In this document: positions 1-51,093 of the stretch, one piece after another | How positions within the stretch are numbered: position 1 is the first letter of the stretch | Layout: each line of letters opens with the position of its first letter | Source of the DNA: Elusimicrobiota bacterium | GTDB lineage: Bacteria > Elusimicrobiota > Elusimicrobia > Elusimicrobiales > UBA9959 | Assembly (NCBI GenBank): GCA_030651035.1 | Contig: JAUSCK010000042.1 | Span: 1 to 51,093, forward strand | Direction of reading: 5' to 3' | DNA length: 51,093 bases | Notes under the pieces: generated by a model | What the model saw: the letters and a program-made list of their open reading frames with translations, nothing else | The model's database searches: none | What the model was told of the DNA's origin: nothing | Program-made: the position numbers and the translations under genes

Positions 1-594
1 GTAAGCATCACGGCACTGTCCGTGCTGTTCAACGCCATGGCCGCTTACGCCTTCGCCAAGCTCAGGTTCCCCGGCCGGGAAAAGCTGTTCGCCCTGCTGC
101 TGGTCACCATGATGGTCCCGGGCCAGGTCACGATGCTGCCGGTATTCCTTATCCTTAAATCCATGGGCCTGCTAAATTCCTACGCCGGGCTTGTGATCCC
201 CGGCTCGGCCGCGGTCTTCGCCATCTTCATGATACGCCAGTTCATGATGGAGATCCCTGAAGAGATCCTCGAGGCGGCCCGCATAGACGGCTTCTCGGAG
301 TTCGCTATTTTCTGGCGCATCATGCTGCCGCTGTGCAGGCCGATAATCGCCACGCTGACCGTGTTCAGCTTCATAGGCGCGTGGAACGATTTCCTGTGGC
401 CGCTGATCATCATGCTGCGCGAGGACAAGTACACGCTGCCCGTGGCTTTGGCCAGCGTGAACGGGCAGTATAACACCGACTGGGGCCTGCTGATGGCGGG
501 CGCCGTGGTGGTGGTGGTGCCGGCGGTCATCATCTTCCTGATGGCGCAAAAACATTATATAAAGGGCATAGCCGCGGGCGCGGTTAAAGGCTGA
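1..594 (+). CDS. carbohydrate ABC transporter permease (MalG-like), 5'-truncated by window edge
   Basis: EAA loop (EILEAARIDG), AWNDFLWPLI and C-terminal GAVKG motifs; hydrophobic helices; frame open from base 1. Confidence 0.93.
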   Translation, partial: VSITALSVLFNAMAAYAFAKLRFPGREKLFALLLVTMMVPGQVTMLPVFLILKSMGLLNSYAGLVIPGSAAVFAIFMIRQFMMEIPEEILEAARIDGFSEFAIFWRIMLPLCRPIIATLTVFSFIGAWNDFLWPLIIMLREDKYTLPVALASVNGQYNTDWGLLMAGAVVVVVPAVIIFLMAQKHYIKGIAAGAVKG

Positions 595-597
595 ACG

Positions 598-2946
598 ATG
601 CTTAAAAACAAATACGGTCATTTTTCCGACGGCGGAGCTTCCTACACCGTCACCGACTGGCGCACCCCCAGGCCCTGGATAAACGTTATCTCCAACGGCC
701 AGTGGGGCGTGACCGTTTCACAGGCCGGGGGGGGCTACTCCTGGCTCGAGCATTCCATGCTCAACCGCATCACCCGCTGGCAGCAGGACACCGTGGGCGA
801 CCATTGCGGCAAATTCCTGCTGCTGCGCGATAACGATACCGGGCGCTCCTGGTCGATAACGCCGCAGCCGCTCAAGCCGGCCTTCCAGAAATACAGCTGC
901 GTCCACGGGATGGGCTATACGGTTTTCAACACCCAGGCCTTCGGAATAGAAGCGGAATGGACCATCTTCGTGCCCCAGGACATGAAGTGCGAAGTCTGGA
1001 CGCTGAAGCTGAAAAACGTTTCCGGGAAAAAGCGCAATATCTCGCTCGTCAGCTACCTCGAGCTGCTGCTGGGAGTATTTCCCGACTGGCACCGGGAATT
1101 CCACAATCTTTTCGTAAAGACCAGCTTCGATAAAAAGAACAACGCCATACTGGCCGACTCCAACCTGTGGACAGCGCCGCTGCCGGGCGACGCGGGCTGG
1201 AACAAGGGCTGGCCGTTCACGGCCGTTTTCGCCTCCAGCGCCAAACCGTCCTCTTTCACCTGCGACAAGGAAGAGATCTTCGGCGCGTATAACTCCTGGC
1301 ACGACGCCCGCTTCCTGAAAGAGGGCGGCTCTTTGTCCGGCAGGGTGGGCATGGGCTTCGAGCCTGTGGTCTCAATGAAGTTCGACCTAGAGCTTGCCGC
1401 CGGAGCCTCGAAAGATATCAATTTCATGCTGGGCGCGCTGAAGCACGACACTTTCAAAAAAGACTATCCCGCGTACATGAAAGCCTTGAAGAAACCCCAG
1501 GCGCTGCTGGCTGGAACCAGGGAACATTGGCTTGAGCTGTGCAACAGGTTCAAGGTGAAGACGCCCGAGCCCGCCGTGGACGCCCTGATAAATTACTGGC
1601 TGAAATACCAGACCATCTCCTGCCGCCTGCTGGGCCGGACGGCCTACTACCAGTGCGGCGGCGCGTTCGGCTTCAGGGACCAGCTGCAGGACAGCCAGCT
1701 CTACCTGGTCCTGGACCCGGCCAAGACCAAAGCGCAGATAAAAGAACATTCCACCCACCAGAAGAAAGACGGGACCGTGCAGCACTGGTGGCATCCGATC
1801 TCGGAGGAAGGGCGTTTCACCGACATCTCCGACGATCTGCTGTGGCTGCCGTTCGTAGTGGCCGGCTATCTGCAGGAGACGGATGATTACGGCATCCTCA
1901 AAGAAAAAGCCGCCTACTACGACGGAGGCTCCGGCACCATTTACGAGCATTGCCTGGCTTCTATAGAGCGCGTCCTTAAGCGCCTGAGCCCGCGCGGGCT
2001 TACGCTTATGGGCGAAGGGGACTGGAACGACGGGCTGAACGGCGTCGGCGTAAATTGGAAGGGCGAGTCCGTCTGGCTGGCGCAGTTCTTCGTGCACGTG
2101 CTTAATTCCTTCACTGAAATTTGCGCCAAGGCTGATAAAGGCAACAAGCTGGCCCCGCACTTTGGCCCTTTCGGAAAAAGTGCGGGGCGGGCCGCGCGCT
2201 ACAGGCTCGAGTCGGAGAAGCTGAAGAAAGCCCTGATGAAACACGCTTTTAAGGGCGACCGGTTCATGCTCGCCACAAAAGACAGCGGAGAGGTGCTGGG
2301 CGCAGAATCCTGCAGACAGGGTAAGATCCACCTCAATCCCCAGACCTGGGCGGTGATAAGCGGCGTGGTGGAAGGCGCGCAGGCCAAAAAACTGCTTGCG
2401 GTCACCGAAAAGCGGCTTTACCGCGATTACGGCGTGCTGCTGTTCACTCCGGCCTATTCGGTGGTGGACAAGAATATCGGCTACCTCACCCGCTACGCCC
2501 CCGGCATACGTGAGAACGGCGGCGTCTACACCCACGCGGCCACCTGGGCCATCTGGGCGCAGGCGCTGGCCGGCAATACCGCTAAAGTTTACGATACCGT
2601 GGCCCGGCTGTGCCCGCCGCTGCTGTCAATGAAAGACGCCGACAGATACAAAGGCGAGCCTTATGTGACCCCCGGCAATATAGAAGGCCCCGAATCCATC
2701 CACGAAGGCAAGGGCGCCTGGACCTGGTACAGCGGCTCTTCCGCCTGGCTGTTCAAGTGCATAACGGAGCGGTTGCTGGGCGTGCGCGTCGAGAACGGCA
2801 AGATCGTAGTGGACCCCAAACTGCCCGCGCACTGGGACGGCTTCACTATGGAGCGGCTGGTGCGCGGCAAGCGGACACGCATTACCGTAGGCAAACCCGC
2901 AGGCATAGTGACCGACAACTATAAGATCAAAACGGAGCTCCTGTGA
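598..2946 (+). CDS. GH94 glycoside phosphorylase (cellobiose/chitobiose phosphorylase-like)
   Basis: TPRPWINVISN, GFRDQLQD, catalytic GDWNDG, ENGGVYTH, W.SGSSAW motifs; 782 aa. Confidence 0.9.
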   Translation: MLKNKYGHFSDGGASYTVTDWRTPRPWINVISNGQWGVTVSQAGGGYSWLEHSMLNRITRWQQDTVGDHCGKFLLLRDNDTGRSWSITPQPLKPAFQKYSCVHGMGYTVFNTQAFGIEAEWTIFVPQDMKCEVWTLKLKNVSGKKRNISLVSYLELLLGVFPDWHREFHNLFVKTSFDKKNNAILADSNLWTAPLPGDAGWNKGWPFTAVFASSAKPSSFTCDKEEIFGAYNSWHDARFLKEGGSLSGRVGMGFEPVVSMKFDLELAAGASKDINFMLGALKHDTFKKDYPAYMKALKKPQALLAGTREHWLELCNRFKVKTPEPAVDALINYWLKYQTISCRLLGRTAYYQCGGAFGFRDQLQDSQLYLVLDPAKTKAQIKEHSTHQKKDGTVQHWWHPISEEGRFTDISDDLLWLPFVVAGYLQETDDYGILKEKAAYYDGGSGTIYEHCLASIERVLKRLSPRGLTLMGEGDWNDGLNGVGVNWKGESVWLAQFFVHVLNSFTEICAKADKGNKLAPHFGPFGKSAGRAARYRLESEKLKKALMKHAFKGDRFMLATKDSGEVLGAESCRQGKIHLNPQTWAVISGVVEGAQAKKLLAVTEKRLYRDYGVLLFTPAYSVVDKNIGYLTRYAPGIRENGGVYTHAATWAIWAQALAGNTAKVYDTVARLCPPLLSMKDADRYKGEPYVTPGNIEGPESIHEGKGAWTWYSGSSAWLFKCITERLLGVRVENGKIVVDPKLPAHWDGFTMERLVRGKRTRITVGKPAGIVTDNYKIKTELL
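2152..2188. repeat. intragenic palindromic element, copy A (inside GH94)
   Basis: GCCCCGCACTTT-GGCCCTTTCGGAA-AAAGTGCGGGGC; translated as APHFGPFGKSAG. Confidence 0.85.
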
Positions 2947-5315
2947 AACCTTTAACCATCCCCGAAATGCGCGGCGGGAATTTCATCCTGAACGGCAAGC
3001 CGGTTTTTATTTACTCCGGAGAATTCCATTACTTCAGGTGCGACCCCAAAGACTGGCCCGAGAGGCTGGCAAGGGCCAAAGAAGCCGGCCTCAACGCCGT
3101 GGCCTCCTACATACCCTGGCGCTGGCACGAGGTGAAAGAAGGGGCTTTCGATTTCACCGGAAAAACGCACCCGCGCAGGAACCTCGTTGAATTTCTGCGC
3201 CTGGTCTCCGAAAGCGGCCTCTATTTTATTCCGCGCATCGGCCCGGTCTCGAACGGGGAAATGATGAACGAAGGGCTGCCCGACTGGCTGTCGGAGAAAT
3301 ACCCCGGGGTATTCCTGGCCGCCAACGAGGGAAAAACCATACACCACCAGTCGCCGCCCGCCTATAACAGCCCGCAATTCCTTGCCAAGGTGCAGGCCTG
3401 GTACGAAAAGCTGGTCCCGCTGCTTACCGCGTCGCAATACCCGGCCGGGAACATACCTTTTTTCCAGCTCTGCAACGAAATCGGCATGATAAACTGGCTG
3501 GGCAAGATCGGCGATTACGCGCCCTATTCCGACAGGATGTACCGGGACTTCCTTAAGAAAAGATACGGCAGCATTGGCAAGCTCAATTCGGCATATAGCA
3601 CTGCCCATAAGGGCTTCCCCGAGATCAGGCAGCCCGCCAACAAGCTTGAGGAAGGGAACCTGCGCTGCCTGCTGGACTGGGGGGACTACTACAAGGAATA
3701 TTACGCCGTTTATTTCGCGAAACTCCATTCCATGGCGAGGAAGCTCGGCGTCCGGACACCCGTGCTGGCCAATATCCCGCAGTTCTACGACTATGACCTG
3801 CGCGGCCGCGGCATCTACTCCCCGACCACAACGATAAAGTTCGGCAAGTTCGCCGAGAAAGTCCCAGGCGTCATTTTCGGGGGCGCGTACCAGATGCGCC
3901 GCCTGGATTACGAGAACTTCCACGACATAGCCATCACCACCGCCGTGGTGAAGAGCATAACCCCGGAAGGTTCGCCCGTCGTCTGCGCCGAGCTTCAGAC
4001 CGGCGTCTTAAGCGACAAGCCCAGGCTTTACCCTGCCGACGTCGAGCTTAACCTGAAAACCACCTTCATGAGCGGCGTTAACGGTCTGAACTGCTACATG
4101 TTCGCCGGCGGAACAAATGAAGGAGGCGTGGGCCAGTTCGGCCTTTACCACGAGTGGCAGGCCCCGGTGGCCTCCGACGGCCGGCTGCGCAGCCATTTCA
4201 GGAGCCTGGCTAAGTTCGGAGAATTTATTAACGGGATAGGCGCCTCCGCCGCGGCCATGCCGCCGGCCGCCGACCTGGACCTCGGGTTCTACGGCGAGTA
4301 CTACAATACCGAATACCTCGACGGCCCGATGGCCGACAAGATGTTCGCGGTCAGGAACGAATTCTTCTTCGACGGGCTCGCCCGCCAGGCATACCTGGCA
4401 GGATACCAGACCGGCCTGGTAGACATAAAGAATAGCCCGTCAATAAAAGCCCCGGCGCTGGCGGTTTTTTCTACCATGTTCATGGACGCGGCATCCCAGC
4501 ACAAGCTCTTTGACTATGTGAACAAGGGGGGGAAACTGCTTTTTTGCGGTGAGAGCCTCCTTATGAACGAAGGCGGGAAGCCCTGCTCTCCTTTCCTTGA
4601 CTCACTCGGGCTTAAGGCTGAAAAGATCGGGAAGGTCCGCACCGTGGAATTCCTCGGAAGGGAAACCTACCTGCACAACCAGGATATCAACACTTTCAGC
4701 GGCCTGCTGCACGACGACAAGGTTATAGCCGTTTATAAAGGCAAGCCGTGCGGGATAGTGCGCCTGGTGGGCAAAGGCGCCTTGTGCCTTTTAGGCTTCC
4801 ACTTCTCCGACAAGTTCGATTATTTCAAGCCGGCCTTCGACGATGTCTGCCGCGAGCTGGGAGTGAAAAAGAGCGTCAGCACCGGCGGCTACGATCTTAT
4901 AACCATGCTGCGCCGGGACAAGGATTCCGGGTTCCTGCTCATAGCGAATTACCACGACGACGTGACCCCGGGACGGATCGCCGTCGAGCTTGACGGTGAC
5001 AAGCTAGAATTCCCGCTGCTGATGAGGAACAGGTCCGCCGTTATCGTCCCGCTGCATTACAAGCTGAAAACCGGAAGCGTGATCCGCTACGCCACCTGCG
5101 AGATCACCTCGGTTAACTACCTGAGCCAGGGGATGGAGCTCAGCTACAATACGGCATCGGTGGAAAGGGATGTGATAGAGCTCACGGCAATGAGCGTCTC
5201 CTCCGTCACCGCTGAAGGAGCCAAGGTCGGCGTACACGGTCATGACGCCGGCGTAACGCTCAAAATACGGCACAAGCCCGGCAGCACCGGCGGGAAACTG
5301 ACGATCTACTATTGA
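2943..5315 (+). CDS. GH35-family glycosidase with GH42-like C-terminal domains (beta-galactosidase / GlmA-like architecture)
   Basis: SGEFHYFR, GLNAVASYIPW, RIGP...E...GLPDWL, acid/base QLCNE, ELQTG; GTG start overlaps upstream stop. Confidence 0.8.
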   Translation: MKPLTIPEMRGGNFILNGKPVFIYSGEFHYFRCDPKDWPERLARAKEAGLNAVASYIPWRWHEVKEGAFDFTGKTHPRRNLVEFLRLVSESGLYFIPRIGPVSNGEMMNEGLPDWLSEKYPGVFLAANEGKTIHHQSPPAYNSPQFLAKVQAWYEKLVPLLTASQYPAGNIPFFQLCNEIGMINWLGKIGDYAPYSDRMYRDFLKKRYGSIGKLNSAYSTAHKGFPEIRQPANKLEEGNLRCLLDWGDYYKEYYAVYFAKLHSMARKLGVRTPVLANIPQFYDYDLRGRGIYSPTTTIKFGKFAEKVPGVIFGGAYQMRRLDYENFHDIAITTAVVKSITPEGSPVVCAELQTGVLSDKPRLYPADVELNLKTTFMSGVNGLNCYMFAGGTNEGGVGQFGLYHEWQAPVASDGRLRSHFRSLAKFGEFINGIGASAAAMPPAADLDLGFYGEYYNTEYLDGPMADKMFAVRNEFFFDGLARQAYLAGYQTGLVDIKNSPSIKAPALAVFSTMFMDAASQHKLFDYVNKGGKLLFCGESLLMNEGGKPCSPFLDSLGLKAEKIGKVRTVEFLGRETYLHNQDINTFSGLLHDDKVIAVYKGKPCGIVRLVGKGALCLLGFHFSDKFDYFKPAFDDVCRELGVKKSVSTGGYDLITMLRRDKDSGFLLIANYHDDVTPGRIAVELDGDKLEFPLLMRNRSAVIVPLHYKLKTGSVIRYATCEITSVNYLSQGMELSYNTASVERDVIELTAMSVSSVTAEGAKVGVHGHDAGVTLKIRHKPGSTGGKLTIYY

Positions 5316-5326
5316 GAGGATACTTT

Positions 5327-6391
5327 ATGGCTGAAGTTGAATTGACTAACATTTCCAAGACTTTCGACGGGGCTCCGCGCCCGGTCCTGCATGACATTTC
5401 GTTTACGGTCAAAGACACCGAGTTCGTTTCGCTGCTGGGCCCTTCCGGCTGCGGGAAAACCACCCTGCTGAGGATAATAGCCGGGCTGGAGGAGCAGACC
5501 GCCGGCAATGTTTCCATAGGCGCCCTCGACATGACCCGGGTAGCCCCGCGCGACAGGGACATGGCTTTCGTGTTCCAGAACTACGCGCTCTACCCGCATT
5601 TTTCGGTGGAAGATAATATCTCGCTCGGGCTCAGGCTGAGGAAAATACCCGGGCCCGAGATCGAGACCAGGGTGAAAGCCACTACCGAAATGCTCGGCCT
5701 CGAGGCGCTGCTGGAGCGCAAGCCGCGCGCGCTGAGCGGCGGACAGCGGCAGAGGGTCGCGCTGGCCCGCGCGCTGGTGCGCAACCCTAAAGTCTTCCTG
5801 CTCGACGAGCCGCTCAGCAACCTGGACGCCAAGCTGCGGGACAAGACCCGGGGGGAGCTCAGGCTGCTTTTCAAGAAAGTGAAGGGCACGGTCATCTATG
5901 TCACCCACGACCAGATAGAGGCTATGACCATGTCCGACAAAATAGTGATACTGCAGGAGGGGAAGATACAGCAGGTGGGCACCCCGAACGAGATCTACGA
6001 GAAGCCGGCCAATATCTTCGTCGCCACCTTTATCGGGACGCCGCAGATGAATATCCTGACAAAAAAGGAAATGCAGGCGATGGGCTGCGCCCTGACCGGC
6101 GCGGAGGCCGGCCTGGAAGACCTTACCTGCGGGATACGCCCCGAAGACCTGGAAGCGTCCGCAGAGCCGCGCCAGGGCTGGGTAGAGGCTGCGGTGGACC
6201 TGTGCGAGCCTACCGGTGCGCTTACTACGCTTACCCTTTCTGCCGCCGGAACCACGCTACGCTGCTCTACCACGCTGAAATGGCCGCTGACCCAGACCCG
6301 CGCCTGGTTCACTTTTAAACGCGAGCATATGCATTTCTTCAGCTCCGCCGAAGGCACCCGGATAAATTATTCACATGGATATACAGGATAG
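5327..6391 (+). CDS. sugar ABC transporter ATP-binding protein (MalK/UgpC family)
   Basis: GPSGCGKTT, VFQNYALYPH, LSGGQRQR, LLDEPLSNLDA, YVTHDQ; GAGAGG RBS before ATG 5327. Confidence 0.95.
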   Translation: MAEVELTNISKTFDGAPRPVLHDISFTVKDTEFVSLLGPSGCGKTTLLRIIAGLEEQTAGNVSIGALDMTRVAPRDRDMAFVFQNYALYPHFSVEDNISLGLRLRKIPGPEIETRVKATTEMLGLEALLERKPRALSGGQRQRVALARALVRNPKVFLLDEPLSNLDAKLRDKTRGELRLLFKKVKGTVIYVTHDQIEAMTMSDKIVILQEGKIQQVGTPNEIYEKPANIFVATFIGTPQMNILTKKEMQAMGCALTGAEAGLEDLTCGIRPEDLEASAEPRQGWVEAAVDLCEPTGALTTLTLSAAGTTLRCSTTLKWPLTQTRAWFTFKREHMHFFSSAEGTRINYSHGYTG

Positions 6392-6440
6392 ACAGGATAA
6401 AGAAAAGTAAAATCCTGTATATCCTGTCCATCCATGTTAA
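6370..6440. repeat. REP-like palindrome built of ACAGGAT/ATCCTGT units with ~9-nt period
   Basis: ACATGGAT.ATACAGGATAGACAGGAT ... ATCCTGTATATCCTGTCCATCCATGT; overlaps the ABC ATPase stop codon. Confidence 0.75.
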
Positions 6441-6525
6441 AACTCTTAGCTCCTGGTTTATAAATTAATTATAAAATTTAAGCGCGGGATGCATAGATGG
6501 CTATTTTTCAGACTATGGACAACAA

Positions 6526-7560
6526 ATGACACAACCGGATATCAGGGATTTCACAAGGCAGGAACTGGCGGGGACGCTGATCTCGCTCGGCGAAAAAGGG
6601 TCACGGGTCGACAAGGTCTTCAACTTCCTGTACAGGAAGGGCGCTGAAAGTTTCGACGTCATGGCCGGCGTACAGGAAGGGCTTAAAACCAGGCTGGCCG
6701 CCCTATATTCCCTCGCGCCGGCTCCCGCGATAGAAAAACGGGTCTCGGCAATAGATAAAACGACCAAGCTGCTTTTCACGTTCCCCGACGGCGCAAAGGC
6801 CGAGAGCGTGGTCCTGTTCAATAAAAAAACTATCTCGGCCTGCATCTCCTCCCAGTCCGGCTGCGCCTGCGGCTGCACCTTTTGCGCCACAGGCGGACTC
6901 GGGTTCAAACGCGACCTCAGGCCGCACGAGATACTGGCGCAGTTCGCGGCGTGCCGGCGGGAGGCCGGCAGGACGCTGGACAGCGTGCTGTTCATGGGGA
7001 TGGGGGAACCTTTTTTAAACTGGGCGAACGTCAAAAAGAGCGTCCTGATCCTTTCCGACAACAAGGGCTATAATTTTCCGCAGACAAGGATAACGGTCTC
7101 AACGGTGGGCGTAGTTCCCGTAATAAGGGAGCTGGCCGAGTCGCGCCTTGAAATAAGGCTGGCGATATCGCTCATAACCGCCGACGAGAAGCAGCGCGCG
7201 GAGCTGACGCCCATGGCTAAAAGATATTCTTTGCGCGAGATCATAGGGGCCGCGCGGTATTACACCGACAGGACGAAGAAAATGGTCTTTTTAGAGTACA
7301 TCGTCTTCGACGGGCTGAACGATTCGCCGCAGGACGCCCGGAAGCTCCTCGCCCTGGTAAAAGACGTGCCCTGCAAAGTGAATCTCATAATGTACAACCC
7401 GGCGGGGGGAGCGGCTTTCACTCCGGGCCGTTTTGAAAAGGGAAAAGAGTTCCAGAACATCATGGTGGAGGCCGGGATACGGACGCACATGCGCCGTGAA
7501 AAAGGCACCGACATCGCCGCCGCCTGCGGCCAGCTCGCGGCCGGCCCGGAAGCGTCCTGA
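6526..7560 (+). CDS. rlmN: 23S rRNA (adenine(2503)-C2)-methyltransferase RlmN
   Basis: SSQSGCACGCTFCATG radical-SAM motif, MGMGEP, C-terminal AACGQL. Confidence 0.9.
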   Translation: MTQPDIRDFTRQELAGTLISLGEKGSRVDKVFNFLYRKGAESFDVMAGVQEGLKTRLAALYSLAPAPAIEKRVSAIDKTTKLLFTFPDGAKAESVVLFNKKTISACISSQSGCACGCTFCATGGLGFKRDLRPHEILAQFAACRREAGRTLDSVLFMGMGEPFLNWANVKKSVLILSDNKGYNFPQTRITVSTVGVVPVIRELAESRLEIRLAISLITADEKQRAELTPMAKRYSLREIIGAARYYTDRTKKMVFLEYIVFDGLNDSPQDARKLLALVKDVPCKVNLIMYNPAGGAAFTPGRFEKGKEFQNIMVEAGIRTHMRREKGTDIAAACGQLAAGPEAS

Positions 7561-7654
7561 ACCCGGTCTCACGCCGGCCCTGAACACAAATTATTGCCGC
7601 AAATATATATTTGTGCGGCTCAACAGCCTTAACCGTCCGGCTTTCACCGTATAA

Positions 7655-8815
7655 ATGGAACTATCCGAAGACCAGCAAAAGGCGCTTGTAAAGCTCCTGT
7701 CATGGTACAAAGGCCCCGGCAGGAACCGGTTCATTACCCTCGGCGGGTACGCGGGCACCGGCAAGACCACCCTCATCTCCATTTTCAAGAACGAACTGGC
7801 CAAGGCGGAGAAGGGAATTAAAATAGCTTTCTGCAGCTACACCGGCCGCGCCGCGCAGAACCTCAGGAACAAGCTGAAGGAGGCCGGCGCCCTGTGCGCC
7901 AGGGATTCCGTCAGCACCATCCACGGCCTTATCTATACGCCCAGGGAGGACTCCGGCGGGCAGATCGCGGGCTGGGAACGGAAGGACGAGCTGGAGCGCG
8001 ACCTGATCATTGTCGACGAGGCGTCCATGGTGGACGGGCTTATCTGGGGGGACCTGCTTTCTTACGACATACCGATAATAGCGGTCGGGGACCACGGCCA
8101 GCTCCCGCCGATCTCCGGGAAGTTCAATTTAATGGAAGCCCCGGAGATCTTATTGACGCAGATCCACCGGCAGGCCAAAGACAACCCGATAATCAAGGTT
8201 TCCGAATACGCCAGGACCACCGGGCTGGTGCCGGCGAAGAAATACGGGGCCGGCGTGGTGAAATATCTGAAGGAAGACTCCGACGCGCAGGAGAAGACGG
8301 CGGAACTGCTGGAGGCTTATTCAGCCGACACTTTGATCCTGTGCGGCTATAACTCGACGCGGACAAAAATAAATCAGTTCATCCGGGCCTCCCTGGGCTT
8401 TGAAACCCCGGCCCCGGCGCACGGCGACAGGGTTATCTGCCTGCGCAATAACCACGCGAAGGCCGTCTGCAACGGCATGCTGGGGACTATCCTGCACCTC
8501 GCGGCGGCCCGGAAAGACTGGTACAGCGCCGAGATTAAAATGGACGACCGCGAGAAGCCTTACGAGGGGCTTATCTACGCGCCGCAGTTCGGCGCCCGGA
8601 GCGGGATCAATTTCACGAAGGACAGGCAGCTGGCCGCCATGGGCGACCTTTTCGACTTCGGCTACGCCCTGACAGTCCATAAAGCCCAGGGCAGCCAGGC
8701 GAAAAGGGTGGTCATGTTCGAGGAGAGGTTCGCGCAGATGGACGACGAGATGTGGAGGCGCTGGCTGTATACCGGGGTCACCCGCGCCGAAGAGGAACTT
8801 TACCTTTTTGGCTAG
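7655..8815 (+). CDS. SF1B RecD/Dda-like ATP-dependent DNA helicase
   Basis: GYAGTGKTT, DEASM, GDHGQLPP, YALTVHKAQGS, LYTGVTRA. Confidence 0.88.
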   Translation: MELSEDQQKALVKLLSWYKGPGRNRFITLGGYAGTGKTTLISIFKNELAKAEKGIKIAFCSYTGRAAQNLRNKLKEAGALCARDSVSTIHGLIYTPREDSGGQIAGWERKDELERDLIIVDEASMVDGLIWGDLLSYDIPIIAVGDHGQLPPISGKFNLMEAPEILLTQIHRQAKDNPIIKVSEYARTTGLVPAKKYGAGVVKYLKEDSDAQEKTAELLEAYSADTLILCGYNSTRTKINQFIRASLGFETPAPAHGDRVICLRNNHAKAVCNGMLGTILHLAAARKDWYSAEIKMDDREKPYEGLIYAPQFGARSGINFTKDRQLAAMGDLFDFGYALTVHKAQGSQAKRVVMFEERFAQMDDEMWRRWLYTGVTRAEEELYLFG

Positions 8816-8827
8816 GACCGCGGACCG

Positions 8828-9454
8828 CTACTGCATTTTATTTTTACAAGTCTCAGCTGTCTCGTTATCCCGCGAATGGCTGCGCTCAAGTTCCGAGGCC
8901 AGCTCTTCAGGGATCGTCGCAAAAACTTCGCAGTCGGCCGCGGAGCTGCCGCACCGGATAACCAGCTTAGCCTTTATCACGCAGAACACCCGCTTCAGGT
9001 CCGCCACGGCCCCCAGCCCGCCGACCACCCGGGCGGCGTCGCCCTCGATGAACTGCGGAACGCCGGGCATCGCGCCCTTTTTCAAGGCGTTCAGCAGCGA
9101 ATTGAGCAGCGCGTTCAGCACGATATTCCCGAGCTCGAGCAGCATCAGCTCTTCAGCCGGGGTCGTGCTCCCGCCCCTGGGGATCGAGCGCCCGGTAAAG
9201 CCTTTGGAGATGCACTCCATGTCTGACGGGTCGGACAGCATCAGCGCGGTGAGCCCGGCTCCCGGAAGGGTAAAATAAACGGCGGCGGCCGGGTTTTTAA
9301 AATCGTGCCGTTTAACCGCGTCCTCGAGCGTCTCCGCGGAAACCTTTATCTCCGCCGCCTGCCAGGTGGCGGCAGCCCTTGAGAGCCTGCGCAGGCATTT
9401 CTCAAGGCTTGCGGCCGCCAGCCGCTCCAATACACCTTTGGGGTTGGAATTCAT
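8828..9454 (-). CDS. CheC-like phosphatase family protein
   Basis: LLELGNIVLNA (E-x-x-N motif); directly downstream of CheY-like gene. Confidence 0.6.
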   Translation of the reverse strand: MNSNPKGVLERLAAASLEKCLRRLSRAAATWQAAEIKVSAETLEDAVKRHDFKNPAAAVYFTLPGAGLTALMLSDPSDMECISKGFTGRSIPRGGSTTPAEELMLLELGNIVLNALLNSLLNALKKGAMPGVPQFIEGDAARVVGGLGAVADLKRVFCVIKAKLVIRCGSSAADCEVFATIPEELASELERSHSRDNETAETCKNKMQ

Positions 9455-9467
9455 AAATTTTCCCGGG

Positions 9468-9821
9468 TCAGGCGAACTTCTTCATGACTTGTTCAAATTC
9501 CGAATAGGAGAACGGCTTATTCAGCACCGCTATGGCGCCCTTGCCAAGCAGGTCCTGGGTTATCTTGTCCTGCTGGACGGCCGTTACCATGATCACTTTG
9601 GCCGCGGGATCGATGCCCCGTATCTCTTTCAGCACCTCAAGCCCCGTCTTTCCCGGCATGATGAGGTCAAGCAGCACCAGGTCCGGCCGCAGGTCCTTGA
9701 AAAGCACGGCCGCGTCGTTGCCGTTATCAGCCTCGCCCAGCACCTGGTGGCCCATTTGCACCAAAAGGGCGTTCATCAGTTCCCTGGTCATATCGTTATC
9801 GTCCACTATTATCACTTTCAT
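9468..9821 (-). CDS. single-domain CheY-like response regulator
   Basis: IIVDD, PDLVLLDLIMP (phospho-Asp), VIMVTA, NKPF. Confidence 0.92.
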   Translation of the reverse strand: MKVIIVDDNDMTRELMNALLVQMGHQVLGEADNGNDAAVLFKDLRPDLVLLDLIMPGKTGLEVLKEIRGIDPAAKVIMVTAVQQDKITQDLLGKGAIAVLNKPFSYSEFEQVMKKFA

Positions 9822-9976
9822 TAAAATTCCTCTATCGCCGGATAGGAGCTATGCCCGAAGCGGCCGGTGCGCCTCATACAGCTTTCCGGACGCCGAGTTA
9901 TAGAATTATATTATAAAATGACCGCACGGAGTAGCGCGGAACGCAAATTATTGTTGTAAAATATAGCAACTATCAT

Positions 9977-11311
9977 ATGATGTCCGACGAACGTCTGCTG
10001 GATTTTTGCCGCGCGCTTTCCGCCGCCGTGCGCAGCGGCCTGCCCCTCAGCGACGCCTTCCAGACCCTGTCGAAGTCGCGGGCGCACGGCAAACTTATCG
10101 CCGGCGCTGCGAAGCTGACGTCCGGCGGCACCGAGCTTTACAAGGCTCTTAACGCCCAGGGGATCTTCCCGCCGGTCTTCATCGCCCTTATCCGGGCCGG
10201 CGAGGAAGGCGGCAAAGTCGACGAGTTCCTGGACCTGTACGCCGGCTGCCTCGAGGTGCGCGTCGAATTCCGGCGGCGGATCGGCCGCGCGCTTATTTAT
10301 CCCGTTTTCGTCCTCGTCCTGACCGGGGCGCTCTTCCTGGCAGCCTCGCTCAAGGTCGTCCCGATGATCCTGGAGCCCCTTCTCAGCGCCGGAATTAAAG
10401 TTCCGCCCCCGGCCCCCTGGCTCAGCCTCCTCGTCGGAACTTTGGAGCGGCACTGGCCGCTGATCCTCGCCTTTGTTTTCATCTCGGGGCTGGCGCTGAG
10501 GGCGTTCCTGCGCTCGGGACCGGGACGCAAGCTGCGGGCCATCGCCGAATATTGTATCCCGGGGCTCAGGTACGCGACCGAGCATGCCAGGTTCTACCAC
10601 ACCTATACGATCCTGTCCCTCCTGCTCAAGGCCGGGCTTCCGCTCAGCGCGATGATGGACGTCCTGCTGCAGTTCTCGCAGGACGATCCCATAGCCCACC
10701 GCCGTTTCACGCGCGCGTCGACCATGTCGGCCTGCGGGATCGGGTTTTCCGCGAGTTTCGACGGCTGTATTCCCGAAGAGGACAAGTGCGCCCTGGAGAT
10801 CGCAGAAAAGGCGGGAAGGATAGAGGAAACGCTGCTGCGGCTCGGCAAGACCCACTATGACAGGCATCTGCACCGCCTGAAAGTGCTGTCGACCGCCTGC
10901 ACGATATTGGCGACGGTCGCCTTGGCGCCGCTGTGTTTCGGGCTGATCCTGACTTTGATCCGCCCCGTATTCTCTTCCCTGGGCGGCATGAAAGATCTTT
11001 TTCCCGGCGGCGGTTCCTCCGGCCCGGCCTCGCCGGGCGGAACGCCGGCTCCCGGCCGCGCGCAGCGGACCTCGCCGGGGTTCAAAGCGGTCGACGACGC
11101 CGAGGCGGCGCTGTTCAACAAAACGCACGGCAAGGAAATACTGGAGTACATGAAAACCCATGCTCCGAAGACCCGGAAAAAAAAGGAGCCGGGCCAGCAG
11201 ACCGAAAGGCCCGAAATGCCGAGATTAGGCCCGAGGCCAGCCATGAACAAGGTCCAGTTTCAGAGCATAACACCAACATCCATTCAGCCCACAGATACCT
11301 CCAGGCACTAG
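9977..11311 (+). CDS. type II secretion system F / PilC family inner-membrane protein with low-complexity C-terminal tail
   Basis: SGLPL..A, FPP....I.AGEEGG, ALIYP; second repeat AGLPL...AEKAG. Confidence 0.8.
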   Translation: MMSDERLLDFCRALSAAVRSGLPLSDAFQTLSKSRAHGKLIAGAAKLTSGGTELYKALNAQGIFPPVFIALIRAGEEGGKVDEFLDLYAGCLEVRVEFRRRIGRALIYPVFVLVLTGALFLAASLKVVPMILEPLLSAGIKVPPPAPWLSLLVGTLERHWPLILAFVFISGLALRAFLRSGPGRKLRAIAEYCIPGLRYATEHARFYHTYTILSLLLKAGLPLSAMMDVLLQFSQDDPIAHRRFTRASTMSACGIGFSASFDGCIPEEDKCALEIAEKAGRIEETLLRLGKTHYDRHLHRLKVLSTACTILATVALAPLCFGLILTLIRPVFSSLGGMKDLFPGGGSSGPASPGGTPAPGRAQRTSPGFKAVDDAEAALFNKTHGKEILEYMKTHAPKTRKKKEPGQQTERPEMPRLGPRPAMNKVQFQSITPTSIQPTDTSRH

Positions 11312-11363
11312 GATCCGCGAAGAATAGCCGCCTCAGGAGTTACTACAGTCCGGAGTCATAAGA

Positions 11364-12926
11364 TTGAAAGTTTATAACGGCACGATCATCTCGTGCGACC
11401 GCGAGAACAATATCCACAAATACCTTGTAGAGGACAAGGGACGGATCCTTTACGCCGGGGCGGAGCTTCCGGCGGCGTACCAGGGCGCGCCGAAGAAGGC
11501 GCTCGGCGCCAAGGCGCTGCTCCCCTGCTTCGGCGACACCCACCTGCACTTCGCCTCCTATGCCCTCTTTAACGCCGGGCTGGACGTACGGTCCGCGCGC
11601 AGCCTGCCGGAGATGTGCGCGCAGATAGCGGAATTCGCGCGCGGCGGCCCGGGCGGGATCCTGATGGGTTTCGGCGCGTCGCCGCACTCCGTAGAGGAGC
11701 GCCGGCTGGTCACAAGGGACGAGCTGGACCTCGCCTGTCCGGAGAGGCCGCTGTTCCTGATAAAGTACGACGGGCACGCCTGCATCCTCAACAGCAGGAT
11801 GATCGCCCTGCTGCCGGAGAAAGTGAAAACCCTCAGGGGCTTTCACCCGGACACCGGGGAGATGAACCAGGAAGCCTTTTTCGCCGTCACTGATCTTGTC
11901 ACCAGGAAGATCTCCCTTCTGCGGACCCTCCGGAACATGCTCTGCGCCGTGGAAGGGATGGCGCTGAAAGGGATAGGGATGATGCATACCGCGTCCGGAG
12001 TGGGTTTTCCCTTCGACCTGGACGTAACCCTCGAGACGCTCCTGGGCAGGGGGCTCGACTGCGGCTTCCAGACCAGGCTCTTCTTTCAGACCATGGACCT
12101 GGAGAAGGTCAGGAGGCGAAAGCTTCCCCGGGTGGGCGGCTGTTTTGCGACGGCCCTGGACGGCTGCTTCGGCAGCCGGGACGCGGCGCTGCTGCAGCCC
12201 TATGCCGATGATCCCGGCAACAAAGGAGTTCTGTACTACAGCGACGAAGAGGTGGTGAAATTCACGAAAGAGGCGAACCGCGGGGGGCTTCAGATCGAGA
12301 TGCACGCCATCGGCGACGCGGCCTTCGACCAGGCTGTCATGGCCCTGGAGGCGGCCCTGAAGGACTGCCCCAGGGCGGACCACCGCCACGGCATCATCCA
12401 CGCCTGCCTGCCATCCGAGGAGGGGCTTAAAAAATGCGCCGAGCTCGGCATCCATATCCCGCTTCAGCCCTCCTTCCTGGCGTGGGACCTTGAGCCCCTT
12501 CATTTCCTCCGCGGCATCCTGGGCGGGCGGGCCGACAAGCTTTCCCCGTTGAGAAAGATGACGGACCTGGGGATCATGCTGAGCGGCAGCTCCGACGCCC
12601 CCTGCACCCCGCCGGACCCGATAGCGGGCATCCATGCCGCCTGCAACCATTATGTTCCCGGGCAGTCGCTCACCGTAGCCGAGGCCCTGAAGCTGTTCAC
12701 CTATAACGCGGCCTGGACCACCTTCGACGAAAAGGAGCGCGGCAGCCTCGAGGCGGGGAAGACGGCCGACATGGTGATCCTGAACCGTGATCCGCTGGCC
12801 ATGAAGCCGTGCGAGCTTCTGGAGCTGAAGGTTGAGAAGCTTTTCCTGAAAGGGGAGCCGTATAAAAAAGGCCAGGGGATCCCGGGCCTCCTCGCAAAAG
12901 CCCTTCTGTCCGGCGGAAAGATATAA
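11364..12926 (+). CDS. amidohydrolase, YtcJ-like (Amidohydro_3)
   Basis: PCFGDTHLH, GHACILNS, HAIGDAA, IIHA, SSDAP, GSLEAGKTADMVIL; TTG start. Confidence 0.88.
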   Translation: MKVYNGTIISCDRENNIHKYLVEDKGRILYAGAELPAAYQGAPKKALGAKALLPCFGDTHLHFASYALFNAGLDVRSARSLPEMCAQIAEFARGGPGGILMGFGASPHSVEERRLVTRDELDLACPERPLFLIKYDGHACILNSRMIALLPEKVKTLRGFHPDTGEMNQEAFFAVTDLVTRKISLLRTLRNMLCAVEGMALKGIGMMHTASGVGFPFDLDVTLETLLGRGLDCGFQTRLFFQTMDLEKVRRRKLPRVGGCFATALDGCFGSRDAALLQPYADDPGNKGVLYYSDEEVVKFTKEANRGGLQIEMHAIGDAAFDQAVMALEAALKDCPRADHRHGIIHACLPSEEGLKKCAELGIHIPLQPSFLAWDLEPLHFLRGILGGRADKLSPLRKMTDLGIMLSGSSDAPCTPPDPIAGIHAACNHYVPGQSLTVAEALKLFTYNAAWTTFDEKERGSLEAGKTADMVILNRDPLAMKPCELLELKVEKLFLKGEPYKKGQGIPGLLAKALLSGGKI

Positions 12927-12935
12927 AAACTGATC

Positions 12936-13040
12936 TCACCGCGGAGGCGCAGAGGTCGCGGAGGACGGAGGGAGAAGAATATATAGAAGCTCTGCTCTCT
13001 GCGTACGCTGTTCTCTGCGACCTCTGCGCCTCAGCGGTGA
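12936..13040. repeat. REP-like long palindrome of GCGCAGAG/CTCTGCG units with ~9-nt period
   Basis: TCACCGCGGAGGCGCAGAGGTCGCGGAG ... CTCTGCGACCTCTGCGCCTCAGCGGTGA, intergenic. Confidence 0.8.
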
Positions 13041-13076
13041 ATGCAGAAAAATATAGTTATAGAACGGGGAAAGATC

Positions 13077-13661
13077 ATGGCAATTAAATCCGAAAAACAG
13101 GCGCGCGCAGAAAAGAAGCCGCCGGTAAAAATCAAAGTTAACGGCCGATGGCATGAGTTCGAGCCGGGCCGCGACATAGAGCCGGAGATGACCCTTTCCT
13201 ACCTGCTGCGTGAAAAGCTCGGCTATACCGGCCTTAAAGTCGCCTGCGACGAGGGCGCCTGCGGCGCCTGCACGGTGCTTATGGACGGCAAGGCTGTCCT
13301 GTCCTGCATGAAGCTGGCCGTAGAGGCGCACGGGCACGAGGTCCTCACCATCGAAGGCCTCCCCGAAGACGACCCGGTTATCCAGGCTTTCGCGAAGCAG
13401 TGCGAGCCCGGCTACGGCACGGCCCTGCAGTGCGGGTTCTGCACGCCCGGTTTTGTGATGGCGGCAAAAGGCCTGCTCAATGAAAACCCCAGGCCGACGA
13501 CGGGAGAGATCAAAGAGGGCCTTTCGGGGAACATCTGCCGCTGCGGCTGCTATTCCGGCATCGCCCGGGCGGTGCTGCACGCCTCGCACTTTTCCCCGTG
13601 CCCGGGTCAAAGTGCGAGGCAAGCCTCGCGGGAATCAGCGCAGAAGGGAGGCAAACAATGA
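13077..13661 (+). CDS. (2Fe-2S)-binding small subunit of xanthine dehydrogenase-family enzyme (CoxS-like)
   Basis: KVACDEGACGACTV, SC, QCGFCTPG, GNICRCG. Confidence 0.93.
   Translation: MAIKSEKQARAEKKPPVKIKVNGRWHEFEPGRDIEPEMTLSYLLREKLGYTGLKVACDEGACGACTVLMDGKAVLSCMKLAVEAHGHEVLTIEGLPEDDPVIQAFAKQCEPGYGTALQCGFCTPGFVMAAKGLLNENPRPTTGEIKEGLSGNICRCGCYSGIARAVLHASHFSPCPGQSARQASRESAQKGGKQ
13581..13620. repeat. intragenic palindromic element, copy B (reverse orientation, C-terminus of 2Fe-2S subunit)
   Basis: GCCTCGCACTTTTCCCCGTGCCCGGGTCAAAGTGCGAGGC; compensatory T-A pair in the stem. Confidence 0.8.
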
Positions 13662-16024
13662 CCCCGCCCCGCCCTTACACGCCCCGCGTGGCCCGCAAAT
13701 TCATCGGGACTTACCGCCCCCGCATCGACGCCCTGGAGAAGGCCGCCGGCAAGGTGCAGTTCGTGGACGACATAACGCTTAAGAGCCGCTTCCCGGGCAT
13801 GCTTTACGCCAGGGTGATGCGCAGCCCGTACGCCCACGCGCGCATAAAAAGCATAGACGCGAGCCTTGCCGAACGGCTCCCGGGAGTAAAAGCGGTGCTC
13901 ACCTGCAAAGACCCCGAAGTGTCCTCGCTGAAGCCCACCAGCGCCGGCTGGACCGACGGCGTGGATACGGTTTCCTACGAGCGCATGATGTGGCGGCACT
14001 ACCGCGACAGGCGGGTGCTGGGCGACCACGCCTGCTGGGCCACCGACGAGGTCGGCGCGGTGGTGGCGGCCGAAAGCGAACAGCTAGCCGAGGATGCGCT
14101 CAGCCTTATAAAGGTTGAATGGGAAGTCCTCCCTTTCGTGCTTGACCCCATCGCGGCGATGGGTCCGGGCGCGCCGGTCATCCATCCCGGGATCGCCCCG
14201 CGCAATATCCTGCCCAAAGACACCGTCGGAGGAAAGGACGTGTTCGTGGACAAGGGGGACGCGGACAAAGGCTTTGCGGAGGCCGAGGTAGTGATCGAAG
14301 CGACGTCGGTGCACCACAACGCCACGCAGGCTTCTCTGGACAACTGGTGCTGCCTGGTGGACTGGAAGCGCGACAAGCTCACGGTGCTGTCCAATTCCTA
14401 CGAAGCGGACCAGACCAGGATGCATATCAGCCAGATGCTCAACCTCCCTATCAACAAAGTCCGCGTCATCAGCTCCTATGTCGGCGGGCAGTTCGGGCGC
14501 GGGGATACCGGCGACCAGCCGTTCTTCCTTTTCACCGCGCTGCTTTCAAAAAAGACCGGCCGGCCCGTCAAATTCAGGCACAGCCGCCGGGAAAGCTTCC
14601 ACGACTCCCGCCAGCCGGCCATCTACACCGGCAAAGTGGGCGCAAAAAAGGACGGAACCATCACGTCCATGTATTTCAAATCAATCGGGAATTCCGGGGC
14701 TTACGCCGACCACACCATGTTCGCCCTTAAGTTCGCCCCCACCGAGATCACCGAGGTGGCCCTCGCCCACATCCCGAACGTCAGGATGGAGTCCTACGGC
14801 GTTTATACCAACAAGCTCCCCGCCTGCATGATGCGCGGCGTGGGGAACTCGCAGTTCAACCTCATCTTCGGCCACGTCGTGGACATGCTGGCCGAGAAGC
14901 TCGGCCTGGATCCCATAGACCTGGCGCTGAAGAACTTCGGGCACGAGTGGGGCGGCCTGCCGGACCGTAGCCTGACCGCGGTGCTGCGCGAGGGGGAGAA
15001 AAGGATCGGCTGGCGGGCGAAGCGCCACAAGCCGGGCGCCGGCCCGGTCTTTGACCGGGTCATGAAGCGCGGCGTGGGCTTCTCTTTCCATCCCGCCTGG
15101 CACGCCGAGTGGCAGGAAGCGCGCCGCGGCGAGATCCGCGTCAGGATAACGGTGAACCCGGACTGCAGCGTGGTGCTGGACGCGCCCACGGTGGAGACCG
15201 GCACGGGCTCCAACACCTGCAATGTGCTGGGCTGCGCCGAGGCGCTGGGCTTCCTCGGCATCGGCCCCGGCGATATCGTCTGGCCGCACACGGTCGACAC
15301 TGAAACCAGCCTGAAGGATTGCGTGCAGACCGACAGCGCCGTTTCCTACCTGCAGTCCGAGGTGGTCGCCCGCGCCGCCCTGGTAGTGAAGCAGCGGCTT
15401 CTGGAAAAAGCGGCCGGCTTTCTGAAGGCCAGGCCCGAGGACCTGGACATCGCCGACGGGCGCGTTTACCGCAAGGCGGCCCGCGCCAAAGGCATTACGG
15501 TCAGGGATGTTTTCCGGCTGGGGGACATGCTCCCGGTGGTGGTGGAGATGGGCAGGCCGCCCAACGCCGAGAAGACCGGGGTTCCCTATATCGCCAATTT
15601 CGCCGAGGTGGAAGTGGATACCAGTACGGGCCGGGTGCAGGTGCTGAAGCTGGTGGTCCTCAACGACTGCGGGACCGTGATGTACGCCTCCGGCGCGGAA
15701 GCCCAGCAGATAGGCGGGCAGGTGATGGGCCTGGGCGAGGCCCTGACCGAAGAGATCATTTACGACGAGGCCACGGGCGTGCCGCTCAACTTCAACTGGA
15801 TAGATTACAAGATAGCGACCATGGCGGACATGCCCGAGATCGACCCCGCGCTGCTGGAAGTCTGGAGAGGCGCCGGGGAATACGGCGCGTGCGGCATAGG
15901 CGAGGGGACGCTTACCTGCACCCCGCGCGCGGTGCTGAACGCCGTTTACAACGCTATCGGCGTGCGGATCGACGACATCCCGGTCAAGCCGGAAAAAGTT
16001 TTGAAAGCGCTGGGGAAGGCGTAA
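13658..16024 (+). CDS. xanthine dehydrogenase-family molybdopterin-binding large subunit
   Basis: RSPYAHARI, VGGQFG, MRGVG, AEVEVD.STG, DYKI, GIGE; ATGA overlap with small subunit; GGAGG RBS. Confidence 0.9.
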   Translation: MTPPRPYTPRVARKFIGTYRPRIDALEKAAGKVQFVDDITLKSRFPGMLYARVMRSPYAHARIKSIDASLAERLPGVKAVLTCKDPEVSSLKPTSAGWTDGVDTVSYERMMWRHYRDRRVLGDHACWATDEVGAVVAAESEQLAEDALSLIKVEWEVLPFVLDPIAAMGPGAPVIHPGIAPRNILPKDTVGGKDVFVDKGDADKGFAEAEVVIEATSVHHNATQASLDNWCCLVDWKRDKLTVLSNSYEADQTRMHISQMLNLPINKVRVISSYVGGQFGRGDTGDQPFFLFTALLSKKTGRPVKFRHSRRESFHDSRQPAIYTGKVGAKKDGTITSMYFKSIGNSGAYADHTMFALKFAPTEITEVALAHIPNVRMESYGVYTNKLPACMMRGVGNSQFNLIFGHVVDMLAEKLGLDPIDLALKNFGHEWGGLPDRSLTAVLREGEKRIGWRAKRHKPGAGPVFDRVMKRGVGFSFHPAWHAEWQEARRGEIRVRITVNPDCSVVLDAPTVETGTGSNTCNVLGCAEALGFLGIGPGDIVWPHTVDTETSLKDCVQTDSAVSYLQSEVVARAALVVKQRLLEKAAGFLKARPEDLDIADGRVYRKAARAKGITVRDVFRLGDMLPVVVEMGRPPNAEKTGVPYIANFAEVEVDTSTGRVQVLKLVVLNDCGTVMYASGAEAQQIGGQVMGLGEALTEEIIYDEATGVPLNFNWIDYKIATMADMPEIDPALLEVWRGAGEYGACGIGEGTLTCTPRAVLNAVYNAIGVRIDDIPVKPEKVLKALGKA

Positions 16025-16027
16025 ACT

Positions 16028-18391
16028 ATGGCGATGAAAAAATTCAATCATCTTCAGGCTAAGTCGCTTAAAGAAGCGGCCGCACTTATCTCCGGGGCAG
16101 GCCCCGCACTTTGGCCCGGGCACGGGAAAAAGTGCGGGGCGAGCCGGACCCTCGCGATCGCCGGCGGCACCGACGCGCTGGGCGCCCTCAAGGACAAGAT
16201 CCACAGGGAAAGCCCGGCGCTGGTAGTGGACCTTAAGACGATCCCCGGCCTGAACTATATCTCCGAGGACAAAGCCGGGCTGCGCATCGGCGCGCTGACC
16301 CCGCTGAACGAAATAGCCGCGCACAAGACGGTCAGCGGGAAATACAAGCTCCTCGCCGAGGCGGCGCGCAGCGTCGCTTCCCCGCAGCTCAGGAACATGG
16401 CCACCATAGCCGGGAATCTCTGCCAGGAACCCAGGTGCTGGTACTACCGCACCCCCGACGACCAGTTCCATTGCCTGAGAAAAGGCGGCACGCATTGCGG
16501 CGCGCTCCTGGGCGAGAACCGCTACCACTCTATATTCGGAGGCGCGCGGGTGGCCGCGCCTGCCTGCACGGACGCCTGCCCCGGCAACGTAGAGATAGCG
16601 GATTATCTTTCCCTGGTAAGGGAAGGGAATTTAAGCGCCGCCGCGGAGATTATCCTCAGGAACAACCCGCTCCCGGCCCTGACCGGCCGCGTCTGCCCGC
16701 ATCTCTGTGAAGGGAAATGCAACCGCGCCGCGTTCGACGAAGCGGTCTCTATCCGCGCCATGGAGCGGTCCCTCGGGAATAATATCCTTGAACACGCCGC
16801 TGAATTTATGAAGCCGCCCGCTAAACGGACGAAGAAAAAGATCGCTGTGGTCGGCTCCGGCCCGGCCGGGCTGGCGGCGGCTTATTACCTGAGACTGGCC
16901 GGGCACCAGGTGACGGTGTTCGACAGGCTGCCCCGCGCGGGCGGGATGCTGGCCTACGCCATCCCGGCGTACCGGCTCCCCAGGAACCTGGTCCGCGCCC
17001 AGGTAGCGGCGCTGGAGGCGATGGGAATAACCTTTAAACTCAATACAGAAATAGGCCCCAAGGGCATCTCCCTGCGCGCCCTGCGCAGGGATTTTGACGG
17101 CGTGTTCCTGGCGACCGGGGCCTGGGCGCAGAAAAACCTGCGGCTCGGGAGATCGGAACTGCTCACCTCCGGCATGGCCTTCCTGACGGGCAGCAAGCCC
17201 GTCGTGGGCAGGAATGTTTTAGTGATCGGCGGCGGCAATGTGGCGGTGGACGTGGCGGTGAGCGCCCGGCGCGCGGGCGCCCGGAGCGTGACGATGGCCT
17301 GCCTGGAGGCCCGGGACGGGATGCCGGCCTTCCCGGCGGAGATCGCTGAGGCCGTGAAAGAAGGCGTGCGCATTCTTCCCGGGTGGGGGCCGCAGCGGAT
17401 CCTTGAAGCGGGGGGGAAAGTGAAGGGGATGGAGTTTGTCCGGTGTTCTTCGGTTTTTGACGGACAGGGTAATTTTAATCCCAACTTCGACGCTGGTCAG
17501 AATAAGGTGGTCAAAGCCGACCAGGTCATCCTGGCAATCGGCCAGGCCGCCGAGCTCGGCTACGCCGCGGGCGTCAAGACGCTGCGGGGTCTGCTCATCG
17601 CGGATGAAGCGACGCAGGCCACCAGCCTGGCCGGCGTGTTCGCGGGCGGGGACGCGGTAAGCGGCCCGGCATCGGTTATTCACGCCATCGCCGCCGGGCG
17701 CAGGGCCGCGCGGGCGATGGAGATTTATCTGAAAGGCGGGAAAAAGCGGCCTGAAAAGAGCGCGCATGCCGCTGTAAGCCCCCTGCTGGCGCTGAACGCC
17801 GATTGCGGCGCGCACAGCTCGCGGACCGGGCACTCCGAAAGCAAGGGGTTAACCCCTGACGGGCTGAGCGCGGAAGCCAGGCGCTGCATCGACTGCAGCT
17901 GTGTCGCGGTAAACGCTTCGGACCTGGCGCCGGCGCTGGCGGCCCTCGGCGCGAGGATAAAAACGACCAGACGGACCATTGCGGCCGAAGATTTCTTTAC
18001 CGCCGGCGTGCTGAAGTCCACCGTGCTGGACCATGACGAGCTGGTGGAGGAGATACTGGTGCCGGCGCCGCGGCCGGGCAGCGTCCAAGGCTACCACAAG
18101 TTCAGGATACGGAACTCCATAGACTTCCCTATTGCCGGCCTGGCCGGCGTTTTCAGCACCGCGGGGGGGAAGATCAGGGACGCCAGGCTGGTGCTGAGCG
18201 CCGTGGCCCCCGTCCCGCTCAGGCTGAAAGCCGTTGAGGAGTTCCTGGAAGGGAAACCGGCCGGGGAGAAAACGGCTGCCGCTGCCGGGGAACTTGCCGC
18301 AAAAGAAGTCCGGCCGCTGGCTAAGAACCGCTTTAAGGTCCAGATCGTAAAAGCCCTGCTCCAAAAAGCGATCATGTCCTCGGCCGGATAA
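16028..18391 (+). CDS. FAD-binding medium subunit (PaoB/HcrB-like) with inserted GltD-like Fe-S/NAD(P)-FAD module
   Basis: AGGTD, ASPQLRNMATIAGNLCQ.PRC.YYR; then C...CP, GRVCPHLCE..C, GSGPAG, GGGNVA, AGGDA; then C.AVNASDLAPAL and CO_deh_flav_C-like tail. Confidence 0.88.
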   Translation: MAMKKFNHLQAKSLKEAAALISGAGPALWPGHGKKCGASRTLAIAGGTDALGALKDKIHRESPALVVDLKTIPGLNYISEDKAGLRIGALTPLNEIAAHKTVSGKYKLLAEAARSVASPQLRNMATIAGNLCQEPRCWYYRTPDDQFHCLRKGGTHCGALLGENRYHSIFGGARVAAPACTDACPGNVEIADYLSLVREGNLSAAAEIILRNNPLPALTGRVCPHLCEGKCNRAAFDEAVSIRAMERSLGNNILEHAAEFMKPPAKRTKKKIAVVGSGPAGLAAAYYLRLAGHQVTVFDRLPRAGGMLAYAIPAYRLPRNLVRAQVAALEAMGITFKLNTEIGPKGISLRALRRDFDGVFLATGAWAQKNLRLGRSELLTSGMAFLTGSKPVVGRNVLVIGGGNVAVDVAVSARRAGARSVTMACLEARDGMPAFPAEIAEAVKEGVRILPGWGPQRILEAGGKVKGMEFVRCSSVFDGQGNFNPNFDAGQNKVVKADQVILAIGQAAELGYAAGVKTLRGLLIADEATQATSLAGVFAGGDAVSGPASVIHAIAAGRRAARAMEIYLKGGKKRPEKSAHAAVSPLLALNADCGAHSSRTGHSESKGLTPDGLSAEARRCIDCSCVAVNASDLAPALAALGARIKTTRRTIAAEDFFTAGVLKSTVLDHDELVEEILVPAPRPGSVQGYHKFRIRNSIDFPIAGLAGVFSTAGGKIRDARLVLSAVAPVPLRLKAVEEFLEGKPAGEKTAAAAGELAAKEVRPLAKNRFKVQIVKALLQKAIMSSAG
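16101..16140. repeat. intragenic palindromic element, copy C (N-terminal region of FAD subunit)
   Basis: GCCCCGCACTTTGGCCCGGGCACGGGAAAAAGTGCGGGGC; translated as GPALWPGHGKKCGA. Confidence 0.85.
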
Positions 18392-18485
18392 AGTAAAACA
18401 GGCGGGAAACTACTTCCCGCAGCCCCCGTAAAACCGGACAATAACCTATAACTCATTTATATGTCATGGCCTTGTCTTATGCTTT

Positions 18486-18525
18486 TTGTATGTAGCTATA
18501 CAATGTTTTGTATATATTGATACAA
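18486..18525. promoter_or_regulatory. tandem palindromic operator boxes TTGTAT-N6-ATACAA (x2)
   Basis: TTGTATGTAGCTATACAA at 18486-18503 and TTGTATATATTGATACAA at 18508-18525, just upstream of the next gene. Confidence 0.65.
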
Positions 18526-18550
18526 TTTGATAAACTTACAAAAGAATCAT

Positions 18551-19207
18551 ATGACATATAACGAACTTGCCGCTAAAACTGCGGAGCTCGGCTTCCAACC
18601 TGCTGAGCCCGGCCCCCGGAACGATGCCAGCAAAACCCTGGCGGAGGTCGTTCAAAGCCATGATCAGCGCTTTTGGGAGGCTTTCCCCGCTATGCTGGCA
18701 AACGCGGCGGAGGCGGGGGAATTCGACCTTGACGCCGCAAACGCCTGTTTAGAGGAAAATGAGAGAAAGTTCCTCAAACTGCTGATCATTGTCTCCCTGG
18801 GGCTGTATGAAAGCCTGGGGATGAGGTTTGCCTGGGCAGAAAAGCTTTCCGGGGACCTTCCGGCCAGGTTGATAGAGAATTTCAGGGAGAAATTCAGATC
18901 GGACGCGGAGCTGGAGCTGGGGCAAGTGCGCATGCTGCCGGGAAAAGTCAGCGGGAATTTCCTCAAGTGCTTCAGGAAAAGAAGCGGCTCGGCCAGGAGC
19001 GCGGCCGAAGCCAGCGGGAAGCTGGACCTGGAGCTCGCCGTCTCCCGGATATTCACACCCAGGCAAAAAGAGCTTTTCCTCAAAAAGCTGCGCCGCAAGA
19101 AAATGACCAAGACGGAGAAAGAGTACTTCTCCCGCGTGATAAAGAAAAAAGCGCAGGCCCTCGCGAACGAAGACCTGCACCGCCTGGCCCGGAAAGTCCT
19201 GGAGTAA
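18551..19207 (+). CDS. hypothetical protein with basic, possibly DNA-binding C-terminus
   Basis: long ORF with host-like codon usage; C-terminus FTPRQKELFLKKLRRKKMTKTEKEYFSRVIKKK. Confidence 0.7.
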   Translation: MTYNELAAKTAELGFQPAEPGPRNDASKTLAEVVQSHDQRFWEAFPAMLANAAEAGEFDLDAANACLEENERKFLKLLIIVSLGLYESLGMRFAWAEKLSGDLPARLIENFREKFRSDAELELGQVRMLPGKVSGNFLKCFRKRSGSARSAAEASGKLDLELAVSRIFTPRQKELFLKKLRRKKMTKTEKEYFSRVIKKKAQALANEDLHRLARKVLE

Positions 19208-19283
19208 ATATTTCCCTATATATATAAGGAAGTCCCTGGCCCTGCGGAAACCGCGCAGAGGATTCCGGCACATCCGGCCATAT

Positions 19284-19314
19284 AAAAGCCCCGGGGAGGT
19301 CATCCCCGGGGCTT
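19284..19314 (-). terminator. intrinsic terminator between convergent genes
   Basis: AAGCCCCGGGGA-GGTCA-TCCCCGGGGCTT stem, T run on minus strand. Confidence 0.75.
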
Positions 19315-19328
19315 ATAACGCCTAAGGC

Positions 19329-19847
19329 TTAGTTTAGATACTTATTTACATCTTCGGGCTTGTAGTTCGCCACAGTTTTCCCGTCCCGGGTGAAGAGAGT
19401 AATGCTCTTGTCCGCGTTGGTCCTGGAGTTAAGCCGGGTGCCGTTGGAGTCGGTGGCATAGAGGTCGCCGGCCTTATCCTTGGCCATTACTACCCAGCCT
19501 TTGGGCCTGTTATTTTCGAAGATGTCGATCCGCAGGCGGTTCTCGGCCGGCATCCAGTTCAGCACGGCGGACTGGTTTCCATCGTTCAGGCTCTTCGTGG
19601 TCTTTGCGGTAACCGGATTCTTCTCGCCCCAGAACTCCATCGCGTTCAGGACTATGGCGTCGGCAATCCCGACGACTTCATATACCGGGACTATGCACAT
19701 CGCCAGGAACAGGGCTTCCTGCCCCCACTTATCTTTCGTCGTGTCGCCGTTCCACTTCCAGACTTTTCGGCTCAGCGAAAAGCTCCCGTAGCAGCCGGCA
19801 GTCAGCAGCACGGCAGCCAGCAATACCAAACCAGTGGTTTTTTTCAT
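19329..19847 (-). CDS. DUF3332-family lipoprotein
   Basis: lipobox LTAGC; CYGSF.L..K...WN and IPVY...AD..VLN..EFW pattern. Confidence 0.75.
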   Translation of the reverse strand: MKKTTGLVLLAAVLLTAGCYGSFSLSRKVWKWNGDTTKDKWGQEALFLAMCIVPVYEVVGIADAIVLNAMEFWGEKNPVTAKTTKSLNDGNQSAVLNWMPAENRLRIDIFENNRPKGWVVMAKDKAGDLYATDSNGTRLNSRTNADKSITLFTRDGKTVANYKPEDVNKYLN

Positions 19848-20032
19848 TTTGGGCCCCCTTATGGTATCCCGCGATCACTCCCCAATTCTGCAAATTATAG
19901 TTCATTAATGTCAACCTACAGGATACTTCGCGCCGCCTGGTGAACAAGGGCGGAGACGTCCGCCTGTGGATGCCGGGCCGTGGTCGTTGGAAACCGCGAT
20001 GCGGATTATATGTGAAAACCTGAAAAGGAAAG

Positions 20033-20104
20033 TGTCCCCACCAGGAATCGAACCTGGATTGCCTGCTTAGAAGGCAGGAGCTCTATCCTTTGAGCTATGG
20101 GGAC
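20033..20104 (-). tRNA. tRNA-Arg(TCT)
   Basis: reverse complement GTCCCCATAGCTCAAAGGATAGAGC...CCTGC-CTTCTAA-GCAGG...GGTTCGATTCC...TGGGGACA; CCA not encoded. Confidence 0.95.
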
Positions 20105-20337
20105 AACCGCTATATTTTACAACAATAATCTGAGTTTTGGTGCGGTGCCAAAGTTGGACGATGCTGACCTCCCGCCTTAAACGCAGCATCGATCGCCTAT
20201 AAATCCCACCCTGTGCCGCTCAGGAACAGGAGCACATTTTTATGACCTCAGGCTGTAGGAGCGGCATGACGCCGCCGGAGGGGGAACAAAATACACTTAT
20301 TATTCAAGGCTTATTTGCGAGGGGGGGAATCCGGGCC

Positions 20338-20366
20338 TTGACAACTATACTTTGCTATGCTATACT
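20338..20366 (+). promoter_or_regulatory. near-consensus sigma70 promoter
   Basis: TTGACA, 17-bp spacer ending in TGc, then TATACT (extended -10). Confidence 0.8.
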
Positions 20367-20405
20367 ATATACAGAAGCGAACAGGTCATCTAAACGGAGG
20401 AGATT

Positions 20406-20552
20406 ATGAATACCCAAAAGTATATGCTCCAGAAAGACTTCAAGGTGTGGATGTGCGCTACACTGGGCCTGATCAAAGACGGCAAAATGGGCGCCAGCAT
20501 TGCCCGTGCCGACCGCATAAAGCTTGCTCTAACCTACAGGAAAGGAAGGTAA
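20406..20552 (+). CDS. 48-aa small protein (not in ORF track)
   Basis: GGAGGAG RBS; MNTQKYMLQKDFKVWMCATLGLIKDGKMGASIARADRIKLALTYRKGR; downstream of strong promoter. Confidence 0.55.
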   Translation: MNTQKYMLQKDFKVWMCATLGLIKDGKMGASIARADRIKLALTYRKGR

Positions 20553-20554
20553 AC

Positions 20555-20752
20555 ATGAAACCACGCTACCAGATAGTCATCTCTCTTTCGGAAGAGGACA
20601 GCGTGAAACTGCAGCAGTTAAGAGAAGACGGCTACCAGATAGTGGACATCTTCCGCCTCGGCCTTACCGAGGCGGAAGTGGCGGTTAAGAAGTCCGGAAA
20701 GCGGAAGGAAAAGCCCAGCCAGGGCAAAACCAGCCAGGATAAACTCTTCTAA
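20555..20752 (+). CDS. 65-aa small protein, possible ribbon-helix-helix DNA-binding protein
   Basis: AGGAAGG RBS; strand-helix-G-helix pattern YQIVISL-SEEDSVKLQQLRE-DG-YQIVDIFRLGL. Confidence 0.55.
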   Translation: MKPRYQIVISLSEEDSVKLQQLREDGYQIVDIFRLGLTEAEVAVKKSGKRKEKPSQGKTSQDKLF

Positions 20753-20864
20753 CCCTTCTGTCGTCATCCCTCATCCCTAATCCCTAGCCATAGGCCTTTA
20801 GGCCTATTCCCGTTTGGGAAGAACAGCCCTTACAAAAACTGTACGGAATCCGTATAATATAAAC

Positions 20865-21290
20865 ATGAAAAACACTAAAGCGGTATTCCTTGTAGTTCTC
20901 GGTTCTTTAATTCTTGTCACCGGCTTCGCCTTCGCCGGAAATCATTCTCTTGACCAGGCCGGCAATCCCTCTCTTTGGAAAGGCGACGGGCGCTCGAAGA
21001 TTGTGCTCCCTAAGCTGAATATCACCGCTAATAAAGAGGTTGCCGCGACCACACCCGTAGTAGCACCCCCCACTCCGCCTACGCCCCCGGTTCCCGTGGT
21101 CGTACCCCCGGCGCCCAAACCCCCGACTTTCGGTGAAAAAGTGACGAAGCTGATAAGCGACAACAAGAGCCAGATAGTAACCTCGGCGTTCGTTGGATTC
21201 CTTGGTTTCCTGATATTAGGGACCGGCGGAGCCGCGCTGGTGGTAGGTCTGATAGCCTTGGTCTTCTTCACGCTGAACAAAAAGTTCTAG
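20865..21290 (+). CDS. hypothetical exported/membrane protein with Pro-rich linker
   Basis: signal peptide ending AFA, PPTPPTPPVPVVVPPAPKPP, two C-terminal hydrophobic helices. Confidence 0.7.
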   Translation: MKNTKAVFLVVLGSLILVTGFAFAGNHSLDQAGNPSLWKGDGRSKIVLPKLNITANKEVAATTPVVAPPTPPTPPVPVVVPPAPKPPTFGEKVTKLISDNKSQIVTSAFVGFLGFLILGTGGAALVVGLIALVFFTLNKKF

Positions 21291-21301
21291 TACTCTTCCA
21301 T

Positions 21302-21357
21302 CCGGCTGAAAAAAATCCACCGCGCAGTCTGCGCGGTGGATTTTTAATTTCAGCCGG
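21302..21357. terminator. bidirectional intrinsic terminator
   Basis: AAAAATCCACCGCGCAG-T-CTGCGCGGTGGATTTTT with outer CCGGCTGAAA/TTTCAGCCGG arms, between convergent genes. Confidence 0.85.
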
Positions 21358-21364
21358 GTCGCGG

Positions 21365-22144
21365 TTATTTTTTATCTTTTTCCTTATTCAAGCGCACGGC
21401 CGCGGCTATGCCCAGCAGCACCAGGTCGGGGATAACGCGGTCGAAAAGCCCCGCGTCCTCGAACAGCTTGGAGAAGCCGCCGGTGCCTATCACCAGCGCG
21501 TCCTCGGAAAAATAATCGCTCTTTATCCTGGCGGAGATCCCTCTTATGGCCAGCAGGCTGGAGTAATACAGGCCGGACTGGATGGAATCCACGGTAGTCT
21601 TGCCCACCAGCTCGGCGGGCCTGGCTATCTCCACCCGCGGCAGTTTGGCCGTCCTTGAGGCAAGCGCCTCCATGGAGATGCGCAGCCCCGGCATTATCAC
21701 GCCGCCCAGGTATTCCTTCTTCTTCGAAACGGCGCAGAAGGTGGTGGCCGTGCCCAGGTCCACTATCACCAGGTCTTTCTCCGGGAACATCGCTGAGGCG
21801 GCTATGGCGTTGGCTATCCTGTCGGCGCCTACCTCGGCGGGGTTCTTGTACTTTATGTTCAGGCCGGTTTTTATGCCGCCCTGCAGCAGGAAAGGCTCCA
21901 GGTTGAAATATTTCAGCGAGGTCTGGTGCAGCGCGTAGATAAGGTCCGGCACTACCGAGCAGATGGCCAGCTCCTTTATCTCCTTCGGGTCTATGCCGTT
22001 CTCGCGGAGCACGTTCCTGAAAAAGGTCCCGAACTCGTCGGGAGTTGCGCTGCAGGAAGTGCCCCGGAACTTGGCCACCAGCTTGTCGTCCCTGAAAACG
22101 CCGCCGTATATCTGCGTATTGCCTACGTCGAGAGCTAAGAGCAT
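21365..22144 (-). CDS. coaX: type III pantothenate kinase
   Basis: LDVGNT, VGADR, VDLGTATT, YLGGVIMPG, TGG. Confidence 0.95.
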   Translation of the reverse strand: MLLALDVGNTQIYGGVFRDDKLVAKFRGTSCSATPDEFGTFFRNVLRENGIDPKEIKELAICSVVPDLIYALHQTSLKYFNLEPFLLQGGIKTGLNIKYKNPAEVGADRIANAIAASAMFPEKDLVIVDLGTATTFCAVSKKKEYLGGVIMPGLRISMEALASRTAKLPRVEIARPAELVGKTTVDSIQSGLYYSSLLAIRGISARIKSDYFSEDALVIGTGGFSKLFEDAGLFDRVIPDLVLLGIAAAVRLNKEKDKK

Positions 22145-22163
22145 ATTGTCTCCGATTTGGTCT

Positions 22164-22856
22164 CTATTGCTGAATACACCCCGCACTTTTTCCGGAAGCC
22201 GGCCAAATTGCGGGGTAAAGCCGGTCAGCCAGTTCCTCCGGCCCGCCGCAGTCGGCCAGTTTGCACCCGTTCCTGTAGATGTGAAAAAAATGTTTCTTCT
22301 TCATCTCGGCGAGGTCGTTGTGCACCACAAGATCCGCCGAGGACAGGGCGCGGACTTTTTCAAGAACGCGCTCAGCCGCTGCGCCAGAGGTCAGCTTGAA
22401 GCCTATCAGCAGCGGCGGGGCCTTTTTCCCGGCCGCCGCGTATTTTTTTATCCGGTCTATGATCTTAAAGTTCCTTTTCAGGACCAGCTTGATAACCGGC
22501 GCTTCGGAATCCAGCTTGCCGGCGCGGCCCGGCTTAATTCTTTTGCCGCCGGCCTCTATTAGGGCGGGGGAATAATCGCTGACCGCCGCCAAGTGGACTA
22601 CCGCGTCGAAGGCCTGCGTCTTTAAAAGCCGTTGAAGTTCCAGGTCCAGGTCCTTAAAACCCGTGAATTCTCTCACGCTGATGTTTTTGCCGGCGGGCCG
22701 CTCGGCGCCCTGCGCGCAAAGGCACATGGTCTTACAGCCGCGCGCGGCGAAGCGCTCGGCTATTATGCGGCCGGTCCTGCCGGTGCTCATATTGGTTATG
22801 AAACGGGCGGCGTCGATGTATTCCCGCGTCCCGCCGAAAGTCAGAAGCACTTTCAT
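22164..22856 (-). CDS. coaB: phosphopantothenate--cysteine ligase (stand-alone CoaB)
   Basis: GGTREYID..RFITN.STG..G, HLAAVSDY, IGFKL, VVHND. Confidence 0.88.
   Translation of the reverse strand: MKVLLTFGGTREYIDAARFITNMSTGRTGRIIAERFAARGCKTMCLCAQGAERPAGKNISVREFTGFKDLDLELQRLLKTQAFDAVVHLAAVSDYSPALIEAGGKRIKPGRAGKLDSEAPVIKLVLKRNFKIIDRIKKYAAAGKKAPPLLIGFKLTSGAAAERVLEKVRALSSADLVVHNDLAEMKKKHFFHIYRNGCKLADCGGPEELADRLYPAIWPASGKSAGCIQQ
22178..22216. repeat. intragenic palindromic element, copy D (C-terminus of CoaB)
   Basis: ACCCCGCACTTTTTCCGGAAGCCGGCCAAATTGCGGGGT; translated on minus strand as PAIWPASGKSAG. Confidence 0.8.
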
Positions 22857-23395
22857 AAATGCTTTATTATTTCCTTATATATAGCGTCGGGCTCCAGCAG
22901 CCTGCCGGCGCCTTTGTCGCCGCAGGCCTGGTAGCCGGTGCCGGTGCCCAGCATCTTTACGCCCCAGCCGGCAAGTATGCCCGCCGAGCGCCTCGTGGCC
23001 GGGTGGGCCCACATGTTCTGGTTCATGGCCGGGGCTACCAGGTAGGGCTTCGAGAAGTCGAAGGCCAGGAAGACGGTGGAGATATAATCGTCGCCTATCC
23101 CGGCCGCCAGCTTGTTGATAATATTGGCGGTGGCCGGGCAGATGATCGCCAGGTCCAGCCATTTGGTCAGGGCTATATGCTCCAGCGCCGACCTGTCCTC
23201 GAAAGTGTCGACGTAGACCGCGTTATGGGTGAGCCCTTCAAGGGTGGACTTGCCGATGAATTTCAGCGCGTTCGCCGAGCAGACGGTCTTGACGTCGAAT
23301 CCCTCCTGCACCAATTTTGAGACGACATTGCAGGCCTTGTAGCAGGCTATGGAGCCTGTCAGCTGGAAGAGTATCTTGCCTTTAGATTTGGACAT
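22853..23395 (-). CDS. coaC: phosphopantothenoylcysteine decarboxylase (stand-alone CoaC)
   Basis: TGSIACYK, HI.L, PATAN...K.A.GI.D, APAMN..M, ACG..G.GRL. Confidence 0.92.
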   Translation of the reverse strand: MSKSKGKILFQLTGSIACYKACNVVSKLVQEGFDVKTVCSANALKFIGKSTLEGLTHNAVYVDTFEDRSALEHIALTKWLDLAIICPATANIINKLAAGIGDDYISTVFLAFDFSKPYLVAPAMNQNMWAHPATRRSAGILAGWGVKMLGTGTGYQACGDKGAGRLLEPDAIYKEIIKHL

Positions 23396-24143
23396 TATCG
23401 ATAAGCCTCACTTTACCCAGTTTAGCCGCTGCGAACCTGCGGCCCCACCGCTCTTCAACATATTCCGGCTCGAAGCCCAGCGCGGCCAGCCGCTTTTTAA
23501 TGCCGGCGGGGCGGGCGGGCGACCTGAGCGCCTTATACAGTGCGGGGGCAAGCTTCCTCTCCCCCGGCTCCAGCAGCAGATTGCGCGAGCTCATGGCCAG
23601 CCCGTCCGGCTCCCTCATTATCGGGCAGGGGACTATGCTTGTGCCTGTGAAGAAAGCCTCCGCCATCCCTTTAATTAAATGGTACTGCTGGTAATCTTTT
23701 TCACCGAAGTAGGCCCTGTCGGCGCGGACCAGGTTGAGCAGCTTCAGCACCACGGTCAGCACGCCCTCGAAGTGGCCGGGCCTGTGCGCGCCGCAGAGGA
23801 CTTTGCTGTCGTTGGTCTCGCTAAGCCTGTACCTGTAGCCGTCGGGGTACATATCTCCGGCAGAAGGCAGCAGCAGGAAATCGGTTCTTTCCGCCTCCAG
23901 CTTTTTGATATCTTCAGCCAGCGTGCGGGGATAGCGCTCAAGGTCCCGCGGGTCGTTGAACTGGGCCGGGTTCACAAAAATGCTGGCCACAGCCAGGTCG
24001 TTCTCCCGCTTGGCGCGGCGCAGCAGGGACAGATGGCCCGCATGCAGGGCTCCCATGGTGGGAACGAAGCCGACGGTCTTGCCGGCAAAGAGCAGACTGG
24101 TACGCAGCTTCAGCCACTTCGCTGTTCCTTTAACTGTCACCAT
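23382..24143 (-). CDS. panC: pantoate--beta-alanine ligase
   Basis: GFVPTMGALHAGH, SIFVNPAQF, RPGHF.GV, FGEKDYQQ, REPDGLAMSSRN, RLIDN. Confidence 0.96.
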   Translation of the reverse strand: MVTVKGTAKWLKLRTSLLFAGKTVGFVPTMGALHAGHLSLLRRAKRENDLAVASIFVNPAQFNDPRDLERYPRTLAEDIKKLEAERTDFLLLPSAGDMYPDGYRYRLSETNDSKVLCGAHRPGHFEGVLTVVLKLLNLVRADRAYFGEKDYQQYHLIKGMAEAFFTGTSIVPCPIMREPDGLAMSSRNLLLEPGERKLAPALYKALRSPARPAGIKKRLAALGFEPEYVEERWGRRFAAAKLGKVRLIDNVQI

Positions 24144-24966
24144 GTTGATTTCCTTCACCCCGCACTTTGGCCGGTTGTTCGGAAAAAGTGCGGGGTTTCA
24201 TCTCCGGGAATACGGAATTTTTAATTTCGCTGTCAAACTCGTTAAGCGCGCGCACTACCAGTTGGCGGCCGTCCAGGTATTTTTTAACGAAGGAGGGGGG
24301 CTCGCCGTAAAGCCCGAGCATGTCCTGCATAACCAGCACCTGCCCGTCGGTAAATTGTCCCGCGCCTATCCCTATCACCGGTATTCTGAGGGAAGCGGTG
24401 ATGCGCTCCGCAAGCGCCGCAGGCACGCATTCCAGCACCAGGGCGAAGCAGCCAAGCTTCTCCAGCTCCAGCGCCTGGGCGGCCAGCCTTTCAGCCGAGG
24501 CCGGGTCCTTGCCCTGTGCCTTGTAGCCGCCGAATTTATTAATCGACTGCGGGGTCAGACCTAGATGCCCCATCACCGGCATATCGGATTTTATTATATG
24601 CGCGATTATTTTCCCATGTCCTTCAACGCCCTCTACTTTCACGGCTTGCGCCCCTGCCCTGGCCAGCTTCTCCACGGCCCGCATGGCCGGGGCCAGCCCC
24701 TTGCGCATGGACAGGAAAGGCATATCGGCGATCACCAGTTTTTCTTTAACGGCCCTGGAGACGGCCGCGGTGTGCAGCGCCATCATAGCTACGGTGGCCG
24801 CTATGGTGGAGCCGTGGCCGTGCATTACCATGGCCAGGCTGTCGCCGACCAGAACGCAGTCTATGGCCGACTCCGCGGCGAGGACGGCCATGGTGTAGTC
24901 GTAGGCCGTTATCACTGAGATCTTGCGCCCCGGTTTTTTGTATTTATAAAAGTCAGTTATTTTCAT
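24130..24966 (-). CDS. panB: 3-methyl-2-oxobutanoate hydroxymethyltransferase
   Basis: TAYD, LVGDSL, ADMPF, KVEG, GHLGLTPQ, IGIGAG..DGQVLV. Confidence 0.96.
   Translation of the reverse strand: MKITDFYKYKKPGRKISVITAYDYTMAVLAAESAIDCVLVGDSLAMVMHGHGSTIAATVAMMALHTAAVSRAVKEKLVIADMPFLSMRKGLAPAMRAVEKLARAGAQAVKVEGVEGHGKIIAHIIKSDMPVMGHLGLTPQSINKFGGYKAQGKDPASAERLAAQALELEKLGCFALVLECVPAALAERITASLRIPVIGIGAGQFTDGQVLVMQDMLGLYGEPPSFVKKYLDGRQLVVRALNEFDSEIKNSVFPEMKPRTFSEQPAKVRGEGNQHGDS
24157..24196. repeat. intragenic palindromic element, copy E (C-terminal extension of PanB)
   Basis: ACCCCGCACTTTGGCCGGTTGTTCGGAAAAAGTGCGGGGT; translated on minus strand as PRTFSEQPAKVRG. Confidence 0.85.
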
Positions 24967-25642
24967 AAATTTTAGCGAAGGCGGAATATACTCCGGCGAA
25001 AGGGTCGTCACCGAGCGCCCCGATGTCCGACGCGATGGTGGGCGCGTCGCGGCGGGAGAGAGGCCCGCTCAGGGCGCGGCCCGGATCTTTCCTGAAATTG
25101 TCGAGGGAAGCCTGGAAGTAGCGCTGGATCTGTCCGCGCGGTATGCCGAATTTTTTATTCAGGTCCTGCATGGTTTTTTGCCACAGGATAACGGGCAGGT
25201 TCGCGCCGAGCGCGCACAGGGCGTGGTAAAGCGGTCTCCCGCCTTTTTTGATCCTGAAAACCGGGTTGACGAATTCCGGCACCAGCTTCCTCATGGAGAC
25301 GCCGCGGTCCAGCGCGAACGGCAGGCGGCGGTACTCTTTGAGCGAGAGCGGCCTGGCGCAGAGCGGCATGAAGGGATGCATGGCGAAAGCGCCCTTTATC
25401 CCAAGGCTGCCGGAAAAATGTATGAGGGTTTTACCTTTCAGGAAAGGGTTAGCGGAAATGAACGGAGCGATAGCGCCGTCATTTATAAGGATGAAAACCG
25501 TAGAGCAGCCGCCGAGCACCGCTTTGGGCGCGAGCCCGGAACTTCTGCGCCAAAGTTTAAATGGGACTTTAAGAAGCCTGAAATAGGCCTGGAGGTGCCT
25601 GGATGCCCGGCCGCTGCCGGCTATACCGTAATATCTTTTCAT
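24953..25642 (-). CDS. Rossmann-like/DUF2520 protein, probable PanG-type ketopantoate reductase
   Basis: GIAGSG, D..I, HFSGS, HP, YHA....AN, SGPL.R.D; directly upstream of panB. Confidence 0.75.
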   Translation of the reverse strand: MKRYYGIAGSGRASRHLQAYFRLLKVPFKLWRRSSGLAPKAVLGGCSTVFILINDGAIAPFISANPFLKGKTLIHFSGSLGIKGAFAMHPFMPLCARPLSLKEYRRLPFALDRGVSMRKLVPEFVNPVFRIKKGGRPLYHALCALGANLPVILWQKTMQDLNKKFGIPRGQIQRYFQASLDNFRKDPGRALSGPLSRRDAPTIASDIGALGDDPFAGVYSAFAKIYENN

Positions 25643-25700
25643 AACGTGGGTACCTGTCCGCAAGGGATCAAGTCCGCAAAAATATTATACCAAAAGCCGG

Positions 25701-27119
25701 CTATTGTTCTTCAAACGCATCAACCGTATAAGTGTAAAGCTCGACTGTTTTGTCTTTCCAGGCGTCGGCGGAGAGCCCCGCTTTCTCAAGGCAAAGCGAG
25801 GAAAGAAAATCTTCTTTCTTTTTAAAGTGCTCCCAGACCTGCGGCAGGTAAGTGCCCGACCGGCGGCCGCTTTTAACGTAAACCCCGTGCACACCCGCCT
25901 TCACCGCTTCAGCGCCTTTGACAAGCTCCAGCGGAGAAAGGACCGAGATCTCTATTTTGATCTTCTTCAGCTCGGCCTCGGAGACCCGCTCGAACCTGGG
26001 GTCCTCGAAAGCCGCGGCCCCGGCGTAGGAGGCTGCCATGTCGGCAAGCGCGGTGCGCGGCTCAAGGCTGCCTATGCAGCCGCGCAGGCTGCCGCCCAGC
26101 GTAAGCGTGACGAAGATGGCGGCTGGCTGGTTAAATTCCGGCCTGGGGCTTAAAGGCTGTACCGGGATCTTGCCGGTTTTCAGGCAGGCGCCGATGCTGC
26201 TGCGCGCCAGGGCGAGCAGCTCGCTCTTCATGGCTGGCGATAATTCAAGCGCGCCGGCGGGCTTCGGCGAGACTTCGGTGAAATATCCCGCGCCGTAGCC
26301 GACCACGGCGCTGTCGTCGCCCGAGACCTTCCCCGAATGTGTATAAAGGCCCAGTTCAAAATCGTTGCAGCCAAGCTCGAGGGCGGCGGCGGCGCCGGCC
26401 GTCATGGCGGCCTGGCCGCAGGCGGTAGTATCAAGGTACTGCGAAGCTTTTGAAAGCAGCAGTGCGTTGGCCAGGTCGAAGTAGCCGGGGCTTGAATTGC
26501 GCATGGCCTGGCGCAGGGCCAGCAGCACGGAGCGGTCCGAAATCTCGGCTATTTTTCCCGGCGGGTAGTGTGACAGGTCGGAAGAAACACAGAACAGCGC
26601 CTTGCGCCCTCTCATGGCGCGGCCAATGGCGCGGCCGGCTTCTTCAAGCAGGGCGGCGTCAGTTGAATTAAACAGGAGGGGGACTATTTTAACGGCGCTC
26701 CCCTTAATGACCTGCAGGAAAGGCAGCTGGACTTCCACGGCATGCTCGGCCTCGTGCGCGCGGGGCAGGTTCTCGAATAGTTTTTTCTCCTTGAGGAGTT
26801 CGGCGCAGAAGGCGGAATCTATCTCGACCGCTCCGAGCGGGGTTTCGAAGGAGCCCTCGGCAAGCAGTGCCCCTTTCGCAAGGGACATAGTGTGGCCGGC
26901 GGCCATTATCACAAGCGTGTCAAAATGGAGATTTTTAAGCGGGGCGAAGGCGGCGCCGGCCGCGGCCCCGGAGAAAGCGTAGCCGGCGTGGGGGGACAGG
27001 AAGCCCGCCACGCGCCCGGCGGGAAGCACCCCGGGTTTAACAAAACCTGAAACCTCCGCGCGCAGTTCTTCAGGCCGCGCCTCATAAAAGCGCCCTGCAA
27101 CAGCTGGTTTTCTTATCAT
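25701..27119 (-). CDS. AmmeMemoRadiSam protein B (MEMO1-like) fused to protein A (AMMECR1-like)
   Basis: R.PAVAG.FY, PHAGY.FSG, EHAVEVQLPFLQ, SSDLSHY, VGY; then FVTL, LRGCIG, AFEDPRF, EISVLS, YLPQV. Confidence 0.92.
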   Translation of the reverse strand: MIRKPAVAGRFYEARPEELRAEVSGFVKPGVLPAGRVAGFLSPHAGYAFSGAAAGAAFAPLKNLHFDTLVIMAAGHTMSLAKGALLAEGSFETPLGAVEIDSAFCAELLKEKKLFENLPRAHEAEHAVEVQLPFLQVIKGSAVKIVPLLFNSTDAALLEEAGRAIGRAMRGRKALFCVSSDLSHYPPGKIAEISDRSVLLALRQAMRNSSPGYFDLANALLLSKASQYLDTTACGQAAMTAGAAAALELGCNDFELGLYTHSGKVSGDDSAVVGYGAGYFTEVSPKPAGALELSPAMKSELLALARSSIGACLKTGKIPVQPLSPRPEFNQPAAIFVTLTLGGSLRGCIGSLEPRTALADMAASYAGAAAFEDPRFERVSEAELKKIKIEISVLSPLELVKGAEAVKAGVHGVYVKSGRRSGTYLPQVWEHFKKKEDFLSSLCLEKAGLSADAWKDKTVELYTYTVDAFEEQ

Positions 27120-27184
27120 ATTAGCCCTCCCCGGCAATTATACATTTGTTTTATCGCCCCGAAAAAACTAAAATAGAGCTACAC

Positions 27185-27261
27185 GGTGGTTGTAGCTCAG
27201 TGGTTAGAGCGCTCGGCTGTGGCCCGAGAGGTCGGGGGTTCAAGTCCCCTCAGCCACCCCA
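27185..27261 (+). tRNA. tRNA-His(GTG)
   Basis: G-1 GTGGTTG acceptor, CTCGG-CTGTGGC-CCGAG anticodon arm, GGTTCAAGTCC, CAGCCACC-CCA. Confidence 0.96.
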
Positions 27262-27292
27262 AAATTTAAAAAACGCCTTTTCTCCCGTTAGT

Positions 27293-27344
27293 GGCCCGAT
27301 AAAGAAGGCTTCAGCGACAGAACGCGCCGTCCGGCGCGTTTTTT
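27293..27344 (+). repeat. cassette left-end motif plus terminator hairpin (copy 1)
   Basis: GGCCCGATAAAGAAGGCTTCA identical at 37143-37163; AACGCGCC-GTCC-GGCGCGTT-TTTT hairpin. Confidence 0.8.
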
Positions 27345-27465
27345 GTTTACTTGCATTTGCCAGAATGTAGCACTATTTGTATTATTAGTTTGGCGTAATG
27401 CACAGCAAAATAATGTACTTCATTATGCTTTGTGGCGTCAGGTTAGGGGAGCCGCGATTTCTTAT

Positions 27466-28395
27466 ATGCAAACAGCCTTCTGGGGGATTGCCTTCTCTTT
27501 ATTATTGCCCTTTAGTGTGCACGCCGCCTCGACACGGAACTTATATCTCGTCTTGATAACGCGTATGGGAACAGTTGAGAACCAGTTCTGTGCGGAACTC
27601 ATATCAGATAATGGGAGGTATCTGCTTAAAAGTGAGGCGCATAAGGACATAATATTAATCCCGGAAACACCCGGGGCAATCCTTTCATCTGGAAAATATT
27701 CAGTTACATTGGAACATCAGAACCTTAAAACCAGCACGCTACAGGTGACCGCGACCATACACGGCGACAGCATAAAACTACTCAGTAAGACCCCCGTGGA
27801 CATTCTATTGGTGCAGCAGAACTGCCTAGGGGAAACGCCAATGTCCAACGCATGGAATTCGCCTTTTAGCGGCAATAACGATTCTAACGCTAAAGCTTTT
27901 CTGCGACGCATCGTAGGCAAATTTGCGGATTTCCGGACTGGCGGGGGGGATGACGGGCATAGACACGCCGGAATAGACCTCAGGGGCGGATTCGGCAAAG
28001 AAGTATACCCCATTAATGACGGCAGGGTGCTAGCCGCCTCATTCAAAGATCTATCCGGTGGGGTAGTAATAGAACATCTCCTCCCTGACGGGAGCAGATT
28101 ATATTCAAAATATGTCCATATACAGGACATTTCCGTGAAGGCAGGGGAACAGGTTACGCCCCATACCAGGCTAGGCAGGCTTTTTGACAAAGCCTCGTTC
28201 AAAAAAAGCCGATACACGCACAACCACTTACATTTGGAAATCCGGAAAGATTACGAGGATAAAGGCACCGACAGCTCATATAGAGAAACTCGCAAAGATT
28301 TGGAAAGGCATTGCTTAGACCCTGAAAAATTCCTTGGGGCACTACTCACTAAGAAACTTGCGCATACGGAACAAGGCCCCGGCGTAAGTAACTGA
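27466..28395 (+). CDS. exported M23-family metallopeptidase
   Basis: signal peptide (VHA), HAGIDL, Y.H, V..G..V....LG, HLHLEIR. Confidence 0.85.
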   Translation: MQTAFWGIAFSLLLPFSVHAASTRNLYLVLITRMGTVENQFCAELISDNGRYLLKSEAHKDIILIPETPGAILSSGKYSVTLEHQNLKTSTLQVTATIHGDSIKLLSKTPVDILLVQQNCLGETPMSNAWNSPFSGNNDSNAKAFLRRIVGKFADFRTGGGDDGHRHAGIDLRGGFGKEVYPINDGRVLAASFKDLSGGVVIEHLLPDGSRLYSKYVHIQDISVKAGEQVTPHTRLGRLFDKASFKKSRYTHNHLHLEIRKDYEDKGTDSSYRETRKDLERHCLDPEKFLGALLTKKLAHTEQGPGVSN

Positions 28396-28397
28396 GA

Positions 28398-30086
28398 ATG
28401 AATTTTATCCTTCCATTCATGCTATCTGGTATCATTCTCGCTTTCAGCGGGGTCTTCTACCAGGCGTATTATATCCCCAAACTCCTGGTTCTTTTTATCG
28501 GCAGCCTTGCTTCAGCCGGCATTCTACTTCAGCAAGAGGAACTCCGCCTACCTGCACGCAGCACGGTTCTTTTCCTGGCTGGTTATTTATTAATGTTGGC
28601 CAGCATGGCCGGGTTCTCCGGAGAACCGCGACACGCTTACATACAATTACTATATGCCATCTGCGGTTGCGCGATGTATCTGGTCACAATTAACGCTAGT
28701 GATTGCCAGAAAACAACCGCACTTAAGTTCGCCTGTGGAATTGCACTAATACAGTGTTGTTTAACAACACTCCAGTCTGTCAATGCAGTGTCATTCCTGC
28801 CAAGCGTCCTGATCCCGGTAGAAGGCCGCCTAACCGGAACCGTCGGCAACCCGGAATTTCTTGCCACACTGCTAGGGGTGTCGATACTCATCGTTTTTCA
28901 TTTACGGGATAAATCCAAAAGCGAAAAAGTCCAGATATGGCTTGCCGCGGGGGCTGCGGCGCTTTTCTTCGGAATACTTGCCATTGGGAGCAAGGGAACA
29001 TTCCTTTACCTGGCTCTTTATGGCGTATGGCGTTTTAAACGCAGCTTTAAACTGATTGCCGCCGGAGCAATGACTTTTGTCCTTCTGATGTTACTGTTCT
29101 CTCCGGCATCGGTGTTGGGCCGTGTATTTCTTTGGTTGACCAGCCTACGCATGTTCATTATGAATCCTGTCACAGGAGTAGGCCTTGGGCAGTTCGAGAA
29201 CAATTACTTGCAAACCGTACACGGGTTCTTCTCATCTATGCCGGCTGTAGCGGGATATTTTGGAAGTTATACAAGTCTTACGCAGGATGCGCACAATATC
29301 TTCCTTCAGCAGGCAGCGGAACTGGGCCTGCCGGGGCTAGGCTTCTCGCTGCTATTCTCCATCTTTGTATTTAGACGCGCCCAAGCCTTAGGGGGACATC
29401 TTGGCGCTGCCTTGTTCCTATTGCTGTATAAGAGCATGTATACAGTAATGCTCAACTCTCCGACCAGCCTGCTGTTGCTGACGCTGCTCTTGGGCTTCTC
29501 CGAAAACCTAGGGCGTCTTAGATCCATAAAAGTCAAACCGATATGGACTACAGTTTTAATACCTGCTTTCTCAGCCCTAATTCTTGCCGGAACACACCTT
29601 TGCATAGCCGACTATCACTATCAGCGCGGACTCAAAGCCGTAATGATGGGTAATAGCGCCACCGCGAAAAAAGATTTTGTAGCTGCCATCGAAATAGACC
29701 CGGAAAGAGCCGATTTGTACTTGGCGTTAGCATATCTCGACTTTCTTGCCGGAAATACCGACGAGATGAGCTTGCGTATACAACAGGCACTTAAGCGTGG
29801 AAAGAGCATGGACACATACAAGATATCCGCGCACATGTTCTTTTATAGCCGCATTTACGGCAATGCAGAGAGAATATACCGTTACATACTCTTTCTTTTT
29901 CCTGAGCATCTTACATCTATGGCAAAACTCTCGGTTATCGCCATTGGAAAGGGCGATTACACACAGGCCGTATCGCTAGCAGAAAAGATTCTCGCATTAA
30001 AGCCCAGAAGGCCCAATGCTTCGGATATCAGGAACGCGCAGATCGCAAGCGAGATAGTACACAAATACGCCGGAGGTATAAAATGA
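28398..30086 (+). CDS. O-antigen ligase (Wzy_C)-family membrane protein with C-terminal TPR-like repeats
   Basis: GTVGNPEFLA, R..LW, GVGLGQF, AHNIFLQ..AELGL.G; many TM helices. Confidence 0.82.
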   Translation: MNFILPFMLSGIILAFSGVFYQAYYIPKLLVLFIGSLASAGILLQQEELRLPARSTVLFLAGYLLMLASMAGFSGEPRHAYIQLLYAICGCAMYLVTINASDCQKTTALKFACGIALIQCCLTTLQSVNAVSFLPSVLIPVEGRLTGTVGNPEFLATLLGVSILIVFHLRDKSKSEKVQIWLAAGAAALFFGILAIGSKGTFLYLALYGVWRFKRSFKLIAAGAMTFVLLMLLFSPASVLGRVFLWLTSLRMFIMNPVTGVGLGQFENNYLQTVHGFFSSMPAVAGYFGSYTSLTQDAHNIFLQQAAELGLPGLGFSLLFSIFVFRRAQALGGHLGAALFLLLYKSMYTVMLNSPTSLLLLTLLLGFSENLGRLRSIKVKPIWTTVLIPAFSALILAGTHLCIADYHYQRGLKAVMMGNSATAKKDFVAAIEIDPERADLYLALAYLDFLAGNTDEMSLRIQQALKRGKSMDTYKISAHMFFYSRIYGNAERIYRYILFLFPEHLTSMAKLSVIAIGKGDYTQAVSLAEKILALKPRRPNASDIRNAQIASEIVHKYAGGIK

Positions 30087-31225
30087 CACAAAAGACCGCC
30101 AACATAATCGCTGTCCTTGCAATAGTCGGCCTAGCCGCAGGTTATTACCTGGCTCAGTATCGCAAATCCGGCGCTGCACCGTTCCAGCCGGCTGTCGCGT
30201 CAACTACAGCCACCACCATAAGTCAGCCGTCAGCAGAAAAGACCGCGGGGACGGCCGGACCGCTTCCCTCCGGAGACAGTCTAAGCCTGATTAGCGGGGA
30301 AACCGCGAGTCAGACCGCAATGTCTGCCGAAGGGGAATTAGATAGACCCGAGGGAATGGAGTGGTTCTATAAACGTTTCGGAAACAGCACCTGGTTCGCG
30401 GAAGGAACCTTTAATGCAAAATCTTTTACCCCGCAAGAGTATGAAACCCTTATAGCCGCTGCCTTGCAAGGCAATGAGTCTGCGACTGTAGCTTTAAAGC
30501 TTTCAATCCTAAAGTATCTAATTGAAAATCCTAAAGACGCCGAATATAAAGCGGTAAAAGAGAAACTCTACTCAGAAGAATTCCTGAAGACAGTTCCGAG
30601 GTTTGAATATCTGGCCGAAATGCTGCCAGATGAACTGCTCGACAATAAAGATTTCGCCGCTGATATCCTTGCCAAGAACCCCTATAATCTGAAATTTTTT
30701 TCCGAACGGTTGCGCTCCGATAAAGAAATTGTGTCCAAGGTTATATCAAACAACATCTATCTGCTTGAGCTTGCCTCGGACGCCCTGCGCAACGATAAAG
30801 CCTTCATAAAGGAGCTGTTGTTGAAGGATCCGACTGCCCTTAGCTATATTTCAGACGAACTCAAGGGAGATAAGGACCTGGTATTACCGGTTCTTAAAGG
30901 TCACCCGGAACTTTATTCGGCTGCGTCCTCGAAAGTCCAGAACGATCCTGAAGTACTGCCGCTTATCCGTACATTTATCCTGACTGGGGGGCGTGGCAAT
31001 GTAAGTGCGCTTCCTGAAAAACTCCGGGGCGACAGGGAAGTGGTCATGAAAGCTGTGGAAAGCAATTGCAGCTTACTGGAATCCGCATCCGTGGAACTTC
31101 GCGACGACGAGGAAGTGGTAAGTAAGGCCATCGCGCATTCGCGATATTGCCTTCAGTACGCAAGCAGCAGGCTGCGGGAAAAGCTTAAACAGCCGGGGCA
31201 GACTGGGCAAGAGGAGGTGGAGTAA
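30083..31225 (+). CDS. membrane-anchored DUF4116-repeat protein
   Basis: N-terminal TM anchor; repeated L..AS..LR.D.E.V..A units. Confidence 0.75.
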   Translation: MTQKTANIIAVLAIVGLAAGYYLAQYRKSGAAPFQPAVASTTATTISQPSAEKTAGTAGPLPSGDSLSLISGETASQTAMSAEGELDRPEGMEWFYKRFGNSTWFAEGTFNAKSFTPQEYETLIAAALQGNESATVALKLSILKYLIENPKDAEYKAVKEKLYSEEFLKTVPRFEYLAEMLPDELLDNKDFAADILAKNPYNLKFFSERLRSDKEIVSKVISNNIYLLELASDALRNDKAFIKELLLKDPTALSYISDELKGDKDLVLPVLKGHPELYSAASSKVQNDPEVLPLIRTFILTGGRGNVSALPEKLRGDREVVMKAVESNCSLLESASVELRDDEEVVSKAIAHSRYCLQYASSRLREKLKQPGQTGQEEVE

Positions 31226-31274
31226 GAAGCCGCCGCTCAGATGAGCCGTTCCCGCATCAACTCTGGCACTTTAT

Positions 31275-32444
31275 ATGAAAAGGCATTGGAAGTATACTGA
31301 CATCCCCGACAGGCTGTGGCGTGATTGGAGATGGCAGCTAAAAAACCGTTTCCATAACGGCAGCGATATCTCTAAATTCTTCCCGAACATCAGCGAGGAA
31401 TCGCGGAGGGATTTCGCAGCTCATGTGGCCAAGTTCAATATCTCGATAACGCCTTATACGCTTTCCTTGATTCGCCTGGATAAAAAACTAAATCCGACAG
31501 CAGTCGATCCGATCTGGAGACAGTTTAAATTCTTGTCGCCAGACGAACTTCGCGGCGACGGCGCTTATGACGGGGTTCACACCAACTGGGAACTTTCAAA
31601 GGAGATGCCTACCCCGATACTGCACCACAAGTATCCCGGAAGAGCGCTGCTGCGTGTAGTCAACAGCTGCCATGGGTACTGCAGCTACTGCTACCTGACG
31701 AAGCGCACCCTGGACGTTTCGAAGAAATTGCGTTTTGCCGCCTCTCCAGCAGTGTGGGAAAGGTCTCTTCGCTACCTGCGCGCCAATCCGGACATATCCG
31801 ACGTCCTGATAAGCGGCGGCGACCCCCTTCTGCTGCCGAATGACGCGCTGGAGAAGATCCTCAGCGACGTTGCCGCCGTAAGCTCCGTCAAGACTATCAG
31901 GATCAACACCAGGGCATTGACCTTTAACCCCTTCCGTGTGGACCCAGGGCTTGCCGCCATACTAAAAAAACACCGGGTGACAGTTCTTGAGATACACTTG
32001 GCCCACCCCAACGAGATTACACGGGAATTCGACTCCGCGCTGGAAGTCTTAGACAAAGGTGGATACAGGCCTCTCATACTCTGGCGATCCCCTCTGCTCA
32101 GGGGGATAAACGATTCCGTAGCGACGCTGAGGGAACTGCTGCTCATGCTTTATGCCCGCCGGATCGTGCCCTACTATCTCTTTCATAACGCCCCGTACAG
32201 CCTTGGACGGGAGTATTACGGCACCTCCGTAAAGCGCGGGATAACACTGATGAAGGAACTGCGCCGGGTGATCCCCGGGCCAAGTTTTCCGCGCTACACG
32301 CTTTTTCATCCTACCGGAAAGCAGGACATCCCGCTGGAGGCAGGTGGCACTCCGGAATTCCGCTTCTGCCGCGACGCCTCAGGAAAGCCCGCGGTAAAGT
32401 TCCGCAATTGGAGAGGCCGGTCAGTATTCTACCCGGACCGCTGA
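31275..32444 (+). CDS. KamA-family radical SAM / PLP aminomutase, divergent
   Basis: W.DW.WQL.NR, HKYP.R.L, CHGYCSYC, ISGGDPL, HPNEIT, LLRGIND, PYYLF, PTGK (PLP Lys). Confidence 0.88.
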   Translation: MKRHWKYTDIPDRLWRDWRWQLKNRFHNGSDISKFFPNISEESRRDFAAHVAKFNISITPYTLSLIRLDKKLNPTAVDPIWRQFKFLSPDELRGDGAYDGVHTNWELSKEMPTPILHHKYPGRALLRVVNSCHGYCSYCYLTKRTLDVSKKLRFAASPAVWERSLRYLRANPDISDVLISGGDPLLLPNDALEKILSDVAAVSSVKTIRINTRALTFNPFRVDPGLAAILKKHRVTVLEIHLAHPNEITREFDSALEVLDKGGYRPLILWRSPLLRGINDSVATLRELLLMLYARRIVPYYLFHNAPYSLGREYYGTSVKRGITLMKELRRVIPGPSFPRYTLFHPTGKQDIPLEAGGTPEFRFCRDASGKPAVKFRNWRGRSVFYPDR

Positions 32445-32447
32445 AGC

Positions 32448-34379
32448 ATGCCATATATCTGCAAGAATCCTTGGACAACGCTGTATATTTGGGGCAACGG
32501 GAATGTAACCCATTGCTGCTATTCCAACGTCGGCAGCCTTGGGAACATAAACGAAACGCCTTTATTGGATATTTGGCGTGGCCCTAAACTGAATTTTGTC
32601 CGTGAGAACATGGCACAGGGGAACTACCTGCAGGCCGGCTGCGAATATTTCTGCCGCTCATACCGCTGGAATAAGTTTTATGGTTCCAAAAACACGGCTG
32701 CGATCCCGGAAGGACTTGGCAGGGTTGAAGAACTGCCTCCCGCCTGGGCCGAGGACGGGCCCGGTATCCTGGGCTTCGGGATCGACTGGGATTGCAACTT
32801 GAGATGCCGCCATTGTTTATCGTCGAGAAAAGGCAAGGGAGTAAAACAAGAAGATTTCCACACTCTCCGGACTTTTACAGAGAAAAGCCGTTTTTTGCGT
32901 TTCATGGGCGGGGAATTCACGATTAACAAAGACTGCCTTTCTATGCTTAAAGAATTGGGGACGTGGGAAGCCCAGCCCATAGTTTTTTTCAGCACCAACG
33001 GACAGACACCGATAGCGTCCGTTATGCCGTATTGCGGCGGATTAAAAGGGTTGCACCTAAAGTTTTCACTGGAAGGATTGAACAGTGATTATGAACACAT
33101 ACGCACCGGAGCGTCATGGGATGTTTTCGAGCGCAACCTGGATGAGGCAGCGGCCATTTTTGTGGCCAAGCGCGCGGAGGGGAAGGACTGGCGTCTATAT
33201 CTTAACTTCTGTGTGATGAAGAGCAATTTCCGGAATCTGCCGTCCATTATTCAATACGCCGTCAAAAAAGACCTCCCGCTGGTTCTCAATACCATAAACG
33301 GGATGCGCCATATAGATGAGAATATGTTCATGTACTCCGCCGCCTGTCTTCCAAAAGAAGAAATACAACAAATTGCCGAACGTTGCAGGGCAATCCTGGG
33401 AGAAGCCCGCCAATATTGCTTTAAGAACGAACTCGTCACGCATCTGGATTATATTCTTCGTTCCGCCAATGACAAAAAACTCAGGTTGCCACACCGAGCC
33501 TTACAGTTGTGGACACTTTTTGTTAAAGGCCGCGCGGCGGACCTCTCAATGTACGCTTTCTATAGGCTCTCAATGAACCCAACCGCATTTTTATCCTATG
33601 TCTATAGGAAGATACGGGGTAAAATATCCACCCCGGCAATCAGATTCAAGACCGCGCGGAGGATCATTGCAAACACCGAGGATATTTTAAGGGGTTGGGC
33701 ATGGAATTACTCAGTAACTAAAGCAGGAAACCAGGAGGCGAACGAATTCCGGCACCGGATAGGCGAATTTCAATTGCCCATAAAGGAGCGGGGAGAACTG
33801 GGCGTTGAGAACAAGAACCGTATCTCAAATATGCGGCTGGCCTGCGAGGCTATTGATATGTTGGTATTACAGCCGGGACAGATCTTTTCGATGCGGAAGG
33901 TGATCGGTGAACCAGTAGCCCAGAAAGGATATAAACCGGGCCCCGTTATCATCAGAGGCAAACTATCCAGCTCGGTTGGCGGCGGTCTGTGCCAGATATC
34001 AACAGTGCTCTTCAACGCAGCCCTGCAGGCGAATATACGCATACTTGAAAAACACAATCACAGCGTGGACTTGTGGGGGAAAGACCGGATAGTTGAGCTT
34101 GGACGGGACGCGGCGTACACCTATGAACTGAAAGACCTGAAGTTCAGAAACGATATGGCGGCGCCGGTACTGATCCGTATTTCAGCTGACGGGGGGAAGA
34201 AACTGGTTTGTGCCGAATTGTATTGCAGCAGCCCCCTAGCCGGCGAGGTAACGGTAGAAACCCTGGCGGACGCTAAGCCGGGAGAGGTTAAACACATAGA
34301 AACACGAAGATTTATAAGAACTAACGGAAAGACGGAGTTGACCTATTCCCGGCGGGAAACATATCTTTCCCGCAGTTGA
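32448..34379 (+). CDS. SPASM-like + radical SAM + VanW-domain fusion protein
   Basis: C..PW....I...G.V..CC....GNI.....IW; CNLRCRHC, GGE, STNG; C-terminal GGGLCQISTVLFNAAL, HS, GRDA, DLKFRN. Confidence 0.8.
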   Translation: MPYICKNPWTTLYIWGNGNVTHCCYSNVGSLGNINETPLLDIWRGPKLNFVRENMAQGNYLQAGCEYFCRSYRWNKFYGSKNTAAIPEGLGRVEELPPAWAEDGPGILGFGIDWDCNLRCRHCLSSRKGKGVKQEDFHTLRTFTEKSRFLRFMGGEFTINKDCLSMLKELGTWEAQPIVFFSTNGQTPIASVMPYCGGLKGLHLKFSLEGLNSDYEHIRTGASWDVFERNLDEAAAIFVAKRAEGKDWRLYLNFCVMKSNFRNLPSIIQYAVKKDLPLVLNTINGMRHIDENMFMYSAACLPKEEIQQIAERCRAILGEARQYCFKNELVTHLDYILRSANDKKLRLPHRALQLWTLFVKGRAADLSMYAFYRLSMNPTAFLSYVYRKIRGKISTPAIRFKTARRIIANTEDILRGWAWNYSVTKAGNQEANEFRHRIGEFQLPIKERGELGVENKNRISNMRLACEAIDMLVLQPGQIFSMRKVIGEPVAQKGYKPGPVIIRGKLSSSVGGGLCQISTVLFNAALQANIRILEKHNHSVDLWGKDRIVELGRDAAYTYELKDLKFRNDMAAPVLIRISADGGKKLVCAELYCSSPLAGEVTVETLADAKPGEVKHIETRRFIRTNGKTELTYSRRETYLSRS

Positions 34380-34383
34380 TATC

Positions 34384-35448
34384 GTGCAGGAGAACTTTGT
34401 GCGCAAAATAACAAATATTGGCATCGTGCTGGAGACCAAGGCGGATGCGCTGAAAACAGGACTGCCGCTGGATCAGTTATACCATTGGCGGGAGCCGGGG
34501 GAAATAGCCGCGATAACCGGGGCAATAAAAGAACTCGGCTTTACCACAGTCATCCTTGGCACTCCGGAAGATCTGGCGGCACATCCCGTAAGCGGAGTAG
34601 ATTTCATCTTCAATCTTTCAGTAGGCTTCGTTAATCGCTATCGCCTGGCGGCGGGTCCTGCCCTCTATTCGTTGTTAAAACTTCCCTATTCCGGCGCCGA
34701 CCCGTACACGAAAATGATGAGCCAGCATAAGCACGCCATGAAGTCCTTCTGGGACAAGCTGGGCATTCCTACCCCTGAATGGGCATACATTCATACGCCG
34801 GGCGACGTGAGAGCCGCCTCACTTCCGCCGTTCCCGCTTATCCTCAAACCGGCATACGAAGGCTCCTCAATAGGGATAGATGAAAGTTCTGTAATCCATT
34901 CCAGGAAAAGTCTGCTGACAAAGGCGGAGGAGCTCTTTTCCCGCCTTAAAATGCCAATGATTGTTGAGCGGTTTATCGCCGGCCGCGAATGCAAGGTAGG
35001 AATCATCGGGAACGCTGAAACAGAGTTTTCCGGCATCATCGAGGATATCTGCGCCGATGGTAGTGGACTTGGAAAGGAGATGCTCGGCTTCCGCGTCAAA
35101 AAAGCGGGGACATACTCAAAACGGACCCTTATCGCCGGAGATGCTCTTTCGAAACGCATCATGAAGGACGCGAAAAGGATTTATGAACTGTTCCGGCCTG
35201 TAGACTACGGGACCATGGACGTGCGCGTGGACAACCGGGGATGCCATTACTTTTTGGAGTTCAACGCCGACGCGACTCTGCATCCGCAAAGGACGCTGGC
35301 ACAATGCTGCGCCTTGAACGGGGTAGATTACAGGACGATGATCGGAAAAATCCTTACAACATCCTTTAAACGGTGGGGGATCAAGCAACAGCTACCTAGG
35401 ATTAAATCCGAGGGAGCGCATCACACGGACAAATCGCGCCGGGCCTGA
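34384..35448 (+). CDS. D-alanine--D-alanine ligase-like ATP-grasp enzyme
   Basis: PYSGAD, K..MK, IPTP, PLILKP..EGSSIGI, VERFI.GRE, D.R.D....FLE.N. Confidence 0.82.
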   Translation: MQENFVRKITNIGIVLETKADALKTGLPLDQLYHWREPGEIAAITGAIKELGFTTVILGTPEDLAAHPVSGVDFIFNLSVGFVNRYRLAAGPALYSLLKLPYSGADPYTKMMSQHKHAMKSFWDKLGIPTPEWAYIHTPGDVRAASLPPFPLILKPAYEGSSIGIDESSVIHSRKSLLTKAEELFSRLKMPMIVERFIAGRECKVGIIGNAETEFSGIIEDICADGSGLGKEMLGFRVKKAGTYSKRTLIAGDALSKRIMKDAKRIYELFRPVDYGTMDVRVDNRGCHYFLEFNADATLHPQRTLAQCCALNGVDYRTMIGKILTTSFKRWGIKQQLPRIKSEGAHHTDKSRRA

Positions 35449-36543
35449 CAGGGCAAGTGCCCGGCTTGAGAACTCAAAACGGCGCAGATAGCGTTTACGA
35501 AAAGCGGTAAACGCCGCGCCCGCAGTGGGGACTTTCACTACTTCCAACTTAAATTCAGCCGAATCTTTTTCAATATCATATATCCTCCGAACAGCACCGT
35601 GAAGAACGCTGTAAAGCGTCTCTCCGGGCGAACGCACGCAGGGAAGAGGCGCGCGTCGGAGAATCGACGGATTCCAAACAGAGGGTATCCCGAAATGAGC
35701 GCATACTGCGGCGTAGATCATACAGACTGCGGCGAGCCTGGCTTCCTGAGACAGCCCGGCTACATGTGGGGTGCTGATATCGGCCAGCTCCACCAACCCA
35801 GGGTCTATGTCCGGCTCATTCTCCCAAACGTCGATGACCGCACCACCGAGCCGTCCGGACTCGAGACATTCCTTAAGTGAGCGTTCGCAGACTATCCCAC
35901 CTCTAGCGGAATTAATGATAACGGCCCCGCGTTTAAGCCCGGCCAGCCTCTCCGCACCAAACAGACCCGCGGTCTTGTCTTTACCAGTAAAGGTCAGCGG
36001 CGTATGTATTGTTATAACATCGGAATCCATCAATTTGGATAGTGGCCTGAAGGACTTATCACCGGTAGTTCTGCGCTTCGGGGGATCGTTCAGCAGGACA
36101 TTTATTCCCAAAGTTTTCGCCTTTTCCGCTACCCGGCTGCCGACATTCCCTATTCCGACAACGCCTAACGTGGCCTCAGGGATGCTTATGCGGCCCCGCT
36201 CATGAAGGGACAAGAGCGCCGCAATCACATACTCTGCTACCGATTCCGCGTTACTGCCTGGTGCGGCAGAGAAAGCGATTTCTTGGTCCTTTAAATACCG
36301 GAGGTCGATATGGTCCGTACCGGCTGAAACCGTTCCGACGAACTTTATCCTGCTTCCGGCTAAAAGTTTTTTATCGACGCGCGTCACATACCGTACTATC
36401 AGGATATCGCAATTCTTTACCGTCGCAGCAGTGATTTCGCCGCTTTCAAGCAGCCGCAACCGGCCGATTCCCTTGAAAGCGTTATAGACATGAGGGATAT
36501 TCATGTCCGCAATTACCTGTAGGATTGGTCTATGTCTTCGCAT
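35392..36543 (-). CDS. pdxB: 4-phosphoerythronate dehydrogenase-like (PdxB family D-2-hydroxyacid dehydrogenase)
   Basis: AD.NIP, FVGT..AGTDHID, APG.NA.SVAEY, GVVG.GNVG, IN..RG, DVWENEP, TPH.AG, PdxB-type C-terminal tail. Confidence 0.75.
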   Translation of the reverse strand: MRRHRPILQVIADMNIPHVYNAFKGIGRLRLLESGEITAATVKNCDILIVRYVTRVDKKLLAGSRIKFVGTVSAGTDHIDLRYLKDQEIAFSAAPGSNAESVAEYVIAALLSLHERGRISIPEATLGVVGIGNVGSRVAEKAKTLGINVLLNDPPKRRTTGDKSFRPLSKLMDSDVITIHTPLTFTGKDKTAGLFGAERLAGLKRGAVIINSARGGIVCERSLKECLESGRLGGAVIDVWENEPDIDPGLVELADISTPHVAGLSQEARLAAVCMIYAAVCAHFGIPSVWNPSILRRAPLPCVRSPGETLYSVLHGAVRRIYDIEKDSAEFKLEVVKVPTAGAAFTAFRKRYLRRFEFSSRALALSGPARFVRVMRSLGFNPR

Positions 36544-36802
36544 CGTTAATCAAAAAATAGCAGTGTTATTCCAAACTTTCCCGACTACAAATCAATTTTA
36601 ACTCTTTTCATTCTTGAAGGATATAAAATTGGGTGGCTCATTACGCTGTATCATAAATGGGCGGGGACAGATAAGCCAGGCCAGGGCGGGTGCGGCGGCT
36701 ATCCCGAGGCAAGACGCTACCGCCCTGGCCTTTCCATATTTTCTTAGCAGGTTCCGCCTCACCCGGCGGCTACAAATTAATAACAGGAAAGACCGCCGCG
36801 GA

Positions 36803-37069
36803 GGCCGCAGCAGCGGACGCCGGGGCGGTGTTTTATAATTTTATGGTGCCACCGGTGTCAGTTAAAATAGATAACAGCAACAAGCCCGCGCCGCGAGAGG
36901 CAGCAGCCACTGGCGAGCGCGGACAGAGTCTGTAATGATAACAGTTCGATTCTTTGCAGCGTGCGCGGGGAATAATTTTCTGCTTTGTTTAAGCCCGGGA
37001 CTCCTTCGCTACAATGTTTCCTCTGGATGTTGGGTGAAGCAGGTTCGCAATTCGGCCTGGAAGGCACCC
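36803..37069. repeat. cassette right-end repeat (copy 1)
   Basis: 37/38 identity over 36803-36840 vs 38617-38654; 33/34 identity over 37036-37069 vs 38783-38816; middle block also aligns. Confidence 0.9.
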
Positions 37070-37142
37070 CAAATTTCGAGTTTCCTGTTTTTCCCCGAGG
37101 CGGCCGCTGCCGCAGAATTAAATTTCCGCAAAACCTATTACG

Positions 37143-37193
37143 GGCCCGATAAAGAAGGCTTCAAAAATAAGGCACGCCTAATGGCGCGTTTTT
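37143..37193 (+). repeat. cassette left-end motif plus terminator hairpin (copy 2)
   Basis: GGCCCGATAAAGAAGGCTTCA, then GGCACGCC-TAAT-GGCGCGTT-TTT. Confidence 0.8.
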
Positions 37194-37223
37194 AATTTTT
37201 CCGGCAACCGCTAGATACCGTCC

Positions 37224-37252
37224 TTGACAACTAAAACGGATAAAGATAGTAT
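37224..37252 (+). promoter_or_regulatory. putative sigma70 promoter of the cassette 2 gene
   Basis: TTGACA-17 bp-TAGTAT, followed by AGGAG RBS and ATG 37280. Confidence 0.55.
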
Positions 37253-37279
37253 CCCTTTTGTCATGGCAGGAGAAGAGAA

Positions 37280-38482
37280 ATGAGAATTGTAATACGCTTG
37301 TTTTCAGCAATAGCGGCTGCGGCATTATGCCAGGCGCTCCTCTGCGCCGAGGCCAGGGCGGGCGAGCTGGACGTACGCATGGTGAAGGTAGTAAAGACCT
37401 TTACACGCTCAGCCGCGGAAACGGGGCTCAGCACCGCCACGCTGGCAGTTATGCCGTTCAAGACGGACAAGAAGCTGGCGGAGAAACGGGTGGACTACGC
37501 CTGCGGCGAGATCCTGACCAACAAGTTCGTAGTGACCCATACGTTCAAAGTGGTGGAGAGGGCGCAACTGGATACCGTCTTGAAGGAACAGGCCCTGGGA
37601 GCCGGCGGCGTTACCGAAAGCGCCACGGCGGCGAAACTGGGCAAGCTGCTTGGCGCCAGGCTGGTGATAATCGGCAGTGTCTCGCGGCTGGGCGATTCCT
37701 ACCACCTTAGCACGGAAATGGTGGACGCTGAAAGCGGGGAAATACTGGCTTCCGACGTTACCGAAGTAGAGACCGCAACTTTCGACGAAGACGCCGGCAG
37801 ATACCTCGTTCTTGTGCCTAATACGCAGGCTATAGGTATGTACCTGGCGGGCTTTTCGGCCCCGGTAAGAATGTCCGTACCGGCGCCGTTCACCGCTCCG
37901 GGCGGAAAGGTAGTAACTCCTTTGAAGAGTTCCATGAACCTGCTGGGAATAGGCGGCGGCGTGCGCTATTCCCCGTGGACCTCCTGGACAATGGACCTGA
38001 TGATCCTGGCTCATCTTGAGATCTCGCCGGACGCGGCTGCGTTCTCGGTGAATTCAACCGAACCGAGAGCGCTAACCGCCTGGCGGGCGGACGGCCCCAG
38101 CGCCAGGTTCACGGTCAACAAGACTTTCGCGCTTTCCAGGAAGTTCTCTTTATTCACCGGGGCCGGGGCAACCATGTTTAGCCTGAACAACAAGAATACT
38201 ACCGACAGCGGGTCCAATGATTTCGACTATGACGACGGCACCTTGAAAATAAAAATGGACCAGATGAAAGGTTCCGAGATCACGCCCACGGTCCGCGTCG
38301 GCCTAGAATGGCGCCCCAAAGAACGGTTCGGGATCTCCCTGTTCGGGAACTACGACCTTTCCCCCAAGACGATCAAGGAGACCGCGACAGTCCTCTGGAC
38401 GGGCCACCAGGAGACCGTAACGATGCGCAAGATAACGTTCCCGCGCTTCTACCCGGACGCGTCCATGTCGCTGTATTTCTAG
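37280..38482 (+). CDS. CsgG/HfaB/FlgO-like domain fused to probable outer-membrane beta-barrel
   Basis: signal peptide; AV.PF, F.VVER.QL..VL.EQ, A.KLGKLLGA..VI.GSV, VD.E.GEIL; amphipathic strands ending in terminal SLYF. Confidence 0.78.
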   Translation: MRIVIRLFSAIAAAALCQALLCAEARAGELDVRMVKVVKTFTRSAAETGLSTATLAVMPFKTDKKLAEKRVDYACGEILTNKFVVTHTFKVVERAQLDTVLKEQALGAGGVTESATAAKLGKLLGARLVIIGSVSRLGDSYHLSTEMVDAESGEILASDVTEVETATFDEDAGRYLVLVPNTQAIGMYLAGFSAPVRMSVPAPFTAPGGKVVTPLKSSMNLLGIGGGVRYSPWTSWTMDLMILAHLEISPDAAAFSVNSTEPRALTAWRADGPSARFTVNKTFALSRKFSLFTGAGATMFSLNNKNTTDSGSNDFDYDDGTLKIKMDQMKGSEITPTVRVGLEWRPKERFGISLFGNYDLSPKTIKETATVLWTGHQETVTMRKITFPRFYPDASMSLYF

Positions 38483-38616
38483 CGCCGCAGACATTGACCC
38501 CGGAAGTCAGTTTTCAGCTGCAGGCGGACGGCAACAGTTTTAATTGCAAAGACATCTTCAACACACTGGGTATTAATCTTCAGATAGGCAATAAGGCGGA
38601 CCAGGGCGTGGGCAGC

Positions 38617-38816
38617 GGCCGCAGCAGCGGACGCCGGGGTGGTGTTTTATAATTATACGGTGCCACCGCAACAACACATAAGATTGATAACAGCTCGATT
38701 CTTTGCAGCGCGCGCGGGGAATAATTTCTGCTTTGTTTAGTGCGGGACACCTTTGCTAAACCGGATCTTCAGGATGTTGAGCGAAGCAGGTTCGCAATTC
38801 GGCCTGTAAGGCACCC
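38617..38816. repeat. cassette right-end repeat (copy 2)
   Basis: aligns with 36803-37069 apart from a ~65-bp indel. Confidence 0.9.
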
Positions 38817-38833
38817 TTCCCCTTTATAGTCTT

Positions 38834-38868
38834 TATAAAACCCTCGATTAACCTTCGTGGGTTTTATA
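38834..38868 (+). terminator. hairpin just beyond the last CACCC core, possibly the displaced native tRNA-His terminator
   Basis: TATAAAACCC-tCGA-ttaacct-TCGt-GGGTTTTATA. Confidence 0.55.
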
Positions 38869-38969
38869 TTGGCAAACCCTCATTCCACTGGTTGTAAGTT
38901 TTGTAAAATAACTTCTTACACACCGCAATTCCAGGTGGCCTGGTTTATCGGGAGAGGGTCACCGGCGGC

Positions 38970-39716
38970 ATGAACATGGAAACCTTTAAAAACATATTAA
39001 TTATGTTCGGCGCGATCTTCATCCCGCTGGCTACCATAGGCGTCGGGCTCGGCTGGTATTACGCTGAAGGCAGCCCGGCGCTTGTGGGCCAGACACTACT
39101 CCTCCTGCTTGCGGTGGTATTTGCGCTGAAAAGAAACTTCGCCGCAATGGGCCTTTACCTGGCCGGTATTCTGTTCCTTATGGTGGTGTATCCAAAACTG
39201 GAAGATTTCGAATCTTATGCCAGGGAGGGCCGGATGGCAGGGCAGTTCAGCGAGCTTCGTTCGCGCCTTGCCGGTATAAAAACGGCCGATGGGTCATATC
39301 CAGGCACTATCACCCAGGTTCCGCCGCCGCTCAAATTGAGGAGCGGGCACAAGAACACTTCCGCCATAGATACGGTGCGGCTGCCGGACGAGGCCTATCT
39401 TTACCCTCCGCAAATACCGGCCGGAGAAAAGCTGCGGGTAACCCTCAGGCAGGAGGGCACGAACCGGGAACAAAGCTACACCTGGAGCGGAGATAACAAG
39501 CAGCCGCTCCTGCTGTACCCTGGCGGAACTTATTTTTACGAGATCCGCCGCGAAAGCCCGGCCGCGCTAGTTTCCAGCGGCACAGTGAAGGTGCCGGTGC
39601 CGCCTGACTTTAACGTCGACAGCGGCAAATACGCATACGACCGGACCCATGGGCACTTTTTCATTAACTGCACCCACACAGGGAAGCAGCAAAGGGCTCC
39701 CTGGTGGGAGCGTTAG
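38970..39716 (+). CDS. membrane protein with GspG/pilin-like C-terminal domain
   Basis: 3 TM helices; LR......G.YP, GH..T, DSG.Y.Y, G....NCTH motifs shared with 46603..47250. Confidence 0.6.
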   Translation: MNMETFKNILIMFGAIFIPLATIGVGLGWYYAEGSPALVGQTLLLLLAVVFALKRNFAAMGLYLAGILFLMVVYPKLEDFESYAREGRMAGQFSELRSRLAGIKTADGSYPGTITQVPPPLKLRSGHKNTSAIDTVRLPDEAYLYPPQIPAGEKLRVTLRQEGTNREQSYTWSGDNKQPLLLYPGGTYFYEIRRESPAALVSSGTVKVPVPPDFNVDSGKYAYDRTHGHFFINCTHTGKQQRAPWWER

Positions 39717-39915
39717 CGCCGGACTTTTATTGATCTGCCTGGAGCAGGCAGCCATTGCGAGTCCCGCGCATGGGGACCTGCGGCCTGTGAACTGCAGCCC
39801 GCGCTATATCATATGCGGTGCGCGAAATTGATTCTTTACGGCTCATTTGCCATAATCTGCTTATGTCTCTAATGATAGTAAGCCCCGTCGCCGGCGAACG
39901 CCAGGTTTCGATATA

Positions 39916-42042
39916 ATGCGCTCCCGCCGCCATATCCTGCAGCTGGCCGCGCTCATAGCCGCGCTGGCGTGCGCTGTTTTCTGGGCCCGGCAGACGGACC
40001 TCTACGCGCTGATGGAGCTGAAGACCCTAGACTGGCGCTTCCGTTCTTTTTCGGACCCCGCACGCGCGGACCGCTCGATAGCGCTGGCCATGCTGGACCA
40101 GCAAAGCCTCGATCATTTCGAAGAGGAGGGAGTGCCCTGGCCCTGGCCGCGGAGCATGTACGCCGCCGTCCTCGAATTTCTGAGCGCCGCGGGGGCCCGC
40201 GCAGTGGTCTTTGATATCCTGTTCACCAGCGCCTCTCCGTACGGCGCGGGCGAGGACGCCGAGTTCGCGGGCGCCATCAAGCGCGCCGCGGCGGGCGGGG
40301 TGAAGGTGCTGTTCGCTTCGGAGTTCAGCCCTCGGCCGCAGCGCGGCGCCGCCAGGCCCGTTCCTGCGCGCTTCGAGGTCAAAGACCCCGGCCTGCGCGC
40401 GTTCGCCGCGGCCAAAAGCTCGGTGCGGCCTCCCATCCCGGAGCTGCTCGACTTCGCCGACGGGATCGGCGACGCGGTGGCCGAGCCCGATATCGACGGC
40501 GTCCACCGCCGCATCCCGCTGGCGGCGGAACTGAACGGCAGGGTCTACCCCAGCCTCCCGGTAGCGGTCGCCCAGGCGGTCTCGCCGGCCTCCAGCCCGG
40601 CCGCGCTGCCCCTGGCCGACGCCCGGCTGCTCATCCGCTTCCATGGCTCGGCGCTTTCCACGCGCCCGCCCGGCGGACGGCGGACCTATCCTTCCTATCC
40701 CCTGGGCAACCTGGTCCTGGCGCGCCAGGCGCAGCTGGACAAGCGCGAACCGGCGCTTGACCCGTCGGAGTTCAAGGGTAAGATAGTTTTGATCGGCTAC
40801 ACCGCGGCCGGCCTCATGGACAATCGTCCGTCGCCGATAGCGGCGGTGTTCCCGGGCACCGAGATCCTGGCTGCCGCGCTGGACAATATCCTGCACGGCG
40901 ACCCGCTCCGGCGCGCGCCGGGCGGCTGGGTCTTCGCGGCGATAGCGTTCGCCGCGCTGGCCGGAGCGCTGGCTGCGTTCCTGGCCTCGGGCTCCTCGGC
41001 GACCTCCGCGGCGTTCCTGCTCGCGGCGCTCTTGCCGGGCGCCCTCTCCATCCTGCTGTTCAAGCGCGGCATCTGGCTGGACTTCGTCGGGCCGCAGCTC
41101 TCGCTCGTGCTGAGCTTTGCTATCGCTTCGGTCTACAGCTACATGGCAGAGGGCCGCCAGCGCCGCTTCCCGCAGGGCGCGCTGTCCGTTTATCTGTCCA
41201 AGCACGTGGTCAGGGAGATAGTGGAGCACCCGGAAAAGCTCGCCCTCGGCGGGGACCGGCGCGAGCTCAGCATCTTCTTCTCCGACATCCAGGGTTTCAC
41301 CACGATCTCGGAGCAGCTCGACCCTAAGGCGCTCACGAAGCTGATGAACCGCTACCTGGGAGAGATGACCGACGTGATCCTGGAGCTGGACGGCACGCTG
41401 GACAAATACATCGGCGACGCCATCATGGCGTTCTGGAACGCTCCGCTGGACCAGGAGGACCACGCGGTCCGCGCCTGCCGGGCCGCGCTCGCCAACCAGC
41501 AGCGCCTCGTCGCGATGCGCCGCGACCTGGAGAAGGAGGGGCTGCCGCAGGTCTATGCGCGCATCGGGCTCAACTCCGGCCCCGCCTCGGTGGGCAACAT
41601 GGGCTCGCCCAAGCGCTTCAGCTACACGGCGATCAGCGACGCGGTAAACCTGGCCTCCAGGCTGGAAGCCCTGAACAAGTACTACGACACCTACCTGATG
41701 CTCTCCGGCTCCACGCGCGCGCTGGCCGGGCCGGCCATCGAGGCGCGCGAGCTGGACTTGATCAAAGTGAAGGGGAAGAATAAGGCTGTGGCGGTCTACG
41801 AACTGCTCGGCCTGCGCGGAGAAACGCCGCGGGAACTGCTGGAACTGGCCGGGGTCTTCGGCCGGGGCCTCGAGAGCTACCGCGCGCGCGACTTCGACGC
41901 CGCCGAACGCTTCCTGTCCGAGGCCCTGCGCCTGCGCCCTGAAGACGGCCCGTCCAAGGTCCTGCTCGGCCGCATAGCCGGGTTCCGCAGATCGCCGCCG
42001 CCCCAGGACTGGGACGGCTCGCACGAAATGCACGAGAAATGA
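39916..42042 (+). CDS. CHASE2-domain class III adenylate/guanylate cyclase
   Basis: WPWPR, VVFDILF, D.DGV.RR, GKIVLIG; FSDIQGFT, DKYIGDAIMA, VNLASRLE, VKGK; C-terminal WDG. Confidence 0.93.
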   Translation: MRSRRHILQLAALIAALACAVFWARQTDLYALMELKTLDWRFRSFSDPARADRSIALAMLDQQSLDHFEEEGVPWPWPRSMYAAVLEFLSAAGARAVVFDILFTSASPYGAGEDAEFAGAIKRAAAGGVKVLFASEFSPRPQRGAARPVPARFEVKDPGLRAFAAAKSSVRPPIPELLDFADGIGDAVAEPDIDGVHRRIPLAAELNGRVYPSLPVAVAQAVSPASSPAALPLADARLLIRFHGSALSTRPPGGRRTYPSYPLGNLVLARQAQLDKREPALDPSEFKGKIVLIGYTAAGLMDNRPSPIAAVFPGTEILAAALDNILHGDPLRRAPGGWVFAAIAFAALAGALAAFLASGSSATSAAFLLAALLPGALSILLFKRGIWLDFVGPQLSLVLSFAIASVYSYMAEGRQRRFPQGALSVYLSKHVVREIVEHPEKLALGGDRRELSIFFSDIQGFTTISEQLDPKALTKLMNRYLGEMTDVILELDGTLDKYIGDAIMAFWNAPLDQEDHAVRACRAALANQQRLVAMRRDLEKEGLPQVYARIGLNSGPASVGNMGSPKRFSYTAISDAVNLASRLEALNKYYDTYLMLSGSTRALAGPAIEARELDLIKVKGKNKAVAVYELLGLRGETPRELLELAGVFGRGLESYRARDFDAAERFLSEALRLRPEDGPSKVLLGRIAGFRRSPPPQDWDGSHEMHEK

Positions 42043-42069
42043 AAACCGCCGATCTTCAAAGGAGAATCA

Positions 42070-42576
42070 GTGATTAAGAAATCCACACTGGAAGCGCAAA
42101 GAATTATCGCCATAATGATCATGCTGGCCGTTCTGGCCACCGTTGCGGCCTTCGCCGGGCAGGTGCATGTCCAGATAGCCAACGCCAAGCTCAAGAAATC
42201 CCCGCAGTGGTTCGCCGCCACGGTCGCCGAGCCGGCCCTTGACGATACCCTCGAGGTCCTTAAGACGACCGGCGACTGGTACCAGGTCAAGGCAGACGAC
42301 ACGACCGGCTGGATACACAAAAGCGCCGTGACCGCCAAGAAAGCGAAAAAGAGCCGCGCTTCCTCGGTCGGCTCCTCGCAGACCTCTGCCGACGACATCA
42401 CCCTGGCCGGCAAGGGCTTCAACGAGCTGGAGGCTGGCTACCGCAAGAGCGGAGAGACCGTTAATCTTGAGGCGATAGACGCCATGGAGGCGCGCTCGGT
42501 GGACGAGGCCAGGCTGCTGTCATTCCTGCGCAAGGGCGCGCTGCTGCCCAAGAGCGCCAAAAGGGGGAAGAAATGA
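42070..42576 (+). CDS. exported SH3-domain protein
   Basis: signal peptide; GDWYQV....GWIHKSAV; TLAGKGFN. Confidence 0.72.
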   Translation: MIKKSTLEAQRIIAIMIMLAVLATVAAFAGQVHVQIANAKLKKSPQWFAATVAEPALDDTLEVLKTTGDWYQVKADDTTGWIHKSAVTAKKAKKSRASSVGSSQTSADDITLAGKGFNELEAGYRKSGETVNLEAIDAMEARSVDEARLLSFLRKGALLPKSAKRGKK

Positions 42577-43613
42577 TCATCCATTCCATCCTCCTTCTCT
42601 CCATGCTGGCCGGGCAGCCTTCCGCTTCGGCCAGGGGGTTCGGCGACGTACTGAACAAGATCGGGGACATCGGCAAGAGCGTCACGAAGAACAAAGAAGC
42701 CTCCGCGCCGCAGGACGAGGATCCCGAGGAAGCCGCGGCTCAAAAAAAGGACGCGACCCTCGGCAAAGCGCTTAAAGGCCTCGGGGTAGGCGGCGAGGCG
42801 GTCGACGGCATCCAGAAGTCGCTGGGGTTCAGCCGCCGCACCAAGAAGGCCGCCGAAAGCACGCGCGACCTTGATCCCTCCGACGAGCGGCAGATCGGCA
42901 GGGTCGTTGCTGCGGAGATCCTCTCCAAATACAGCCCGCAGGACGACGAGGGCCTTAACGATTACGTGCAGACGGTCGGCCAGGCTGTCGCCATGGCCTC
43001 GGACCGGCCGCAGACCTTCAGCGGCTACCATTTCCAGGTACTCGACTCCCAGGAGGTCAACGCCCTCTCGATACCCGGCGGGTTCATCTTCGTCACCAGG
43101 GGGATGCTGCGCCTGGTGGAGAGCGAGGACGAGCTGGCCTGCGTGCTCGCGCACGAGGTGGCCCACGTGGCCCTCGGCCACGGCTCCGAGGCGATCGTCA
43201 AGGCGCGGCGCCTGAAAGCCGGCCTCGGCATAGCCGCGGACGCGAGCAAGACCTACGGCAGCAAAGCCTCCGGCAGGGACCTGGCCGCGCTGCGCGGCGA
43301 CGTGAAGGCGGTCATGGAGATCCTTATGCGCACCGGCTACGGCCACGGCAAAGAGTTCGAGGCCGACGCCAAGGGGGCGCTTTACGCCCAGCGGACCGGC
43401 TACGACCCCGCGGCCATGGCCGCGGTCTTGAGAAAGCTCGAGTCCTCGTCCGCGTCGCAGGGCGGCTTCCTCAAGACCCACCCCGCGGCCGGCAAGCGCG
43501 CCGGGCAGCTGGAGGAAGCGGCGCTGGAACCGCCGGCCTGGTACAGAGCGTCAAAGACGCGGGACACGCGTTTCGCCTCCGCGCTCGCTGCGCTCGGCGG
43601 TTCAGGAGAGTAA
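42573..43613 (+). CDS. M48-family zinc metalloprotease
   Basis: VNAL..PGG.IFV.RG, ELA.VLAHEVAH, EFEAD, GYDP, THP. Confidence 0.9.
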   Translation: MIIHSILLLSMLAGQPSASARGFGDVLNKIGDIGKSVTKNKEASAPQDEDPEEAAAQKKDATLGKALKGLGVGGEAVDGIQKSLGFSRRTKKAAESTRDLDPSDERQIGRVVAAEILSKYSPQDDEGLNDYVQTVGQAVAMASDRPQTFSGYHFQVLDSQEVNALSIPGGFIFVTRGMLRLVESEDELACVLAHEVAHVALGHGSEAIVKARRLKAGLGIAADASKTYGSKASGRDLAALRGDVKAVMEILMRTGYGHGKEFEADAKGALYAQRTGYDPAAMAAVLRKLESSSASQGGFLKTHPAAGKRAGQLEEAALEPPAWYRASKTRDTRFASALAALGGSGE

Positions 43614-43636
43614 GCCCGGATCCAAGGAGAGCTGAA

Positions 43637-44425
43637 ATGCAAACAGGACATAATGTTTTAAAACAGGTTATTGCCGTTATCTCGGCAGTTATCGGAGGTT
43701 CGATCGGGGCGCTGGGAGGTCCGGCAGGTAGTATCGTGGGTGTTATCAGCGGCCTTCTGGTCGGCTATTATTATGTCCAGTTCACTTTGAAGCTCGAAAG
43801 CCGGAGTACATTATCAAGGATCTTCCTGGGAACGCTTTATGGGACTTTAGCTGGTTTAATATCCGGCACCTCGGTATACATACCTAATATTTTCATTCAT
43901 GGGCAAGGCGGCGACAGCATATCCGTACTAGGCCTGGGCGCTATTTCCGGCATTATTATCGGGACGGTCTTTGGATTTATTGTAGCGTGCATTATCATTT
44001 TTATGCCAGGGACAAAAAAACCCGACGAGACTTGCCTACAAGGGAACAAGCCGGCCCGGGAGGCGCCGCAGGGGATCACCTTGTCGCCCGAAGAAGCGGA
44101 ACTGATCCTGGCGGTTTACCCGGCGCTGAAGGAATATAATCTCTTCGACCGGCATACGGCGCGGGCCTATCAGGCCAAATTCGGCGCCCCGGACTCACAG
44201 GCGGAATTGGACGGAAGATACACACAGGCGCTGGCCTGGCTGCAGGCAAGGCGCCCCGATCTCACCCTGGAGCAATGGGAGAAGGCGAACGCCGGCATCC
44301 ACCAACTGGTGCGCTTCTTGACCTCCGGGGGGGCGGGGGGCGAGGCCGGGCTTGAGAAACGCTGCCCCGGGCTCGGAGAAGAATTTTACGGCTGGATAGC
44401 GAAGGCCGCGCGGCTTTTCGCGTAA
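43637..44425 (+). CDS. hypothetical membrane protein (Gly-rich TM N-half, soluble C-half)
   Basis: AGGAG RBS; repeated GxxxG helices; 262-aa ORF. Confidence 0.6.
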   Translation: MQTGHNVLKQVIAVISAVIGGSIGALGGPAGSIVGVISGLLVGYYYVQFTLKLESRSTLSRIFLGTLYGTLAGLISGTSVYIPNIFIHGQGGDSISVLGLGAISGIIIGTVFGFIVACIIIFMPGTKKPDETCLQGNKPAREAPQGITLSPEEAELILAVYPALKEYNLFDRHTARAYQAKFGAPDSQAELDGRYTQALAWLQARRPDLTLEQWEKANAGIHQLVRFLTSGGAGGEAGLEKRCPGLGEEFYGWIAKAARLFA

Positions 44426-44440
44426 AGGGCGGCCGCAGCT

Positions 44441-45145
44441 ATGAACGCTGAAAAACTGCTGGTAATTTCCGATGTGCACTCCAACCTGCAGGCCCTCGAG
44501 GCCGTGGTCGCGGATATCTCCGGCAGGGGCCTGAGGTCCGCGCCCCTGTGCTTTCTCGGGGACGCCGTGAACATGGGCCCTTTCCCCGGAGAGGTTACCC
44601 GCCTGCTTTCCTCGCTTAAGCCGGCGTTCAGAGTAAGAGGAAACCATGACCGCTATGTTTCCTCCGGCCTTGGCCGCGTCGAGCTGGAACGGTATTTTCG
44701 CTGTCCGGAGGGAGCAGACCACTCCATCTGGACCGCGGCGGCGCTGGATGGCGAAGAGAAGGCCTGGCTTGCCGGCGCGCCCGGGCAGCTCTCGTTCGAG
44801 TTAGGCGGTGAGCAGTTCCTCTGTTTTCACGCTTCGCCGGATAACGACGAAAAATCCTTTAAGCCTTCCGGAGAACCGGTCAATATTCTGTGCGGGCATA
44901 TACACTCACCGTATTCTGTCTCTCTCCCCGGCGGGGGACTGGCCGTCAACCCGGGCAGCGTCGGAAGTTCGCTGGACGGAAACCCTTCAGCTTCGTATGC
45001 CGTTGTCACCGCAGGGGGCGGCGTCCGGGCTGAGATAATAAGGGTGAAATACGACGTAGCCGCTTTTTGCTCGGCGCTGGAATCCCGCGGGACGCCATGG
45101 GCCGCCGGTATCTCCGCGGTAGTCCGCAGAGCCAGTCTCTTCTGA
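44441..45145 (+). CDS. metallophosphoesterase (calcineurin-like)
   Basis: SDVHSN, LGD.V, RGNHD, HAS, GHIH, NPGSVG. Confidence 0.92.
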   Translation: MNAEKLLVISDVHSNLQALEAVVADISGRGLRSAPLCFLGDAVNMGPFPGEVTRLLSSLKPAFRVRGNHDRYVSSGLGRVELERYFRCPEGADHSIWTAAALDGEEKAWLAGAPGQLSFELGGEQFLCFHASPDNDEKSFKPSGEPVNILCGHIHSPYSVSLPGGGLAVNPGSVGSSLDGNPSASYAVVTAGGGVRAEIIRVKYDVAAFCSALESRGTPWAAGISAVVRRASLF

Positions 45146-45255
45146 TCAATATTTCCGGCTGGCATGAAGCCTCCCTTATGTTCAATATCCAGTTCACCTT
45201 ACTCCTGGTCTTCCTCCCGCTTTCACCGGCGCGGGCGTCGGATTTACAGCGGCTC

Positions 45256-45531
45256 TTATCCGCAGACGGCGGCCGGGGCGGCCGGGCGCGGTTTCTTATT
45301 GGCGGCCGACCAGGAGCTGAATTTGCGCAGCGCCTGCGGACCCCAGAACGCCTCGGATAAACCGGGCTTCTTTTCTTCTTGGACGCTGTCAGAATTTACG
45401 ACGGAGTACTTGGCGATGTCGTCCGGAGTTTTCACGCAGACGCTGGCCGCGGGGGACGGCTGTATGGTCGAGAAAAACACGCAGGAGACCGCTAAAAGGA
45501 TCTTTATCGCTGCTGATTTTTTTCTTGTCAT
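45256..45531 (-). CDS. small hypothetical exported protein
   Basis: GAGG RBS-like sequence upstream; basic N-terminus plus hydrophobic stretch. Confidence 0.35.
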   Translation of the reverse strand: MTRKKSAAIKILLAVSCVFFSTIQPSPAASVCVKTPDDIAKYSVVNSDSVQEEKKPGLSEAFWGPQALRKFSSWSAANKKPRPAAPAAVCG

Positions 45532-45814
45532 AACTCCGCCTCTTCCTGTTCATAGTCTACCAGCGGGAAATTAAGGAAAGGCCAGAAAATTATCAAATTT
45601 CAGTCAAATGTAGCCGGTTGCCCTCCGATACAGACCGGCTTTTGATCCGATGCTGGTCGCCCATCAGAGGTTCAACTTCTTTTGAACACGTCGAAGACGC
45701 GCCCGCCCTTTCTTTACGCGAAGCACCGGAACGATAACCCCGCTGACGAGTTCCCCGCTGTAAGGAGATAATGCCGCTTATTTTCTCGCAGCTATTATTA
45801 CTATAATTATCTCA

Positions 45815-46573
45815 ATGGAAATACTGATAACGAACGACGACGGGATTTACGCGGAGGGCATCTACGCCCTGGCTGCCGCGCTCAGCAGGGCCGGCAATGT
45901 GACCGTGGTGGCGCCGGACACGCAGCGCAGCGCGGTGGGACACGCCATAACCATAACCGACCCGCTCCGCGTAGTGAAGGCCAACCGCAGCGGCAAATTT
46001 TTCGGCTACGCCGCCAGCGGCACCCCGGCGGACTGCGTGAAGCTCGGGATAAAAGCCATAATGAAGAAACGTCCCGACCTTGTGGTCTCAGGCATAAACC
46101 TGGGGGGGAACCTGGGCTACAATGTCCTCTACTCCGGCACGGTCTCGGGCGCCACCGAGGGCGCCCTGCTGGGCATCCCTTCGATCGCGATCTCCCTGGA
46201 CACTTTTATCAAGCCGGATTTCAGCGCCGCGGCGGCTTTCTCCGTGAAGCTGGCCGGATACGTGAAAAAACACAGGCTGCCGCCGGGGACGCTGCTTAAC
46301 GTGAACCTCCCCAACGTCCCGGCCGGGAAACTGAAGGGGATAAGGGTGACCAACCAGAGCCGGACTTCCTTTAACGACTGGTTCGATAAGCGCACCGACC
46401 CGCACGGCAACACTTACTACTGGATGACCGGTGATTTCAAGCCCAAGGACGCTGACCAGGCCAGCGACCTGAACGCGCTGCGCGCCGGCTATATCTCGGT
46501 TACGCCCATCCAGTTCGACCTTACTGACTACAAGTTCATAACGGAACTGGAGAATTGGGAGATAACGGCCTGA
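45815..46573 (+). CDS. surE: 5'/3'-nucleotidase SurE
   Basis: ILITNDDG, VVAP...SA, GTPADCV, SGIN.G.N, YSGTV. Confidence 0.96.
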   Translation: MEILITNDDGIYAEGIYALAAALSRAGNVTVVAPDTQRSAVGHAITITDPLRVVKANRSGKFFGYAASGTPADCVKLGIKAIMKKRPDLVVSGINLGGNLGYNVLYSGTVSGATEGALLGIPSIAISLDTFIKPDFSAAAAFSVKLAGYVKKHRLPPGTLLNVNLPNVPAGKLKGIRVTNQSRTSFNDWFDKRTDPHGNTYYWMTGDFKPKDADQASDLNALRAGYISVTPIQFDLTDYKFITELENWEITA

Positions 46574-46602
46574 CCCGCAAAATGATCCGGAACGGAGGAC
46601 AC

Positions 46603-47250
46603 ATGAAGAACCTGATTTTTTCCCTTCTTATATTTTCCGCCGCTGCGGCTTATGCCCAGGAGGAGGTGAAGCCAGGCGCCGCGGTCCCGGCCGCGGCCGC
46701 CTTGAAGCCGCCGCCGCAGCAGAACAAATATTACCCGGAAATACTGCAGACGATGAAAAACCTTTCAGTGCTGCTGGAGCGGTGGGCCGAGATCCCGCAG
46801 CCTAAAATGGACGCCCTGGCCCCGGAAATAGCCGCGTTCAACGAGAAGGTCAAAGGCACGCTGGGCAAGGAAATGCTCGCCGAGATGGCCCGCAGGGAAA
46901 AAGAGCTTGATGATAAGGCGCGCTCCGCGTACGCCATGAAAACGCTGCAGGCCTTCCGCGCCGCGCTGCAGGTCTATTACGGCAGCAACGGCGGCGTCTA
47001 TCCCAAAAAACCCGCGCTCCTGGTACCGGCGGAGCTCCAGGAGGTGCCCGAGCTTTACCTGCCGGGGCACGGGCTGACCGCCAAGATCACCGTCATAGAT
47101 TCAAAGAAATATGACAAAGGTTTCGGCAGGGCCGTAACCGACTCCGGCGGCTGGCTTTACTTCTCGGACCCCGAATCGGTCAACTACGGGCTGCTGGTGC
47201 TGGACTGCTCTCACGCCGACGCGGGCGGTACGGAATTTTTCAAATATTGA
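46603..47250 (+). CDS. exported protein with GspG/pilin-like C-terminal domain
   Basis: signal peptide (AYA); FRAAL.VYY....GVYP, GH..T, DSGGW.Y, G....DCSH. Confidence 0.62.
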   Translation: MKNLIFSLLIFSAAAAYAQEEVKPGAAVPAAAALKPPPQQNKYYPEILQTMKNLSVLLERWAEIPQPKMDALAPEIAAFNEKVKGTLGKEMLAEMARREKELDDKARSAYAMKTLQAFRAALQVYYGSNGGVYPKKPALLVPAELQEVPELYLPGHGLTAKITVIDSKKYDKGFGRAVTDSGGWLYFSDPESVNYGLLVLDCSHADAGGTEFFKY

Positions 47251-47257
47251 GGATAGT

Positions 47258-49207
47258 ATGCTCAAAGAAGAAACGATAAACAGGACCTGCGGGAAACTGA
47301 CCGGGAAATATCCGTCCGAGGCTGCCCGGATAACCGCGTGCGTGCGCCAGGCGGCAAGCCTCTGGAATACCCGCAGGGACGGGGCGGCGGCCGGCTTCCA
47401 GCGCTTCTGCGTCGACCACTTTTTCATAGGCCCCGAACTGGACAACCTGCTGGCGGTTTTTGAGAACAAGCTGGAGCAGTTGAGCGGGCACTCGACGGCC
47501 CTGCTGCTGAAGCTGCGCCGCGAGGTGGACGAGGACACCGGGCCCCTGGGCGCCGCCGACCTGATGTTCGCAGCTTACTCCCCGTCCGCCCACTTCACGG
47601 AGGATATGTTCCAGGCGAAGCTGGCTTTCCTGGCGCTGCTGAATTTCCCGGTAAAAAGCCTTGAGGCCTGCATAGCGGAAGGCCCGGGCTGGAACCGCAA
47701 AGAATGGGCCAGCGCCCGGCTGGCGCAGCGCTTCTCCCACCGCGTACCGGCGGAGATAAAACAGGAAAGAGAGCGCGCCTACGCAGAAGCCGACAGCTAT
47801 ATCAATTTATATAATATTTTTCTCAACCGGATAACCGGCCCTTCCGGCGACGAGATCTTCCCGCTGGGGCCCAGGGTCATTACCCACTGGGGACTGCGGG
47901 ATTATCTCAAAGGGCTTTATTCCGACGGGAACGGCCTGGCCGGGCAGCGGGTCATACAGACGGTGATGGAAAGGATAATCGCCCAGGAGATACCCCGCAA
48001 ATTCATTAACTCCGACCAGTATTGCTGGGACCCGGCGGAAAACACCCTGGACGGCTCGGCCGCGGAGCGGGAGCCGGATACGCGCTACGAGATCTTCCTG
48101 GAAATTTTCCGCGCGCACCTGAAGGAAGACGCGTATTACCCCGCCGAGCCCACCCACATGGACCGCAAGTTCAAGCTGGAGCGGGAGATACCGGAGGCGG
48201 AAGCGGAGAAGATGTTCACGGACCTCCTGGAAGCCGGGGAAGGAGCCGAAGCCGCCGCCCTTATAGCCTCAAGGCTGGGCAGGCCGCTTGAACCCTTTGA
48301 TATCTGGTACGACGGTTTCAAGCCGCGCTCCGGCGTATCCCGGGAGAAGCTGGACCTGGCGGTCTCGGTCAAATATCCCGACGCCGCGGCCTTCCAGCGC
48401 GGGATACCGGAGATACTTGAGAAGCTGGGCTTCGCAAAGGATACGGCGGGCTTCGTGGCGGAAAGGGTGCAGGTGGACCCGGCGCGCGGGGCCGGCCACG
48501 CCTGGGGCCCGGCCATGCGCACCGAGAAGGCGCGCCTGCGCACCAGGATACCTGAAGGCGGCCTGGACTACCAGGGCTTCAATATAGCCATGCACGAACT
48601 GGGCCACTGCGCCGAGCAGGTACTGTCTCTTTACAGGGTGGACCATACGCTGCTCGCCGGCGTCCCGAACACCGCCTTCACCGAGGGCTTCGCCTTCGTG
48701 TTCCAGGCGCGCGACCTGGAAATCCTGGGCCTCGCCGCCTCCGACAACACCGCCGCGCACTCGAAAGCCCTGGACACTTTCTGGGCGGCGAGGGAAATTG
48801 CCGGCGTGGCGCTGGTGGACATGAACGTGTGGCGCTGGCTTTACAAGAACAAGGACGCCGAACCGGCCGACCTGCGCCAGGCCGCGGCGGAGATAGCCAA
48901 GGGCGTCTGGGACAGGCACTACGCGCCCATTTTCGGCGCCAAAGGCAGCACGCTGCTCGGCGTATATTCGCACATGATAAACTACGGGCTTTATCTGCCG
49001 GACTACCCGCTGGGCCACATTATCGCCTTCCAGATGGAGGAATATTTCAAGGAGCACAGCCTGGGAAAGGAAATGGAGCGCATGTGCGTGCAGGGGGCGA
49101 TAACGCCCGGGGAATGGATGCGGCGCGCGGTGGGAGAGGGGATCTCCCCGGGACCGCTGATAAAAGCGGCGGCGCTGGCTTTAAAAGCCGAGGCGGGAAA
49201 AGAGTGA
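47258..49207 (+). CDS. putative gluzincin metallopeptidase (M2/M3/M32-like)
   Basis: HELGH followed by NTAFTEG; late H.....Y..DY.LG. Confidence 0.6.
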   Translation: MLKEETINRTCGKLTGKYPSEAARITACVRQAASLWNTRRDGAAAGFQRFCVDHFFIGPELDNLLAVFENKLEQLSGHSTALLLKLRREVDEDTGPLGAADLMFAAYSPSAHFTEDMFQAKLAFLALLNFPVKSLEACIAEGPGWNRKEWASARLAQRFSHRVPAEIKQERERAYAEADSYINLYNIFLNRITGPSGDEIFPLGPRVITHWGLRDYLKGLYSDGNGLAGQRVIQTVMERIIAQEIPRKFINSDQYCWDPAENTLDGSAAEREPDTRYEIFLEIFRAHLKEDAYYPAEPTHMDRKFKLEREIPEAEAEKMFTDLLEAGEGAEAAALIASRLGRPLEPFDIWYDGFKPRSGVSREKLDLAVSVKYPDAAAFQRGIPEILEKLGFAKDTAGFVAERVQVDPARGAGHAWGPAMRTEKARLRTRIPEGGLDYQGFNIAMHELGHCAEQVLSLYRVDHTLLAGVPNTAFTEGFAFVFQARDLEILGLAASDNTAAHSKALDTFWAAREIAGVALVDMNVWRWLYKNKDAEPADLRQAAAEIAKGVWDRHYAPIFGAKGSTLLGVYSHMINYGLYLPDYPLGHIIAFQMEEYFKEHSLGKEMERMCVQGAITPGEWMRRAVGEGISPGPLIKAAALALKAEAGKE

Positions 49208-50064
49208 ACTTACTGTCTTTCAAGGTCCTCTGGAGGCTGGTTTTCTACCCGGCCCTGCTCTACGCCGTAATTTCATTTATCTTCTTCTGGCTTTACGTCC
49301 ACCCCAAGCGCAATACCAGCAACAGCAGGCCGGAGGACTTCGGGCTTGAGCCGGAAGAGCTTAAGCTGAAAACCGCCGACGGCGTGCAGCTGGACGCCTG
49401 GTTTATACCGCACAAGACAGGCAAAAAGGCGGTCATAGTCTGCCACGGCTACCCGATGGACAAGGGCGACGTGCTGGGCATGACCTCTTTCCTGGCGGTG
49501 GACTTCAGCCTGCTTTATTTCGACTTCAGGGCCACCGGCAGAAGCGGGGGCTTCTTCTCCACCGGCGGGGCCAGGGAAGTGCGCGACATCGACGCGGCGG
49601 TAAAATTCCTTGAGGACCGCGGATTAAAGAACGGCGTGGGCATATTCGCTTTCTCGATGGGCGGCGCGACGGCGCTGCTTTCCAGGAATCCCTCCATAAA
49701 AGCCCGGGCGCTGGAGGCGCCCTACGCTGACCTCGCCGGAGAGCTGGATTACATCTTCCGGCCCTGGGGGATATTCCGCAAGCCGCTGGTGGCCATGATG
49801 AAGGGCTGGAGCCTTCTGCTGATGGGCGTGAACATAAACTCCGTAAGCCCGGTCAAAAACACCTCGGCCTTTGCCGCGCCCATGCTGCTGGTCCACGGCG
49901 ACGCCGACACGCAGGTCCCGCTTGAGAATTCCCTGGCGATCAAAGCGGCGAACCCGGCGGCCGAGCTGTGGGTGGTGAAAGGCGCCGGCCACGGCGAGAA
50001 CCGCTACCACGCCAGCGGCGAGTATGAAAAGCGCATCACCGCCTTTTTCAGGAAGCATCTCTAG
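49204..50064 (+). CDS. membrane-anchored alpha/beta hydrolase
   Basis: GTG start overlapping upstream stop; HGY, DFR..G.S.G, FSMGG, HG..D, GAGH. Confidence 0.88.
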   Translation: MNLLSFKVLWRLVFYPALLYAVISFIFFWLYVHPKRNTSNSRPEDFGLEPEELKLKTADGVQLDAWFIPHKTGKKAVIVCHGYPMDKGDVLGMTSFLAVDFSLLYFDFRATGRSGGFFSTGGAREVRDIDAAVKFLEDRGLKNGVGIFAFSMGGATALLSRNPSIKARALEAPYADLAGELDYIFRPWGIFRKPLVAMMKGWSLLLMGVNINSVSPVKNTSAFAAPMLLVHGDADTQVPLENSLAIKAANPAAELWVVKGAGHGENRYHASGEYEKRITAFFRKHL

Positions 50065-50169
50065 TGTAACCGTGGGCAAGTGTAACTTAAGTCAAATGTA
50101 CGTTATTACCATAGCGGTAGACGGTCGGCATATACTAGAATATCGGAAGTGTTATTTACAGGGAGGAAT

Positions 50170-51093
50170 ATGAAGAAACTACTTATTATTCTGGCTTGCG
50201 TCGCAGTACCAGCTTCGCTGTGCGCGGAGCAGTGGCAGATACTCGGGACCCGCCCCATGGGCATGGGCGGCGCCTTCGTGGCCGTGGCCCAGGGCCCGAT
50301 AGCGCAGTACTGGAACCCGGCCGGCCTGGTGAAAAGCAGCGCCAATGTTTCCGGCGTGGAAATCCCCGTAGGGGCGAATGCCGAGTTCACCGGAGACATA
50401 ATAAAGAACGCCAGCGAAATAGGCGAAATGGCCAAGAGTTTTCAAGGCACGCAGACCTCACAGAGGGGCGGCGCCGCTATTGACGCTCAGCAGGTAGCCG
50501 CGTTCGCGAAAACCGTTTCGCTCATGAACAAGATGAACAAACCAGGCACAGGAGCTCTTATAGAGGTAGCAGGCGGGGCGAACTTTAAGTTCTCCAAAGT
50601 AGCCCTTTCTGTAAATAATTTCACCTCAATAAGGTCTGAACCCGATTATTGACACGACCAATATCGGCCTTGGTTCAGGAACCGGACTTTCTGGCGTAAC
50701 CTTTACAGAAGTGAGCAAGGGCTTCGCAGGCGGCCCGACTGAAGCAGCCTCCCGCGATAAGATAGAAACTGCAATCAACACCATAGGGTTCGCTAACCTC
50801 TCAACGCTTATGTGCGGAGCAGGAGGCTGTAACGCCGGAGATGGAGCGATAGGTAACGCTAACGAATTAGCCAACGCAATAATGAACAAGTCAGGAGCTT
50901 CAGGGCTTACCGACGCCCAAATTGCTGACGCCGCAACCATGCTCAATGAATACGCGGCATCACTGAAACCGCTGGTAAACGCTGCCGTAACCTCGCCTAC
51001 GAACGCGTACACGAACAATAAGTCAAACCTGACCGTGGCCGGGGCTTCTTTCATGGAAGTAGCGGCCGGCTACGCCTGGAACGTGGACAAATG
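50170..51093 (+). pseudogene. TraF-like outer-membrane protein with +1 frameshift at ~50631; runs off window
   Basis: RPMGMGGAFVA, YWNPAGL; deleting one A in ATAAGG gives an open frame (SIGLNPIIDTTNIGLGSG...) to the window end. Confidence 0.65.

Follow-up and report, generated by a model that had tools for sequence, protein, structure and literature searches.

Five palindromes inside protein-coding genes

The window analyzed here is a 51,093-nt stretch of a 4.47-Mb draft genome (denoted G000) of an Elusimicrobiota bacterium. It carries five copies (A–E) of a short palindrome, each inside an open reading frame. A preliminary description of this DNA had listed the five palindromes with their encoded peptides (APHFGPFGKSAG, SHFSPCPGQSAR, PALWPGHGKKCG, PAIWPASGKSAG and PRTFSEQPAKVRG); all are present and the translations match. 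The sites it gave were right, with one extra flanking base included on either side, and Pfam agreed with its host gene names (GH94, 2Fe-2S subunit, FAD subunit, coaB and panB).

Copy A (2153–2187, + strand; 35-nt core, with CTGG just 5' at 2149–2152) is a 39-nt in-frame insertion in the catalytic domain of a GH94 phosphorylase-type protein (598–2946, + strand; 782 aa), to which it contributes the peptide LAPHFGPFGKSAG. It is missing in all five orthologues compared (∼90% amino acid identity), and 53 of 55 homologues have no extra residues at the site. In the predicted structure of the GH94 protein, the sole segment with pLDDT <50 is 516–527, which forms a loop between helices 492–514 and 528–550. 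The insert is thus the only disordered loop of the model, a position predicted to be tolerant. Copy C (16102–16139, + strand; 38-nt core) is a 39- to 42-nt in-frame insertion within FAD_binding_5, directly ahead of the AGGTD motif, in an FAD subunit fused with Fer4_20 and Pyr_redox_2 domains (16028–18391, + strand; 787 aa). The FAD_binding_5 match is broken into two stretches, and solved homologues align from residue 36–43 onward only. The copy is missing in the three orthologues that our script located out of seven loci tried.

The other three copies lie between the end of a Pfam domain and the stop codon. Copy B (13582–13619, − strand; 38-nt core) is a 42-nt in-frame insertion 10 codons ahead of the stop of the 2Fe-2S subunit of a molybdenum hydroxylase (13041–13661, + strand; stop overlapping the next start as ATGA), upstream of the ribosome-binding site of the next gene. 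It encodes residues 181–194, past the end of the Fer2_2 domain at residue 178, and is missing at six of six site-spanning orthologous loci. Its compensatory T-A stem pair, reported before, can be read directly from the paired change CCTCG...CGAGG. Copy D (22179–22215, − strand; 37-nt core, one arm mismatch, AAATTGC) is a 41-nt insertion in a coaB-type DFP-domain gene (22164–22856, − strand), which is followed by coaX (start near 22144–22146). Located 11 codons ahead of the stop of the orthologues, it throws the tail out of frame, so that the protein ends in 16 new residues beyond the DFP domain end (residue 186); it is missing at 10 of 10 site-spanning orthologous loci. Copy E (24158–24195, + strand; 38-nt core) is a 42-nt insertion in the tail of panB (24130–25011, − strand; overlapping the panC start at 24143), past the PanB domain end at residue 270 and directly 5' of the panC ribosome-binding site and start. 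Seven of eight site-spanning orthologous loci lack it, and the remaining one has a degenerate palindrome in the same place.

Copies A and C are therefore domain-internal, as initially described. Copies B, D and E, initially taken as C-terminal extensions, are insertions in the last 10–20 codons and not read-through extensions. Since same-genus orthologues lack the element at all five sites, each copy is an insertion of 39–42 nt (core plus 4 nt); the orthologues likewise lack the peptides, as expected if each peptide is an indel. Assembled contigs, perhaps from the source sample, span copies B, D and E with no differences and no empty-site joint. These contigs were our sole data at this level and are uninformative on polymorphism, which is why no empty/filled polymorphism was seen.

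A palindrome family amplified in one genome

The pattern GCACTTT-N8-30-AAAGTGC has four matches in the window, compared with none in 100 shuffles. Allowing up to one mismatch, the 11-nt arm CCCCGCACTTT occurs 11 times in the window (1.6 expected); 10 of these occurrences pair up into the five palindromes, leaving a lone arm at 23537–23547. The palindrome core is 34–41 nt long and has the form CCCCGCACTTT-GG-(short stem, variable loop)-AA-AAAGTGCGGGG. The elements end in CCCC/GGGG and are flanked by CNNG. Genome-wide we found 74 relaxed matches, with perfect 11-nt arms in 36, and 45 exact 7-nt-arm pairs.

The exact pattern was counted 39 times in this genome, compared with 2, 1 and 0 times among 40 relatives, of which 38 lack it. 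In a scan of 185,579 species genomes, only a few Elusimicrobia metagenome-assembled genomes (MAGs) were positive. The earlier suggestion of a lineage-specific element thus needs qualifying: it is not restricted to this genome, and one insertion, in the adenylosuccinate lyase gene (PurB), is common to a congener (G007), but amplification is greatest here.

Arms are conserved and loops vary, as previously noted. There were 40 distinct element centers among 63 copies, against perfect 11-nt arms in 36 of 74, a comparison to be read knowing that conserved arms were a requirement of the search. Loops so much more variable than arms are not explained by plain copy-and-paste. Four arm pairs were changed on both sides yet still complementary, and 27 changes were one-sided. 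Computed folding predicts RNA hairpins of −25 to −35 kcal/mol (z = −4.3 to −7.1). Longer variants share the arms of the core: those of 83 and 126 nt, in another MAG (G048), have perfect 4-nt repeats, and those of 65 and 117 nt, in G000, lack a perfect repeat. Inverted doublets with 4 nt between copies also occur (e.g., C88, C168 and C53). The family combines a trait of miniature inverted-repeat elements (MITEs), namely terminal inverted repeats common to copies with different interiors, with one of REP elements, a short (20–40 bp) imperfect palindrome in many copies.

An Rfam search of the palindromes matched no family, its sole matches being two tRNAs. Among the top matches listed in a literature search, no paper dealt with such repeats in Elusimicrobia, weak evidence that the family is undescribed. 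The palindromes of the window are confirmed as members of a genome-wide family, probably of hairpin-forming mobile DNA, that has spread through a groundwater Elusimicrobiota genome.

Empty sites and flanking repeats

Empty orthologous sites extended beyond the window. Using longer flanks, we found them for two- and three-copy arrays in C168 and C170, and the C170 array region lay between matched blocks in all 30 genus genomes. They were also found for IspG and a tRNA methyltransferase-like gene; one further host gene (L079) had no match among the five genomes compared. The tRNA methyltransferase-like gene has CTCG once at the empty site and twice at the filled site. In IspG, a duplicated CAAG lies within a 10-nt repeat, and the insertion boundary is ambiguous.

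A perfect 4-nt direct repeat surrounds 12 of 58 copies in G000, compared with 1.7 expected from permuted partners, and nine of 15 copies in other MAGs (counted by eye). These repeats are copy-specific, with many different sequences. The repeat is imperfect in the other 46 G000 copies, most with one or two mismatches, and the left 4-mer has a consensus of its own (CTTG, TTTA), so the repeats may reflect more than plain staggered-cut duplication. Flanks were enriched for G at −6, G at −5 and C at +5. The data show that each insertion comprises the core plus 4 nt, often flanked by 4-nt direct repeats that may be duplicated target; that preferred sites resemble two abutted element ends (GG-CNNG-C); that genes are hit about as readily as other places; and that the element has multiplied within the lineage.

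Most genic copies preserve the reading frame

Most dispersed copies lie wholly within called genes (47/65, ∼72%; genes called with our own dicodon model), so the overlap seen in the window holds genome-wide. Host genes include IspG, PolA, DnaX, PurB, AnmK and methylmalonyl-CoA mutase, and 17 of 20 host proteins tested contain Pfam families. In AnmK, IspG, GATase_5 and an aminotransferase the element falls within a domain envelope; in adenylosuccinate lyase it separates the two Lyase_1 stretches.

Core length was in-frame (2 mod 3) for 33 of 35 gene-internal copies versus five of 18 non-coding copies (Fisher P = 8e-7), and the same split was seen in other MAGs (8/8 vs. 2/7). The host frame was the best coding frame on both sides of 30 of the 35 internal copies; the other five, which have no clear upstream coding signal, may lie in leaders. 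This length rule argues for translation of the genic copies and against their removal from the RNA; translation would add about 13–15 residues to the enzymes concerned. Frame usage among internal copies was skewed (19, 15 and 1 of 35; binomial P = 1.7e-5), and the two common frames yield recurrent peptides, ...PHFGPGTGKSAG... and ...PRTLA..EKVRG.... Like the Rickettsia palindromic elements (RPEs), the repeat thus sits in frame within protein-coding genes. We excluded mis-assembly or a gene-calling artifact because an orthologous copy exists in a second genome, other MAGs repeat the pattern, and Pfam domains continue across the inserts.

Search for a mobilizing enzyme

The preliminary description had raised a RAYT/IS200-type transposase beside the copies, and we found none (nine Y1 genes checked). 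The genome has nine Y1_Tnp (PF01797) matches above the cut-off, each flanked by its own unrelated inverted repeats of 17–30 nt, eight of them with a GGGG(A/T)C-type motif. Repeats with such a motif are of the TIRtron type (PMC3733652). No arm-like palindrome lay within 400 nt of the seven Y1 genes scanned. A RAYT link was judged improbable on these grounds, the Y1_Tnp genes carrying their own inverted repeats and not adjoining the element.

Six DDE_Tnp_1 matches had no arms nearby, and profile searches with DDE_5 and DDE_Tnp_4 gave no match. Among lone arms and arm pairs 60–5000 nt apart in G000 there were only one-mismatch pairs, none IS-like. A 957-nt arm pair in G048 resolved into two distinct copies, both degraded, that lie in ordinary genes. 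In all, the Y1, DDE and lone-arm searches of the 320-contig assembly returned no transposase or full-length parent with the arms of the element. IS copies are often missing from assemblies.

Discussion

We consider it likely that the palindromes represent a miniature mobile element that is non-autonomous, resembles both MITEs and REPs, and has been filtered by selection to in-frame positions in loops or tails. Such an element would consist of two inverted arms of 11–16 bp (CCCCGCACTTT...) and a short self-complementary center with a hypervariable loop, and would be moved in trans by an enzyme that recognizes the arms. Selection would purge genic copies that break the frame or hit a critical region. 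Copies surviving in genes would have inserted lengths divisible by three and would lie in surface loops, linkers and tails, where they would be translated into 13–15 extra residues and give the mRNA a stable predicted hairpin. The initial suggestion of a selfish mini-element that adds peptide segments is supported by these data; the mRNA hairpins it also invoked are predicted, not observed.

One alternative view of how the element moves, which we regard as improbable, is that it is no conventional cut-and-paste MITE: a circular or snapped-back intermediate with abutted ends (...GTGCGGGG-N4-CCCCGCAC...) would recombine with look-alike sites (GG-CNNG-C) through a 4-nt crossover. This would explain the imperfect repeats, one copy of which follows an element-borne consensus, and the end-like targets (at the IspG site, for instance, 10 nt match), as well as self-nesting into arrays and the bias to GC-rich coding DNA. 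If it were true, the hypervariable loop would be a systematic source of new protein surface loops, via an undescribed mini-recombination system. We give about the same small chance to strict REP elements, that is, single-strand hairpins cut and pasted by a genome-encoded REP-associated tyrosine (HUH/Y1) transposase. Size and hairpin shape match REPs, the genome does encode Y1 transposases, and the inverted doublets recall REP dimers. However, neither end of the element has a GTAG or CGTC tag, and the Y1 genes bear other inverted repeats. IS200/IS605-type transposition is not known to duplicate its target and is known for insertion beside one fixed tetra- or pentanucleotide, so the flanking 4-nt direct repeats are unexpected. 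The copies are also mostly genic, whereas REPs are mostly intergenic (PMC3733652).

Two further readings would see the sequence as kept by its host. It is very unlikely that the palindrome is a host-selected nucleic-acid signal (an mRNA stabilizer, attenuator, translational coupling device or protein-binding site) and not selfish DNA. The stability of the predicted hairpins, the four compensatory arm pairs and the position of copies B, D and E at operon junctions just 5' of the next ribosome-binding site would fit such a role, but the copies face either way, mostly use two of the three frames and are found in unrelated genes, and orthologues work without them. There is also no T-tract for termination, one-sided arm changes are numerous, and nearly all relatives lack the element. 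Least likely of all is a selected protein module to which the DNA palindrome is secondary. The two preferred frames and their recurrent peptides speak for it, although the frame bias could also come from target codon phase or from avoidance of the Trp/Cys-containing frame. Against it, peptides from the two orientations and frames are unrelated, conservation falls on the DNA arms and variation on the middle of the peptide, the insert is a disordered loop in the GH94 model, and non-coding copies exist. We saw no sign of host use of the element.

The selfish, in-frame element that we favor extends a known kind, that of RPEs and intragenic REPs, with a new family. RPEs (Ogata et al. 2000, 2002, as summarized in PMC10969869, PMC3733652 and PMC3184786) are palindromic selfish repeats in frame in genes, with lengths of about 105–146 bp (PMC3184786) or about 150 bp (PMC10969869). 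Our element shares with them the palindrome, the many in-frame insertions in unrelated, apparently functional genes, the added peptide and the lack of a linked transposase. It differs in size (34–41 bp vs. 105–150 bp), a distinction drawn by length, and in its host, which is not a reduced intracellular alphaproteobacterium but a free-living Elusimicrobiota from groundwater whose genome measures 4.5 Mb. The greater length of RPEs, pointed out in the preliminary description, does not mark a new kind, since REP-size in-gene palindromes, including short RPE families, have been described (PMC3733652). Close to our element are the intragenic REPs of the GTAG and CGTC superfamilies, including the short RPE-4 and RPE-6 of R. 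conorii and repeats of Opitutus terrae (Di Nocera et al. 2013, PMC3733652). These are 20–40-bp palindromes, single, dimeric or grouped, some lying entirely within the ORFs for known proteins (DNA polymerase I among them), and, like ours, are read as tolerated insertions. Our element differs in having no GTAG/CGTC tag and no REPtron, in its 4-nt flanking repeats and in its largely genic copies.

With bacterial MITEs the element shares terminal inverted repeats, flanking direct repeats, the lack of coding capacity, length variants with the same ends and occasional in-frame fusions with host ORFs (PMC10969869, PMC3184786). MITEs are given as 70–300 bp in one source (PMC3733652) and as generally under 200 bp in another (PMC3184786). 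The element is far smaller, essentially two ends and a loop, and a parent IS was not found. Small dispersed repeats of cyanobacteria, of about 20–30 bp, were reportedly described by Elhai and colleagues in 2008 as mobile and palindromic, inserting into conserved sequences and into themselves. Tandem or nested copies and end-like targets suggest a similar habit in our element; phylum and sequence differ.

In practical terms, such elements break assemblies, and lineage-specific indels in core enzymes (IspG, PolA, DnaX, PurB) can mislead alignments, phylogenies and structure predictions. The inserts also flag permissive loops that are usable in protein engineering. The length-modulo-three contrast that sets genic copies apart from non-genic ones gives an unusually clear view of selection on insertions, in an element near the minimum size possible for mobile DNA. 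Its end-like target preference and hypervariable loop may hint at how REP-like repeats that have no dedicated transposase are mobilized. In-frame colonization of genes by selfish palindromes, first an oddity of Rickettsia, is found here on a large scale in another phylum, in a free-living, uncultured groundwater bacterium.

A short palindrome dispersed mostly within genes

The pattern GCACTTT-N8-30-AAAGTGC had four matches in the window and none in 100 shuffles; the fifth window copy (D) carried one arm mismatch. The cores lay at 2153–2187 (copy A, GH94), 13582–13619 (copy B, 2Fe-2S subunit), 16102–16139 (copy C, FAD subunit), 22179–22215 (copy D, coaB), and 24158–24195 (copy E, panB). The preliminary description had placed all five within ORFs and listed their peptides, which translation reproduced; its host names were borne out by Pfam. 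Each core is bounded by an 11-nt arm (CCCCGCACTTT) and its complement. Inside the arms, a mismatch of two bases, with GG facing AA, gives the element its polarity; further in, a short stem that is usually CCG...CGG encloses a loop of 3–9 nt. Predicted RNA folding energies of the window copies were −25 to −35 kcal/mol (z = −4.3 to −7.1 versus shuffles).

The source draft genome (G000; 4.47 Mb, 320 contigs, 57.7% G+C) held 45 exact matches to the 7-nt-arm pattern, and a relaxed search (11-nt arms, at most two mismatches per arm and three in total) returned 74. Nine of these belonged to a ∼250-nt repeat that carries a variant palindrome close to one of its ends; they were left out, leaving a dispersed set of 65 copies. 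Genes were called with a dicodon model for which long ORFs of the same genome served as training set (3640 genes, 86% of the DNA); by these calls, 35 copies were deep inside genes, seven in the first 30 codons, five in the last 20 codons, five overlapping a gene end, and 13 intergenic; 47/65 lay wholly within called genes. Several long window ORFs within 28398–36543 (e.g., 28398–30086 and 35392–36543) had dicodon scores far below those of their neighbors, which suggests that their codon usage is unusual and that the DNA may have been acquired.

The ∼250-nt repeat has long-range self-complementary segments, is often close to contig ends, and had no Rfam match. Its copies with the palindrome variant were at C11:3289, C116:11145, C145:5452, C169:45, C249:36092, C262:207, C32:5886, C52:14817, and C88:23676 (contig:position in the source genome; loci L057 and L058).

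Empty orthologous sites

Same-genus orthologues of the window hosts (79%–90% identity) lacked the element. The insertion of copy A (39 nt, 13 aa) was absent from 5/5 orthologues, and its 13 residues were also missing from 53/55 more distant homologues. The copy B insertion (42 nt) was absent from 6/6 loci spanning the site, copy C (39–42 nt) from 3/3 orthologues located by script out of seven loci tried, copy D (41 nt) from 10/10 spanning loci, and copy E (42 nt) from 7/8. The inserted length equaled the core plus 4 nt in every case. At the eighth copy E locus (L043, contig C144 of genome G005; window 24150–24200), a degenerate palindrome at the same panB–panC junction may be an ancient insertion common to both genomes or may mark an insertion hot spot.

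Copies B and E kept the reading frame; each lies in the short run of codons that separates the conserved domain from the stop, with the ribosome-binding site of the next gene directly downstream. The length of the copy D insertion is not a multiple of three, and so the last 11 codons were replaced by a new 16-residue tail. Elsewhere in the genome, a 914-aa protein contained an array of two copies plus a separate single one, both missing from orthologues; a three-copy array in another protein was likewise missing from orthologues, the array region falling outside the matched blocks in 30/30 genus genomes. Empty orthologous sites were also found in IspG and a tRNA methyltransferase-like gene. 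The peptides had been proposed to be indels and the palindrome a selfish element residing in genes; the element-free orthologues of all five window hosts, along with the largely genic location, bear out both the original observation and this reading.

The "FAD subunit" (16028–18391) is a 787-aa fusion, with Fer4_20 and pyridine-nucleotide-disulphide-oxidoreductase domains between FAD_binding_5 and CO_deh_flav_C, and is kept in same-genus genomes at 79%–86% identity. At the start of the orthologous molybdopterin-subunit gene, which aligns to window ∼13660, genome G007 (locus L033, contig C33) had a different hairpin-like insertion of ∼60 nt immediately behind the start codon (arms CCCCACCACC.../...GGTGGTGGGG), and genome G002 (L034) had extra bases there as well.

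Reading frame, hosts, and protein position

Since each insertion exceeds its core by 4 nt, the frame is kept only when the core measures 35, 38, 41, or 44 nt. Such lengths were found in 33/35 gene-internal versus 5/18 non-coding copies (Fisher P = 8 × 10^−7), and, among 15 copies in other Elusimicrobia MAGs, in 8/8 within long coding-like ORFs versus 2/7 elsewhere. Judging by these lengths, genic copies appear to be filtered by selection. For 30 of the 35 internal copies, the host frame had the highest coding score across the flanking 180 nt on both sides; the remaining five may lie in 5′ leaders. If the hairpin were cut out of the RNA, its length would be irrelevant; the length rule therefore argues that the inserts are translated.

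Pfam families were matched by 17/20 tested host proteins, including anhydro-MurNAc kinase, IspG, a PurQ-like amidotransferase, adenylosuccinate lyase (two copies), methylmalonyl-CoA mutase, DNA polymerase I, DnaX (two copies), a Mur ligase, an aminotransferase, a radical-SAM/SPASM protein (two copies), and ComEC; in several of the matched hosts, the insert was within the domain envelope. In an AlphaFold model of the GH94 host of copy A (mean pLDDT 90, pTM 0.92), the sole segment with pLDDT <50 was the insert (residues 516–527), positioned in a turn between helices 492–514 and 528–550. The inserts had no counterpart in solved GH94 and FAD-subunit structures. Internal copies used almost only two of the three frames (19, 15, and 1 of 35), the rare one encoding Trp and Cys; this bias may reflect selection on the peptide or the phase in which the target's codons are read.

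Target site, length variants, and possible hairpin upkeep

Across 58 non-redundant copies, the context consensus was GGGG-CNNG-[core]-CNNG-CCC, and G at −6 and −5 and C at +5 were still enriched in 47 isolated copies. Identical 4-nt flanks were seen in 12/58 copies versus 1.7 expected from permuted partners, and in 9/15 copies of other MAGs (counted by eye; one with a 5-nt repeat). The empty site of the methyltransferase-like gene has a single CTCG where the source genome has CTCG-core-CTCG. The empty IspG site already reads CAAG-CCCCGC, and therefore the insertion is flanked by a 10-nt repeat, six bases of which are the start of the element's own arm. The element's preference for sites resembling two abutted ends accounts for its tandem and inverted arrays, with periods of 39 or 42 nt.

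A MITE is defined by ends common to its copies, interiors that vary, and repeats at its flanks. One MAG (G048) contained 83-nt (two copies) and 126-nt elements whose arms were those of the palindrome but whose interiors were unrelated, each flanked by perfect 4-nt repeats; 65-nt and 117-nt elements in the source genome shared the arms, without a perfect repeat. These properties would place the element with MITEs. Three aspects do not fit a textbook picture. First, one or two mismatches separate the two 4-mers of most repeats in the source genome, the left one following a consensus of its own (CTTG in 15 copies, TTTA in eight). Second, the center is hypervariable (40 distinct among 63 copies) beside conserved arms. 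Third, none of the Y1 and DDE enzymes checked (see below) could be tied to the element. Pairing in the center was nonetheless retained (mean 2.9 bp vs. 0.5 bp in shuffles). Arms were perfect in 36/74 copies; in 26 distinct imperfect arm pairs, four changes affected both sides with complementarity kept, three affected both without pairing, and 27 were one-sided. These arm changes are mild evidence that the hairpin itself is maintained.

The interior of the 126-nt variant (L116, contig C309 of G048) holds a piece of another short repeat family, present in at least nine places in the source genome (among them C204:1886–1975, C210:4856, C224:10350, C90:7466, C39:2239, C259:1767, C188:9077, and C122:19124). 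Both genomes thus have small repeats lodged inside other small repeats.

Candidate mobilizing enzymes

The source genome has nine Y1 (IS200-like; PF01797) genes (C252:1236–1910, C257:859–1755, C170:180–1034, C251:2827–3804, C58:10116–11087, C29:3108–4091, C41:1388–2368, and one each on C118 and C51), of which seven proteins from gene calls were 224–327 aa. Each gene has its own 17- to 30-nt flanking inverted repeats, with a GGGG(A/T)C-type motif in 8/9, which is the "TIRtron" layout described in PMC3733652. We rejected these transposases as the palindrome's enzyme, their flanking repeats being their own and unrelated to it. No palindrome arms lay close to the six DDE_Tnp_1 matches, and a further two DDE families had no match in the genome; none of the Y1 and DDE candidates checked was linked to the element.

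Distribution across genomes

G000 had 39 occurrences of the exact pattern, G007 two, and genome G010 one; the pattern was absent from 22 other same-genus and 16 same-order genomes. A scan of one genome per species (185,579 species, records of the window's own genome possibly excluded) found it in 15 stretches of four MAGs, all Elusimicrobia (7, 6, 1, and 1); two of these had about 13 and about 35–40 arm pairs. G000 and G007 share the position of one copy in the adenylosuccinate lyase gene (78%–81% identity around it), and G000 has a second copy adjoining it. The family therefore predates the species and persists within genes, with its greatest expansion in G000.

Relation to known repeats

In-frame palindromic repeats are the hallmark of the Rickettsia RPEs, which are listed at ∼105–150 bp in PMC10969869 and PMC3184786. 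REPs of 20–40 bp are mostly intergenic according to the main text of Di Nocera et al. (2013; PMC3733652), whereas our palindrome is mainly genic. That study also describes some REPs wholly inside ORFs of known proteins in several species, often as dimers and foremost in Opitutus terrae and R. conorii, as well as a CGTC-tagged superfamily without a dedicated transposase. Compared with the REPs described there, the Elusimicrobia palindrome shares the in-ORF behavior but lacks the GTAG and CGTC tags and a REPtron, and has MITE-like flanking repeats and length variants. Among the top literature matches listed, we found no publication on such repeats in Elusimicrobia. Selfish DNA of this kind has been described before; the palindrome adds a new family to it, in a new phylum, and is notable for its minimal size, mostly genic location, and clean in-frame filter.

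What the first reader, a model, noticed from the sequence alone, without database searches (positions are those of the whole stretch)
27255..38868. Tandem array of integrase-free gene cassettes stacked at the tRNA-His 3' end
Seen: tRNA-His...CACCC(27255) | L end | 7 genes | R end | CACCC(37065) | L end | 1 gene | R end | CACCC(38812) | hairpin. The L ends share an identical 21-mer (27293, 37143) plus a GGCGCGTTTT terminator hairpin. The R ends share ~200 bp (blocks of 37/38 and 33/34 identity). The two cargoes (~9.8 kb and ~1.75 kb) are unrelated, and no recombinase or transposase is present. Only a 5-bp core is common to all three junctions, not the long tRNA duplication typical of tyrosine-integrase islands. 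Inference: a family of non-autonomous elements with standardised ends, mobilised in trans and accumulating integron-style at one tRNA. Each supplies a new terminator while the native one is pushed to 38834-38868. The empty site would read ...CAGCCACCC-TTCCCC.
Basis: partly seen in the sequence, partly recalled or inferred. Interest (0 to 1): 0.9.

Follow-up and report, generated by a model that had tools for sequence, protein, structure and literature searches.

The report
Recombinase-less islands stacked at tRNA-His
Two gene islands that have lost their own serine integrase sit one behind the other at the end of a tRNA-His gene in a groundwater Elusimicrobia genome, and each ends in a copy of a large, conserved, RNA-like module that matches no described RNA family.

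Summary
The repeats are real.

- **R end:** it belongs to a ~750-800-nt non-coding module ("ELEMENT"). It occurs on 28 contigs of this genome and in 38 of 42 other genomes of the genus.
- **Island architecture:** in relatives the ELEMENT is the right-hand end of islands integrated by a ~500-aa large serine recombinase (LSR) at the 3' ends of tRNA-Ser, -Glu, -Asp, -His and a tmRNA. The order is tRNA, LSR, inverted partial ELEMENT, cargo, full ELEMENT. The ELEMENT's last bases match the targeted tRNA.
- **tRNA-His site:** 10 of 22 related tRNA-His loci carry the LSR here. One relative (G042) carries the same seven cargo genes; its LSR lies at the end of a separate contig, so the join is inferred.
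- **L ends:** they are decayed 3' ends of LSR genes.
- **Locus variability:** the interval between tRNA-His and surE is hypervariable, 4.6-18.5 kb.

Mobility in trans is unproven. No His-type LSR was found in this genome and no excision joints in reads. The ELEMENT shows covariation and matches nothing in Rfam. That module is the novel part.

The parts
25701..27137 (-). Memo/AMMECR1 fusion gene; conserved left flank of the locus
   Evidence: Pfam. Adjacent to tRNA-His in all 22 related loci that hold the tRNA.
27186..27261 (+). tRNA-His(GTG) with encoded CCA; attL-side target. CACCC at 27255-27259 is junction J1.
   Evidence: ARAGORN and Rfam.
27260..27287 (+). 28-nt remnant of the recombinase-side arm (P'). 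Its antisense reads GEKAFFKFWGG*, the C-terminus of His-type LSRs.
27288..27345 (+). L module (21-mer at 27293-27313) plus terminator-like hairpin at 27319-27342. This is a decayed LSR 3' coding region that now ends the tRNA transcript.
27357..27385 (+). Promoter-like site in front of the island-1 operon
   Evidence: TTGCCA-17-TATTAT, 10 of 12; consensus match only.
27343..36543 (.). Island-1 cargo, 7 ORFs: M23 peptidase; Wzy_C/TPR membrane protein; DUF4116; radical SAM; SPASM-radical SAM-VanW fusion; D-Ala-D-Ala-ligase-like ATP-grasp; PdxB-like 2-hydroxyacid dehydrogenase (minus strand)
   Evidence: Pfam. The same 7 genes in the same order occur in G042:C11, and the last three in G017:C20. 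The two genes searched are present in 3 of 43 genus genomes, this one included.
36628..37069 (+). ELEMENT copy a (R end 1): 5' module M1 at 36628-36988 plus 3' block with att arm at 36989-37069. The ~250-nt middle module M2 is absent. CACCC at 37065-37069 is junction J2.
   Evidence: nhmmer; alignments.
37070..37135 (+). 66-nt P' remnant with palindromic hairpin. It is nearly identical to the tRNA-His/LSR flank of relatives L071 and L055. Its antisense encodes the last ~24 residues of a His-type LSR.
37138..37198 (+). L module (21-mer at 37143-37163) plus an imperfect terminator hairpin
37224..37252 (+). Promoter-like site in front of the island-2 gene
   Evidence: TTGACA-17-TAGTAT, 10 of 12; consensus match only.
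37280..38482 (+). Island-2 cargo: CsgG/LpoB-like lipoprotein, one of a multi-copy paralog family
   Evidence: Pfam. 6 matches in this genome; the best hit in the other 42 genomes is 46% identical.
38612..38816 (+). ELEMENT copy b (R end 2). It is 5'-truncated (begins at model position ~217) and also lacks M2. CACCC at 38812-38816 is junction J3.
38817..38868 (+). Flank unlike any LSR arm (TTCCCC...) with a hairpin; candidate native tRNA-His trailer (B')
   Evidence: Sequence. Relatives L054 and L072 read CACCC|TT directly after tRNA-His. No LSR remnant found by tblastn.
38970..45574 (.). Rest of the variable zone: 248-aa ORF, CHASE2-adenylate/guanylate cyclase, metallophosphoesterase and unnamed ORFs. 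None was found in the related tRNA-His loci.
45815..46573 (+). surE; conserved right anchor of the locus
   Evidence: Pfam. It lies 4.6-7.3 kb after tRNA-His in L054, L059, L062 and L065, against 18.5 kb here. It is also present downstream in G017:C20.

Best explanation
The region holds two degraded members of a family of genomic islands, stacked at tRNA-His. The family is integrated by a large serine recombinase (LSR) into the extreme 3' end of tRNA and tmRNA genes in one family of Elusimicrobia.

An intact island reads: tRNA, then the LSR gene convergent with it (its reading frame runs across the crossover and stops inside the tRNA), then an inverted partial copy of the end module, then 3-30 kb of cargo, then the full ~750-800-nt end module (ELEMENT). 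The ELEMENT points outward, and its last 9-35 bases equal the 3' end of the targeted tRNA.

In the window both islands have lost the LSR. Only the last 11 codons (J1) and about 24 codons (J2) of the gene survive, followed by a diverged piece of the same gene (the 'L module') and a hairpin. That hairpin now terminates the RNA reading in from the left.

- J1 is an attL-like junction (tRNA | recombinase arm).
- J2 is an attP-like junction between two islands (ELEMENT | recombinase arm).
- J3 is an attR-like junction (ELEMENT | native flank).

Shown: the architecture in relatives, the matching cores, the LSR remnants, the shared cargo and the variable locus. Inferred: that the LSR made these junctions, the order of arrival, and any present-day mobility. 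The ELEMENT is most likely transcribed as a structured RNA ending at the att core. Its role is unknown.
For: 1. Family. The R core has 40 nhmmer hits on 28 contigs of this genome. It is found in 38 of 42 other genus genomes, in 14 of 22 genomes of the family, and in 0 of 279 genomes of other families of the phylum.

2. LSR. Pfam finds Resolvase + Recombinase + Zn_ribbon_recom. The LSR is in 36 of 40 other genus genomes. In 26 of 30 fetched LSR loci a tRNA overlaps or abuts the LSR 3' end: Ser x4 anticodons, Glu x2, Asp, His. In 16 of 17 loci with at least 250 nt of sequence upstream, an inverted partial ELEMENT carrying an antisense LSR C-terminal remnant lies upstream.

3. Full architecture. 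LSR, inverted partial ELEMENT, cargo and outward full ELEMENT lie on one contig in at least 9 contigs.

4. Cores. attL, the internal copy and attR share CACCCCAAA (His island L111), CTCCGAACTTTTT (Ser-cga island L106) and CCCCGCCAAATTTT..GGAATTTGGCA (Asp island).

5. tRNA-His loci. 10 of 22 carry the LSR directly after the tRNA. L054 and L072 read CACCC|TT. surE lies 4.6-7.3 kb downstream in 4 relatives against 18.5 kb here.

6. Shared cargo. G042:C11 starts with the inverted partial ELEMENT, then all 7 island-1 genes (76-89% aa), then a full ELEMENT. G042:C26 ends with Memo, tRNA-His and a His-type LSR. G017:C20 has the last three genes, then ELEMENT, then surE. The cargo is present in 3 of 43 genus genomes.

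7. LSR remnants. The antisense of J1 reads GEKAFFKFWGG*. The antisense of J2 reads LSGP**VLRKFNSAAAAASGKNRKLEIWG, against LSR ...LSFPWEKLQNFNAAAAAAKGEKAIFEIWGG*.

8. Tandem pattern. ELEMENT + L module is followed by a second ELEMENT on the same strand in 5 of 7 testable places.

9. Structure of the ELEMENT 5' module. 98.1% of cells are paired against 38-44% when partners are slid. 9 pairs and 47 cells have changes on both sides, against 2-3 pairs and 2-7 cells. G-U outnumbers A-C, 84 to 9.
Against: - No excision product, circle or empty-site read was seen for this genome; only contigs of the probable source sample hold the region.
- No His-type LSR was found in this 96%-complete assembly. The 4 LSR loci are Ser-type, an unplaced fragment, and an IS-disrupted copy at the tmRNA.
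- In G042 the LSR and the island lie on two contigs, so their join is inferred.
- Island 2 is a single gene with a truncated ELEMENT. It could be a local rearrangement rather than a separate insertion.
- Related tRNA-His loci with an L-module tail (L056, L062) have no ELEMENT within 9.8 kb downstream.
- The exact crossover dinucleotide is not known. In the Asp-type islands identity extends ~35 nt past the tRNA.
- The G-U/A-C count is biased, because the structure was predicted on this strand.
- No transcription data exist.
Confidence: 0.7

Rival explanations
1. One reading: a dedicated family of non-autonomous cassettes with standardised ends that never carried a recombinase. They are mobilised in trans and accumulate integron-style at one tRNA.
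For: The L module plus terminator is conserved as a unit in ELEMENT tails of at least 5 other genomes and 3 other contigs of this genome. It is followed by different genes each time. Tandem arrangement was seen in 5 of 7 testable places. The att arms on both sides of the core are retained.
Against: - The L ends translate in antisense to the C-terminus of the LSR, with stops and deletions of different extent. They therefore derive from recombinase-bearing islands.
- The identical cargo sits in an LSR-type island in G042.
- The units have promoter-like sites of their own, and one has 7 genes on two strands.
- The family uses many tRNAs.
- No cognate LSR was found in this genome.
Confidence: 0.15
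2. The ELEMENT is simply a multi-copy non-coding RNA gene or dispersed repeat. On this view the two copies here, and the repeated tails, arose by local duplication, homologous recombination or gene conversion rather than by site-specific insertion. At least 'cassette 2' would then be no separate island.
For: Copies a and b resemble each other (81-95% in shared blocks) more than any other copy in the genome (70-80%). Both lack the middle module. Copy b is truncated. ELEMENT pieces of many kinds are scattered and often fragmentary. The middle module alone is repeated many times in some genomes.
Against: - The ELEMENT's position and outward orientation at the far end of LSR islands recur in at least 9 contigs.
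- Its terminal bases change with the targeted tRNA.
- J2 carries an LSR remnant exactly where an incoming island's recombinase would sit.
- J3 diverges from J2 precisely after CACCC.
Confidence: 0.1
3. Chance similarity or an assembly artefact of a fragmented metagenome bin.
For: The bin has 320 contigs, many breaking inside ELEMENT copies. One relative (L063) shows a palindromic contig around the LSR.
Against: The motifs occur 0 times in shuffles. Independent contigs of the source run tile the whole stretch; one spans 36025-38644 across J2, and J1 is bridged by overlapping contigs. The same architecture occurs in dozens of independent assemblies.
Confidence: 0.02

Closest known systems
Tycheposons of Prochlorococcus (bioRxiv 10.1101/2020.12.28.424599; abstract and matched passages read)
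   Same: Both are cargo-carrying integrative elements that target a small set of tRNA genes. New arrivals push older ones further into an island, leaving degraded remnants with partial tRNAs and broken integrases. A minority use a large serine recombinase (27 of 937).
   Different: Tycheposons belong to a different phylum and have different hallmark genes (mostly tyrosine integrases plus replication modules). No 800-nt structured end module, and no inverted internal att copy, appears in the passages read. Here no replication genes were seen in the cargo examined.
Accretion of integrative elements with recombinase-less cis-mobilisable elements (CIMEs) in Streptococcus; composite SCC arrays made by Ccr serine recombinases at the rlmH (orfX) 3' end in staphylococci.
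   Same: Both form tandem arrays at one attachment site. Their members have lost the recombinase but keep att sites, and are proposed or shown to move with a recombinase supplied in trans. Short identity at the junctions is typical of serine recombinases.
   Different: The targets here are tRNA/tmRNA 3' ends. The recombinase reading frame crosses the att core into the tRNA. The right end is a large conserved RNA-like module.
Integron cassette arrays (recalled)
   Same: Both show serial stacking of recombinase-free units with repeated ends at one site.
   Different: There is no IntI tyrosine recombinase next to the array and no attC-type 57-141-bp imperfect palindromes. The units have their own promoter-like sites, and one holds 7 genes on both strands.
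GOLLD and ROOL large ornate RNAs (PMC5737381; ROOL section read)
   Same: [quoted passage not shown] The ELEMENT is likewise large, shows covariation, and is tied to mobile DNA next to tRNA genes.
   Different: There is no match to either Rfam model, or to any of the 4227 families, at E up to 1-5. The ELEMENT is restricted to one family of Elusimicrobia in the genomes searched. It is modular (pieces occur alone), and its 3' end coincides with the att site.
SPbeta SprA (YokA) and A118 serine integrases (nearest solved structures)
   Same: They share the three-domain LSR build.
   Different: The relationship is very distant (phmmer E about 1e-6 over the catalytic domain). Those are phage integrases with non-tRNA targets (recalled).

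Membership tests
tRNA-targeting genomic island integrated by a large serine recombinase | Lies directly at the 3' end of a tRNA gene | tested here: met
   J1 falls at the last bases of tRNA-His.
tRNA-targeting genomic island integrated by a large serine recombinase | Recombinase gene at the tRNA-proximal end | tested here: not met
   No LSR in the window; only 11- and ~24-codon remnants survive. Met in relatives: 10 of 22 tRNA-His loci and G042 with the same cargo.
tRNA-targeting genomic island integrated by a large serine recombinase | The same short core at both island ends, matching the target | tested here: met
   CACCC at J1, J2 and J3. The cores of intact His, Ser and Asp islands match their tRNAs.
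tRNA-targeting genomic island integrated by a large serine recombinase | Variable occupancy: empty sites or other content in relatives between conserved flanks | tested here: met
   The Memo/tRNA-His and surE anchors are conserved. The interval is 4.6-7.3 kb in 4 relatives against 18.5 kb here. The cargo is in 3 of 43 genomes. L054 and L072 read CACCC|TT.
tRNA-targeting genomic island integrated by a large serine recombinase | Excision or integration demonstrated | not testable with these tools
   Only contigs of the probable source run hold the region.
Integron cassette array | IntI tyrosine recombinase and attI beside the array | tested here: not met
   No recombinase domain in the ORFs flanking or inside the array. 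The whole genome was not scanned for IntI.
Integron cassette array | attC sites (short imperfect palindromes) between mostly promoterless single-gene cassettes | tested here: not met
   The inter-unit region is ~570 nt and homologous to an 800-nt module plus an LSR gene remnant. A 7-gene unit has a gene on the opposite strand, and promoter-like sites follow each L end.
Tycheposons | Shared hallmark integration and replication gene set of the Prochlorococcus family | not tested
   Only the described behaviour was compared; no sequence comparison was made.
GOLLD / ROOL RNA (Rfam) | Match to the family covariance model | tested here: not met
   cmscan with permissive filters on the window and on 14 loci holding full-length copies found only tRNAs and terminator-like chance hits.
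Structured non-coding RNA (generic) | Conserved secondary structure supported by compensatory changes | tested here: met
   5' module, 30 sequences: 98.1% paired against 38-44% slid; 9 pairs with both-sided changes against 2-3; 0 of 500 shuffles reach the score.
Structured non-coding RNA (generic) | Transcribed | not testable with these tools
   No RNA run is listed as a holder.

The most novel reading that the evidence does not exclude
The ELEMENT is a new class of large (~750-800 nt) structured RNA that is a hallmark of serine-recombinase islands. It is transcribed outward through the attachment site, so that its 3' end is the tRNA-like att arm. A second, inverted partial copy sits in front of the recombinase gene. 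On this reading the RNA, or the two inverted att-bearing copies, takes part in controlling integration, excision or recombinase expression. That would be an RNA component in a serine-integrase system, and a possible clue to why other giant RNAs (GOLLD, ROOL) sit next to tRNAs in mobile DNA.
Probability: 0.25. Interest if true: 0.8.

Novelty: new variant of a known kind. Interest (0 to 1): 0.6.

Why it matters
Stacking of islands at tRNA genes, with decayed recombinase-less members, is well known, so the 'cassette array' itself is not a new principle. Three things are new here.

1. **A serine-recombinase island family at RNA gene ends.** It is coherent and abundant in Elusimicrobia, targets the very end of at least eight tRNA species and a tmRNA, and its recombinase frame crosses the att core.
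2. **Two copies of the end module per island.** Every intact island carries them, one inverted next to the recombinase.
3. **The end module itself.** It is an ~800-nt conserved sequence with covariation that matches no described RNA family.

The third point gives a concrete, testable candidate for a large functional RNA tied to site-specific recombination. The many natural att variants would also be useful for studying how serine integrases choose targets.

Tried and rejected
**Known RNA family?** Rfam scans at permissive E-values on the window stretch 26000-40000 and on 14 related loci gave only tRNAs and terminator-like chance hits.

**tmRNA-like or tRNA-like gene?** The ELEMENT's 5' GGGUG can pair with its 3' CACCC, and the 3' block has a T-loop-like GGTTCGAA. 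ARAGORN calls nothing there. The likeness is better explained as the att arm resembling the tRNA arm. I dropped the idea.

**Small ORF in the middle module?** An SD-like GGAGG and an ATG are present, but indels are not in threes and the GGAGG lies in a covarying hairpin. Rejected.

**ELEMENT as leader of the downstream or upstream gene?** Neighbouring genes differ at every copy. Only 1 of 13 CsgG-paralog loci in other genomes has an ELEMENT piece. Rejected.

**Crossover at the hairpin/L-module boundary rather than at the RNA end?** I considered this at length. It failed on islands L111 and L106, where attR diverges right after the core, and on the finding that the L module is itself LSR coding sequence.

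**L module as native tRNA-His trailer?** Rejected for the same reason. Tails of that kind in L062 and G017 also carry LSR codons; this I read by eye from the sequences and did not compute.

**Reads.**
- One run (the probable source; contigs only) holds the region.
- The 12 runs with small shares were not all laid. In the three laid (X2, X6, X7), one (X7) has contigs over 27293-30456 and 31895-33468 at about 91% identity.
- The listed joints (27271>36803, side 21; 36932/36934/36949>38700/38703, sides 22-28, some with other letters between) are short-sided. They are best read as other ELEMENT copies or other organisms.
- I take no excision evidence from them.
- No RNA holder is listed.

**Closed or unseen.** Supplementary files of the papers were not opened; the tycheposon supplements may hold LSR-type examples that bear on the comparison.

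**Not done.** No whole-genome scan for IntI or tyrosine recombinases, no covariance-model search beyond BLAST-level searches, no structure prediction, no phylogeny of LSRs against targets.


Full report
**1. The observation.**
ARAGORN and Rfam place tRNA-His(GTG) at 27186-27261 on the plus strand. CCA is encoded, and CACCC is the end of the acceptor stem plus discriminator.

The 21-mer GGCCCGATAAAGAAGGCTTCA occurs exactly at 27293 and 37143; no shuffle gives two matches. Each copy is followed by a GGCGCGTTTT hairpin. The first is called terminator-like at 27319-27342. The second is imperfect.

The two R ends share three blocks of 81-95% identity between 36798-37069 and 38612-38816. Both end in GCAGGTTCGCAATTCGGCCTG.AAGGCACCC. 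The eight ORFs between them carry no recombinase domain.

**2. The R end is one member of a large family.**
A search of the window's own genome with 36600-37200 found 24 matches on many contigs. Iterated nhmmer, and later a full-length query, gave 40 hits on 28 contigs, many at contig ends.

In relatives the unit is ~750-800 nt long. It starts near GGGTGGGTCATTA.GC.GTATCATGAATGGGCGGG and ends in a hairpin followed by a tRNA-like ...CCGCCA or ...CACCCCA. I call it the ELEMENT, with a 5' module M1 (~360 nt), a middle module M2 (~300 nt) and a 3' block M3.

- Window copy a has M1 and M3 but not M2.
- Window copy b starts inside M1 and also lacks M2.
- A copy of the same M1+M3 form occurs in another genome (L143).

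The ELEMENT is in 38 of 42 other genomes of the genus and in 14 of 22 genomes of the family. It was found in 0 of 279 genomes of other families of the phylum at BLAST sensitivity. Titles of related records name the group as Elusimicrobia/Elusimicrobiales MAGs, mostly from groundwater. No Rfam family matches.

**3. It looks like a structured RNA.**
On 30 distinct M1 copies, the RNAalifold structure has 66 pairs.

| Measure | Observed | Partners slid by 1-3 columns |
|---|---|---|
| Cells forming standard pairs | 98.1% | 38-44% |
| Pairs changed on both sides | 9 | 2-3 |
| Cells changed on both sides | 47 | 2-7 |

No shuffle of 500 reaches the covariation score. G-U pairs far outnumber A-C (84 to 9 in M1, 173 to 7 over the full length). 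The reverse strand folds less well, -85 against -108 kcal/mol. This count leans towards the strand on which the structure was predicted. There is no transcription evidence.

**4. A recombinase does belong to the system.**
Downstream of tRNA-His, 10 of 22 related loci carry a ~500-aa ORF convergent with the tRNA. Pfam calls it Resolvase + Recombinase + Zn_ribbon_recom, that is a large serine recombinase (LSR). Its nearest solved relatives, distantly, are SPbeta YokA/SprA and the A118 integrase. The LSR is in 36 of 40 other genus genomes, in 1-9 copies.

Among 30 fetched LSR loci:
- 26 have a tRNA overlapping or abutting the LSR 3' end: Ser-GCT x5, Ser-CGA x5, Ser-TGA x3, Ser-GGA x1, Glu-TTC x5, Glu-CTC x2, Asp x3, His x2.
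- 16 of the 17 with at least 250 nt upstream have an inverted partial ELEMENT (M2M3, starting near model position 384) in front of the LSR. Most of these carry an antisense remnant of LSR residues ~458-501.

In this genome one LSR, broken by an insertion sequence, sits at the 3' end of a tmRNA gene.

**5. The canonical island.**
Where contigs are long enough, the order is: tRNA; LSR pointing at it; inverted M2M3; 3-30 kb of cargo; a full ELEMENT pointing away. This is seen in G021:C3, C4, C5, C11, G020:C42, G041:C5, G019:C41, G052:C47 and G007:C27. It is seen less completely in G021:C6, G048:C27, G042:C11, G004:C78 and G012:C33.

The last bases of the full ELEMENT equal the end of the tRNA at the other side of the island:
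- CACCCCAAA for tRNA-His (L111)
- CTCCGAACTTTTT for tRNA-Ser-CGA (L106)
- CCCCGCCAAATTTT..GGAATTTGGCA for tRNA-Asp (G041:C5)
- TCCGCCAGTT for tRNA-Ser-TGA, where the ELEMENT is followed by the neighbouring tRNA-Ser-CGA as the native flank would be

After the core, the tRNA side and the internal copy continue alike (the recombinase arm), whereas the full ELEMENT continues into unrelated flank. This is what attL, an internal attP-like copy and attR would look like.

The His-type LSR frame runs across the core and stops in the acceptor stem...FEIWGG*.

Exceptions:
- L094 has ELEMENT and LSR convergent.
- L063 is a palindromic contig, either an inversion or a mis-assembly.

**6. Reading the window's three junctions.**
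- **J1 (27259|27260).** tRNA-His is followed by 28 nt like the recombinase arm of L058 and L061. Its antisense reads GEKAFFKFWGG*. Then come the L module and a terminator.
- **J2 (37069|37070).** ELEMENT copy a is followed by 66 nt nearly identical to the tRNA-His/LSR flank of L071 and L055. The antisense of this stretch plus the L module aligns with LSR residues 468-496: LSGP**VLRKFNSAAAAASGKNRKLEIWG against LSFPWEKLQNFNAAAAAAKGEKAIFEIWG.
- **J3 (38816|38817).** ELEMENT copy b is followed by TTCCCC... with no LSR likeness. Relatives L054 and L072 read CAGCCACCC|TT directly after tRNA-His, without encoded CCA.

So the 'L ends' are the decayed last 100-150 nt of LSR genes, cut back to different extents. 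They now provide hairpins that end the incoming transcript. Promoter-like sites follow each one, at 27357-27385 and 37224-37252.

**7. Comparative test of the locus.**
- The left flank (Memo/AMMECR1 and genes to its left) is colinear in the relatives.
- The right anchor is surE at 45815. It lies 4.6-7.3 kb after tRNA-His in L054, L059, L062 and L065, against 18.5 kb here.
- None of the window's ORFs from 27343 to 45574 is in those intervals, except an M23 homolog in L051.
- The SPASM-rSAM-VanW gene is in 3 of 43 genus genomes, and close PdxB-like orthologs are in the same 3.
- In G042, contig C11 begins with the inverted M2M3, then an XRE-like gene, then all seven island-1 genes in window order (76-89% aa), 5.7 kb more, and a full ELEMENT. 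Contig C26 ends with Memo, tRNA-His and a His-type LSR. The join of the two contigs is inferred.
- In G017 the last three genes are followed by an ELEMENT, 4.9 kb and surE.
- L051 has tRNA-His, a fused palindrome where the LSR should be, the inverted ELEMENT piece, the XRE-like gene and M23.

Island 1 is therefore an accessory unit shared by a few genomes at this same site, and elsewhere it has the recombinase end. The island-2 gene is a CsgG/LpoB-like lipoprotein of a multi-copy family. Its best match in the other genomes is 46% identical.

**8. Tandem arrays elsewhere.**
ELEMENT tails with an LSR remnant and an L module occur in C271, C226 and C260 of this genome and in five other genomes. 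The genes after them all differ.

In 5 of 7 places with enough sequence, a second ELEMENT (often partial) follows on the same strand after 1.5-15 kb. These are the window, C260, G019:C41, G020:C4 and G016:C65. It does not follow in G023:C46 or C271. G019:C41 shows an LSR island followed by an LSR-less unit, as proposed for the window.

**9. What is not shown.**
There is no evidence of present-day movement. Only contigs from the probable source sample hold the region, and the joints listed are short-sided.

The genome has LSRs at tRNA-Ser-GCT, at tRNA-Ser-CGA, on a short contig, and (broken) at the tmRNA, but none of the His type. LSR clades differ by target:
- Ser-type copies are 92-93% identical to each other.
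- His-type copies are 78% identical to each other.
- His- and Asp-type are 72% identical.
- The tmRNA-type is ~55% identical to the rest.

Trans-mobilisation here would therefore need cross-reactivity or an incoming element.

**10. Comparison and verdict.**
Behaviourally this matches what is described for tycheposons: tRNA-targeted, stacking, decayed remnants, a minority with LSRs (passages). It also matches, from recall, accretion with recombinase-less elements in streptococcal ICEs and composite SCC arrays. It is not integron-like.

The unusual features are:
- the conserved ~800-nt covarying end module;
- its inverted partial twin beside the recombinase;
- the recombinase frame that crosses the att core.

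[quoted passage not shown] The ELEMENT matches neither model.

I rate the array itself as a new variant of a known kind. The ELEMENT is the part worth following up.

Noticed in passing
G000 contig C173:9507-15379 (outside the window): A tmRNA gene (tag ANSNEMAWAHA*) has an LSR at its 3' end. The LSR is split by a ~3.5-kb insertion with inverted ends. The partial ELEMENT upstream ends in the same CCTCCACCAATTTGGAG as the tmRNA.
   Followed up: partly
window 27343-36543: Island-1 cargo combines an M23 peptidase, a Wzy_C/TPR membrane protein, DUF4116, two radical SAM proteins (one fused to SPASM and VanW domains), a D-Ala-D-Ala-ligase-like ATP-grasp and a PdxB-like dehydrogenase. It may be a cell-envelope or peptide-modification cluster. 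It is present in only 3 of 43 genus genomes.
   Followed up: partly
L163 (G042:C11) ~620-860 and L051 ~7700-7930: A small XRE-like helix-turn-helix gene sits between the inverted partial ELEMENT and the M23 gene in two relatives. It is absent from the window, where the L module and ~95 nt of unrelated sequence take its place. I read it by eye from printed sequence; Pfam was not run.
   Followed up: no
L063 (record DAIENX010000037.1): A palindromic contig: Memo and tRNA-His occur twice in inverted orientation around one LSR gene. This is either inversion of the LSR segment between its ~125-150-nt inverted repeats or an assembly fold-back.
   Followed up: no
G041:C15 596-631 kb; G053:C51 49-108 kb (from the listing): The middle module M2 (~270 nt) also occurs alone in many copies. 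These include inverted pairs 13-16 kb apart and at least five copies within 60 kb.
   Followed up: no
alignment A1, columns 303 and 345: Two positions in the M1 hairpin change together from C,C to A,A in the same 5 of 30 sequences (CGCGCC...GCGCGGG against CGAGCC...GCGAGGG). This is not a Watson-Crick change. It could be a non-canonical pair or shared ancestry.
   Followed up: no
   Followed up: no
L163 (G042:C11) 14843-15105: Inside the G042 island, between the PdxB-like gene and the full ELEMENT, ARAGORN calls a tRNA-Phe(GAA) on the minus strand. A 64-nt ELEMENT fragment lies next to it. This may be a further junction.
   Followed up: no
G000 as a whole: This bin is 4.47 Mb in 320 contigs, against 2.2-3.6 Mb for most genomes of the genus at 79% completeness or more. 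It holds the most ELEMENT pieces, and many contigs break inside them.
   Followed up: no

Follow-up and report, generated by a model that had tools for sequence, protein, structure and literature searches.

A recurrent van-like gene module joining a KamA-like aminomutase, a radical SAM-VanW fusion and a Ddl-fold ligase in an Elusimicrobiota bacterium

Introduction

The vanB-type operons are among the closest described systems to the locus presented here. On the E. faecalis plasmid pMG2200, the genes of the vanB operon follow the order vanY-vanW-vanH-vanB, and VanW-B, encoded beside vanH-B and vanB, is a protein of about 275 amino acids that lacks a hydrophobic segment. A 2024 report established the VanW domain as the catalytic domain of L,D-transpeptidases, with a Cys-His-Asp triad, and describes the Clostridioides difficile enzymes Ldt4 and Ldt5 as membrane-anchored proteins with extracellular PG4 and G5 domains (PMC11348318). 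A further family of relevance is the LarA superfamily of nickel-pincer 2-hydroxyacid racemases (PMC7583248).

The window analysed is a stretch of 51,093 nucleotides from an Elusimicrobiota bacterium (contig JAUSCK010000042.1). A reading of this DNA made from the letters alone had proposed a mobile pathway comparable to van clusters and knew of no described cluster with the same genes, and the literature searched for the present analysis likewise yielded no description of the combination.

The locus and its boundaries

By open reading frame listing and Pfam/NCBIfam scans, all seven genes of the sequence-only reading were found at their coordinates, and their domain matches, with strong E-values, speak against chance reading frames. 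The tight spacing it had described was also recovered, as the intergenic distances between the six plus-strand genes are 3, -4, 50, 3 and 4 nt. The features are as follows.

27186..27261, plus strand: tRNA-His(GTG) (ARAGORN; Rfam 68.3 bits), insertion point of the cassette array
27288..27348, plus strand: 61-nt boundary repeat with a terminator-like hairpin (repeat search, family D3)
27466..28395, plus strand: secreted M23 metallopeptidase (PF01551, E=1.5e-13)
28398..30086, plus strand: polytopic membrane protein, Wzy_C/O-antigen-ligase-like, ending in TPR repeats (PF04932 at the cut-off, 31.7 bits)
30083..31225, plus strand: membrane-anchored DUF4116 repeat protein (PF13475, E=3.7e-38, four stretches)
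31275..32444, plus strand: KamA-family PLP/radical SAM 2,3-aminomutase-like enzyme (match to 2A5H, E=5.7e-52)
32448..33647, plus strand: N-twitch radical SAM domain of the fusion, residues 1-400 (CxxxCxxC, C116/C120/C123)
33648..34379, plus strand: VanW part of the fusion, residues 401-643 (PF04294, E=1.2e-39)
34384..35448, plus strand: Ddl-fold ATP-grasp ligase (Dala_Dala_lig_C, E=1.8e-18)
35392..36543, minus strand: PdxB-family D-2-hydroxyacid dehydrogenase, convergent with the ligase (57-nt overlap)

In the loci of seven relatives, the tRNA-His adjoins an AmmeMemo gene and the DNA downstream of the tRNA differs. A second copy of the boundary repeat, 74% identical, lies at 37138-37198, and the two copies flank the cassette; a terminator-like site spans 27319-27342. 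The GC content of the cassette is 0.507, compared with 0.594 upstream and 0.616 from position 39916 on, and the module was found in one of 24 genomes of the genus and in none of 300 other genomes of the phylum. Because of the position after tRNA-His, the low GC content and this patchy presence, the cassette is judged to be foreign, horizontally acquired DNA, and the mobile origin suggested earlier is upheld. Two observations speak against an integrase-borne island: the repeats at the boundaries follow the tRNA and do not duplicate its 3' end, and reading frames of at least 80 amino acids between 27343 and 39716 gave no match to an integrase or recombinase domain. At other loci, IS110-family transposases (L012 and L027/L029) and an ArdC-like gene (L021) lie near the module.

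The envelope-related genes

The reading frame of the M23 peptidase is open from 27343 (27343-28395), with the ATG at 27466 as the likely start, and the alignment of its relatives begins at about residue 34 of the long frame. The protein has a signal-like N-terminus and keeps the HxxxD (H-A-G-I-D) and HxH zinc motifs. In the Wzy_C protein nine hydrophobic segments were counted; TPR families also match, and the match to TIGR03097 is weak. The DUF4116 protein carries a hydrophobic N-terminal segment (residues 5-23), and its gene varies in copy number and length among close relatives.

These three genes were seen only in the clade of the window and in locus L023 and are absent from most distant loci of the module. 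L023 has a Wzy_C/TPR homologue in the same position (32% identity), and there the M23, Wzy_C and anchored proteins are again encoded contiguously with the radical SAM gene, at 32-40% identity to the window. Elsewhere, an Amidase_3/AMIN protein is encoded beside the module (L027/L029), or a Polysacc_synt/MurJ-like flippase gene overlaps the start of the KamA-like gene (L033). The module is thus accompanied by cell-envelope genes in three separate settings, which involve M23, Wzy_C and the anchored protein, an amidase, and a flippase, respectively. No envelope gene was found beside the module in four lineages (L021, L022, L051 and L052).

The KamA-like enzyme

The aminomutase-like protein aligns overall with the KamA family and has its CxxxCxxC and SGGD/E motifs and its PLP lysine, and C132/C136/C139 as well as the GK lysine K349 are conserved in all nine members of its own family. 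It stays below every NCBIfam equivalog cut-off (215 of 525 bits for lysine, 200 of 650 for glutamate, 186 of 600 for arginine) and also below that of the KamA subfamily (180 of 199 bits). The positions of D293 and D330 of lysine 2,3-aminomutase in 2A5H, the aspartates that hold the epsilon-ammonium group of lysine, are occupied by A/P and F/H in 9/9 family members. The replaced pair and the low scores speak against identity as a lysine 2,3-aminomutase, and the pocket is predicted to accept a substrate other than lysine.

The radical SAM-VanW fusion

One reading frame (32448-34379) encodes a twitch-type domain, a radical SAM core and a VanW domain. It had been described as a SPASM-radical SAM-VanW protein; the fusion stands, but the SPASM label does not, as the twitch-type Fe-S domain is N-terminal and precedes the core. 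Across 34 sequences, C116/C120/C123 and the N-terminal C23, C24, C65 and C69 do not vary, and C5 is kept in at least 90%. In the AF2 model, block-mean pLDDT is above 90 for most of residues 131-350, and the nearest folds are generic (BlsE, MoaA, SuiB, SkfB and anSME). The Cys-rich twitch-type domain ahead of the core is shared with N_Twi_rSAM (NF033640, function unknown), whereas the score of 110.5 bits does not reach the cut-off of 170. The radical SAM proteins of the module form a small family of their own, with 33 clusters among 5.8 billion proteins; in each case examined, the module was present in the same genome or contig, and only a subset of modules contains such a protein.

The VanW part, which corresponds to a whole short VanW protein, is the sole VanW in the genome of the window. 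In an alignment that includes VanW-B, C515 (within GGGLCQ), H538 and D563 are invariant and D554 is nearly so, which gives a candidate Cys-His-Asp triad with D563 or D554 as the putative aspartate. Neither a hydrophobic nor a signal segment was detected in the VanW (maximum 19-residue hydropathy at most 1.22), and domain scans of the fusion found no PG4 or G5 domain. These results and the fusion to a radical SAM enzyme speak against the extracytoplasmic location of an L,D-transpeptidase. The VanW of this locus appears to be cytoplasmic and, because of this, would have no access to mature peptidoglycan. The module VanW has the domain and the conserved Cys, His and Asp in common with Ldt4 and Ldt5 (PMC11348318), but it lacks their anchor, a signal, PG4 and G5, and its fusion partner in the lineage of the window is an iron-sulfur enzyme of the cytoplasm. 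At all 15 loci examined, the ligase gene immediately follows that of VanW in the same orientation.

The Ddl-fold ligase

The AF2 model of the ligase has a pLDDT of 89.3, and its top Foldseek matches are without exception structures of Ddl (lowest E 1.5e-21, TM 0.72/0.82, 18-21% identity). With Ddl it shares the three-domain fold, the ATP-grasp motifs and the invariant N-terminal glutamate (E17). It scores 79.4-83.3 bits on Ddl models with cut-offs of 243-246, and a canonical D-alanine--D-alanine ligase was rejected since the protein is under the curated cut-off though the fold is kept; it is a distinct paralogue of the housekeeping Ddl, which is encoded on contig C34 (318.8 bits). A D-Ala-D-Lac or D-Ala-D-Ser ligase was likewise rejected, with at most 35 bits on the Van ligase models against cut-offs of 495-775. 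The family forms a discrete clade of 83 clusters, beyond which the next matches fall to 31% identity, and it has invariant residues of its own (H34, R36, E40, R85, R87, D106, Y108 and H300) that could not be mapped to substrate residues of Ddl. In the HMM alignment, no residue of the ligase matched the catalytic arginine of E. coli Ddl (R255). Because this arginine is unmatched, the chemistry may differ from that of Ddl.

The hydroxyacid enzyme

The convergent dehydrogenase aligns over its full length with the PdxB structure 2o4c (residues 9-380, E=6.7e-72). It reaches 348 bits on the PdxB model (cut-off 434), 33.1 bits for DUF3410 and, as a member of the 2-Hacid_dh family beside a ligase, 92.6 bits on the vanH_gen model (cut-off 540). 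The genome of the window has PdxA and PdxJ. Among 30 other genomes of the genus, a DUF3410/PdxB-like gene occurs in two (G017 and G327), both carriers of the module, and PdxJ in 29. Assignment as PdxB of the vitamin B6 pathway is disfavoured, as the equivalog cut-off is missed and the distribution in the genus follows the module and not PdxJ. With PdxB-like genes of the genus confined to module carriers, the convergent dehydrogenase is assigned to the unit, as had been supposed.

A hydroxyacid enzyme is encoded in eight of the nine lineages with enough flanking sequence, and its type alternates by lineage: PdxB-like in the clade of the window and L021; LarA-like in L022, L027, L029, L030, L033 and L051; and another D-2-hydroxyacid dehydrogenase in L052, where, as in the window, its gene converges on that of the ligase. 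No LarA was found in the genome of the window. The LarA-like proteins of the other loci keep the equivalents of D72, R75, H108, H174, K184 and H200 in five of five sequences and are all under every NCBIfam LarAH cut-off. Their nearest relatives in the superfamily are the malate racemases Mar1 and Mar2, from which they differ in the loop after the catalytic His (A-F, not Y-K), in a Ser at the position of Mar2 K351 and in an Arg at that of the catalytic K298 (5/5) (PMC7583248).

Recurrence of the module

The conserved core consists of the KamA-like enzyme, VanW, the ligase and a hydroxyacid enzyme, joined in a subset by the N-twitch radical SAM protein. About nine independent lineages carry it, with identities of 42-57% and a shuffled gene order; named relatives belong to Elusimicrobia, Brevinematales/Spirochaetes and WOR-3. 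The KamA-like, radical SAM, VanW and ligase genes occur together in L021, L022, L023, L027/L029 and L033; two short contigs, L026 and L028, have part of the set. In two Brevinematales genomes, the KamA-like, VanW and ligase genes with a LarA or another 2-hydroxyacid dehydrogenase gene form one locus and the radical SAM gene lies at another. On contigs of at least 5 kb, at least 27 of 45 ligase clusters share a contig with a KamA-like cluster and at least 11 of 45 with a radical SAM cluster; these counts, obtained with a contig-length proxy, are lower bounds. The sequence-only reading would have been contradicted had the genes not co-occurred elsewhere; since they recur as a unit in distant loci, that objection fails.

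Comparison with the vanB operon

Both the vanB operon and the module combine a D-isomer 2-hydroxyacid dehydrogenase (of PdxB type in the window), a Ddl-family ATP-grasp ligase and VanW; in both, VanW is short, free of hydrophobic segments and encoded upstream of the ligase, and both reside on mobile DNA. The analogy with van clusters drawn earlier is apt to this extent. Unlike the operon, the module also encodes an aminomutase of the KamA type and a radical SAM enzyme of the N-twitch type. Its dehydrogenase belongs to the PdxB type, or a LarA-type racemase takes its place, and its ligase, at 18-21% identity to Ddl structures, is far under the Van ligase cut-offs. Domain scans of the window cassette and the distant loci found neither a VanX/VanY D,D-peptidase nor a VanRS regulator.

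Possible function

It is quite conceivable, if somewhat short of probable, that the module encodes a van-like pathway of the cytoplasm, in which a (depsi)peptide unit is assembled from a beta-amino acid and a hydroxy acid and delivered to a precursor of the cell envelope. The KamA-like enzyme would convert a neutral or hydrophobic alpha-amino acid to its beta-isomer, and the PdxB-like dehydrogenase (in other lineages the LarA-type racemase or other 2-hydroxyacid dehydrogenase) would supply a D-2-hydroxy acid. The ligase would then join two such small acids through an acyl-phosphate to an amide, or to an ester as in VanA/VanB. From this product or from a stem peptide, the Cys-His-Asp triad of VanW could take the acyl group as a thioester and transfer it to an accepting amine of a precursor that is linked to a lipid or a nucleotide. 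The radical SAM enzyme may tailor substrate or product, and in the lineage of the window the Wzy_C/TPR protein, the secreted M23 endopeptidase and the anchored DUF4116 protein might handle the product outside the membrane. The chemistry of all these steps is deduced from family membership, with peptidoglycan, a different surface polymer or a soluble metabolite as possible destinations. The conserved set, the intact catalytic motifs, the VanW and ligase without export signal and the alternating hydroxyacid enzyme are consistent with the pathway. The envelope neighbours in three settings, the resemblance of VanW to VanW-B in lacking a hydrophobic segment and the Ddl fold of the ligase also count in its favour.

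Several observations weigh on the other side. The module has no Mur ligase, VanX/VanY or carrier protein, and four lineages lack envelope neighbours. A cytoplasmic VanW would be cut off from mature peptidoglycan, the only demonstrated substrate of VanW. Some members of the KamA-like clade carry the names of Theionarchaea and Nanoarchaeota metagenome-assembled genomes as their source, and these archaea are without murein. A full-length PdxB-family dehydrogenase could also serve vitamin B6 synthesis for the PLP-dependent aminomutase.

Part of this evidence fits a soluble small molecule, which is considered rather unlikely. VanW would then act in the cytoplasm as an acyl-transferase or an oligomerase, the envelope genes would simply be adjacent or would assist export, and the product would be a beta-amino-acid/hydroxy-acid dipeptide, depsipeptide or short oligomer acting as compatible solute, signal or antibiotic. 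KamA-family enzymes feed osmolytes and antibiotics such as N-epsilon-acetyl-beta-lysine, blasticidin S and streptothricin, and the top fold match of the radical SAM domain, weak and generic, is BlsE of blasticidin S biosynthesis. The core enzymes are all predicted to be soluble and cytoplasmic, and the patchy, accessory distribution, the four lineages without a nearby envelope gene and the possible archaeal members point the same way. Against this stand the envelope genes in three unrelated contexts, two of them operon-tight (L023 and L033), the core without a conserved exporter or regulator, and the closest characterised relatives, Ddl and VanW-type L,D-transpeptidases, which both act on peptidoglycan peptides. 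A van-type resistance cassette, which would exchange the D-Ala-D-Ala terminus of the wall precursor and so evade glycopeptide-like compounds or other antibiotics that bind lipid II, would account for the three component families in common with the vanB operon and for the mobile, accessory context with transposase or ArdC-like genes. It is nevertheless improbable, given the missing VanX/VanY dipeptidase and VanRS sensor, the low scores on Van ligase models and an aminomutase and radical SAM enzyme without a role in known van chemistry; moreover, the named relatives belong to outer-membrane-bearing phyla, which large glycopeptides reach poorly.

Modification of a protein or peptide, by beta-aminoacylation like the beta-lysylation of EF-P or by RiPP-like radical SAM tailoring, would suit EpmB as a KamA-family enzyme (TIGR03821 match of 146 bits, under the cut-off) and the RiPP maturases SuiB and SkfB among the nearest radical SAM folds. 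Clustering of reading frames of at least 70 amino acids gave no conserved small frame or precursor family across loci, the core-gene gaps in the window are merely 3-50 nt, and domain scans found no EpmA-like or RRE domain, which together make such a function very unlikely. Hardly to be expected is that the genes are not one system at all, with the PdxB-like gene as an ordinary B6 gene and M23, Wzy_C and DUF4116 as an unrelated envelope operon sharing the island. The full-length match to true PdxB, the presence of PdxA and PdxJ and the absence of the three envelope genes from most distant loci would agree with it, but the PdxB-like gene follows the module in the genus, LarA-like or other dehydrogenase genes take the equivalent place elsewhere, and the contiguous M23-Wzy_C-anchor arrangement returns in L023.

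Returning to the cytoplasmic van-like pathway, a bolder and unlikely form of it is a ligase-transpeptidase relay independent of ribosome and NRPS. Here the ligase would form an ester comparable to D-Ala-D-Lac, a beta-aminoacyl-D-2-hydroxyacid that serves VanW as an activated donor. The beta-amino acid would come from a 2,3-aminomutase that acts on a neutral or hydrophobic amino acid, the first such enzyme from nature as far as is known. By transferring the beta-amino acid to an envelope precursor linked to a lipid, the cytoplasmic VanW would free the hydroxy acid, which could then be used again. Such a relay, if true, would explain why VanW is found beside VanH and the ligase in vanB and vanG operons.

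Gene content of the cassette

The cassette at about 27.3 to 36.6 kb of the window is built from familiar components, and as a feature it is real and conserved. All seven genes named in the sequence-only reading were confirmed by the ORF list together with Pfam and NCBIfam scans.

Genes of the cassette (coordinates in the window, strand, and assignment)
27343-28395 (likely start 27466), plus: M23 peptidase by Pfam/NCBIfam, with both zinc motifs and a signal-like N-terminus
28398-30086, plus: Wzy_C/O-antigen-ligase-like membrane protein with TPR, nine hydrophobic segments
30083-31225, plus: DUF4116 repeat protein, one N-terminal anchor
31275-32444, plus: KamA-like radical SAM protein (Pfam/NCBIfam scans)
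32448-34379, plus: twitch, radical SAM and VanW fusion protein (Pfam/NCBIfam scans)
34384-35448, plus: Ddl-like ATP-grasp protein (Pfam/NCBIfam scans)
35392-36543, minus, convergent: PdxB-like 2-hydroxyacid dehydrogenase (Pfam/NCBIfam scans)

According to the ORF list, the six plus-strand genes follow each other at intervals of 3, -4, 50, 3, and 4 nt. A hydropathy scan detected no hydrophobic segment in the KamA-like, fusion, and ligase proteins. Near-identical cassettes at loci of other genomes and metagenomes (L numbers) differ in the DUF4116 gene: L018 carries a second paralogue (4046-5263, 47% identical) and L020 a longer version (7513-8787, 59% identical). Close relatives and L021 encode a protein of ~350 aa just upstream of the KamA-like gene (L012 4567-5637, L018 ~5334-6299, L019 ~7867-8784, L021 7751-8809); its only family signature is a weak PP-loop one (matches to QueC and asparagine synthase, E 1e-4 to 1e-6). 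The gene for this protein is missing from the window, where the gap between the DUF4116 and KamA-like genes is only 50 nt.

Genomic setting and probable acquisition

The window corresponds to contig C177 of a metagenome-assembled genome (MAG) of 4.47 Mb that is 96% complete and has Elusimicrobia MAGs as its closest named relatives. The cassette begins just 3' of a tRNA-His gene (27186-27261), the only match of an Rfam scan of 26500-40000. A 61-nt element with a terminator-like hairpin lies at 27288-27348 and again at 37138-37198, so that its two copies bracket the seven genes. The GC content is 0.507 in the cassette versus 0.594 upstream and 0.616 from 39916 on. The tRNA-His gene adjoins the same AmmeMemo gene in seven relatives' loci, and in these the window's downstream genes were not found after the tRNA, bar one small-ORF match. 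Because the fusion protein occurs in one of 24 other genomes of the genus (G017) and the ligase (E<=1e-60) in none of 300 others from the phylum, the cassette is accessory and was probably acquired. No integrase domain was found by Pfam/NCBIfam among ORFs of at least 80 aa in 27343-39716.

The AmmeMemo gene (25701-27137, minus) encodes a fused AmmeMemoRadiSam system protein, B (Memo-like) plus A (AMMECR1), and most genomes of the genus carry two paralogues of this fusion, at ~75% and ~45% identity. Contigs of many same-genus MAGs stop within ~2 kb of the AmmeMemo/tRNA-His pair (AmmeMemo orthologue contigs; L038-L044), and where relatives' contigs run on past the tRNA, the DNA is unrelated to the window. 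This pattern suggests that the site is a hypervariable hot spot of the genus.

A segment of ~400 bp is repeated 1.75-1.8 kb downstream (36798-37198 and 38612-38816; repeat families D1, D2, D4, and D5; 81-95% identical). The end of this segment overlaps with the 61-nt boundary element (D3) that is also present after tRNA-His, and the repeats and the element look like junctions of stacked cassettes. Two small ORFs inside the repeat (36690-36935 and 36935-37195) are probably not genes. The cassette that follows (37280-38482 and 38970-39716) encodes a CsgG/LpoB-like lipoprotein as well as a membrane protein without a family match; the genome has a further CsgG-like paralogue, with 36% identity, on its contig C301 (L010). 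Near the module at other loci, IS110-family transposase genes (L012 15517-16593, L027 657-1820, L029 605-1774) and a gene for an ArdC-like anti-restriction/zincin protein (L021 6777-7586) were seen, which is consistent with horizontal spread.

Recurrence of the gene set

A search of 5.8 billion proteins with the fusion protein returned three further fusion clusters (90, 85, and 65% identical) and 30 stand-alone radical SAM (rSAM) proteins of ~400 aa with 41-59% identity over the rSAM part. Loci were fetched around the rSAM and fusion genes and then searched by tblastn with the window's proteins, which biases the sample to rSAM-containing modules. The KamA-like, rSAM, VanW, and ligase genes stand together in L021, L022, L023, L027/L029, and L033 at 42-57% identity and in at least four different gene orders, and partly together on the short contigs L026 and L028. 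Two Brevinematales genomes have the rSAM gene alone at one locus (L013, L014) and KamA-like, VanW, and ligase genes together at a separate one (L051, L052). In 15 of 15 loci where both are visible, the VanW gene immediately precedes the ligase gene and shares its strand. Failure of the cargo genes to occur together elsewhere was among the refuting outcomes named in the sequence-only reading; the set was found in about nine independent lineages.

As these loci were found through the rSAM gene, its frequency cannot be read from them. A rough proxy that is not seeded by rSAM, equal size of the reported longest contig across three protein families, placed 27 of 45 ligase clusters (contigs of at least 5 kb) on a contig with a KamA-like cluster and 11 of the 45 on one with an rSAM cluster, both being lower bounds. 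In our reading, KamA-like protein, VanW, and ligase form the common core. The rSAM protein is a frequent partner that looks dedicated to the module, since every rSAM-family locus with enough flank had the module adjacent or elsewhere in the genome. Members of the KamA-like clade include P0204 (55% identity) and P0269 (43%), whose source names are from Theionarchaea and Nanoarchaeota MAGs.

Enzymes of the core

The KamA-like protein matches lysine 2,3-aminomutase 2A5H with E=5.7e-52. Both the cluster cysteines and the PLP lysine are retained, and the protein scores under every NCBIfam equivalog cut-off. Two aspartates of 2A5H, which we take to hold the lysine side chain, are replaced by A/P and F/H in nine of nine family members, followed by a family-specific Arg in an LGR motif (LSR in one of the nine). 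Owing to the loss of these pocket aspartates, the substrate is probably non-basic and neutral or hydrophobic.

With a pLDDT of 89.3, the ligase model is confident, and only D-Ala-D-Ala ligases are among its best structural matches (TM 0.72/0.82, 18-21% identity). On Ddl models it reaches 79-83 bits versus 318.8 for the true Ddl of the same genome (contig C34). The clade of the ligase is sharply delimited and comprises 83 clusters, with source names including Bacillota, WOR-3, Goldiibacteriota, and the cultured Acetivibrio cellulolyticus, whose homologue (P0092) is 51% identical.

The CxxxCxxC motif of the rSAM part shows no variation, nor do four of its N-terminal cysteines; conservation of a fifth, C5, is 90% or higher. 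The rSAM core was confidently modelled, and its fold matches are only generic (BlsE, MoaA, SuiB, SkfB, anSME, and viperin; E ~1e-6). The fold search of the fusion model gave no match to the VanW part, which is poorly modelled (pLDDT <50 at residues 535-561); no function can be read from this search.

An alignment including VanW-B of an Enterococcus faecalis plasmid and other VanW proteins showed C515, H538, and D563 (numbering of the fusion protein) to be invariant and D554 nearly so. Work from 2024 established the VanW domain as catalytic in L,D-transpeptidases, with a Cys-His-Asp triad (PMC11348318). Separate VanW proteins of the module have 231-275 aa, a maximum 19-residue hydropathy of at most 1.22, and no hydrophobic segment. 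VanW-B, which sits between vanY-B and vanH-B/vanB, has 275 aa and a hydropathy of 1.12, and a longer YoaR-like VanW protein has an N-terminal hydrophobic segment (1.62). The module VanW thus appears, from its hydropathy, to be cytoplasmic. A complex prediction for ligase (alignment A3) and VanW (A4) scored 0.00 versus a mark of 0.32, which carries no weight for or against binding.

An alternating hydroxyacid enzyme

A LarA-type protein lies within or beside the core in L022 (4515-5774), L027, L029 (6841-8154), L030 (159-1244), L033 (8666-9901), and L051 (4776-6023). The window clade and L021 have the PdxB-like dehydrogenase as neighbour, 43% identical between the two, and L052 has another kind of D-isomer 2-hydroxyacid dehydrogenase, whose gene converges on the ligase gene as the PdxB-like gene does in the window. 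Only in L023 is neither a LarA-type protein nor a 2-hydroxyacid dehydrogenase visible. The dehydrogenase presumably fills the slot of the racemase by supplying a D-2-hydroxy acid.

PdxJ was found in 29 of 30 other genomes of the genus and the PdxB-specific DUF3410 in two of the 30 (G017 and G327), both of which carry the whole module. The window's genome has PdxA and PdxJ and lacks PdxS and LarA. As DUF3410 tracks the module carriers and not PdxJ, the convergent dehydrogenase is, judged by its distribution, a gene that travels with the module. Its inclusion in the unit by the sequence-only reading is borne out by this and by the equivalent enzymes that take the slot elsewhere. The idea of a genus core gene was rejected, with none in 15 other genomes of the genus by direct protein search and the two in 30 by DUF3410. 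The PdxB-like protein is a full-length member of the PdxB family (E=6.7e-72 to 2o4c), and for this reason it may alternatively provide plain vitamin B6 for the PLP-dependent aminomutase.

The LarA-like proteins of the other loci keep the cofactor-binding and catalytic histidine positions, compared at the LarA and Mar2 residues given in the sections of PMC7583248 drawn on. In five of five, A-F follows the catalytic His, and Arg stands at the position of K298 of LarA, where all characterised LarA homologues have the catalytic Lys. Together these residues make the proteins look like an undescribed LarA subgroup. Their best NCBIfam match is malate racemase; malate as the hydroxy acid was rejected as unsupported and is unlikely as substrate, because both basic residues of Mar2, K173 and K351, are replaced by F and S in all five.

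Probably, the module thus includes three new enzyme specificities, that is, an aminomutase without the lysine-binding aspartates, the Arg-for-Lys LarA subgroup, and the Ddl-fold ligase clade, next to a small family of radical SAM enzymes apparently dedicated to it.

Proposed pathway and alternative readings

The module has envelope genes at its flanks in three separate contexts. The first is shared by the window clade and the distant L023, where genes for M23, Wzy_C/TPR, and anchored proteins form one tight run with the rSAM gene (34%, 32%, and, over a short stretch, ~40% identical between window and L023). The second is an Amidase_3/AMIN protein encoded upstream in L027/L029, and the third is a Polysacc_synt/MurJ-like flippase in L033, whose gene overlaps the 5' end of the KamA-like gene. 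An envelope-directed pathway is, tentatively, the best reading, and for it we infer the following chemistry throughout. The aminomutase would yield a beta-amino acid, and the dehydrogenase or racemase would provide a D-2-hydroxy acid. The Ddl-fold ligase would couple small acids via an acyl-phosphate to an amide, or to an ester as in VanA/VanB. Soluble VanW might then take the acyl group from the ligase product or a stem peptide as a thioester and pass it to the amine of a nucleotide- or lipid-linked precursor. The radical SAM enzyme, fused to VanW in this lineage, may tailor the substrate or product, and this lineage's Wzy_C-type membrane protein, M23 endopeptidase, and DUF4116 protein would act at the outer face of the membrane.

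Several points speak against the envelope-directed pathway: the module has no Mur ligase or carrier protein, the only demonstrated VanW substrate is mature peptidoglycan outside the cell, no such envelope neighbour lies beside the module in four other lineages, and some members of the KamA-like clade carry archaeal source names. Set against the three envelope contexts, a soluble small-molecule product is rather unlikely. That the module modifies a protein or peptide is quite improbable, and that the genes do not belong to one system is very improbable.

The nearest described system is the vanB-type operon, and the likeness to van clusters drawn in the sequence-only reading is a fitting one. 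Three component families and the short soluble VanW, which matches VanW-B in architecture, are common to both. The features defining a van cluster were not found: D-Ala-D-Lac and D-Ala-D-Ser ligase signatures, VanX/VanY, and VanRS are all absent from the module, which has two radical SAM enzymes in addition. A van-type resistance role is therefore improbable. The earlier statement that no cluster with this combination has been described agrees with the open-access papers and bioRxiv preprints searched, which contain no description of it. In the part of the LarA superfamily context table covered (PMC7583248, supplement 2), ligase, COG0535, radical SAM, COG1052, and D-alanine are absent and 'MoaA' is entered once, as COG2896 in the head-row-81 block; to that extent, the table does not include this module.

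Significance

To our knowledge, VanW has been an unexplained accessory gene of the vanB/vanG operons since their first description. In this separate pathway, present in several phyla, a short and apparently cytoplasmic VanW is fixed beside a ligase of Ddl type and an enzyme to supply a D-hydroxy acid, which makes a working partnership directly testable. Should the product be incorporated into the cell wall or a surface polymer, these little-known anaerobes would have an envelope modification of a new kind.
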